From: Hyphochytrium catenoides
Lineage: Eukaryota; Protista; Hyphochytriomycota
Direction of reading: 5' to 3'
NCBI GenBank assembly: GCA_900088475.1
Contig: FLMG01003475.1
Location: 1 to 49,863 of the forward strand
DNA: 49,863 nt
Shown here one piece after another: positions 1-49,863 of this stretch (positions within the stretch are counted from its first letter, which is position 1; every line of letters starts with the position of its first letter). Made by a program: the position numbers and the translations under genes. The notes beneath the pieces are model-generated. The model searched no databases. It was not told where the DNA came from and saw only the letters and a list, made by a program, of their open reading frames with translations.

Positions 1-2657
1 GACGTTGAAGGGACGCAGGTTTGTTTGGGCAGCGCCTTTTCTTTCACAAGCCCCATATCTATTGGTAGGTAGGGTATCCCCCTTCCTCGCACCCCACGAC
101 TTAATTACAAAACTGGAAACGGACAAAACATTCTAGCATTCCCTACCAAAAAAAGATGAAACGGCTTTGGCGTTTCTGTAAAGGAAAAAGCCCTGTCTCA
201 TGCAGCATCTTCTGTCTATCTATCTCTCACTCTGTCTCGCACACAGCAAGCATCTCTGGTACGGGAAAAAGCATGCTATTGTAGCCGTTCGGAGCCGTTC
301 TGTCTCCAATGGGGCCTCACGCTCAGATGCGCTCTGTCTGATGTGCTGGCCAGTCATCTGTGGATTCTTTTTCGCCACTTCCGTGGCCCCTCTCTCGTTC
401 TCTCTCTGTCTTTCTCTCTCGTATCTCTCCTCTCTCTGTCTCGTCCCTGTTGTCCTCCTTTCGATCTCTCTCTCTCTCTCTCCATTATCTGTTCTTACTC
501 TCTGTCTCCCTGCTCACTCACTCCCCCCCCCTCTCTTAATCTCTCTGTCTCGGTTCCTCTCTCTCTCTCCGCTAACTCTCTACTATGAGTGACGTACGGC
601 TTTCCATGTTCCTTTCCTTCCCTTCCTTTCCTCCTTCAGCAGCACCAGCAGCCAGGCACAGCGTTGTGTCGGCCCTTCAGCAACACCAGCAGGAGACCAG
701 CCAAACCCAGCAGAAAAAGGAACATCAAAGGCATGATGTTGATGAGGCATCGCTCCGTCCCTGACCTGCTGGCATCATCCTCTTCTTAGACCTGCTGGCT
801 TTGGATGCGGCAGGTGGGAAGTGGATCGATGGCCAGCTGCCTTGTTGATTGAGGCATCAGGGACGACGATGGGATAGTGCTCGGTCCCTGGTGGCATCAA
901 GTCCTTGTTGTTGTTTGATTGGGCCCTCATCCGTTTCATTGGATTGTGCTGAATGTGGAGCGAGGTGGGCAGCCGCCTGCATGCGTCTGTCTCCCTCTGT
1001 GTTGTCCGCTGCTGCTGGCTGCTGTGACTGAAGGGTCAGCAGAAGGGCGAGGGAAAAGAGGAAGAACAGCCAGTGAGAGGTAGAGGGAAGGTGGCAGTGG
1101 CACGAGAAAGAGGAAAGAAGGAAAGGTTGATGATGATGATGGTGGACCAACCTTCTTAGTAGTGAAGAAGACCACTGGAGAAAGGAAAGTGTGGTTGGGA
1201 CGGTTTCTAGCTTGAGAGCACCAGCATGAGGTAGTTGGAAGTGAGCCCAACGAGAAAGGAGGAACGTTGGAAAGCTAGCAGACAGAGAAGGAGAGAGAAG
1301 AGAAGGACGACGAAGAGGGAGACAGCAGACAACAAGAGAGGAAGGAGGTATGATTTGAGAGTATCATATGCCAGAGAAAGACAGATTGACGGTGAGAGCG
1401 GTGGCGTATAAGGAGGGGGAAGTGGGGAGCAGAGTCCAACAAAGACAAGCAGTGAATGAGCGAGGAAGAGTAGTGCGGGAGCCAATCAGCGGAATGCTCT
1501 TCCCTCTCCTTTTCATTCGTCATAACACTGCGGAGCCTGGAGCGTCCAGACCACTAGGGACACGTGCCAGATCAACCTACGGCCTACGTTCAGCTTACAC
1601 TGCTATTGAAGAGAAAAGGAAGAGGGGGACACGCAGCAGAAGGCAAGAGCAAGGGGAGAGAGCTATCGAAGAGGTCAAACCAACAGCTCGATGGCGATGC
1701 ATTGCACAAGGGCAAACACACCGCAGAGATGGGAGGACTGAACAGAAAGCCAGAGAAGAGGGCGACCCGGCGGCGGAAGGCTTAGCAGCTCAACTTTCCT
1801 TCCTTTCTTTTGATTTCTTTTGAGGCGCGCAGCCGCTGCTGCTGTGGGAACAACATGACGTCCTGTCTACCTTGCTCCTACGTACGGCGGTGGCCGAGTA
1901 GTTCTTTCCTCCTCTTGGCGACTCTTGGTAACGGTGAGGCATAAACCATGCCCCCGTAATGATAACTGACAGGCAGGGGGGAGAGAAAGAAGAAGAAAGA
2001 TGTGGCCAGTTGGCGACGGAACAGACAAGACGAAAGAGACCAGCACAGGAGAAAGAGAGAGAGAGAGAGCGCAGCGGTAGGGAGGATGACTGTATGCCCC
2101 TGCATGTAGGAGCCTCTTCTCACCTCGCTGCTCCTTCCTCTCTGTTCAGAGGCATGAGGATGGCGTTTATGGTGCCAGTCACCTGCCTCCCTGCTGCTTC
2201 TCTTGGTTCCACTGTTCATAGATATTAAAGAATAAAGCTCGATCCACTCCCTCGCCCTCTGCTCCTCTGTCTTCTTTTCTGCTCTCTGCTCTTCACTCCC
2301 GTCTTCGGCACTGTTGATGCACTTATGCTCTTTGCCACATCAACAACTCCTCCTTCCTCTAACGTCTCTGGCCTGATGTCGATCGCTGTTTCTTCTGATC
2401 TCTCATTCAACGATCTTCTGCCTTGAAGACGGAGTACGTACGCTCACTGCCAGCGACGGCGGCTCTGAACCCGACCCACGCTTCACCTTTGCAACGAGCG
2501 AAGAGGCCTCTTGTCCTTCTACATTCAACACTTATTACTTCTTCTTCGCGCTCCCGAAGGTCCTCGTCCGCGCGTCAGCACTTTCTCATTATCATCTTCG
2601 TCCTTCAACTGCTATCGTAACCTAACATTCCTGCCTGTCATTCGACCGCTCAGAAGA

Positions 2658-3452
2658 ATGGGTAGTTCCAGCCTTCACTGTGACGTTCACCCATACTCCA
2701 GCACTCAAAGCCTATGCCCTCCTCCTTCTGGTCTGATAGTCATACGGGAAAGACCGATGATGACTGTTCAGGACCGGCAGGAAATGAAGAGCTCTAAAGG
2801 CTTGACAGCGTCGCAGGACGCCGCATGCAACAAGCCAACAAAAGGAAAGGGAGGAAGACAGCCATCGCTGGTTGATCAGCAACAAGAAAAGAGAAATCAT
2901 CAGGAGGAAAACGACCGACGAGTCCCGCCTCTTTGTCGCGGTCTGGCCATCACTTTTGGGACGAAGATCCCGCCAGAAGATTCCCTGGCTTCTCATCGTC
3001 ATCATTTCTCTTCTTCTCCTGGCACGACGATGCTACGACGACTAGGGGAAGAAGGAACAGCATTAATTGCTCAAAGCAATAACGACACGCAGCAAAGATC
3101 CTTCGCCACAGTGGGAGGGAAGAATCCTAACGCCGACCACAACCAGGCAGCAGTAAGCGCAACCGCTCAACCTTCATCATGTGACAACAGGTTAGACAGG
3201 CAAATAAAGGACGGACATGAGGGTGCCTCATCAGGTAGCGGCGGCTCAGGCAACGAGAAGGAAGTCTGCTCCAATCAGCATAGAAGAAGTGTCACACCTC
3301 TCCTCCATCCGCGTGTCTTTGCCCTTCGCAACTCTGAGCGAAGTCAGATCAACGACATTCCATTTCCTTCGTTATCATCGTCACATGTCATTTTCCATAG
3401 AAGAATAGAGCCCTTCATTCGAACTTCACGCTATCCATCTGCCTGCTGCTAG
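2658..3452 (+). CDS. Hypothetical low-complexity protein, member A of a local family with C-terminal P-x2-H-x-R-x2-A-x4-E-x-S-x3-DI-x2-P motif
   Basis: The open frame spans 2511-3452 with its first ATG at 2658. The protein is S/Q/G/T-rich. Motif PLLHPRVFALRNSERSQINDIPFP at 3297-3368 is shared with the ORFs at 9614-10366 and 23570-24115. Confidence 0.6.
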   Translation: MGSSSLHCDVHPYSSTQSLCPPPSGLIVIRERPMMTVQDRQEMKSSKGLTASQDAACNKPTKGKGGRQPSLVDQQQEKRNHQEENDRRVPPLCRGLAITFGTKIPPEDSLASHRHHFSSSPGTTMLRRLGEEGTALIAQSNNDTQQRSFATVGGKNPNADHNQAAVSATAQPSSCDNRLDRQIKDGHEGASSGSGGSGNEKEVCSNQHRRSVTPLLHPRVFALRNSERSQINDIPFPSLSSSHVIFHRRIEPFIRTSRYPSACC

Positions 3453-3921
3453 CTCACCGTCATCGTTCTTTGTACAGTTCTCTGTTTCCTTGAGATGTTC
3501 CTCAGGAGAAGGCCATAGCTATGAGCTAAGTGCTAATAATGTTAATAAGCAATCTGGTTATTTGGTTAGAGTCCGATGACATCTTCTCCTCTCTTTCCAT
3601 TTGTCTGTTCCATGCGTGTGATGATGCTTTATAAATGTCATGACGAGGAAGATAGGAGGAGGTTGTAGGTGCTGCCCTAGGTCTTCGTTGCCCGTCGTGG
3701 CTGCTGGATTTATATCATAATAGCTGATAGTACCTGGAGCTCGGCAGCGAAGAAAGGTCTGATAGCGCAGCAATCGAAGCAGGCGAATAACTCTAATAGC
3801 TGCTGACACTTTATTGACATGATAATATAAGAAGATAGGGACTTTCTCTTCTGTTAAAAGAGCTAAAGTAAGAGGACACATTAATTCTTTCTTCCCACCA
3901 GCAACCAAGACGAAAGGCCCA

Positions 3922-6031
3922 TTAGATGTCTAGAGGTTTGTTGATGCACGACATGACGTCCACGATGGCCTGCTCTGAGAGCACCATCTGGGTATGTTTG
4001 AAGGTGGGATACCAAAGCACCGTCATCGGCGCCTTCTTGCCTTTCCTCTCACAGCTGCACTTGAGATGACCGTCCTTCGCGCTATAGATAGCTCGGTCCT
4101 CGCTTATTCTGCGGGGCACTAACGGCTGTCCCTCGTCCTCCTCCTGGAGGTCTTGGTAATCCAGGGTGCAGGGACATCCATTGACTCCGCCCATCATGAG
4201 GTACTTGAAGATTGCCTGAGTTGGGGCAACTTCGTCCCTTCCGCCTAGGAAGACAATGCTATCGTGGTCATGCAGTTCATCTACAAAGACCACATTCTGA
4301 TACCACCAGAAGTGGCGCTTCAAGGTTCTTGCGATGTGCAGCTCTCTGGACGCAAAGTAGTAGTAGACGTGCTCCATGAAGCTCCTGGGGCTCCGATATT
4401 GGAAGTTATACGCCACATGAGGGAGAAAGAGGAGAAAGCAGACTGGATCTAGGAAGACCGTCCGTGCCACCACCTGAAGGAAAAATATTAGTCCCTTGGG
4501 CTAGCTGTCACACTTTTTGGCTTTTCTACTGTCTCCCTTGAACTCTTGAACTCTCTTCTTCCCCTGGTTCTCCACCGCCTTAAAGTGATCAACCACCAAG
4601 CAGTAGAGCGCCTCAGTATTCTCTCATGGCTTCATTCTCTAACCCCTGGAGGCGTCCTTTGAGGTTAAGCACATCTTGCTTTCTTTGTCTTCCTTTTGCC
4701 ACCATGCCCTATTCCCCTTGTAGAAAGCTCACAAGCCAAGAAGAGGGGCATAGATTCATCACAAGAAGCTATCCTACCTGAGGGATAACCTTGCTGACCC
4801 AGCCAACCACCACAGAGCCAAAGCTGTGGCCAACCACAATCACCTTCGAGAGCTGATGCTCCTTCAAGATCGCTTCCACAGCAGCAGCAGTGTCTGCCCT
4901 AGAAGGAACATCTTGCGCCCACATCATTGACGAGTCAATGAAGGGCAATTCTACCAGGATGCTGGTCCGTCCGTGACATAGATAGGAAAGGAAGTATAGA
5001 TAAGGGAAGAGGCCAATGCCCACGCCGTGAAAGAATAAGACGGGCATATGGCTAGGGTTGGCCTCACTGCGAATCCAATAGTTCAGTAGCTTCCCACGAT
5101 GGTAGGTGAACCCTCTGAGTCTCAGCACAATGCCAGTTACCTCATGTAGAATGGCCGTCCCAACATAAAGTAGCAATGGGCGATAATGAGAGCGCAACGG
5201 GTCCAAGGTAAGTCGAATGGGTACTGTCTCTCGATGTTCGCCCTGAGAGGAGTAGGATGGACGAGGATTGTGAGCGGCATGCTCCTCAGTGGTGCCAGGG
5301 TCTAACGCTATGGTCGTCCTCTTACCGGCACAAACTTCACTTTAAGTTCTTTCTCTGTCAGCTCCATCAGCTCGTCCAACTGTTGCTGATCCTCTGCTCC
5401 AAGTTGGTCAACGTCGGCCGCAAAGTAAGCCCAAGCATAGAACTTGCGAATATTGCCGAAGTGGATGCTATGATCTTTCCGGTCATGGAACCACCTGGAC
5501 TCAGGCGACAGTTAATAATAGAGCCATGAAGGCTCCAGGGAGGACGGCGATCGGGAAAAAGAGATGAGTAGGCGGGGAAGGAGGCCTCTAGCTGAGAGTG
5601 ATGGACAGAGTCCTCAGAAGAGGAAGTGTTCCGAGCACTTACAGTCTGAAGTACTCCCATGCATCCAGCTTCTGGCTCCTTAGCGTCTTCAAGACTTTCT
5701 TGTGCAACTCTAATGCAGGCATGCCATATGCCGGCGGAGTCGTTAGCTCTTGCCACTGGTTGAGACGCCTTCTATAGTAGAAGAAGTAGAAGAGCACTTC
5801 TATCACCAGCCACACAGTCACAGAGACCGCGATCTCCGCACTGACGTCATGGAGCCAGGCCGGACATGAGTTCCAACAGATTAGAGCGAGACTTGAGGCT
5901 ACCAACGTGTCTACGACGGTTGGCACTGCTGCTTCTTCAGCAAGAAGCAGGAGGGAGGGAAGCAGACTGACAAGCGTTGGAGTGAGAACAGTTAAGCTGA
6001 AGAGTGAGACAAGGACTTGAGAGGTTTTCAT
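3922..6031 (-). CDS. Membrane-anchored alpha/beta-fold hydrolase; 4 exons: 6031-5643, 5494-5326, 5242-4778, 4473-3922
   Basis: All three introns are GT..AG (donors GTAAGT, GTAAGA, GTAGGA) and phase-compatible. The joined protein has hydrophobic N-terminal segments, RLTLDP..HYRPL, oxyanion motif FFHGVGIG, nucleophile elbow VGHSFG, FLDPVCF, and candidate acid (GRDEV) and His (FKHT). It ends in TAA. Confidence 0.88.
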
Positions 6032-9000
6032 CGTGGAGTCCCGGCTCGCTACTAGCGGGTGTGCTTCGTTCTAACCCTTCTGCCTTCACGAAGGTGCTGC
6101 GCCTTCTGCTGGTCAAGACAACAGCGATGTCTCCCTAGGCCCTTGCCACGCCCTTCTGCTTTGTCTCTCCTTTCTATGACTCTTGACTACCTACGACGAC
6201 GAGAGCTATGATAGTAGAGTGCACGGGGTATTGGTAACACAAGCAAGCCAAATGTATTATGAGGCTAAGCTCCCTTACGAATCTCTGCCCCTTGCTTGGA
6301 GCGGGAAGAACGCTTGCAGGAAGAGAGGAGGACAGACAAGGAGGAGTCAAGGAGAAACGAGGACCGATCGCTGCGGCTAGGTGGTGCCTCTTCTTGGCTG
6401 AATCGAAGTTGATCGGTGCGTCGCCGCTTCTTCTTCTTCCCCTTCTTCCTGCTGCTGCGTGTTCTAACATCCTGGTCATCATCGCCAGTAGCTTGTTGGC
6501 AGCAGCAGCGCAACTCTCTTCACTGCTGCTATGTTCTTTGTTTGATGGCTCTCTGCTAGCTGGTCACTCGAGTGCGAACAATGATGTCATGGTCCACCCT
6601 CCTTGACAACTCTTATAAACACCATTTCTCTGTCTTTTTACGCTTGATGTCTCAAAAGAGACGGGCTGTCATGGTGCCTGCTAGCTTACTTCTACCACTC
6701 TCTCTTCTCCGTTCTTCTCGTCGCCTCGCTTCTTTAGATTCTCAATCAGGTGAGGTGGATACTTAGATAGCGGTGTACTCTGTCTGAGTGACGATCTTTC
6801 TGCGGTGACAGGTCATCAATGGCGCCTCCTGATCTCATCTCCCCGCCAATAGCAAGAGGAGGAGGATCTCTCGTTCAACACCAGGTCCAAGATCCATACA
6901 TTTGCCTCCTTTTTCCCTTACCCTCATAAGGACTAGAGCCAAACCTTTTCTGGTTTGCTTCTCTCTCTTTCATTGTTGTCCTGCTGCCTTCTCATTGAAA
7001 CGCTGACAGCTGTCAACATCTCAGCCAAATAGGTGGTGCAAGAGCTGGTGATAAGCTAGCTTCTAGCTAACGAAATAGATATGTGCTTCTCACCATCCTT
7101 GTGCAGGGAGGAGGGCAGACAGAGCGCTGGCCTCGTGTACAGCTGCTATAACTTTTGGCTGTCCCACCGCTGCTGATGGTGCGCGGGAGTTCTACCTACG
7201 ACGATGATGGTTGAGCTTGATAGTAATCCCAAAGCGAGTTCTTTGGACAGCTGGATAATGGACTAAGTCCTACCTAATAGTAGGGGAGACTACAGGATAC
7301 CCGCAGGAGGAGGAGGCAATCATCATTCTCCCTGAGACCGTAACGATGATGGCAATGATGAGACCACTGCCACCATAGATTGTCCTTGTCATGGGAAGGA
7401 GAAGGAGGAGATGGACGCAGGTGGAAGAGTAGTTCTACTAGGTCTGAAGATTGGCAGGCAGGCAGACAGGCAGGCAGGCAGGAAGCAAGGAACTCGAGTG
7501 CTCGTCGTAGTCCAAGGATGTAGGAAGAGGATGAGCTGCTGCTGCTTCTTGCTGTGTGTGCCGCATACGAGGAGGACTAACTATATCAATCCTATGCCAT
7601 ACCGTCGCTGTCATATCTTCTTTTAACGATGGCAAAGACAACAGAGTTGCTGCCTCCTCCATGATGATAATGCTAGTAAGACTTCTTGTTGAGAGCGCGT
7701 GTGTTGCTGCTATTGTGGTGGCTGCTCGTCCTTCGGAAAAAGTAAGAAGTGCTTCTCGCTGTTGCCGAAGATGAGATGAAATCCTGGTGAATGAGGGGCG
7801 GGGCGGGCGTGGATCGTCATCGTTATCAAACTACTCTTCTTCTTCTTCGTCGTCGAAGGAGGAGGTTCGATTGGCAAGTCGTTTATCAGCAGTACGATGG
7901 CGCACCGAATGGCCGCGGCCGTAGCTGCTGCTCCTTCTGTGAACTAATGATGAGCTGCTGTTGTTTGTTGGGATGAGATGGAGGCGGATCCTCAAAGCTT
8001 AGAGAGTACGTACGTCGAGGCGACGACGTGGGCGTGTGTCTCGTCAATTGTCTACTTTCACTTCTTTTGGCAGGGTCGACCCCAGCACTTTCCTTAGTAG
8101 GAAAACATGCTCTTCTGGCACTACCATCACCATCAAGAAAGGGATGGTTCCCGACCGCCGTCGACTTCCTCAAAAATAGGGTCATTCTCCTGATGAGCGC
8201 TGGTTGGTGCCAAACAAGACAATGGAGCGGAGCGCCCAAAAAGAAAAGCACCTTTGTCCTTCAGAGACGACATCTTCCTCACTGCTATTGCACCTGTGAT
8301 GACAGAGCTAGCTATATGAAGCAGCAGGCATCTAACGAAGTTATGGCCTTAGACTGTCTCTCTTTTCTCTTCCCTAGTCTCAAATCTCTGCGGCCGGTGC
8401 CATAGTCTCGCTCGATAATAGAAGTGCAGGGAACGCCTTCAAGAGGAGAAGAAGAAGCGGGGGAGAGATAAGAAGAGGAGAAGACTTGGGGAGAGGTGGG
8501 GGAAAAGAGAGAAGAGAATAATAGTGAGAGGAACAGAAAAAAGGAACAGTGGTGATAGCGTTTGTGAGCTCAGTCAGTGAGCAGCAAGACGAGGTCGCAT
8601 AATAGGGATTTAGTGCAGTTATGCTGGTAGAAGGCACTGTACGAGGGTAAACGGCTTCAGCAACAGCGAAGGAACACACCTGATCATGCTCACCCAACAA
8701 GAGACAGCCAAGATATATATAAAATGTCGTGATGCGAACTGACTGGACAGAGAGCCGGGGAGAGAGAGAGAGAGAGAGAGAGACAGAGAAGATATTTGTT
8801 TTTGTTTGTGTATGCGGGAAAAGGTTGAAGGGAACAGAGAAGACAGAAGGAAGGAGAGAGAGAAGAAAGACGTGGGCTAAAGGCGGCAGCTAGTTAGGCC
8901 ACGACGATAAGATCAGGAGGAAGGCTTACTCTTAGGCAAAAGAGTGTCCCTTCCGTAATAAACGATGACGGCCCAACCCTCCTCTGCCTACAAGTACTCC

Positions 9001-9613
9001 CTCCAGGACTGGAACGCCTATTACTTTGCAAGAGCCACCAAGGATCTCTGCAGGATACACTGTTCTTCTACTAGAAAGGGCCACGCAGATGGGAAGAGAC
9101 AATCAGAAAATAGCCCAAGCAGCAGGTGCTAAGATCCGCTGGCTAGCCACTCCTAAGGGCACAACCTCTAGCTAGTCAGTAGTCTCTACCGGCTAGCCAG
9201 TGGTGTCCTTCACAGGCAACCGAGAGTGTGACCACTCCTCACATAGCAGCAACAGCGAGTACGAGTGTTCACAGGCTCTAGTATTATCCTTATAATAGAG
9301 ACCTCGCAATGACAGGACAAATAACGATCGACAAAAGATAGTTAAATAGGCGCTATCGTCCTCTCTATGGCTGCAAGCAGGGCAGCACAGAGCCTAGACT
9401 GGCGTCAGCAACCGAACAGGCAGCCTAGGTTGAGATGCCAAGCATAGACAGTACCAGGAACAACGAGAGAGCGGCGGCAACAAAAAATAAAACAGGACAC
9501 AAGGATCGACGTCGCAGGGACAAAAATGAGAGGATCAACAAGCGATGTGAGTCCATTGGCAAAGCTGAGGCCAAGAATGCCGTGCGACATAATGCTTCGC
9601 TCTGGACGATGTT

Positions 9614-10366
9614 TTAAAGACTTGAGCCGATCGCAGTGACCCTTGTCGAGGTACAAGCTGCAGGATTTGGGAAAGCGATGTCTACAATCAGGCTAGGCTC
9701 ACGCTGGCGAAGGGCTAGGACTCTGCGGTGCACCAGAGGACTAACAAGCTCTCTTCTTCTTGGGCCACTGCAGTCTTGACCGTCTCTAGGCGGTGGGCTG
9801 TCTCTAGGCGGCTGTCCTCCTCCCGCTGCTATGGAGATATCCGACGGTGACGGTTGGGTCTCTATAGGGCCTCTGGTGGTAATATCATCTGCAACACGTG
9901 TCCTCCTTTCGATTGAGCAGTCGTCATCATGGGATGTGCAAGTTGGCAGTCGCTCCGGCTGAGGCATCGTCGTGGTTGTCCGCCTTATAACAAAAATCTT
10001 GCTACGCAAGGAGGATTGAGGCCTCTGTGAAAACGGCGAAGAAGACGAAGTACCAAAAGGGCTGCTGCTTCCTGAAGATTGGCAGGAAGTGCGTTGAGAC
10101 ATCTTGCTGGTGCTGCCATTTGAGTGGTCTTCTAGTGGAAACAGTGGATCCTCCTTGCTATGAGCGGCAACTTGTTTTAGCTCATACCGCGAGGTGAGCG
10201 GTACGCTTCCGCCCTCTTGTGAGCGGGAGGCTGGTCGAACCCTTACAACTGGTTCGTGGTGCGCAGTCCTGTCTGGGCCTTCCCTCCCGCTATCCCGAAA
10301 GCCCTTCGATTGAGGGACTAACTCGATGATGCTGGGCTGGTCGTCCTCCTTATGAATGAGACCCAT
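9614..10366 (-). CDS. Hypothetical low-complexity protein (250 aa), member B of the local motif family
   Basis: ATG-to-TAA ORF, S/P/R/T-rich, with motif PLVHRRVLALRQREPSLIVDIAFP at 9739-9668. Confidence 0.62.
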   Translation of the reverse strand: MGLIHKEDDQPSIIELVPQSKGFRDSGREGPDRTAHHEPVVRVRPASRSQEGGSVPLTSRYELKQVAAHSKEDPLFPLEDHSNGSTSKMSQRTSCQSSGSSSPFGTSSSSPFSQRPQSSLRSKIFVIRRTTTTMPQPERLPTCTSHDDDCSIERRTRVADDITTRGPIETQPSPSDISIAAGGGQPPRDSPPPRDGQDCSGPRRRELVSPLVHRRVLALRQREPSLIVDIAFPNPAACTSTRVTAIGSSL

Positions 10367-11606
10367 GATAATAGCTGCTGTTCAGGATGAGTGTCTGCCA
10401 GGTAGTGGTGCGGCGGTCAGTGCGACCCTAGAATAGTTAACATGAGAAGAGGAATCCCCACAATGACTGCTGAGGTATAGATTAAGGCTGTACGGTCTGA
10501 ATTCCTCTTGTGCTAGGCAGGGCAGCGGCGCGCTCGTGGTCAGTCAGTCCCTTTCTATCCAAGAAATGAAGACCAAGAAGAACTTTTTATGAGCCGTGGG
10601 CAGCAAGTGGCTCCATACCCAGGATTGTGAACGTAGACTTTAGTAGACAGACTATTATTCACCAACATGAAAGCGAGGGGTGAAAGCCTGTCAATCTTCT
10701 GCAGAGGGAACCACCCCAAACGACAAGAGATAGAAGGCCGGCAGTGACACAATAATAGGCCCAACCTATCATACACAGTCCTCCCAGTGTCCTATCCTCC
10801 CTTCTCTAACTATCGTGTCATCCTTATCCTTTCTTATTACCCTCATTGCCTCTGACTCTCCCTTCTGCTCTTCGCCCTCCTGCTGCTCTGCGGTTTCTCT
10901 CTCCTACATATGCCGTACGTGGGTGGTGAGAAGGCCCACCCTTCACCATAGGAAGGAGGAGGAACCTGTCCAGCTGCGCCCAAAGCGCTCGTTCTCTCGT
11001 GGCTCTACCATGCGCCCTTTTTTTCCTCTCTTTTCCTCCTCTCTTCTACCTCCTAGAGTCTCCTCCTCTTTTGGCAATTCCGGTCTCTTGTTAGTGCAGT
11101 GTCCATCTTCTTGTCCTTCTTCTGTGGACTGTACAAGGCGCATAATGAGCCTCCTGCTGGGATTGAGAGGAGGAGGCGAGGAAGACACATTCTATGAAGA
11201 ATGAATGGACTTCTGGTTGACACATTCTAGACCAAGGTGGCGTCAGCTGCTGGGGTGGCTGGAGACGGATGGGTGCTGCTAAGAGCTTCTTTGAGGGGAA
11301 GAGCCAGAAGAGAAGGAGGGAAACAGGAATGAGAAAGGAGGTAGGTCCTGCTTAACCAGTTCTTTAGAGACTGTTGAGATGTGGGACGCAAGAGGAAGGA
11401 AGGCTGTTAAAGTGCTGGGAACGGCGGCGGCGGAGAGAAGCGGATAGAGAGAGGAAAGGAGGGGTGCTTGCCCATCCAAGGTCGAAAGAGAACTTTAACG
11501 GTAGAGAGCAGAGACAGGAGGAGGAGAACTGTGGGACAAGCGGAAATGGGAGACCGCAGCACCGTTTCATGTCAAGCAAAACACTCTCTCCTCCCTTCTG
11601 GTGCTT

Positions 11607-11731
11607 GCTTCTCTCTCTTTTTCTCTCTCTCTTTCTCTCTCTCTCTTTCCCTTTCTTCTCTCTCTCTCTCTTCTCCCTCTCTCCCCCACGCTCCTTCCCC
11701 TGTCTTTCCCTCTCCTCTCCTTCCCACTCTT

Positions 11732-11786
<55 letters not shown>

Positions 11787-11791
11787 TCTCT
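11607..11791. repeat. Imperfect (CT)n/polypyrimidine microsatellite
   Basis: About 185 bp of almost pure C/T with long CT runs. It generates the spurious poly-SL and poly-ER ORFs here. Confidence 0.9.
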
Positions 11792-13974
11792 CGGGCCCTG
11801 GTCCAGCCCAGCACTGGCCCCTCATGTTCCCACAGCACTGTCAGGAAATTGGACGGAAGGAACGGCCAGAGAGGCCAATGTCCTGGAGAATAAAACACTG
11901 TCTCCTTGAGAGTGCCGAAAATAACAGGTGGCTCAACTTTCATGACTTCACGGTTTCACTCATCCCCTTCCGCCTTCCACACTCTTACCAGAAGTTATGT
12001 CATCCTCACGAAATTAACTCCACTTCCGCATCCTAGTCTTATTTAGTGGGAGGAAGGGCCAGGCAGGGCCGCCTTAGCCAGAACTTTACCAGGAACATCT
12101 TGGTCTCTTTTTTGGGTCTGTGGCGCAGCTGGGAAAGGCCTTAGCAGTAGGTCCTTAGATTTCCTGCTGTCTTGCATCGATCCCTGCGGCTGTGTGACCA
12201 AGAAGGAAGAAGCAAGGGACAGAGCCAGTAGCAGCTATGATGCCAGAGCCCTAGGAGTGCAAGAAGCGATCTCTCTTCGTCTAGTTGTCTCCTCTATCTG
12301 TTGTTGATGAGTTTGCTCAGTGACGAGGCAAAGGGCGGGCAAAGGGCGAGAAGGTGGAGGCCGCGTTTGTTTCTTTTTGCAAGCGTCTCCTTGAGGGGCA
12401 ACGAAGGCTGAAGGACGTGAGAGAACATGTAAGAACAGTAAGAGCGAAGGAGGCTGAAGATGGAGGCAGCGGAGGAAAAGAACAATGGACGATGCCGAAG
12501 GATAGAGCTAGCAGTAAGATCCGGTGCCGTGAGGGGCGACAGGACGGTAGAACCAGAAGAAGAAACTGTTGTCACATTACCTCTCTCAGGACCCAGGGTC
12601 GATCCAACCCGGCCTGTGGCATAAGAAAGGGCAAGATTTCCAATCGTTAACCGTCTCAAGAACGACGTTCGTGGTCCTCGCTGCTTTTGTTCTTTTCTGC
12701 TGCTGCTCTCGTTCGTCAGAGCTTGCCATAGGACTTGCCCCTGATAGCAGCACCATCCTTGTGACCAACCAGCCTAAGAAGGAGGAGCTGAGGAAAGCAA
12801 AAGGAATGTTATCTTATCCTTGTCCTTTCCCCGCACAACACCTTGTTCCCTACCGGTGGGTGCCCTCATCATCATCACGAACGGAAGGCGTCCTGGCCCG
12901 CAACTGCACACGGCGCCAAGCTGCTCTTCGTTTAGCAGTGCGGGGCAGTAATGGACTCGAAGCCCCTCAAACTCAGTCAACTCTTCCCCTGCTGACTAGA
13001 TAAAAACTTGAAGGACAAGTGCTTTGGGGCCCTTCTTGGTTCCATGTCCATCTTTAAAGAAGCACAGCCGCTTATCCTCCTTGCTTGCGGCTCCATCACC
13101 TACATCGTTTTTCTCTTCCCGTCGTATGGGTTGCTACTAGAAGAGTCGTCCATTGACTGTTCTTTGACGGGAACGATATCTGCATGATGGTGGCTCGCTT
13201 CCACCTCCTTGTCTTTTTCTCCTCAGACTGGCCGTCATCCCTTACCTCTTCGCTTATAATTAGCTGAGAAGAATGAGCAGAGCAAGAGCGACCATTAACT
13301 GAGAAAAGACCGCATTCATTATCGTTCGCAGCAGCAATAAGAAGGAAGAATTGAACGCGTTATCTTGCCAGTGCTTTCGTTGTTGCTGCCCAGGAAACCC
13401 TTGGTGGGCGTGCTTCTGTTGCCTCGGTTATAAATCTATAAGCTTCACCTCTCCTCCTCTTTCCTCACTGGCGGAGGGTACGCGGCCTATCGAAGGCAGG
13501 GGAAAGCCAGCTTCTACCATCTATTGTCATTATTGAACACATTGGATCCTCCTCCTTCCATGACGGACACATGAGGAGCGAGGCAACTAATAAGAAACAG
13601 GCACAGACGGTCAAGGGCTCGATTGACTGTGCAGCGAGGGTATATCATGGTCAAGAATTTTGAAGAACTATGAAAAGTAGTGCAGTGAGTCTCATCTCAT
13701 TTTGATTGAACTCCAAAGTAAAGAAGGCTGTGGATAAGGAGGGACAGAAGACCGATGTTAGTCATTCTCTTCCTGCTTTTGCTCTTGTCCTTCTGTCTAT
13801 AAAAGTTATTATCAATACTTTTCTGCTGCTGGGGCTTGCTGAGGGCAAGCCGTCATTATCTTGCAAGGCAATCTACCTGTCGATCAGGTCTTCCTTCTTT
13901 CCCCTTAACAAGAATGTTATCTCGTTTCTGTGTCGCATCGAGTGCGAGCCCTAACAGAGGAGGAACACTGCCCA

Positions 13975-14525
13975 CAAGACCGCTGCGGTTGGTCCCTTCA
14001 CACTGTGGAATGCCGATAACCTTGACTTCCCCAACAGACAACTAGGACCTCCTGTGCCAACCCATCCGCAGCTGCAAGACGCCCTAGCGGACATTGAGTA
14101 GCTTCCCATTCTTGTTGGTCTGACTTGTAACTATCGCTGTAAGAAGACCAGCAGCCAGGAAGCAGTGCCCGTCGAAGTGGGCTTGCTTTGGCTGTTTGCT
14201 GCGTAGGGATAACAACGTTGTTCTGCGATGATGGCTCCCTCGACTCTAGTGGTCAGGAATCACAAGGAGGAAACGTGCAGCAGCGGTTGCTCAGTTCAAA
14301 GCATCTCTTCAGATTCATGGCTTCATTATTATTAGGGGCACAACCGAGAAACCTAGGAAATGGATCCAAGTTCTCACGGCACATCTGATCGGCCATCAAT
14401 TCTTCAGTGCTTTGTACAAAGCTCCTCTTCTCTGTACGACTGCTGGAAGTCTTCGTCCGTCCATCCTTCGCTGGAATGATTGACCGATTATTTGCCGTCT
14501 CATGGATGGAAGAAGGCGTGGAAAG
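13975..14525 (+). repeat. Degenerate repeat family, copy 1 (segments Y-Z)
   Basis: Aligns by eye to 15520-15830 plus 16190-16360. Shared blocks include gccctagcg, gtaactatcgctgta, ttctgcgatgat, ctcgactc.agtggtcagga, cacggcacatct and ctgtacgactgctggaa. Left boundary is approximate. Confidence 0.8.
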
Positions 14526-14938
14526 AAGGGAAGCCTACGATGTGATTATCGATCCTTGATGATTGGGTGCGGCGGTGTGCTCAGCCTTCTTAGTAGCCAT
14601 CATTCAGGAGCTTCAAATGGTGCTGCCAGATGTCACAAGAGGACGCATGTATTATCTTTCTCAAAGGCTATGCTGCGTAGTATGAGGAGAGTAAAGAGCG
14701 GCAGAACGAAGAAAATTCGATGGCTTCCCTACTTCCACTATCTTTACCCAGTCTTTGTGATTGCTGGTAGATAGGGCAGGCGGTGACTCATGCACAGAGT
14801 CATGGGAGCTAATTAAGGTGCTCTCTCAGAATATTGTCACTGCTACTGCTGTCAGAAAGATAATTTGAAGACAGTCACCGTCGACACGACACAGCCCAGA
14901 ATCCAGGATATAATAGCCGCGTAGTGCTTGTTGACTCT

Positions 14939-16360
14939 GTGTCTCGCTTGGGACGTTCACTTCAGTGCAGTAGCGAGGTCACATAATCTGGTGCAACGGA
15001 CGACAACGCTTAAGATGTCCATTCTTCTCCAACATTTAATAGACGTTATTGGCGTCGAGTGAGGTGAGTTCATGGCGGCTGACGGTATCGGGTGCTGGCA
15101 GCTCTAAAGATAGCGGTTGTCACCCACGCCGCGCCAGGTTCTATTGTGGGCTTGATGTATATTAAGTCGTTGGAAGGGAAGATACTATTCGTAACGTGGA
15201 ATGCCAGGTTTTCCCTGTTAGAGGGTAGGACTGACCTACGACGGAATGGAGGAGGAGAGTAAAAGAATCAGATAATACTCGTCTCACCTGGCCACGCCGT
15301 GCAGACATAATCCCTTAAATTCCGCCATCAACGGGGAAAGCAGCATGAGCGACAAAGAGGCGGACCGCCGGCTGCAGAAGAACAACCCTTTCCATAGTTC
15401 ACTATGACATCATATTACTCGTATGAAGGAAAAGAGAAGAAGAGAACGAAGATATTAACACTGTGCATAGCCATCAGCTCTGATCCTCCCATTCACTATC
15501 CTTTTCACTGCTGGCCTATAGCCAGACCACCTAGCTGTCCCAGGTCACAACTAGCAGCAGCAGACTTTCGCCCTCCTCATCACAGGTGCTTGAGATATTG
15601 CTACAGCTGGAAATAGCCCTAGCGCTGATTGATAGCTTACCACCATTTTCTTGTTGTTGCCCTGAGGTGGTAACTATCGCTGTACGAACAGTCAGAAGGA
15701 CGAAGCGTTAGGATAAAAGCATTAATCTTCTGCGATGATTGCCTCCTCGACTCGAGTGGTCAGGAGTTACGAGGAAAAGTGCAGTGGTTGCTCAGTCCAA
15801 GCATTCCTGGTCCATGGCTTTTAGGGGGAACCATGATCTCCCTTGCCAATAATGTTTGTCACTAATAATGCCTCCTCCTCATTCTCCGTGACAGCAACGA
15901 TGCCTTTCGATCGAAAGGTCGAACCTCCTAGTTTAGCTTCCTGATGAATGGCTTTGGTGCTACGTGCCTGCGTGCCTTTCCTGTCAGCGCTGCTGTCACC
16001 TTCGTGGTCTACGAAAAAATTATTGCGTATCTGAATAAGAAATAACTAGACTGACCTAAATAAAATGACTGTTTCTTCTATCTCCACATTCCGTCTCCCC
16101 TATCTCCGAACCGGCCGCGTGCTCTAGGGACATGGTCCGGTGCGGGGCCTCGGGGATGGGGTGAGCCTTGATATATAGCAAGAACAAAACAGAAACCTAC
16201 TATACACAGGTTCACGGCACATCTTATCGGCCCTTATTCAACCTGTGACCAAGCTCCTCTTCTGTACGACTGCTGGAAATCGTCGTCCTTCCTTCGTTAG
16301 ACTCGTTAGACTGATAGATCGCTCAAAAAATTGTCTTTCATAGATGTAAGAAGGTGGAAT
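14939..16360 (+). repeat. Degenerate repeat family, copy 2 (segments X-Y-Z, with ~360 bp insertion at ~15832-16190)
   Basis: 14939-15435 matches 21527-21965, 15450-15620 matches 22860-23040, and 15616-16360 matches 14080-14525 apart from the insertion. Confidence 0.85.
15938..16045 (+). pseudogene. Isolated C-terminal fragment of a mitochondrial carrier (SLC25 family)
   Basis: Translates FLMNGFGATCLRAFPVSAAVTFVVYEKIIAYLNKK*, matching the carrier helix-6 signature G..T.LRAFP.NA.TF..YE. AATAAA follows at 16059-16064. An in-frame TAG lies at 15929-15931, and I found no upstream carrier exons. Confidence 0.7.
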
Positions 16361-17450
16361 ATCCAGGGAGGGATATTAGGTCCTGGCGCGGGTGTAGGAT
16401 GGGGCTGACCTCCTACGTCACTTTCAGATTTCCTCGGTCAGCCTCAGCCTCTGCCGCCTGCTCAAATCTAGACACAGCGGCAACGAATAGAAGAAGCAAA
16501 GCTGACTAGACCTATGCGCTGCCGCAGAACAGTCTTCGCTTGAACCAGCCAGGCGGTACGGAAAGGTCCCAGCAGGCTAGTAATATCAGACGCCGTGTGA
16601 CCCCCACCCAGAGGCTTATACATCTTTTCCGCTCTTGTCACGGCATCCGGGTGAGCAGAAGGAAAGGGGTGAAAAGGAGGAGGGAGCCCTATAAATATGA
16701 TGTGATTGTGGTGGTTCGGGTGGCGCGTTGATGTTGAGAGCTCCTCACTCTTTGCCATTCGGGAGCTGTTGATGCCGCTGGATTCACAAGAGGGGGCATT
16801 ATCATCTCTCTTAGAGCTGGCTCCGCTGCGTATGGAGGTAGCTAAGAGCTGAAGAAGGAAGAACAATGGTTTGCCCCGATACCTACTTCTACTCTCTATG
16901 CCAAGTCTGTAGTAAATATACATACACACTTGCTAGTTATATGTTATTTATTTAATCGGTGCCTCACGCCACCGCGTGTCCGCGACATAATGCCTGCTAG
17001 AGGTACTTTGAGCTTCTCTAAAAAGATTATTGGCAGTCAGGGGAGGAGATAGATAAAGGGGTCCTCTTGCTCTTTGCAACGCCAAGAAAAGCTTTTATGA
17101 TAGCTTGTTGCCTGCCCAAGTGTCCGAAGAGCCTGGCTTAGCTAATCGATCCCTAGCAATGAAGTTCATGGACTAACACTGAATAATATTTTCGAGACGA
17201 GAGGACGCCACAGCCTTCGTCAAGGCGTTTTGCCGGGTTCGACAACAACTCTACTTATGTTAGCCCTCGATGGCCAAGGTGCCAATGTGGTTGATGGTGG
17301 GGAGGATATCCCGGCTGTTGTTGATCATCTACACTGACCTTCTTTCTACCTTCATCATCGAAAGCACCATAAAGGAGGTTGTTACCTCAGCATTGAGAAA
17401 CGATGAGATGCTATTAGTATTTATTTCTTGACAAACAGGCTGTTGATGCT

Positions 17451-19970
17451 TTACATTGGAACTAGTGGTTGAAACCCTCTCTGAAGCCCGCATATCTCAA
17501 GGTGTCTTGATGATGATGTGCTGCCTGGCCTCACCGTAATTCCCTCTTCCAATGCCTCATCATATCCATTCATCGTCGTCGTTCCGTCCTTGGTCTTCCA
17601 ATCTTCTCCAATGAAAGTAAGCCGAAGGAAGCGGGTGATGACAAAAGGTTCAATGTCTTCGGCAGCATGTGCTCTCAGAGTACTGTCACTGTCACTACTG
17701 CTGCTGCTTCTTTCTTCTTGAAAATTGAGCCTCGTTACTGCCACCAAGTTGTTATCCAAGCCACTTTCCGATTCTTCTGCTGTCGTGAGGTTGGTGTAAG
17801 TGGTGGCCCAATAATAGTTAGAAGGGTCTAGGTCTCTGTACGCCATTCCATCCAGAGAGACCGAGACAGTCACCTGAGACGTAAGTTCTCTCGGAAGGCG
17901 ATGCTTGATCACCACGCTGCTCAATTTACCAATAGAAATGAAGTCATAACCAATGAAGTTTCCCAGTTTGAGAGGGTAGAATGACTTCCAGCAGCAGTCA
18001 CCTCCACCGACAGCACAGGGAATAGGAAAGCGTTTAAAATGCCCGATTTGTTGGTTGAATAGCTCTCTTGCTACCGGTTCATAGTTAGCCCTGGTGGGGT
18101 CATACTGGGGCGTGGAGATATCTACCTGGGCAATGTTTGTTTCGAAGCGACAGCTACCATCGGGGCAGGTGCTCCACCATCGTTGCGGCCAGTTCTTGTT
18201 AAGCGGTTGAGCAACACTTAAGCTGAGAATCACATCAGCTGCATTCACCTTGTTGCTGGCAGTCAAGTTCTCAAACTCGCTGCTGGGATCATCTGTGTCC
18301 TGAGTAGTACGGTTAGGAGTTCTCTGCTCTGCAAGACTAAACGTCGTCGCATTCTCGGCATTATTATAGATGGAGCCGTTGGAAGTGAGAGGAAGTCTCG
18401 AGCCCTCTCCTCGAGACGCTATCGTTGCCTTTCTTGCGTCTTGGTATTGCTTCATAAGTGAATCAAAAACGCTTCTAGCGGCAAAGTTCTTAACTGCACC
18501 TATTTCATTTTGGACGTTGTTTCCTGAGCGATAAATAGCCACCGCACGCTCCTCTTCACCACCCAGCTCCTGCAGCTGCACGGTGTAAATGACTGGGAAC
18601 TGGTTGAGCATGATGGTAAACATAGCGTCCATATGCAACTCAATGTTCGGGCCACTATTGTACCCAGTGGCGATAATTCGAAAACGATCCAGATGCGCTT
18701 TGCTTACAAAGCAACCGCAGCCTATCCAAGCGAACCCTGAGTGAAGGTTTATGGTATGGTTGGAGAAGGACCATTTGTAGTCATCAGCCGCCGTTGGCGC
18801 GTCAGTAGCAACATGCACTTGTGACGGTGATGCAGCATACCCGAGGAACAATCCCCAGAAGTAACCTCGAGTATCCCAATCATCATCCTGGAGGAAGACA
18901 GTCGGGTTAGAGGCCATGGCCGCTGCCAAGTACCGTCCTCGTGTCCCGAAGTTATACCGAGAGTTAACGATCACGATCTCCTTTGAAGCTGCCGTGAGGG
19001 AGACGTTGCGAAAGTATTCCTTTGTCAGCGTTACGTTAGGGTTGTTGTTCCATATGATAACCTCCGATACAACGGAGTAATCTAGGAGGTAGCTAACGAT
19101 CGTTTTAATATTCTCCGTCCTCTTCCAATGAATGAGTACAGCCGTAGTCTGAAACTTCGTCTTCAGGGCTCGATTATGAATGATGGCTTGACCAGTTTCC
19201 TCTTTAGTGAAGAAGGCTTTAGCGCTTTCTCGAGAGCTGTTCCTTGTAAGGGAAGCTGGCTCACTAACGTAGTCATCATCTTCTTCCTCAACCAAGAAAG
19301 GAGCACCGAGCGCTTCAGATAGGCTGATCTTCTCATAAGCCATGGAGTAGACTTGCACTTGACCGCTGCCGACACTGACAAGTGTGCCAGATGGGTCAGT
19401 TGGCAAGGGAGGTGTGCTTGTGCTTTGGGCGTTGATTTTGCTAGGACTAACCATGCTAGGAGAAAGAGTACTTGGTGCTATTGTTGCCGCGAAAAGTGCT
19501 GGTCGAGAAGTTGACTCGCTGGCCGGAGATCCTGCATCTTTTAATGGCAGGGTTCTCTCTGACGAATTCTGTGCGAAGCCCTGTGACGACGAAGATAAAT
19601 TGCCTGTTTTTGAGGTTGTTCCGCCTACTCCCCTTAGTAAGGCAGCAGGTGGAGTCGTCGTACGTTGGGGCTGTGAAGCTCTTGTAGGAGCAGCCAGGGA
19701 AGCAGCCGGGTCTCGAGGAGAGACCACTGGATCGTTACCACTAGGATAAGAGTCGTTTCCGTCCTCGCCACTGCTGGCCAACTTGTTGAGCATCCGAGAA
19801 TGGATGACGTTACCATTGTCTGCATCACGTGACGTGAGCGCACGATTGCAGCTTAGTCCCTGAAAGTGCACAAGCAGTAGGCCTGTGCCTGCGAGAAGAA
19901 AGAGGATTCGTAGGCGACTGGTCGCTAGCCGATGATGAAAGGGTTGACATGGCCTACTCCAGCGAGTCAT
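17451..19970 (-). CDS. Type II membrane GT-A glycosyltransferase (GT64/EXTL-like fold) with probable C-terminal beta-sandwich carbohydrate-binding-like domain
   Basis: Intronless 839-aa ORF. It has an N-terminal TM anchor (ILFLLAGTGLLLVHF) and an S/T/P-rich stem, then TAVLIHWKR..EVIIWNNNP..RY.AA..FLQDDDW (DxD) and HSGFAWIGCGCF. The C-terminal region has CWKS..FIGYDF..VSVSLDG..RFLRL. Confidence 0.8.
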   Translation of the reverse strand: MTRWSRPCQPFHHRLATSRLRILFLLAGTGLLLVHFQGLSCNRALTSRDADNGNVIHSRMLNKLASSGEDGNDSYPSGNDPVVSPRDPAASLAAPTRASQPQRTTTPPAALLRGVGGTTSKTGNLSSSSQGFAQNSSERTLPLKDAGSPASESTSRPALFAATIAPSTLSPSMVSPSKINAQSTSTPPLPTDPSGTLVSVGSGQVQVYSMAYEKISLSEALGAPFLVEEEDDDYVSEPASLTRNSSRESAKAFFTKEETGQAIIHNRALKTKFQTTAVLIHWKRTENIKTIVSYLLDYSVVSEVIIWNNNPNVTLTKEYFRNVSLTAASKEIVIVNSRYNFGTRGRYLAAAMASNPTVFLQDDDWDTRGYFWGLFLGYAASPSQVHVATDAPTAADDYKWSFSNHTINLHSGFAWIGCGCFVSKAHLDRFRIIATGYNSGPNIELHMDAMFTIMLNQFPVIYTVQLQELGGEEERAVAIYRSGNNVQNEIGAVKNFAARSVFDSLMKQYQDARKATIASRGEGSRLPLTSNGSIYNNAENATTFSLAEQRTPNRTTQDTDDPSSEFENLTASNKVNAADVILSLSVAQPLNKNWPQRWWSTCPDGSCRFETNIAQVDISTPQYDPTRANYEPVARELFNQQIGHFKRFPIPCAVGGGDCCWKSFYPLKLGNFIGYDFISIGKLSSVVIKHRLPRELTSQVTVSVSLDGMAYRDLDPSNYYWATTYTNLTTAEESESGLDNNLVAVTRLNFQEERSSSSSDSDSTLRAHAAEDIEPFVITRFLRLTFIGEDWKTKDGTTTMNGYDEALEEGITVRPGSTSSSRHLEICGLQRGFQPLVPM

Positions 19971-21526
19971 GCTGCTGACGATGAACTACTACGTAGCAGC
20001 GGTGATGCGCTCGTCGTGCTTTCGCTACTACACTACTACTACCCTTCGTTCGCGTTGTCTTAGCGTCGTCAGAGTTCTTCCGTCGTTCATCTAACACCTA
20101 TAATAAAAGTGGCGAAGTGTGTGAAGCAGTGAGTGCCTTTGCCATAATGATGAGCTGCTACCACGTGGAGGAGAGCACCCGAGTGATAGACGAAGGGTCT
20201 TCCGGCGATTGTAAGATGAGACCGATGTAGCTCGTATTCATTCGCCCCCACACGCTGGGCGGTACTCCTCTCTCTCTTTCTTTCTCTATGTGGTCCCAGT
20301 AACGCCCGCGCTCCGCGCTCATAATATTGCCAAAACCCTTGACCTTAGACAGCTCCTTCTTCTCCTCTCCTTTCGCCTTTCCTCTTACTGGGGTGACCCG
20401 TTTGCCTCACCTATTATTAAACATTAGTCATCCGTGTACTAAAGAAGTAGGAAGGAGGAACATTGGTCGAGCTCCCGCTAAGAGTTGGTAATAATAACGC
20501 CTGGCCCTTCTCCCTGAACTGTGTCACCAGGAGTTTGGTCGAGTACTAGAGTGCAAAGGAAATGTGCTGCGAGAAGCCCTAAGATGGACCGGAGCCGTTG
20601 GGGATATCTTTGGTTCTGGTGGATTTCACTTCCCCATCGTGATAAACAGCAAGAATAACGGCTGTTGAAAATGCTCCATCATCACACGTTTTGCCCTCAA
20701 AACCGCAGTTACACAAATTTCAGTACTCCTTCAGGAGCTGTTGCAACGGAAGCAGCATTGTTAGCTTTTCTCTATAAATCCTTGGATTCATCATTCCTGC
20801 TGTTTGTGCTCCTTGCCCCTCTTTCTACGACTGCAGAATGTTCATAGAGCTGCTGTTCATAGCATGTCGCCACTGTGTGGGATGAAGAAAGGCGCATGCC
20901 ATCAAGTCCAAGGTAGGGCCTAACTCTTATGCTCAACATAAAGACGGCAATGCTTGCTCTGGATGTCTAGTTTCTCCCTTGCACTTGTTTGACCAGCAGC
21001 AGCAGAGGGAAAGCCTATATACCTGGCTGGGCTGTTATTTCGCAGCAGCAGTGAGGAGGGGAGAGAAGAGGACGCAAAACACTGACTTCGCGCTCTTCTA
21101 CTACTCCCGTTGATGATGGTGGCATTGAAGATGATGCCTTGGCTAGACGAGTGATGAGGAATAATGACTGTTCAGCGCAGCAGGCGCCGGTTCTTGTTGG
21201 AGGAGGGGGGATGACTTGACTCCGGAATAATAGGGAAGACATCGTTGTTTGTCATCTTGCTTATTATTACTTACGTCCCGGCGGTAGGCGCGTCATGGCT
21301 CTCAACTTTCTCCACCAGCTGACTTCACCGCAGAAAAGATAAAAAGAGAAAGCAATGAAGCAGTAGTAGAAGAAGCTGCATTTGCCAAACACTAAATTCC
21401 TGCTTTCTTTGTTGCCACCAATTGTAGCCAGCTTCAGTCGGCTTTCAGAAAGGTAGTTGCAGACAACCATCGTCCACGGGACGCAGCCCAGAATCATCTA
21501 GGATACATTCTAGTAGTTGTTGAAAT

Positions 21527-23040
21527 TGTCTCGCTTGGGGCGTCGTCACTTTCGTGCAGAAGCGAGGTCACATGTTCTGGTGCAAGAGACGACGCTAAGA
21601 TGTCTATTCTGCAACATTTAACAGGCATTATTGGCGTCGAGTGAGGTGAGCACTCGTGGTTGGGGACTGACGGTATCAGGGTCCTGGCCAGGTTCTATGG
21701 TGGGCGTGGACTAAGCGGTAGAAGGACGGACAATCCGTAAAGTGGGACGTGAGGTTTTCCTGTCTGAGGATGGGACTGACCAACAGAGGAATGGAGAAGG
21801 AGAGTCAAAGAAGCAGATACCACCCAGGGCTGCTGCAGACATAATGCCTTCATTCCGCCATCAACAGGGAAAGCGCCGTCAGCGACAAGAGGCGGACTGT
21901 TGTGGAGCACATACCTTTCCATAGTTCAGTATGACGTCATACTAGTACTCATATGAAGGAAAAAAGAAGGAAACGTGGAAGAAGAACTGAAGACAGAAAA
22001 ACTAGGAAAACGTAGAGAAAGATGAAGGTCTGAAGAGACAAGAGAAGAGAAAGTTTGGACTCTTCAACTCTTCCGCTAATAGAACTATCAGCAGTGAAGA
22101 AGGAGAATATATAGCTGATTGTTCTCCTGAGTCAACAGAAGATGGGAAGAGGTGAGAGGAGGAGTAGCAAACAAGTTGATCTGCATGTCCTGTGGGAAAG
22201 AGGCCTAAGGGCCCTAACTGTCGAGGATGGAATACGTCTCAAAGATCTCTATAATCGATGTAGGCTTCTCATCAAGCGTGGAGATGTCGTCACGACTAAA
22301 GATTGAACAAAAGACTCTGCTGCCGCTTTCCCTGTGTGGCTTCTCCCTTTACTCTATTGATATACCCGAGTACTAGGCAGCCCAGTAACATGATGTAACC
22401 AACAATAGTACTGACCCCTTGTTGCTCACCATCGTCAGACAGCCGCTTTCATGAATCTCAGCTGCTGCTGGATAGATAGCTCGAGCGCATTGTACCAAGA
22501 CACTGTGTTCACTTCCGTTCTCAACCAGTCTTCTTTGCAGTAGTGGGAACAGATACCATGCCTTCATCACACGCTTCTTCCTTTTCGGAAAAAGGAACTA
22601 GAGATTGACAGCGTTACTTTGAGCTCGTTGGCAGCACGACGACGGCTTATTCTTCTAAAAATAGCGTAAGTTGAATTTCTTAGTGTTTTGTCTGGCCACT
22701 CAATAGCATTGTTCGCCCTCGTCAGATGAACGGAGAAGAGAATGAGCGATATTAGCTGGTGGAGCAGATCAAGTTCTTGATTGTGCTAGCTCTTGGAGGA
22801 GAAGCAGTGCTCTTCTCGCAGCACAGTCCTGTAACAACTTGCTAGGCCCAAGTTCACGTGATATTTAACGTTTTGCATAGCACCATCAGCTCTCATCGTC
22901 TCATTCACTACTCTTTTCGCTGGCTTATTATAGCCACACCACTTAGCTGACCCAGGTACAAGTTAGCAGCAGCTGCAGCAGCTGCAGCAGCACTTTCGCC
23001 CTCACGAGTGCTTGAGATATGCTAACCCAGAATAAGCGAT
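21527..23040 (+). repeat. Degenerate repeat family, copy 3 (segments X-Y, with ~900 bp insertion at ~21965-22858)
   Basis: Blocks shared with copy 2 include tgtctcgcttggg, agcgaggtcacat, ttattggcgtcgagtgaggtgag, tgcagacataat, ttccgccatcaac, cctttccatagttca, ccatcagctct and gtgcttgagatat. Confidence 0.85.
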
Positions 23041-23105
23041 GATAGTAGTAGAAGAGGTAGACGTCACAATGAGCCAACAAAAGATATATTGAGGAACATG
23101 AATAA

Positions 23106-23133
23106 TTAGGGTTAGGGTTAGGGTTAGGGTTAG
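23106..23133 (+). repeat. Interstitial telomere-like repeat (TTAGGG)4TTAG
   Basis: Four perfect TTAGGG units plus TTAG. Confidence 0.85.
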
Positions 23134-23569
23134 CCAACAGCAGTTGGCTGAACCTCACGCTACGAAGAAGAAGATCCTTATCTGCGATGGTCACTGAGGG
23201 CGATCGCCGACCATACATCTGCAGTGTGGCGCAGTAGCAGCAAGAAGAAGGTCCAATTCCTGACGGTGGTCGGTCGCGAGGTTGATTGAGACGAAGGTTA
23301 TGGTCTGGATGGTGGTGTTGTCACCTTCACAAACTCGACCACGGACTGTAGTCCATCTCGCCTCCTGCCAATGGCACTCAAGGCCGTGAGGTAGGTGGGG
23401 AGGTCCAGGGGTACGTGTATTGGTGTTCGCTTCAAAATTGCTTGCACATGGTGGCATCGTCCTCTCTTAGCTGAAGGCGCATCTTCTTGCTTGCACTGCT
23501 TCTTACTTCAGGTTGGCTACTGCTCATCCTTTGACCGGTATGAGGTTATCATGCATGCTGGCCTTCCAG

Positions 23570-24115
23570 TCAATAGCCATCATCGTCTGCTGCCGCAAGC
23601 TCATCCCCTAAGTCATTCTTCCTTTCGCCTCCTACAGTCAGAAGGATGTTGGGATAGGGGATATCTACCATGAAGGACTGCTCTTCGTCCAAAATCGCTG
23701 CAATCCGCGGGTGAACATATGGTGGAAGTGGCGATGTGGGGCGAGAGGGAGGAACCGAAGTGGTGTGCGAAGTGCCCCTTTGGCGGCTGCTTACTGGAAG
23801 TTCCCCTGCCTCTTCTTCCGCCTCCGGTTCAGGGCTTGCGTCCTCATGACTAGTATCAGGACTGCTAGCATTGCTCCTGCTCATACTTGATCTTGCCTCT
23901 TTCTCTTCCGTGTCTCCATCACAATCTTCCCCTACAGTGTCCTCGTTGTTGCTGTCAACGAGTTGTCTTCCACCGCCGCTAATTGTTGACTGCCATCCAA
24001 TATTCTTGTCTATGTCACAGTCCGCATCCACTGAAGCCAAAGCAGCAGTCATAGTGGTGGCAGCAACACGGTTCCTTAGGAAAAGAGGACGAAAAGCCTT
24101 GTCATCACAGTTCAT
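23570..24115 (-). CDS. Hypothetical acidic low-complexity protein, member C of the local motif family (possibly 5'-truncated or pseudogenising)
   Basis: 181-aa ORF with motif PYVHPRIAAILDEEQSFMVDIPYP at 23722-23651. An upstream in-frame ATG at 24250 is separated from it by a single TAG at 24178-24176. Confidence 0.55.
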   Translation of the reverse strand: MNCDDKAFRPLFLRNRVAATTMTAALASVDADCDIDKNIGWQSTISGGGRQLVDSNNEDTVGEDCDGDTEEKEARSSMSRSNASSPDTSHEDASPEPEAEEEAGELPVSSRQRGTSHTTSVPPSRPTSPLPPYVHPRIAAILDEEQSFMVDIPYPNILLTVGGERKNDLGDELAAADDDGY

Positions 24116-26543
24116 GGCCGTGATGATCTTGAGAGGAACGGTGTCTCCTCCCCCCGTTACCCGGGAATTCTCCTGCTAACACGAACGGTGATTGACGATG
24201 AGCGAAATCTTGACGAGATGGTGAGCGGCAGGAGGACAAACGTAGTTCATCCTAGAAGTGCATGAATCTACCGCCAACCGACCAGAAGTAGCATCTATCC
24301 GCGACCGACCACCTACTCGTAGCATCGGCAACTCATCCGACTGGACCAAATGCGGCTCACCCGCTGACTTCGTACTAAGTTGATGATGCTACCTACTGGG
24401 TTTCACCACCACGGTTCAGTCAAGAAAGGAAGGACAGCATCGCCTGCAGACACCAGTGACACCCTAGGTCTTCCACTGATGACAGAAAGGTATGCCTGTC
24501 TTAGAGGAGGCATAGAGCAGTACAAGCTTCATCGTTTTGATTGTTTTATACAAGGGTTATAAAAGAAGAGCATGAAAGGCAAAGTCAAGCGGGCAGTCAT
24601 TCTTCAGAGCAGAAGAACTACCAAGGAAATTGCTGGGAAGATTGTCCGACCGCTTTTGCGCTTGCTGAGGAAAGACCAAAACACTCTTTGACAGTTGAGC
24701 ACATAAGGTCCTACCCTTCATAGAGGAGAAGAAGTATTTCAAGGCTGCTCCTGCTGGGAGTTCAGACCCCCAAGAGATTAAAGTGATGGATGGGTGGAAG
24801 AGGAAGAGACGAAGAGAGGCATATTTTGCTGGTGAGCGAATGACATTTGTTTCTTGTCACTTCCTCACACAGGGCCACCCTACCCTATCGACTCCCACTC
24901 TCTGCTGCACTTTCCTCTTTCCTGCACGCCCTTCACAAGCTCTGAGGCAGGCGTCGAGGCGGAGAGAAAAGGATGTCAAGAAGAATCCAAGGACTCCTTT
25001 GCTCCAACATCAGCTGGTGCCTACTGATCTTTGCACTTCTTACCTCCTCCTCTTCTTCTTGCTGACATCTGTCTCCCTGTTCCATCCGCCGGCAGTCAGA
25101 GAGTTGCACCTCCCTCCTGATGTTGGGCGGCTGACCAGCAAGAGACAACTGGCCCAGGGTAGGGAGGAGCCTGAGCGTTAGCCTTGAGAGCCTGAGAGGG
25201 TAGGAAAGGCATCATCTGAAAAGATCCAGTGGGCCAAGGACCTGATGCCGACGGAGTGAGGGACACACACCGTCTTCCTAGCTCTGGCTCTCTGGCCTAG
25301 ATCCCCTCACTCTGTCTACCTCCACAGTACATCCCGTCTCATTCTGTCTCTCATTCATTTGCATATATTACGGGAAAGTCTATCTAGGGAGTGTCTGTCT
25401 CCCTTTCTACGTCATCTAGTGCAGGTTTTGGCCGAGGACCAGCTGCTCGTAATGCTGACATAAGATTCGTCCTGATAACGCCGCTATATTGGGAAGGCGA
25501 TAGAGCTAGCTGGAGGTTTATACTATCTTACAGCGTTAGAAAGGTTTTTCTAACCTTACCATGGGATTTCTCTCATTCCTCGGTCCCGCTGTCCTATTCT
25601 TTTCGCTTATTATTTGCGGGAGCGAGTTGGTGAGATGGAGGGCTATAGGGTGGCCTTCTTATCACATCTTTTCATATCTACTTCCGTCTTTTCAGGTCTT
25701 TTAGTGCTACTCTGGCTCTCCCGAGAGGCCGTCTGATGGTGGCTTTCTCTTCTGCTGCCGCTGTCAGTGCAGCTCTTAGTGCCCATGCTGCTGGTCCTAG
25801 CGCAGTCTCTGCCGCCTTATGCTCTTTGCTCAGCGGCTGACCGGACAGTTTCCCACCAACTGTCAGCTCTGATGATCATCATCCTTCATTCTTCATAGCT
25901 AGGGAGACTGAAGACAAGTTCGAGGGAAGAAGGACATTCACTGCTAGAGGAAAAGTTGTTGGGGCCATGATGGGCATGCAAGCCTTGCTTGACTCCTCAC
26001 CCTTCTTCTTCCCTTTCAAAGGACGTCCAACAAGGGCCCTAATAGGAGTTAGTTGAGTATCGCCTCTCGTTGCTTCAGAAGCTTGTCATAGTTGAGCAGG
26101 GGGTGGATGATGTTGGCGTCTTTCTACTGGGTGTGCGGAGAATGCTTCTCCTTTGGTTCCTACATATTATTGCTGCTGCTGCTGACGCTTTTTCTTGGTG
26201 CATAGCAGTAGTCAACCAGTAGTTACCTTTCATGGTGCCAAGGACTCTGACGCCGTCGATGGAGTGAGTGGCCATCTTTGTCTCCCATTTCACCGATTGT
26301 GCTCGTATCACTATAAACCCCAAAATAAAAGAAGCAGGACCAGATATTTTCTGGGAGATAATATTTGGTTAAGCTGCCCGACAGCGTCTAAGCTTTGTCC
26401 GAGGATGAAGCTCTTGATGACACTCATATCAGGCTCACGACTAGGAGAACAAACAAAAATCTGCTTTAAACTGAGAACATAAGAGCGGTGAAGACAACAG
26501 CAGCAACAAAGATGGGCTAGCAAAGGGCTTAGGAAGACCGACA

Positions 26544-28674
26544 TTACATGGGTAGAGCCCTCGTGGCAGGTGTGAAGGAGGATGGCAGCCCATAGTCACT
26601 GCTAGGGCTCATGCTTGGGGAGAAGATAACCACGCTCTGCTTCCTTAGCGGAGATGAAGAGCCAAGCTTCATGGGTAGAGCGTAACTATAGGGAACCGAG
26701 GAAGAGCCAGCTGTCACACTGTCAGCAATGGTGCCCTTCTTGGCAGTCCTTTTCGCCGTGATAATGGCACGATGTATATCTAGTGGTTGAGATGGACTAA
26801 TCGCGTCTTTCTTTCTCTCTCCTTCCTCCAGCCCTGACATGCAATGGAGAATAGTGGCATCAGACGGAGGCATCAGCTTCCGATCGTCTTGAAGGGTAGT
26901 CTTCTTGGTTTGGGGCCATGCGTCTATGGACTTCAGCTGTGTAGGCTCATCGTCGCTCGGACGAGGTCGACTTGGCCATAGGTTTACCCCAAAGACTATG
27001 GTACAAACCAGCTGCAACGTCGTTTAGAAAGTAGGCAATAGCAGGAGTGAGAAGACGCGCAGAAGTGGGAGATAGGGTCAGAACTAGGTTACATCTCAGC
27101 CCTAAAGACTAATCAGGAAGCGAGAACGACAAGGAGGTAAGAAGCCAACCTGCTATTGAGGTCGCGAGAAGCAGAGACACTAGCCTGAAGCAATGTGTAA
27201 GGAAAGCAGTAGGAGAGCATTCACGGGCCGTGATCGAGACCGGAAGAGACAGAACAGATCGTTGCGACTAGCAAGCTTACCGCGATGATTGACAAGCTGA
27301 TAACGCCAGCACCGCAATAGGTGTATGTTGTCCGGGCGACGTAACCCGTATACTCTGGGAAGTACTTGACGATGACGCTATTGAAGCCATACAGCCAAGC
27401 AATGACCATGAACCAGAGCAGATAGATTGTGAAGCCTATCACTTGAAAGATATACGACTTGCTCACAAGTCGACAGTGATTCGTCGCAGCACTGTTCCAG
27501 CCTGTCCGTAGGAGAACTCTGGTCGTTCGCCAGGTGATAAACGCGCCAGCAAACCACACTGGAGGATAAAAGCCGTAAAGCACCACAAATCTGAATACAT
27601 AGCGTCATGATCATGAGAACAGGCGGAGAACGTTAGCGAACAGCAGCAGGAGTATCTGCATGGAAAACGTTTTCGAAAGCAAGAAAGACAGTGCTATCCA
27701 CCAGAGGGAGCAATGCAGCAGCCAAGAGAAAGAATGAGGAAGAAGTGGACTGAGGAATGGCCGTAGGGTGCGAAGAGCACTTAAGGAAAAGCCGTGGACG
27801 GTGTTTGGCGATCTTATGTGTACCCATCGTAAAAGCAGGGCAAGCTTAAGAAGTACGTCTTACCTCGTGACCACCATCTCTGGAGGCAGAAAGCAAATCA
27901 TGGCGGCAGGCAGTGGCCCAAAGCTATTAGTAGCCCACAGCGCGACGGTGGTGAGTACGGGGAGCAAGAAGGTGGCCAAGCAGTACTTTGGGGCCTGCTT
28001 GCGGATCTCCGCCACTGGGATCTGGACGACTACAACCTGAGAAGTAAGCAAGCGGTAGGAAGAGACGGCCATTAGAAGGCTTCTCTCCGCAGAGAAGATG
28101 GAGCCCGAGAGACGAAAATCCAATCAGAGACATAGACAGAGGGATGTTGTTGAGCTCAGAGTTACGGTGGATGAAAATGATACGTCAATAGCGGACACAA
28201 TAGGAGGATAGCAGTATGGATTGCTGCAGCAGCAGATGGTCGCGTTTCATGACACCTTACCTGGTACATTATGATGAGTATTGTCAGCCAAAGCAGGATA
28301 AGTGTGAGGCCCAGGAACTGAAACATTGCGCCTTGGAAGATGCACAGATGCCGGAGGGACGATGAAGTCAAAATCTCGTTGTTTGTGAGCAGAGTGATGC
28401 CCACCACCATCTCCAGTAGGGATGCTACGAAGCTGCAATAACAAATACGAGAGCGGGAAGGAAGCCCAGTAAGAGGATAGCCAAAGCACTGCACCAGGGT
28501 GAAGTCATCATAGGGAACAGCAAAAAAATAAGCTGCAACAACTGATACGAGAGCGAGAAGGAAGCCCAGTAAGAGGATAGCCAACGTACTGCACCAGGGC
28601 GAAGACATTATAAGGAGCAGCAAAATAAGCCCCGACTTGAGGAAGAACGAAGAAGAACAATACAAAGGGCTCAT
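26544..28674 (-). CDS. cAMP-receptor-like 7TM GPCR; 4 exons: 28674-28261, 28036-27864, 27590-27281, 27011-26544
   Basis: Introns are GT..AG (donors GTAAGG, GTAAGA, GTAAGC) and phase-compatible. TM3 signature LCIFQGAMFQF..LLW..I, an ECL2 Cys (FGP...ICFL), TM7 ending IVFG and a long S/T/P-rich cytoplasmic tail. The start codon is uncertain. Confidence 0.8.
28431..28630. repeat. 100-bp tandem duplication inside GPCR exon 1
   Basis: gaagcccagtaagaggatagccaa occurs at 28461 and 28561, giving a period of 100 nt with scattered substitutions. Confidence 0.9.
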
Positions 28675-31600
28675 GGTAGTAGATCCATGCTCCTCAGAGA
28701 GAGAAGAACGTGAAGAGCCCCTATGTCCCTGCCCGGAGCCTTAAAAGTGACTACTCACACATAGAGAGTAATTAGATTATCCGGGAACGGGCGAAGCGCG
28801 GGATCCCGATAGCGATAGACTGAGTAGGCTAAGGCGCTACATTGAGCAAGAGAGCAAGGGACGGAAGAAAAGGGGTTATTACGATGAAAATATAGCTGCA
28901 GGGATGGACTTTCAATGATTGACAACAGAACCACTGAGGCAGAAGAAAGACAAAGAGACCCACGGGGGCGATGGTGAGCAGTCACGCAACATTAAAGGCC
29001 AACTACCACTCATAAGTGAGCATCCCCATCGCTAAAGATGAGAACGTGGGAAGTGCCAAGAAGCAGAAATAAGGCACTGCGCAGTGTATAACCATGAGGG
29101 TAGGAAAGACTGGGAAGAGAGAAAAGGAAGATCTACCATGCTGCAGAAGTCCAAGCCAGATAGCCATGTGCAAGGGAGTAATCATTGTAGCATTCTTCCG
29201 TGGCTTCTACCGCTCGAGCAAGGTCCTTCAAGAACTCCAGTGTCCTTGCCTGCTCTGCCCGCTCGTATGCTGAAGCCATTCGGAGCAAGCCTTCGTCGCG
29301 CCTTTGCTATGCTCAGTAAGCAAAAAGTAGTTACACAGAGCTAGGATTGTTCACGAATGAACTCTTCTGCGGCCGATCGTCCTCCGCAACCGCTTTCTTG
29401 ATGGTCCTGTCCCTTCTTATTATGAGGCGGAGGCTGCAGCAGTAGAGGAAAGTGGAAAGTGTTTGTTGAGAGCTAAAGAAGCCGTTCATATAGAGAGGAG
29501 GAAGGAATGAGGAGAGAGACTAAAACATAAGAAAGAAAAGGACAAACCACTGAAAGCACTTCTTCTGTAAGGCAACCTCATCAGGGGACTCTACCTATTG
29601 CCTACTCGACCCTTGGTGAGAAGAGCAGGGGAACGTTCTGCTTCAACAGTGCTAGGCAGCGGGTCTGGTTGATGGATGATGCTTCTTCCCTTCTAGTCAA
29701 GCCCCACTTCCAATGTGGAGGATGGCTGCATACTTGCTTCTGACAAATGGTGCTGTCTGTCCCCACACTGGGAGCGGCGTCGTGTTTGGGTTAGGCAAGT
29801 GGTTCTTCGACGCCTACGACCTCTTTGTTTCCAATAAACCTTTTTATAAGGAAGCTCCTCCTACCAGCTAAGAAGAAGTAGGACGGGGGAAGGATGTGTG
29901 AAAGAAGAAGCAGATCTTATTTGAGAGAGGGAGAGACGACAATGAAACTTAGGCAAATAGGAGCAGAGATCTTTATGTTACTGATGAGATTGCTATTGGA
30001 CATCGTCTGCCCCTGGATGGAACTGCTCCTCCCACCTTAGCTGATGTCTGTTTTGGCTGAGACATTTATGGTTTCCTTGATGAGCTGCGTGCTAGAGATC
30101 AGCAGCAGCAGCAGCAACAACAGTGTCAGGGTCTTAATTTAACAATAGAGTCCTAAACAGCTAATATATATCGTAGTACCAGGCCTCAAGCATGAGAGAA
30201 GGTGGGCTGGAGAAGAAACTCCAACCAATCCATGCGATCAACTCTAGGGGAGAGGAGCTAGCCCGACAGATGAGCTAATAACACGGACAGAAGATGAGCT
30301 AAGTTGGAGGAGAGGGGAGGAAAAGAGAGACCCGAGAGAGAGAGAGAGAGAAAGTCGGAAAGCATGGTGCGCCGGTTGGACAGGCGGCTGCCCTGCCATT
30401 GGCGGTCCAAGCAGCCGCACCAGCAGCAGCAGCTAGCACCAGCAGGAGGAGGAAAGGAATGGAACAGTCACACTCTCGACGGCGGCGGCGGAAAACCAAG
30501 AAACTTCCGTCCAGGCGAGGGCGGGACACCCAAGGGAGGAGCAGACATACGGTCCTTCCCGTCAGGGGACAGAAAGAAAGAGATAAGGCTGGGTATGGAG
30601 CACGTCGCCTTAGTATTGGGGTCAAGGATGGACGTGTCGGAAGACAGAGGTAGGAGAAGCGTTGGAAGAGGGAAAAATTTTGCGGGGAAGACAGAGAGCA
30701 GTCTTACCTTCTTCCTCTCTTCTTGATCTTCTGCTATCCAGCCTCTATGGAAGGGAATCTCATAGATAATGTTAGACTATCCCGAGTCTGTCTCGTCGGG
30801 TGGGAGAAAGTATAATGACTTCTCCTCTTCTCTCTTTTCTCTTCTTCAGACAGCAGCAGCGCCTTCTTCAAGAATCTTAAGATCTAAGATAAGGCTCCTC
30901 TTTGGACGCACACAGAGGAAGAAGAACGAGGAGGCAACCAGACTGCCGCCTCTTCTGTCCTCCAAGCAGCAGTTGTTAGAAAGAGATACATTCCTCTTCT
31001 TGCAATGTCAATAGCTCCTTAGACCCTGGTGGTTGTCGGCCCATTGCGGCTGTAAGGAACAGAATCATCTTTCTCCTCTTCTCCATCTGAGATTCTCCAA
31101 TGGATAGAAGGACAGTGCTGTTGCTGCTGCTCCTTGCTCTTCTACTCTAATCTCCAGAGAGGAACCATGTTTGAAGTGCTTGATGATTCCGTGTCCGACC
31201 TTCTGTCCAGCTCAGTCTTGAGAAGAAGAAGGATCCAAACCTCCTTCATCACCTTGTCTTCTATTCTTCTTCGCATGCCTCATCATCACAAGCGCACTCG
31301 CATAAGAAGAAGACAGAAGCTGTGCCAGTGGTTATATCACTAGTACTGGCGCTCTCTACCTGCTGGTGCCCTGTGTCTCTCAGAGGCAAGAGGAAACTGT
31401 CCAACAGATGAAGAAGAAAGAAGGCGACACATCATCAAATCTAAATCTTTACCCATTAACTAACAGTGCCACCACTCACTCCTCTCCGGCACTTTACGAG
31501 CTCTGGACCCGTCGTATTATACTGAAGAGCGGTCGCGCAAGAGAAAGGAACACATAGTCCTTATCGTGTCATTCGAGGATCAAAGTTATCAAAGGTACCG

Positions 31601-32259
31601 AAGTGGGAAACGTTGCCAGAAGTCCTGCTGACAATGCCACGCAATGGTAAATGTGGTTAATCAATGAAAATAGAAGGCTATCGACGGGCAGTCCTCGTTT
31701 TCAGGAGCGTTGTTCCGTTTATTGGAGAAGAACAGCACTCTCCAACCCACCTTTCTTGACGAACTGAAGCTCACCTTCGTCGCCGTCACAGTTGCCTGCC
31801 GAGGCGAAGTGAGCGTATAGTCACTATGGTTTTCTGCTGCGACCAGGTTGAGCCAGCGGTCTAGATCCCACCAGACCCCATGGAAGAACAAGTGCATGGC
31901 TGCTAACGAGAGGTAGCAAGAATATGTCGATAGCAGTAGTAAGAGATTAGCTTGACTCTGTGCCGAAAGTCAGGGCAGATAACTCTGGCGATGGCAAAGA
32001 TGGAAGTACTCGAGCAAACAATATATACATTTATTCATGAGGTTGCTACTAAGAAGAGTACATAGACTTAGACTCTCTTCCGTCAACCTGTGCTACTATC
32101 AACAGCGTAGAGACATATATATGAAGGGCGTGTCATCCCAAAGACCAGACCTGACACACATACTACTACCGATGGTGACCACCCTCCCGAGCCATCCTCC
32201 ACCTCTCAACCACCTCTCAATTTCTCTGACACCAGGGTGGCCCTCTTCCGTCCTTCCAA

Positions 32260-33600
32260 TTACTGTTCGGCGGAGGACGAGCATCCTGATGAACAAGGAG
32301 AGGAAGAAGAAGGAAGAAAGGTGTCCGAGGCATCATCTTCTTCCTCGAGGAACGCCAACGCGACGATACTTCCAGCAGCGCTCGCCATCGTCGTGGGGAA
32401 GGCAGAAACCACAAAAAACGAGAGGGAAAGACAGCATAACTCTCCCAGCTTGTTCCTTACCATCGAGAGAAGGATGTTGCAGGTAATAGTGGAGGCAGGT
32501 GTGCAGAGGGTGACACCCATGCACCATGCAGAAGATGACCCACCACTCAGTGGTTCTGCTCGCTCTCCGTTTACCATCACACCCGCGGAATCAGCGGCTG
32601 TATAGGCACTGAACTGACGAATATGATCCATCAGCTTAATAGAGTCAGCTGGTAGCAGAGTCTCCCATATATACTCAGACCCGCCTCCATTTGCACCTAA
32701 GATAGTCCGTCCAATAATCTGCGAAAATGCCCCATTCGCCTCTAGGACTCGGCCATCAAACGCAGCGAGTACGGTCGGGACACTTGAGGAGTGAAAGACA
32801 TCACGGAAGTTGGCAGTAGAAGCGCCAGGGGGAAGTAAAAGAGAAGCGTGTAGTTTCCCTGCCTCTTCCAGTTCCGGGGCCGACTGTGGTGCCAGCTTGG
32901 AGTCCGTAGAAGGATAATTGCCCAGGAATATCTCTCCTTCCGCTTCCTGTGGAAGCCCCTCCTCACCTACTAGAAGCTCATCAGCGATACTTCCCTCGCC
33001 ACTTCGCTTAGAAGGGTCGGAATGAGAGGAGAGGGGCGTTGTTGCTGTGGAAGGTTCCAGCTTCACTTGTTTTGATATAGGCTCAGCTACAGATTCCGAG
33101 GAAGAGAGAGAAGGCGAGACCGAGGATAGACTTCTCTTTTGTCCTTTCTTCAACACGAAGACCTCATCCTCAAGTCGAGTCAGGTAGTCGAGAACAGAAG
33201 AGAGAGTAAACTGTCTTGTGGGCCTCTTGGTCTTATAGCCCACTTTCTCCAGCTTCTCTTGCAGCTTGGTACTAAGATCCGCAATCCTCTTAACCCGTCT
33301 CTTCTCTCTCGTACTATGGATTTGTCTTTTTCTCATTAGTTGCTCTAGCTTTACCTCAGAGAGCCGCGTAGATGATGGTGAGTACGACGAGGAGAGGGAG
33401 GAAGTTGGAGAAGGAATGGAGCATGAGATAAAGGAACAAGGAAATGACGGACCCTTTCCTGGTTCACTCATGCTAATGCTCAGTTGGCCTTGGTTGCAGC
33501 TCTCTGGGGTATCCGTGGAAGAGAGGTAGGACGTCGGTGGACGAGTCTCAATTGGGGGAGGAAGTTGCCTTCCAGATTGAGTAATGTTAGCAGCGGGCAT
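32260..33600 (-). CDS. bHLH-PAS transcription factor (single PAS-like domain), intronless
   Basis: 446-aa ORF. The bHLH reads RKRQIHSTREKRRVKRIADLSTKLQEKL..TLSSVLDYLTRLEDEV, with the H-x3-E-x2-R basic region. The PAS N-terminal signature is NFRDVFHSSSVPTVLAAFDGRVLEANGAFSQIIG. Confidence 0.82.
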   Translation of the reverse strand: MPAANITQSGRQLPPPIETRPPTSYLSSTDTPESCNQGQLSISMSEPGKGPSFPCSFISCSIPSPTSSLSSSYSPSSTRLSEVKLEQLMRKRQIHSTREKRRVKRIADLSTKLQEKLEKVGYKTKRPTRQFTLSSVLDYLTRLEDEVFVLKKGQKRSLSSVSPSLSSSESVAEPISKQVKLEPSTATTPLSSHSDPSKRSGEGSIADELLVGEEGLPQEAEGEIFLGNYPSTDSKLAPQSAPELEEAGKLHASLLLPPGASTANFRDVFHSSSVPTVLAAFDGRVLEANGAFSQIIGRTILGANGGGSEYIWETLLPADSIKLMDHIRQFSAYTAADSAGVMVNGERAEPLSGGSSSAWCMGVTLCTPASTITCNILLSMVRNKLGELCCLSLSFFVVSAFPTTMASAAGSIVALAFLEEEDDASDTFLPSSSSPCSSGCSSSAEQ

Positions 33601-36600
33601 GTCTTCTCTCCTCTTCTTCTCTGCTCCTCCTACTGTTTGCTTAGGTAGAAGGAGGATATCGAGCCTCCTCCAGTGCGAGAGCAGGGCAACTTCTTCTCAA
33701 TCAATCCAGCAGCTCGCTTCAGCAAAAGAGCTAGCCTAGTGTACTGGTAGACAGTAGTCTTTAAGGATTTCGAAGAAGAACCGATTGTTGATTGAGACTG
33801 ATGATAATGTCTCGTCCTATTTTCTAAAATTCTTGATAGAGGTAAGGCAGATTACCTTGGTCGCACAGTACCCTCAGGCGGTAGTGTGTGTGCTGTCCAA
33901 GGAAAGAGTGAAAATGAAGCATGCTACACAGAGTCAATGCCTTCTTGCGGGCATCATAGCCTTCTCGGCTTTGTGCCTGTTATTTCCTGGGTGTCTTCCT
34001 GCCGCGTAACATAGTCCTACGAGTACTTCCTACAAAGCTTGATGAGGAACCAGACAATAGAGGGTAGAGAGGGACAAGAGATGAGAGGAAGGAGGAAGAA
34101 GCGAAAGAAGTGGAAAGGGAAAGAGGAGACAGACGAAGAAGGAAGGTGGATGCTTATTGCTCTTCCGCAGGACAGAGCGGAGCAACGGGTCTCTTTCTCC
34201 CATTCCCCTTTTTATAGCGCTCTCCAAGGCATGGGGAGCAGGCCCAATAAGCCCAGGAGGTGGATCAGTGTCAGCAGTAACAAATAATGGAAAGGTCTGT
34301 TCCTCTTCCTCACGATCTGGCATCCATTACCAGTTGCTGGACATAGCTAGCGAATTGGAACATCCATGGCAGGGCCAGATGTTCTTGCTTCTCTTGTTGT
34401 TGTCATCATCCTTCTCCCTCTTCCCCTCAACAGCTAGCCCAGCAGAATCTGAGGCATCAGATGATGCAGTCGTCTCGGAGTGATAGATAGGGAGTGAGGT
34501 TCACCACTCCCCTTTGGCCATGCTCTGAAGCCTATCAAGCCCCCACTCTGTCTCGTCAGACCTGTGGGACGAGGAATTGATGGTCCATCTCACGTCTCTC
34601 ATCATCCGAGCATTTGGGCTGCACTTTCCCCCCTCTGTCTCCCACTTTCTACCCCTTTCTGCTTGTTATGGTTAACTCTTTCTAACCCATCATAATCAGC
34701 GCACAGACCCGACATCATACCACAGTGTTTGCAAGGGAGAAAGGAAGATCGAAGAAGAGAAGAGAAGTGCGGCAGTAAGTGAGAGAATCCATCATCTCGT
34801 CTTTGTGGACACATCCAGGGTACAGCGCTGGGGACAGGGGAAGGGGAACAATGCTCAGTTCTAAGGCTTTGAATAGACAGAGGCAAGCTCTTACATTACA
34901 TCTCTCCTCATCAGCATTGAACATTATTGTCATCTGTCATACATAACTTCCTGGCTTTTGCTGCTGTCTTTTGTTATCTGAAGATATTCCGTCATTAGCT
35001 CTCAGCCGCTCTCTTTGGCCCTCTTCTCCATTCGGATATTTTGGCCTGCTCTCGGTGACAGCCCTTGCGATTGTCGATCACACTAGGGCACTCTGTCTCT
35101 CTCAGGTAGATCGACTATTCTATATCCTCTCTACTCTGTCTGATGATATGGGCTGATTTTAACCTTAGTAAAACGGGGAGCCTCAATGTCTCTTGAAACT
35201 CTAACTCAACAAGTTTCCCCCTCCTTCCGTAGCTCTTTTTCAAATCCTTTACTTTTGCGTCCATCCAATTGACCAATCCGAAGGCTGAAACAGAAAGGCA
35301 AAGTAGAAAAGAAGAACGGCCAAAATACCGCACCAGACGGGCCGTTTATATTGGAGTTAACCATCAGAGCCCCTAGATCCTGATCCTATTCCGCATTAGT
35401 TCTACCCAACAAGCCCTGTATCTCTCGATCAGCAACTCCTTGTTCATTGTACTTTCCGCGTGCAGTCTGTCTTGCCACCACATGGAATCTGTCTTGGTGT
35501 CAAGAGAGGAGGATTCCCTCGGATTGGTCCTTGGTCCCCCTTGTTGATTCTCTTGCGGGTACTAGCCTAAGGTATTACTAGACTCTGTCTTACAGGATTG
35601 GGGTGCCCCATCTACCTTGCTTATGTTCTAAGCTCAATGAAGCCCTGCAAAGGATAAGAAAAAGCGCTACTCCCTCCACTAGGGTAACGGCCTACCCGTC
35701 CCCGTTTTCTGTCCAAGATATCCAAATGGTTTGGTCGATTTGTCCCAGGGTGGGTGGCATCGTTCTTCTCCTTTCGGATGCGTCATAATTGGAAGTGGGG
35801 CCATAGACCAAGGGCTAGAACTAGGTAGTAGTTTCCTCTAGATGTGGGTCTTGAAGGTCCAGACATAAAGCAACGTAGGACGATTATGGCCCGGTTATTA
35901 TCCTAGGGAAGGTGGTCCCAAACCCCAAGATTGGACCACAACCCACATATTAATAACCGCATTCTGCAACAACGCCCATAATAAAGAACGATATCCTATT
36001 CTACCTATAGAACTGGGGAAAGGCTAGACCCATGGTTCGTGCCTCCTGTTGGTTTGATGGGCGACAGGCAAGGCGACGGGCCAGCCAGCCACCATGAGCA
36101 GCACCTGTTCTGGTGACACCTGCTATCGCTCCTCATTTGGAGACTTATTAGTTCTAATAATAACAGGAACACCATTTCCAGTCTTGGGGTGGCTGTTTTA
36201 TAAGGGGAATGTGCCAGGAGAGAGACTCACTACCGCAAAACCTTAACCTTTTTCATGATCAACAGCTCACCCTCGGCCCAGATGCTTTACTGTAGGTGGG
36301 ACGCGGGGCGCACAGAAAATGGGCACCTGGTGGAAAATGTGCGATCGCAGTCCCAATGTGTCGATGATTGTTGGCCCATCTGATGTACGGAGTAAACAAC
36401 CAGAAGAAACAACAAAGATCCGCCTATTCTTGCAGGCCATGATGGATTATAGGAGCGCCAGCTGGTGGTAAAGAGACAACCTTGCCCTCAACCGCGAACC
36501 TTGGCTCAAGATGGCTGACGGAGCATCATCGCAATAATGTCACACCCGCGCGTGTCCGAAGCTCTGCTGGAACCTAGAACTATCACCTCTGCTCTGCAAC

Positions 36601-37494
36601 AAAATGGACTGACAGAAGACAGAAAGAAGTGCGACTGCTGTTGTCGTGAGCAGCAGCAAACTCCGTCATCATAGGGAAATTTTTGAACAAGGAAAAGAGC
36701 CGATCGTAGAAAAGCGGTGGAGAGGAGCCATAGATTGAGGGAGAGCGTGATGGCCAAAGCCAGATGTGTGGCATCTGAGCATGAATAGTATTGAGGGGAA
36801 TAGAGCGGATGTGCAGATGGTGGGATGGACAGGAGCGAACAATACTCTCTTCCTCCTGTCTTTCTCACTTTGAGACTTCACTTGTGGCTGACCGGACCAG
36901 TAGTAGCATACACTGAGTGTGAAGCGAGGACTCACAAGGGATAAAGTCGGTCAATAGCCCAACAGCAAAAAAGGACAGACGGCAAGCAAAGTTAAAAGTT
37001 GAACTTTTACCCTGTTTGGCTGGAGCAGGTAGCAGAGAAGCAGGCAGGGACAAGCAAGGCGTGCGTCAGTCAAGGTCCTGCAAGAGTAGAAGCACCGACA
37101 CCAGGAAAGTGGGAAATGTGATGGAGAGGTGAAGATGGCAGAAGTGTTTTGTTGGTTGTTGCGGCTGCTGTTGGTTCAGGCTGCCGTCATCGCTAACCGG
37201 CGTTGCTGGGCTTAGAGCGTAACATGTTCTTTCTTCTGCCCTTTTTATAAGGCTCCGACGACATGAAAGAGAAAAGAAACGCAGGTTATAAAGACCCTCG
37301 AACGAGAGCAGAAGAACTCTTTACTCTGGCACACTGGGTGGTCCAGGTGGGCTGCTTGTGATTGATGGTGCTGTTGGTTGAGGAGATAACAGCTGATCAT
37401 CATGCTACTGATTGATAATTTTGCAGGCAACGAGTGTAGCGGACGAGAAGCAGTAGCGGCGACAGTACCAGCAGTTTGCACTTGTGTGAAAGGT

Positions 37495-37560
37495 TTGCCT
37501 GCAGTGAGTAGGTAGATGAAGAAGATCTTGCCTGCAGTGAGTAGGTAGATGAAGAAGATC
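37495..37560. repeat. Perfect 33-bp tandem duplication
   Basis: ttgcctgcagtgagtaggtagatgaagaagatc occurs twice, at 37495-37527 and 37528-37560. Confidence 0.95.
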
Positions 37561-37761
37561 GTCCGTCTTCATGGAGCAGATAATGTGTACATAGATATAG
37601 AGAGCCTAGCCAGAAAGTTATGTCACTGATCCTCATCCGCATCCCTTTCTTCTCTCATTTCCACCTCCCGCCGCTCGAGGAGAAGAGGACGTGAACTCTG
37701 CTGGGAGGAGCTTCAGCTCACCACTCGCACAACTACTGCTGTTCTTCTATCTTCATAACTG

Positions 37762-37976
37762 CGAGTGCGATGATAGAGGAGGAAGCACTTCCTCGTAGAC
37801 ACACTGAGCCCAGGCACGAGGCACTGAAGAAGTCGACAGTCCTAAAAAGTCCTGAAGTATGAGTCTCTTAGGGTCACTTGTGATGATAGCAGTCAGAGGA
37901 TTTCTTAGGACTGTCGACTTTTGTTCTAGTGCCTGAGGATCTGCCTGGGGTCACAGTGCTTCCTTTATCGCACTCA
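37762..37976. repeat. Degenerate inverted repeat (arms ~80-90 bp, 43-bp spacer)
   Basis: 37830-37853 matches the reverse complement of 37897-37920 at 22/24. Outer blocks gagtgcgat, aggaagcact, cccaggca and aggcact are also mirrored. Confidence 0.8.
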
Positions 37977-38401
37977 CTATAATGAGCCACTTTCAACGGG
38001 GAGATCGTGCTACATTGAGGGAGTGGCCGTTCAACAAGAGGAAAGGCAACTACCCATTCCTCAGCGCGTCGTTGGGACACGTCAAAACGCTGCCGTGCTC
38101 TACGTGCTTCCTCTGGCATGTGCTGCGGCTAGTAGGAGACGATAATTTTGAAGTAAGTATGCAGAAGTCTGAAGCAACAAAAGGGCAATGAGTGTGCGCT
38201 GCACCGCTGATTCATTGAAGCTCGCAATAGTCTCTTCTGCTGATGAGGTCTTTGCCGCCATCCGATCATCATCATTGACAAGGTCGAAATCCTCCTTCTC
38301 TTGCACCTCCTCTTCTGACATACTTTTGCCTCACCAAAACATATTCTTTTATGTTTTCCTGCCTCTATCGTCAACAAGGGTTTCTTTCTCAGCGTAGCCA
38401 T
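37874..38401 (-). CDS. Tentative small two-exon hypothetical protein (~110 aa)
   Basis: ATG at 38401 gives MATLRKKPLLTIEAGKHKRICFGEAK, followed by a GTATGT donor in phase 0. A pyrimidine-rich acceptor ctactag/ccgcag near 38125 rejoins in frame to PQHMPEEARRARQRFD...CYHHK*. No homology recognised. Confidence 0.35.
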
Positions 38402-39860
38402 ATCGAAGGAAGAGACAGAAGTAAGCTTGGGGCACAGATAAAAGTAGCAACTCAAGCTGGAGAGAGTGTTATATGTGGTATACATAGATGTTGTCCTTCT
38501 TCCCATCTCCTTCTTGGTCTACCCAGAAGTAAGAAGGGAGCTGACTAGTAGCAGGCGTCTGATGAGACACCGGGCGGGTTGAGTGAAGGAGGGTAACTTT
38601 CGACGTTAGCTCTTGGTACTAGGACGGGAAGTCTTGGGACTCAGACGCAAGGTTTGACTCTCCAGAAGGAGGTTCCCTTCTCGACTCTTTGCTGATCCTA
38701 AAAGTAGTCTTACGCCTCTTTTCTCTCTAATCTCTTCTCTCTTTCTCTCTACTTATGCTTCAAAATAAACTTCTCTTGGAAGCAAAAGCACAGCGTATCA
38801 CTGAGTCCGCCGGAAGAACGTCTTGCTCTCCTTGTTTGTCCCCGAGGCCAGCCTCAGTCAAGGCAAAGGACAACGCTTACTACGATCGCGCTCATCGACA
38901 ACCGGGTCTTCTATTTATCATAACAATAGAGCGATTGATGGATGAAGAGAACAGAAAAACTAGCCAAAGTCGTCTAAGCCATCACCACACTCCGTTGTCT
39001 CCTGGACTTTAATTCAAGTCGCGGTCATATCTTCCACGTCGATGAACCAAAGAAAGTCCCCGAGAACAAGTGCCTTGATCTCTGGTGTCACATCATTGTC
39101 CGTAAAGTGGCGATGGCAATAGAACCCTAGCGGCTGAAAAGAGTATATCCTAAAGAAGAGGCCAACAGAACAGCGATCTCACTTCTGGCTTCCTTCTACA
39201 TTGAGAGCTGGTATTCTCATCCAAGGAAGAGATGGACATCTGGCGTCAGCAGGTTTGCACCACCACTTCGCTTCTTCTTCTCCTGACAGAAAAACGATGC
39301 AAAATGCAACTCATGGGCAATGATCTCATCTCTTACTTAACGCTACCTCCGCCGCGTCCTCCTTCCCTTTTTGAAGGCACTCATCTTCATCGACAGAATA
39401 CCTATAACATCATTCCATGTTGGGCCAGGAGAGACAACTACTAGAGCTTGATACTATGGGCAAGCTACCAACTAGTTCTTCTTCTTTCTTCACTCGGAGT
39501 TCAAGATATTATGGGAGGATAATCGCTAGGAAGCAGGTGTGGGGTACATGGCAAATGAAAGAGAGACAAGGACTTCAAGGGTCCGAGGATGAGAGAGAAA
39601 GTACTGATAGAGGAAGGGGTTAGGGAAGAGCGACTGACTCAAATACTAGACAAGCACTTCAGGCCAGGATCCCGGTCTGCTTCTGCGCCGGGACTGATAA
39701 GAATAAGGGACACAAATAACCATAGGTGACGGAGCACATGCGGAGAAAGAGGTAGACCCATTGACTCCGCCCTGCAAGAAAACAATGGTCACCAGCGAGA
39801 AGAATGGTGACAAAGATCAGCTGAAGAATCTCTTTCAACCTCGGCCATCCTGCCACGTGA

Positions 39861-41249
39861 TCACAGGGAAAGCTCCAGAGCAGGAGGGAGATGTAGACAG
39901 GAGATCACAACGCTTACTCTCGCTTGCAAGTCAGCCTTTGAGGGAACTGATGAAAAGTCTAGAGGTAGGTCAAAAGACATCCTGAGCCTCTCACAGCGCT
40001 CCATATCGTCACTGTTGAGCTTTACTCCCGATCCAGTAGAGGACAATCGGGCCTTCTTATCACCCGGTTCTCTGTTTCCATCTCCTCTACGTTTCCGATC
40101 GTCAGTATCCCTGACAGATGTGGCCCTATCTGAGTCTTGCAATCCTATAATCGTCTCTTCTGGTCCTGCTAGTTGGTTGTCTCTGTCCTCGGTAGCTCTT
40201 TGTTGGACAGAACCTAGCCTCCGCCTCGTGCGCAGGATCCTATGGGCATACTGAATGTGTTCTGTCTCTATTCTCTCTTTTCCTCTGCATGCTGTCTCCT
40301 TCACAAGCTCAAGTCGAGAGCTACTGAGGACCGAAGGATCGTGAGCACGGCATGCCAAAGAAGACCACCATCCATGGGCACAGACACCAGCAGAATCATA
40401 CGGGAAGGCCAGAGGACATCGATACGGCGCAACGAGAGGAAGAGAGAATGCCTTTGCCTCTCCAGCAGCTACCGCGTTCTCTGGCTCGTCGTGCTTTTTC
40501 CTACTGAGAAGCAAGAAGTGCTTTCTAGCTGCTGTTCTATGAGGATAGTCCAAGACGTAGTGCGTGCTCCAGCCTTCCACGTCTAACGCTTCTCTCAACC
40601 AATGCACTTGTCTCACTTGCTCCGGATAGAGCTGGAAGACCGCCAATGCTTGCGAAGTGAGAGAAAGAGAGAGAGCTCTTGCCAAACGCCTTACTTTTGC
40701 CACTGTCGCGTCCTTCTTCTCCCCCAAGAGCCACTGGAGGGCAGAGATGCTAAGTACTGCGTCTACTGAGCCAGGCCGTACGGGTAAGCCCTGTGACATA
40801 TCGATCTCTATCCAGCCCTTCGGGAGGGACAATGCTCTTTCTTTCTCTTTGATGCCTTCCTCCTGGCTCACTGTCTTCGTGTCTTTCTTCATGCCAGGAG
40901 AAGGAGAGAAAGCGCTAGAGGTTGAAAGAGAGGCAAGGCGGAGCATTTCCCTCGAAATATCTGCTCCCAGGACGAAGAAGCCAAAGCTTGAGAGGATAGA
41001 GCTACTGAGACCGGAGCCGCAACCTAAATCCAGAGTTATCCATGGGCCACACTCTGCCTCTTTGCCTTCCCGCATGACAAAGGCGGAGAGAAGAAACGCC
41101 AGCGCACGAAGGGTGAGGTCTCCCTGGATGCCGGTGCGTTCTGCCGCGGTAGTGTACCGACTGGCTCCATTGCCTTCGTAATAGACAGCAGCTTGTCTTT
41201 CCTGTCGCAGATGTTGCCTTTCAGGTCTTGTCTCTTTGCTGAAGGTCAT
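39861..41249 (-). CDS. BUD23/WBSCR22-like SAM-dependent methyltransferase (18S rRNA m7G family) with divergent C-terminus
   Basis: Intronless ORF with ATG at 41249. Motifs are RPE..YY...A.RYT, IQGDLT.RAL, LDLGCGSGLS, GADISREML, DMSQGLP.RPGSVD..LSISALQWL, AVFQLYPE and LDYP..A.K.FL.L. Confidence 0.85.
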   Translation of the reverse strand: MTFSKETRPERQHLRQERQAAVYYEGNGASRYTTAAERTGIQGDLTLRALAFLLSAFVMREGKEAECGPWITLDLGCGSGLSSSILSSFGFFVLGADISREMLRLASLSTSSAFSPSPGMKKDTKTVSQEEGIKEKERALSLPKGWIEIDMSQGLPVRPGSVDAVLSISALQWLLGEKKDATVAKVRRLARALSLSLTSQALAVFQLYPEQVRQVHWLREALDVEGWSTHYVLDYPHRTAARKHFLLLSRKKHDEPENAVAAGEAKAFSLPLVAPYRCPLAFPYDSAGVCAHGWWSSLACRAHDPSVLSSSRLELVKETACRGKERIETEHIQYAHRILRTRRRLGSVQQRATEDRDNQLAGPEETIIGLQDSDRATSVRDTDDRKRRGDGNREPGDKKARLSSTGSGVKLNSDDMERCERLRMSFDLPLDFSSVPSKADLQARVSVVISCLHLPPALELSL

Positions 41250-42007
41250 AATGGTGCAAGAGAAGACAACGATAGCCACGTTCAGGAGGCAAGGTGGAGC
41301 AGCGCCAGGAAGGAGAGGGGATTCAAGGGCGCAGAGAAGAGAGAGAAAGAGCTTCTGTTGAACAGTGTGGCAAGCAAGCTTTCATCGCCTGGCGTCCTAT
41401 ATCATCAAAAGCTCAACCATCTGATCCTCGCACCCTTCTCTCTCGCTCCCTCTCTCTCTCTCTCTCTCTCGCTCTCTCGCTCTCTCTCCGTTTCTCCTAT
41501 TCCTCCATTTCCCTCTCCTTCGCTCTCATGCGTTTGGTCATGGTTTCGCTTTCTGAATCATCTTTCCCCCCTTTGCCAATACTGGCCTCTTGCTGCACCG
41601 TGGGGCACAGAGGCACAGAGCTCTTCAGTCCCTGTTCGCCTCTCGTCTTGGTCTCTTTGGGCTTGCGATATTCTCTTTTCACTGTCGCTCTCCTTTCTGC
41701 TTAGAGGTAGAAGAGACTGAGACAGTCTCTCCCCAGTCTCTCTCTCTTTCTCACCCTTTCTCTCTTCTCTCTCCTATTCTACGTTCCAAACCATTGTTAG
41801 CCATCAACGAGGATGCGAACAGGTCCTACAACATCAAATTTAGATTTCAGTACTATTTTCGTATTGCAGCATGTTTTGCCGTTCTATTATCCACAGTTCG
41901 TGGTATTATCCTCGGACCACGTGGTTAGCCTCGTGATGTTCTTCCTTGTTATCGTTCATCAAGCTTTCTTGGCTGAAGATGATGAAGTGCGAGTTTATAA
42001 AGAGTGA

Positions 42008-42190
42008 CAGAGAGAGAGAGAGTGATACAAGAGAGTGAGAGAGAGAGAGACAGACAGAGACAGAGAGAGAGGGGGTGATAGAAGAGAGGGAGAGAGAATT
42101 AGAGATAGAGACAGAGACAGAGCGAGACAGAAAGAAAGAAAGAGAGAGACAGAGAGAGACAGAAAGAAAGAGAGAGACAGAGCGAGACAG

Positions 42191-42248
<58 letters not shown>

Positions 42249-42308
42249 AGGGGGAGAGAGAGAGGAGAGAGAGAGAAAGAAAGGCAGAGAGAGAGAGAGA
42301 AAGAGAGA
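42008..42308. repeat. (GA)n/(GACA)n purine microsatellite
   Basis: About 300 bp purine-rich tract including a long pure (GA)n run near 42198-42240. Confidence 0.9.
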
Positions 42309-42502
42309 TGTGGCAGAGTCTTCATAAAACTTCCAGAGATTGTAGATCTTGAGCTTCTGGTGCCTGATGAGTTCTCCGATGCTTGGCCTGGCACTGTCAC
42401 CTTATCCCCGGCTCTAACAGACAGGTCAGCCGGTCTCCTGGAGTTGCATCTGAGAGCTTGGGCAGGGAATCGTTGCGGCCTCTGTCGCGGTGGATTGGAT
42501 AA

Positions 42503-42718
42503 CTAGAGCTTGGCCTGCGTAGAAGTATGGCTGGGGAGAAAACCTTGGTAGAGCAGCTCACGCCTGAGAGCATCCACATAGATGCGTTGGCATATCTTGA
42601 TAACGAGGTAAGAATAAATAATGCCGCGACAATACCATCCGTCTAGCTGCTCCCGCGCGAGGCGTGATTCTAAGAATCGCCTCACAGCATCATGTGCTTC
42701 CAAAGCGGAAGGATCCAA
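42503..42718 (-). mobile_element. Possible decayed non-LTR retrotransposon reverse-transcriptase fragment
   Basis: WYCRGIIYSYLVIKICQRIYVDALRRELLYQGFLPSHTSTQA resembles RT domain 2/2a (YRGI.L...KI..RI...L...Q.GF...ST). It is followed by a stop, and no YADD was seen. Confidence 0.3.
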
Positions 42719-42949
42719 CTTCTCTCGGACTTCTGTTAGCTGACATGTTACCTCTCATCTCTAGACAATCTCAGCTTCTCTCAGTGTTCCTATCTGGACC
42801 TCAGAAGTCCAAGAAACATTAATGTGTTCTCTCGCTTTTCCTCTCTCTGTCTAACCCTAACCTCTTCTCTCTCTCTCCCTCGGCTCTTGAACCCTTCTCC
42901 ACCTGCAACTCTTCTTTCTGACTCGCTGTCTTCGCTCAACGATCTGCAG

Positions 42950-43276
42950 CTTGAGGATCCTGCCCTTCAGAAGGCGGTAGTAGAGCTGGTGCAACAGGAG
43001 ATGGCAACGTTCAGACCTAGAGACTATCTAAAGGGATTTCCAGGCTTCGAGGGGAAGTTCTCGGGCAACCCGCTCTTGCAGGAGGAGTGGGAGCGAGTAA
43101 AGAGGGGAGAGAAGCTGCCGGCCCTGGACCAGGAGAGATTCTATCTCCATCCCCCGGCGGACGAGGACAGAGGAGATCCGGAGGCCTGGAAAAAGGCGCT
43201 GAGCAATGCGAAGGCACAGCTAGAGCATCAGAATCTTAGGTACCCGTACATTATGTCTCTCTCTCTCTTTCTCTTA

Positions 43277-43314
<38 letters not shown>

Positions 43315-44022
43315 TTCGCTCGAGCTAGCTTGCATGCGCTAACTCTCCAGTGGTGTTTCTTACGCGCTCTCCCTATCCATCGCGTAGGATATTGAACCTC
43401 GAGCTCTACCAGGCCTATGCCCCAAATGCGTGGGTGCAACACTGCAAGAATCTGGAAGGATGTCAGAAGCAGTGAGTTGACCGCTGTCTGCCTCTGTCTC
43501 TCTTGTCCGCCTCTCTTTTGTCCGCCCCTCTGTACCTTTGCAAAATCGTGCAATGGTGTTGCTAATCAGCCTCTCTATCGACTATGAATCCTTTCAATAT
43601 GAAGCTTCTCGTCTCAGCTGAAGGCTAAAGAGGAAGAGACAGCACAATTGAACTGGAAGAGGAAAGGGGACCAGGAGAGAAATCGGCCCAAGATAGAGCA
43701 GCTCTCTCAAGAATGGGAAAGTCTCGTGGAGAAAACGTTGCAGATCGAGGTAAGCGCAGAAGGATAAGCTAGAGAAAGCTAAGTGAAAGAGTGACGCATG
43801 TGTGAACTTGCCCTGAGTTTGCGCGGGGGCGCAGATATTCCGAAGCAAGATGAGAGGGGGACAAGATGAGAGAGCGGGCAAAACTGATAGCATATGAACT
43901 TCGGGTAGTCTATTGACAGAAGTGTTTGGCTGACTCCGCCTACTTTTTAGCGAGCAAATGCAGCTTTAGAGAGAGAAGTCAAGAGGTTGAAGACAGCGAG
44001 AGAAGAGAGAGCTGCTGCTTAA
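42950..44022 (+). CDS. BCAS2: Pre-mRNA splicing factor SPF27/BCAS2 (Prp19 complex); exons 42950-43239, 43388-43471, 43605-43749, 43951-44022; first exon not located
   Basis: The joined peptide has LVQQEM...RDYL, EWERV, AWKKALSNAKAQLEHQNLRILNLEL...NAW, LNWKRK..Q, W.SLV.K...IE and ANAALEREV. Introns are phase-compatible. Confidence 0.9.
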
Positions 44023-44675
44023 GAGGATCTCTTCACAATCGCTCCCTTCTTCCGCCTTCGCAATTCTTCCCCTCTCCTTCTCTCCCTCTCTCTCTCCCCA
44101 GTTTCTCTCTCTCTCTCTCCCCCCTTTCTCTCTCTCTCTCTTTCTATCTTTTTCCTTTGTGTCAATAGCACTGATTTTACATCGAAAAGGATTCGTTAGC
44201 CTACCCTTTTGACCCTTAAGTCAACATATCATTTCTCTATCCCTGAGGAAGTAATGAACTCTTCTTCTCTCAACGTCCTTCCTCGATAGCTCAGCAGCAA
44301 CGTTCGAAAAGTTAGAGAACCGCAGCTGGAGACCCAGTGACATGGACAACGTCAGCTTGGGCAAGCATCACGCCAGTAGGGGTTCGGGAGCCATATAGAG
44401 CGAGGGGCAAGAAGGCTTGCGCCGCCCATGGAAGAGAGTAAGGTGTAGACTGCAATCTAGACTCCAATGTAACAGTGGGAAGGTGGTCAGGAAGTGGGTC
44501 ATGACAAGAGAGTGAGCGGGAGAAAGTGTTCCTTGACCGTCAGACGCACACGAAGGACAGGACTGGGACCGGTGTGATGCCGATATTCTTGGCTCTGTTA
44601 ACATCGCGGTCATTGTTGCATCAACTCTAAGGCAATAGAGTCCGATTGGGCAAGAGAGTTGGGTGGCGAGAGCGT

Positions 44676-46520
44676 CTACGTATCCCTGGTTAGCAATTCA
44701 TAGATCCTCTGGTGTCCACCGAGACGGGCAAAGTCCGCGGCACTGTTTCCATAGATATCTTGAGCCTCTTTCTCCGCTCCCTCCTCCAACAGCCTCTTCA
44801 CCATCCCTTCCGCTCCCTTTGCGGCAGCTGCCATAAGAAGGGTTGAGCGGTCGCTTCTGTCTCTCGAGAATGAGGTGAGATGCGGAGCAAGGAGAGGATC
44901 TTCGAGGAGAGACGCCGCCCTAGAGAAACTGCCCAGTTGGAAAACTTCCCATATTGCCATATCGAACGTAAGATAGAGAGGATCTAATCTATGAAGTCTG
45001 TCGACTGTTGGCTGAGGGGGAATTATTGAGGGAGAAGGGACTGCGGAAGACTGTAGGAGAAGCGCAAGATCTCTTCTGAGCCTCTTGGCTACTGCCGTGC
45101 TGTCCGTGCCTGGGAGCTGATGAATCTGGCGAAAGAAAGAGAGAGGAGATTAGGTTCTAAGGCCTCCAAGGGAGACGTTGAGCTAGATGACGTATGGACT
45201 ACCTTTGGCGGCTGAGGAAGGAAGACCACATCGTCATCCTCTTCCCTCTCGTCATTCTGTGCTGCTCTTAGCTGTGCTACTGCTGATTCTGCAGGCCCTC
45301 GAGATGCCTGAGCAAGCGGTCTCTTCCTCTCCCTTCCTCGATCCTAGTAACAACCACTAGGTCACTTTTCGAGATCTACTTCTCGGGGTGTCATCCTTTC
45401 CTCCGACTTTCTCTGTTTGTCTATCTGTCTGTCTGTCTCTTCTCCCTCTCTCTCGCTCGCACAGATTCTGGGACACTCACTCTCTCACTCTCTCTACCCT
45501 CTCTCTTTCCGCCACTTTGTCTCTTGATGTCTTGCTTCCTTTTCTTACTGCTACAATCGCCCCGATGCGTTCCATTTCTTCTCTCTCATCTATGGGTTCT
45601 CTTTCCTCCCTTCCTCCTGTCCTTTCTGAAATTGTCTCTCTACATTCAGAAAAAGTTTGCCCTTGTAGCTCGCTTCTACCTACCGTCTGGCTCCTGGCTA
45701 GCTGTCTGTCTGATGAGCTGGGATCTACAGGAGAAAAGGAACCATCGCTGCGCAGCTCCACCACTAGTGCGGGAGAAAAGAGAGAAGAGTGACAGCCACA
45801 GAAAGCGAAGACCGTGAGACAGAGAGAAAGAAAATGTGAGAGATAGAGACACACTAAAAGACAGAGAGAACAGACGTAGGGAGAAAGAGAGAGAGAGGGC
45901 GTGTAAAGTAAGGAGAGCAATATTGGGAGAGAAGCTTTTAAGAGAGCATCCGAAGACAGCAAACGAAGAGATGGATGAGAAGGGGAGAAAGATAGAAAAG
46001 AGAGGGAAGAGAGAGATCGATCAAACGGCAAGAGAGAAAGACCGATCAGGGGAAGCAAGCAGAGAAAAAGAGAGGAATGCTAATAAAAGTTCCTTACTCG
46101 TGCAGGAGAGAGGTGTTCCTCTAAGTATCTTCAGTACATCTTCCCGCGGGACGAGCCTCGCTCCTGAGATCTTCTCCCCACAGACTGGGCACTTCACCTT
46201 CCTCTCTGGAGCAGAAGCGAAGAGCCCATGTCTTGCTCTCTTTCTCCCTTTGTTCTCTCCCTCTCTTGTTCTATCTAGCAGCCGCGCCTCGTAGGCCAGA
46301 AAGGTCTCTCTATCGAAGGCTCGGGAGTGAGGTCGACACTCTCTTCCAACCACAGGGTCAATGATCCTCTTCAGGCCCAGGGGACAGAGCAAGCTCTCTA
46401 GAGAGAAAGAGACCTCTACATTGCTGCTCTCCATTCTCTCTCCTGAGCCTCCGCCGCGGACTTCCTGATCCTTCTTCTTCTCCTCTTTCTCTGCGTGCTC
46501 CCTTGTATCAACCAGTCTCT
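44676..46520 (-). CDS. SP-RING (MIZ/Nse2-type) zinc finger + SIM + ankyrin-repeat protein; exons ~46520-46098, 45763-45549, 45343-45203, 45125-44676; 5' exons (perhaps up to ~47420) uncertain
   Basis: SP-RING reads CPLGLKRIIDPVVGRECRPHSRAFD...KCPVC, followed by the PIAS-like VELRSDGSFSP. The SIM-like segment is EEDDDVVFL. The ankyrin repeats read STLLMAAAAKGAEGMVKRLLEEGAEKEAQDIYGNSAADFARLGGHQRIYELL. Three GT..AG introns are phase-compatible. Confidence 0.72.
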
Positions 46521-46704
46521 CATGGAGTCTTGCTGCTTGGCTCTTTCACCTCTTCGACGCCAAAGGCGGCATACTGCCTCTCATGAGAGCTTCCATGCAG
46601 TGCTTGATCATAATAAGGGCCCGGGTAGAAGTACAACCGAGAGAGACAACTCAATGCAGAAGAAGTGGTTTGAGAGAGTATGATCGTGCGCAATTTCGGA
46701 CAGG

Positions 46705-46796
46705 AACAGAGAGAGAGAAAGAGAAAGAACAATAGAGAGACTCATCAGACGAAGGAGAGAAGAGAGGGAGAGAGACAGAGACAGAGAGAGACAGAG

Positions 46797-46830
<34 letters not shown>

Positions 46831-46965
46831 CAGAGAGGGAGAGAGAGGGAGAGAGAGGCCCAGAGAGGAAGAGAGATGGAGAGCAGGGAGGGAGATAGAC
46901 GAAGAGAGAAAAGAGAGAAAGAGAAAGAGAGAGAAAGAGAGAGTGAGAAAGAGAGAGGAAGACAG
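46705..46965. repeat. (GA)n purine microsatellite, probably intronic
   Basis: About 260 bp GA-rich tract. Confidence 0.85.
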
Positions 46966-47554
46966 AACAGGCAGGGCAGAGAGTGAGTTTCACTATCTTC
47001 CAAGCCCAGAAACTTCTTCTGACACAGAGAGAGGGCTTTGTCATCATTACCGTTAGCGGCTTGCAGGGAATCTTTGTCGACAAGATCTGTCTTCTGCCTT
47101 TCTCTAGGAAAGACACCGATCTCAGTTCTCTCTCTCCCTCTGTCTCTCTCTCACACTCTCTCTCTCCCATTCCCTCACTCTCACTCACACTCTCCGTGCT
47201 TATACTCGTCACTCTTTATCTCAAGGGTTTCTCTCTCCCATGCTCTGTCTCTCTTCATGTCAACTCTTCTTACTCTCTCCTAATCGTGCTTCCCCTGCGC
47301 TCTAGGAGCGCTGAGTGGCTTTCTCCCACGCTGTCTCCTCTTCTGCTCTCAACCTCCGTGCTGCCTTTCCCTTCGGCCCTCAGAGACGTCATTGCACTTC
47401 CCGCTTGGTTCTCTCTTCCCATCGTTATCGCGCTTCTCTTTCTCTCTGTGTGCCGCCATCTGCTGCCTCCTCCGGCAATTTTTCTTCTCGTTCCTCTTCT
47501 TCTGAGGTGCTCAGTTCCTTGCTTCGACGTGAGAAAGAGTAAGGAGCATTTCCA

Positions 47555-49580
47555 ATGGCCAACGTAGCTGAAGGGGAGAGAAAGGCAGAAGGTCGTGATG
47601 GGACAAAGAAGGAAGAAAGAGAGGCAAAGAGAAGCGAGCTCTTTGGCTCAGAGATGCTTTCAGGATTCTTTGATGCAGAGAATGGAGGAGAGGAACTTCT
47701 CAACGCCGTGCTCACGTCCTTTGACAGCATCCTCAAGCACACCGAAGGAGAGACACAGGATGAAGAGAGAGAAAGACAGGGAGAAGGGAACGAAGAAGAG
47801 AGAAAGATGGGTTTCTCTCTGCTCCCGGACGGCCTTGGCATCGCACTGAATGGCTGGCTTCTCTTCTCCTGTAAGAACCGGATCACTCCGCAGTTGGACG
47901 TCGAAGCGTATGTGCTCTTCTTGTGCTCCGCTGACTTGCTCCGCAGTCTGCCTCTCTCGTCCGCCTCGTAGATACTCTCACACTCTATCTTTCTCTTTTA
48001 TTCTCTGCCTATCCATTTCCAGATGAGTCTCTCTCTGTGCCCTATGTCTCTCTCTCCCCAGCGTCCGCTCGCTTCTCCTCTCTGTATGGCTTTGTAACTC
48101 TCGTCTAGTCTGGTCTGCCTCGATAGTTCTTCTGCCTGTTGATCCTCCCCTTCTCTCCCTCTCTTATGTTCTGCAGCATGGGCTCTCGGCTTGGGATGCG
48201 GCAAATGCCTGAGATGGTCTACGGAAGGAATCAACTGCAGCTCCATCACTTGCCTTCTTCTCTTTCTCTCTCTTTCATAACCTATGAAGCACTGCAGCGC
48301 TGCTTCTTCTCAGAAGGAGGAGAGACGGAACAGATTGCAATCTCTGTTGCGGAAGAGTGGAAAAAGAGCAGGAGGTACTGGCAGAAAAGGAGCTTGGGAA
48401 AGGAGACAGAAAAGGAGTCCGCTAGAAAGAGAGAGAAGAAAAGGAAGGGAGAGAGTGAAAGACAGAGAGAGAAAGACCAGGAAAGGAGAGGAAGAGAAAG
48501 GACGAGAAAGAGCGGCTGACGAAGCACTGTGCTGTGCTTTGAGAGAAGGAGAGTGGTGGATAAAGAGCTTGTCTGTGCCGAAGACACGGGAACAGAGAGC
48601 CGAGAGAGAGAGAGAGACTGGGAGAAGAGCATATTTCTCGTTCACGCTTTTTATCTCTCCAGCTTAGAAGGTCTAAAGGTTGTGGAGCTACCCTTTGACT
48701 GGACCTACACCACGGACTATGGAGGAAGCTTAAAAGTCTATTGCCAAGAAGAAGGCGGACCGAAGGTCAAGCACTCCTTCTCTCTCATTCTCTTTCTATC
48801 TCTTTCTCTCTTTTCCCCCTCTTTCTCCCTCTTCCGCCTTTTCTCTCTCTCTTTCCCTCTTCTCTACCTGGATATCTTATCCTTTACATCGGTTCTTCCT
48901 TTCTTCTCGTCATCCTGTTTCTCCCTCCTTTTTCTGAGTTTCCTTTGGACTCATTAAGTCAAACATTATTCTCATCTCGCTACTCTCTGCACAAAAAAGC
49001 TTGCTGGCCAGGACAGGAAAGAGACAATATCACGGACAGAGGAAAAGATTGACTATGAGCTCCTACGCCGCCCTGACCCCATCCTCTGGTACGACGAGGT
49101 GACGCTCTTTGAAGACGAGCTACACGATCATGGGCATGCCTGCATGAGCGTGAAAGTGGTGAGCCTCTTCTATTAGTCTTTCTCTTTCCTTCCGTCTTTG
49201 TCATGTGCCTCTCCTCCCTCTCTTTCCTCCTCTCTCTCTCGACACTCTCTCTCTATCTTCCCCGCCATTATCTGCCTTATCCTTTGTGCCCATATCTCTT
49301 ATGTCTCTTATGTTATGCCTCTTTCTTCATACTTTGTGCCCTACGTTTGGTCGCTAGGGCTAACGCTCTCCTTCTCAATTACTTTTCACCTTGTTCCTGC
49401 TTATCTCTTAATCTCATCTGGCAGCGGGTGATGCCTGGCAGCTTCTTCCTCCTTTGTCGTTTCTGGATGCGCTTGGATGGCGTGGTAGTCCGGGTCAATG
49501 ACGCTCGAGTATTCCACCAGTTTGGAAAGGACTACGTTCTGCGAGAGATCAATAGGAAAGAGTTCAAGTTTAACTCAAAG
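47555..49580 (+). CDS. TIPRL: TIP41/TIPRL (PP2A/TOR pathway regulator); exons 47555-47907, 48177-48374, 48663-48765, ~49000/49012-49158, 49425-49580; 3' end outside window
   Basis: Motifs are GW...K.RI, MPEMVYGRNQLQLHH, PFDWTYTTDYGGSL, IDYELLRRPDPILWYDEVTLFEDELHDHG and KVRVMP..FFLL.RFW.R.DGV.VRVND.RV. Introns are phase-compatible, and a GTAAGG donor follows 49580. Confidence 0.93.
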
Positions 49581-49863
49581 GTAAGGCAGGGCAAGCAAAA
49601 TGAGAAAAAAGAAAGGAAGAGGAAACTGGACTTCCCGTCATTTTGCAACCTTAAGATATGAAGGCAGTCTACCTCACCTACTCAGAAAGAGCCGAGAGAG
49701 AGGGAGAGATATAGAGAGAAATACATGGAGGCAGCTATAAGGGAGGAGGGTAGCAAGTTGAGAAGGGTAGGGAGACGAAGAGAGAGAAAGAGACTGGTCA
49801 ATGAGAACAGAGAAAGAGTGAGAGAGGTAAAGGATGTAGAGAATGGGGGCGCTTTTCAGGAAG

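Follow-up and report, generated by a model that had tools for sequence, protein, structure and literature searches.

Seven single-exon genes of the Hyphochytrium catenoides genome (A–G), of which A, B and C lie in the 49,863-nucleotide stretch of DNA analysed here (the window), most likely represent a new lineage-specific family of predicted PP2A-B55 regulators or substrates that uses a known docking code. We consider it probable that they encode small disordered proteins whose conserved element is a bipartite C-terminal module predicted to bind PP2A-B55. The first half of this module, [ST]P-L-x-H-[PR]-R-[VI]-x-x-[LI]-[R/I/L]-x-(E)-E, would be a short helical motif of the type found in p107 and FAM122A. 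Until 2021–2025, it was not understood how PP2A-B55 selects its partners. A seven-gene family from a eukaryote without a close relative in the databases searched conserves only the p107/FAM122A code and a new extension, and therefore provides an independent evolutionary test of the importance of single positions. The positions that the family keeps, counted from the motif Arg as position 0, are His −2, Arg 0 and the aliphatic residues at +1 and +4.

A family that shares a C-terminal motif

The initial annotation had described three dispersed ORFs with unalignable bodies that carry the same 24-aa motif 17–27 residues before the stop. Translation reproduces all three 24-mers exactly (Table 1), and the measured distances to the stop are 27 residues in A, 17 in B and 26 in C. 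Our alignment agrees with the nine positions named as invariant among the three, and these residues are indeed written in different codons (in A, B and C, respectively: CGT, AGA and CGG for Arg; AGT, AGC and TCC for Ser; CCT, CCA and CCC for the last Pro). The bodies are as divergent as claimed; in an all-against-all BLASTP comparison, every pair match at E < 0.001 spans the motif, and identity in the flanks is low. The proposed three-member family is thus a real multi-gene family of likely disordered proteins, but its membership is larger, at seven or more.

Table 1 Genes and C-terminal motifs in the window
Feature	Position	Strand	Description
Gene A	2658..3452	+	264 aa from first ATG, S/R/P-rich; C-terminal end ...SACC
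Motif A, 30-aa frame	3285..3374	+	T-P-L-L-H-P-R-V-F-A-L-R (candidate p107-type B55 docking element), then E-R-S-Q-I-N-D-I-P-F-P
Motif A, 24-mer	3297-3368	+	
Gene B	9614..10366	-	250 aa from first ATG, S/P/R-rich; ATG 5 codons past upstream stop
Motif B	9662..9751	-	S-P-L-V-H-R-R-V-L-A-L-R, then Q-R-E-P-S-L-I-V-D-I-A-F-P
Motif B, 24-mer	9739-9668	-	
Gene C	23570..24115	-	181 aa from first ATG, acidic
Motif C	23645..23734	-	S-P-L-P-P-Y-V-H-P-R-I-A-A-I-L-D-E-E, then Q-S-F-M-V-D-I-P-Y-P
Motif C, 24-mer	23722-23651	-	

The additional members came from a search of the 61-Mb genome with a profile of the three motifs, a check that the initial annotation had proposed. The profile, scored on the best first-look candidates, found four further ORFs (per-genome E 1.4e-5 to 2e-3), which are single copy and have the same layout as A–C, with open frames of 172–293 codons and the motif 19–39 residues before the stop. 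Because a profile of three motifs alone retrieves four more ORFs, the likeness between the motifs of A, B and C goes beyond chance. Once all seven members are aligned, invariance is limited to H, R, D and I, and the invariant Arg is encoded by five different codons across the seven. These data support the view that the shared element of the family is the C-terminal mini-motif only and that it is kept by selection on the protein; as orthologues were found in no other species, purifying selection is read here from the seven paralogues.

The open frames of A, B and C span 327, 255 and 201 codons, respectively; that of gene A is open from 2472, and its start in the ORF list is a TTG at 2511. In five of the seven members the first ATG lies at most 10 codons from the upstream stop, the pattern expected of complete single-exon genes. 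A, B and C each occur once in the genome, and a DNA repeat search found no repeat that connects the three loci. An origin of A–C in a DNA repeat or mobile element was rejected on the basis of their single copy number and their position outside any DNA repeat. Composition, together with an AF2 prediction for B, makes it likely that the family proteins are intrinsically disordered. In that prediction, which is weak evidence because it was run in single-sequence mode with no alignment, mean pLDDT is 41, 232 of the 250 residues score below 50, and a single helix is predicted, at residues 211–217 inside the motif.

Correspondence to the PP2A-B55 docking element

The B55-docking element of p107 has the form SPxxHxRVxxV, and mutagenesis has shown that H619, R621, V622 and V625 are needed for B55 binding (PMC8575462). 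The B55 SHelM of p107 and FAM122A is R-[LV]-x-x-[IV]-[KR]-x-[ED], and the cryo-EM papers also assign roles to p107 L617, H619 and P620 and to FAM122A E91/E92 (PMC12350174, PMC10765524). A published B55 SLiM reads p[ST]-P-x(4,10)-[RK]-V-x-x-[VI]-R. The p107/FAM122A motif is termed the sole known B55-specific short helical motif in the cited B55 papers, and the instances validated there are animal proteins.

The C-terminal motif had initially been left unrecognised. This does not hold for its N-terminal half, whose residues match those of the p107 element for PP2A-B55 docking, and those of the B55 SHelM, in register; a known counterpart is lacking only for the C-terminal half, S-x3-D-I-P-[FY]-P, and for the family as such. 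The first 12 residues ([ST]-P-L-x-H-P-R-V-x-x-L-R) align with the p107 docking element SPLMHPRVKEVR. In a blind search of all PDB sequences with the family profile, rank 1 was taken by a 78-aa p107 fragment of the PP2A:B55-p107 structure 9c6b, with PMSPLMHPRVKEVR aligned onto motif positions 2–15 (14 residues, 14.7 bits); at E 0.15, the match is not significant alone. The Pfam half of the profile comparison suggested at the outset gave nothing: neither the seven full proteins nor their C-terminal 65–87 residues had a meaningful hit, and no member matched at E up to 10.

The residues of p107 that mutagenesis marks as necessary are those that the family keeps. H619 and R621 correspond to the invariant His and the invariant Arg, V622 to a position that is V or I in all seven members, and V625 to one that is L or I in all seven. 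The counterpart of the Arg in the B55 SHelM forms a salt bridge to D197, and positions +1 and +4 are those that enter SHelM pockets P2 and P1; at +4, where the published motif has I/V, Leu is a conservative substitution. Position +5, at which the K/R of the SHelM binds carbonyls of the MEELT loop, is Arg in four members (A, B, F and G), L in C and I in D and E. Glu is found at +7 in four of seven (C, D, E and G) and at +8 in six (A, B, C, D, E and G); member F has no acidic residue at +7/+8 and carries a one-residue insertion. Upstream of the Arg, position −2 is His throughout, −1 is Pro in five members (Arg in B and F), and −4, which reads L/L/Y/L/A/L/Y from A to G, is hydrophobic in six. A and B retain [ST]-P four residues ahead of the Arg, as in the published SLiM.

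Other searches for relatives returned no match. A word-index protein search with B found nothing, as did single-sequence PDB searches with A and with B; an exact look-up of nine ORFs in the protein collection found none of them present. The 30-column motif profile had 0 matches at E up to 0.001 among 1.84 billion representative proteins, a database size at which so short a profile has little power and weak relatives could escape. Membership of the retinoblastoma pocket proteins was rejected, as neither RB_A/RB_B nor any other Pfam domain occurs in A–G. The Rb gene of the genome lies elsewhere (contig C3982), and H-x-R-V-x-x-V-R is absent from the fetched Rb loci.

A predicted complex with B55 and alternative partners

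The genome has two B55 genes, an intronless paralogue (the L015 ORF; E 5.6e-67 against 3dw8_B) and a multi-exon gene (contig C963), which were located with a 41-aa B55 probe and then verified against PDB sequences. Residues Y178, D197, M222, L225, V228, I284 and S287 (human numbering) are kept in both, the multi-exon gene having been compared exon by exon. D340 is replaced by Q in the intronless paralogue and by E in the multi-exon gene, and H179 is I in the latter. For B55 and an 839-aa ORF, only distant relatives were seen, at no more than 39% identity.

Complexes were predicted with the intronless B55 and the 30-aa motif A, and reached ipSAE values of 0.80, 0.80 and 0.79, against 0.03 for the best control; in the ipSAE benchmark, which was calibrated mainly on folded microbial pairs rather than peptides, 51 of 78 solved complexes attained the mark, as did 2 of 108 mismatched pairs. 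At least 74% of contacts are shared between runs, and the partner pLDDT is 61 or higher. Predicted contacts link the B55 equivalents of pockets P1–P4, P7 and P8 to peptide residues L6, H8, R10, V11, L14 and R15, which in the model corresponds to the p107 binding mode. The modelled Arg touches D210, the equivalent of B55 D197, H8 reaches the P8 equivalent and L6 that of P7; the second half of the motif makes no confident B55 contact. As the score may reflect memorised structures of p107 and FAM122A bound to PP2A-B55, the prediction would be evidence of likeness rather than binding. The earlier proposal that the motif docks on a common partner, in the manner of inhibitor or adaptor peptides, fits both the B55 motif match and the predicted complex, with binding itself at the stage of a prediction.

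We think it unlikely that the motif instead docks on a different, possibly lineage-specific partner and that its likeness to the B55 motif is coincidental or that of a generic amphipathic helix. The p107 match is short and statistically weak, a complex predictor can reproduce solved structures that it has memorised, and the equally conserved second half, with no B55 contact in the model, is left unexplained by B55 binding. A different partner would, however, leave to coincidence an in-register match at seven or eight positions of defined function, among them the rare His-Pro-Arg core; for this match, residue frequencies suggest a chance of about 1e-10 per position. It would likewise leave to coincidence that the family-invariant positions are those shown to matter by p107 mutagenesis. 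Also against it are the complex controls, which scored 0.00–0.03.

TOS motifs follow the pattern F-x-h-[DE]-h, and the F/L-x-x-D-I part of the family motif could be read as a TOS-like element that docks on Raptor/TORC1, making the proteins TORC1 substrates or inhibitors like 4E-BP or PRAS40. Members C (F-M-V-D-I), E (F-C-C-D-I) and G (F-L-A-D-I) fit this pattern, and the position of the motif close to the C-terminus resembles that in 4E-BP1. We nevertheless reject this reading, and hold it to be very improbable, because the critical Phe is present in only three of the seven members; the others have L, L, Q and V, with the Asp invariant. The most conserved residues, H and R, also fall outside the F/L-x-x-D-I part, and the PRAS40 (PF15798) and S40/DUF584 (PF04520) models find nothing in the genome, in searches run without a positive control. 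Least probable of all is that A–G are chance open frames, decaying pseudogenes or mobile-element relics: the low-complexity composition and the lack of a homologue in the protein databases searched would suit non-functional sequences, but all seven motifs lie in open frames of 172–327 codons at a constant distance from the stop, with ATGs near the upstream stop, conserved residues in different codons, and each gene single copy and in no DNA repeat.

Candidate mode of action and relation to known B55 binders

For A–G as predicted PP2A-B55 binders, the conservation of only the docking module between paralogues suggests that PP2A-B55 binding itself would be the function of the family. Judging from the model, Leu and His would occupy wall pockets of B55, Arg would form a salt bridge with a conserved Asp (human D197), the two aliphatic residues would fill hydrophobic pockets of the platform, and the next basic residue would bind the MEELT loop. 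The second half, S/T-x3-D-I-P-[FY]-P, might then point towards the PP2A catalytic subunit, and so offers a testable lead for a contact with that subunit. The proteins could inhibit competitively or, like FAM122A, serve as adaptors; were they substrates instead, dephosphorylation could fall on the Ser/Thr-rich tail that follows the motif. More tentatively, and with considerable doubt, the family may stand beside endosulfine/ARPP19 and FAM122A as a third class of endogenous PP2A-B55 inhibitors, with an independent origin. Here, the p107-type helix would clamp B55, a plug formed by the invariant Asp-Ile-Pro-[Phe/Tyr]-Pro would fill the substrate groove or active site of the catalytic subunit, and the seven paralogues, with their differing disordered bodies, would target or time inhibition differently. 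If this were true, the extended p107 docking code (SPLxHPRVxxhR) would be far older, or more readily reinvented, than the known animal instances suggest. The members of the family are in any case a natural source of peptide variants with which binding could be studied, and together they are a candidate for a new class of phosphatase regulators.

With p107 (also known as RBL1; residues 615–628 in 9c6b), the family has in common [ST]-P, Leu −4, His −2, Pro −1, Arg 0, V/I +1 and an aliphatic residue at +4; Arg +5 is common to p107 and four members, and an acidic residue at +7/+8 to p107 and six. In both, the docking element lies in a disordered region, and the B55 pockets used by p107 are those of the family's predicted contacts. 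p107 is, however, a large pocket protein with its motif in the spacer, whereas the family motif stands at the C-terminus of 170–285-aa proteins without a folded domain, and the conserved extension of the family is not described for p107 in the cited papers. FAM122A (PABIR1; 8so0) is, like the predicted family proteins, small and disordered. It is a PP2A-B55 inhibitor whose helix, 84-RLHQIKQEE-92, follows R-h-x-x-h-[KR]-x-E-E; members C, D, E and G have the E-E pair at +7/+8, and paralogues exist on both sides. No sequence homology is detectable between the two, with no FAM122A chain at E up to 10 in the PDB profile search. In FAM122A, the motif has a central position, and a long inhibition helix over the PP2Ac active site comes after it, whereas the family motif is C-terminal and is followed by a short Pro-rich extension, with no second helix predicted (AF2 of B). 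On these three grounds (profile search, second helix and motif position), A–G were rejected as FAM122A/PABIR homologues. The second half of the family motif has no counterpart in p107 or in FAM122A.

Endosulfine and ARPP19 are also small disordered PP2A-B55 inhibitors and contact both B55 and PP2Ac, but their helix has another orientation and their FDSGDY core is phosphorylated by Greatwall; membership of this family (PF04667) was rejected, as no member has a Pfam match to it at E up to 10. The SERTA-domain proteins, IER2/5, Zds1, RBM7 and PME-1 are bound by B55 through helices; the pockets that receive them are conserved between yeast and human, and a de novo origin of such helices is possible (PMC11446282). 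Little sequence is common among these binders or between them and the family motif, which is instead of the p107/FAM122A SHelM type.

A seven-member family with a shared C-terminal motif

Retranslation returned the three 24-residue motifs of A, B and C exactly as quoted in the initial annotation, with the claimed spacing of 17–27 residues to the stop, the nine invariant positions, of which the Arg, the Ser and the last Pro are encoded by different codons. The bodies are otherwise unalignable, as had been proposed: in an all-against-all BLASTP comparison, every pairwise match at E < 0.001 spans the motif. No DNA repeat connects the three loci, in agreement with similarity at the protein rather than the DNA-repeat level, and each of the three proteins is single copy in the genome.

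A profile built from these motifs and searched against the genome (a 61-Mb eukaryotic assembly of 4,759 contigs, in which the window is contig C198) gave four further matches (per-genome E 1.4e-5 to 2e-3). The proposed family of three is therefore real but larger, with at least seven members; a second-round profile from all seven sequences yielded no convincing eighth in the genome. The additional members (D–G, loci L004–L007) are ATG-started ORFs of 170–285 aa, with 19–39 residues between motif end and stop. In five of the seven, the stop upstream is followed by the first ATG within 10 codons, the layout to be expected of a complete single-exon gene rather than a terminal exon. All seven motifs keep the same H, R, D and I, and together they give the consensus h-h-H-[PR]-R-[VI]-x-[AET]-[LI]-[RIL]-x-x-E-x-[ST]-x-x-x-D-I-[PAS]-x-P. 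A, B and C, the members in the window, lie within 21 kb of one another, which points to old local duplication.

Features of the window and of related loci
Feature	Location	Strand	Details
Gene A	window 2658–3452	+	open frame 327 codons; CDS from first ATG 264 aa; 27 residues after last motif Pro
Gene B	window 9614–10366	−	open frame 255 codons; CDS from first ATG 250 aa; 17 residues after last motif Pro
Gene C	window 23570–24115	−	open frame 201 codons; CDS from first ATG 181 aa; 26 residues after last motif Pro
C-terminal S-A-C-C of A	window 3438–3449		
Intronless ORF	window 17451–19970	−	839 aa
Short dispersed repeats	window 14957–15068 / 21546–21650; 15379–15448 / 21906–21975		flank the 839-aa ORF
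Tandem pair	window 28430–28628		99–100-nt unit, 88% identity
ORF	window 32260–33600	−	446 aa
ORF	window 39861–41279	−	472 aa
Long imperfect (GA)n/(CT)n tracts	window 42005–42320, 11610–11800, 46780–46990		
Divergent B55 paralogue	L015:954–2246 (G000 contig C3634)		intronless, 430 aa
Endosulfine-like match	L017:1501–1602 (G000 contig C2940)		
Retinoblastoma-family gene	L018–L020 (G000 contig C3982:26267–27229)	−	

Likeness of the motif to the PP2A-B55 docking code

The top match of the seven-sequence profile among all PDB chain sequences was a 78-residue piece of human p107 (entry 9c6b), in which PMSPLMHPRVKEVR aligned to motif positions 2–15 with an E of 0.15 that is not significant alone. The aligned segment is an experimentally defined PP2A-B55 docking site, SPxxHxRVxxV, in which H619A, R621A, V622A and V625A each abolish B55 binding (PMC8575462). 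By cryo-EM, L617 sits in B55 pocket P7 and H619 in P8, P620 forms a kink, R621 makes a salt bridge with B55 D197, V622 and V625 fill pockets P2 and P1, and R626 binds the MEELT loop; p107 and FAM122A share the B55-specific helical motif R-[LV]-x-x-[IV]-[KR]-x-[ED] (PMC12350174). The FAM122A contact residues read R-L-x-x-I-K-x-E-E, with E91 and E92 important (PMC10765524), and an earlier consensus was p[ST]-P-x(4,10)-[RK]-V-x-x-[VI]-R (PMC11233601). With the family's invariant Arg set as position 0, the four binding-critical residues of p107 coincide with the best-kept positions of the family.

Register of the family motif against human B55-binding proteins
Position	Human residue	Family
−6/−5	p107 S615-P616	[ST]-P in A and B
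−4	p107 L617	hydrophobic 6/7
−2	p107 H619	His 7/7
−1	p107 P620	Pro 5/7
0	p107 R621	Arg 7/7
+1	p107 V622	V or I 7/7
+4	p107 V625	L or I 7/7
+5	p107 R626	Arg 4/7
+7	p107 D628 / FAM122A E91	Glu 4/7
+8	FAM122A E92	Glu 6/7

The motif had been described as unrecognised; judged by the PDB profile search and the published motifs, its first half instead matches the known PP2A-B55 docking code of p107/FAM122A type, here in a new protein family with predicted B55 binding, and the conserved extension after it is new. The strict form H-x-[RK]-[VIL]-x-x-[VIL]-[RK] occurs, among window frames of at least 100 codons, in A and B only. Pfam gave no match for whole family proteins or their C-terminal pieces, nor did a word-index protein search with B; none of nine ORFs looked up exactly was present in a 15-billion-protein collection, and the motif profile found nothing at E ≤ 0.001 among 1.84 billion representative proteins, where a 30-column profile has low power.

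B55 genes and a predicted complex

A short B55 probe, used solely for locating genes, identified two B55 loci in the genome; no third B55 gene turned up. The ORF on L015 matches human B55-alpha (3dw8_B, E 5.6e-67) and has at most 39% identity to any database protein; the gene on contig C963 (L016) is multi-exon and more conserved. Y178, D197, L198, M222, L225, V228, I284 and S287 (human numbering) are kept in both, as read from the 3dw8_B alignment for L015 and from separate, unjoined exon translations for the C963 gene. D340 is Q in the intronless paralogue; the multi-exon gene has E in its place and carries I instead of H179.

The intronless paralogue was modelled with the 30-aa motif of A in three runs and three controls, giving ipSAE values of 0.80, 0.80 and 0.79 versus a best control of 0.03; in calibration, solved complexes reached this mark in 51 of 78 cases and mismatched pairs in 2 of 108. 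Contact agreement between runs was at least 74%, and partner pLDDT at least 61. Confident B55 contacts fall at 191–192, 210–211, 235–241, 243, 260, 292–297, 300, 350 and 356 (human equivalents, minus 13: Y178/H179, D197/L198, M222–V228, S247, F280–I284, S287, Y337 and F343), that is, in pockets P1–P4, P7 and P8. The peptide contributes L6, H8, R10, V11, L14 and R15, and the lowest-error pairs join R10 to D210, V11 and L14 to L238/V241, and H8 to S260/I297/S300. Residue by residue, the predicted contacts reproduce the way p107 binds. Since similar complexes are already solved, this pass may be recall, and the model speaks for likeness, not binding, and for neither B55 gene over the other as partner. 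In single-sequence mode, AF2 gave protein B a mean pLDDT of 41 and a single short helix at 211–217, within the motif, which is weakly consistent with a disordered protein bearing a helical docking element.

The motif's second half makes no confident B55 contact in the model. The p107 helix spans residues 621–632, and residues 633–635 abut PP2Ac (PMC12350174); by this register, the invariant Asp-Ile (+14/+15) and following Pro-[FY]-Pro would lie at or near PP2Ac. Ser/Thr-rich tails come directly after Pro-[FY]-Pro. Because the module is the sole part conserved among paralogues, we would read the function as PP2A-B55 binding itself, and tentatively favour FAM122A-like inhibitors or adaptors over ordinary substrates. 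That the proteins dock on one shared partner, as the initial annotation proposed, is likely right, with PP2A-B55 as the predicted partner.

Docking to a different partner gains from the unexplained second half and the statistically weak PDB match, and we consider it unlikely. A TOS-like TORC1 motif is a good deal less probable, as it fits only C, E and G. Least credible is that the family ORFs are non-genes: the length of their frames, the placing of the ATG, the divergence of their codons and their single-copy status all contradict it.

Other features of the window and genome

The S-A-C-C end, found in A alone, resembles a Rab-type double-Cys geranylgeranylation signal. The RB_A domain of the retinoblastoma-family gene is split across three exons (best E 2.6e-19), and p107-type H-x-R-V-x-x-V-R was not seen in the retrieved stretch. 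On L017, a weak, sub-cut-off Endosulfine (PF04667) match (E 0.1; core FYFTDSADIALAK) may represent an exon of a divergent B55 inhibitor of FDSGDY type, or may be chance.

The 839-aa ORF has no Pfam or PDB sequence match of its own and few distant homologues (30–32% identity over about a quarter of its length), two of which carry Glyco_transf_64 (PF09258). The 446-aa ORF matches PAS_8 at borderline strength (22.2 bits; cut-off 21.8) and HLH below threshold (16.2 bits); it may encode a bHLH-PAS-like protein, unless these matches are due to chance. A Bud23/WBSCR22-type 18S rRNA (guanine-N7) methyltransferase is encoded by the 472-aa ORF; its solved-chain match is limited to residues 159–263, implying large extra segments. 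The genome has many (CT)n/(GA)n tracts; those in the window produce spurious open frames of SLSL/ERER type on either strand, and the same tracts fill the introns of the L016 B55 gene.
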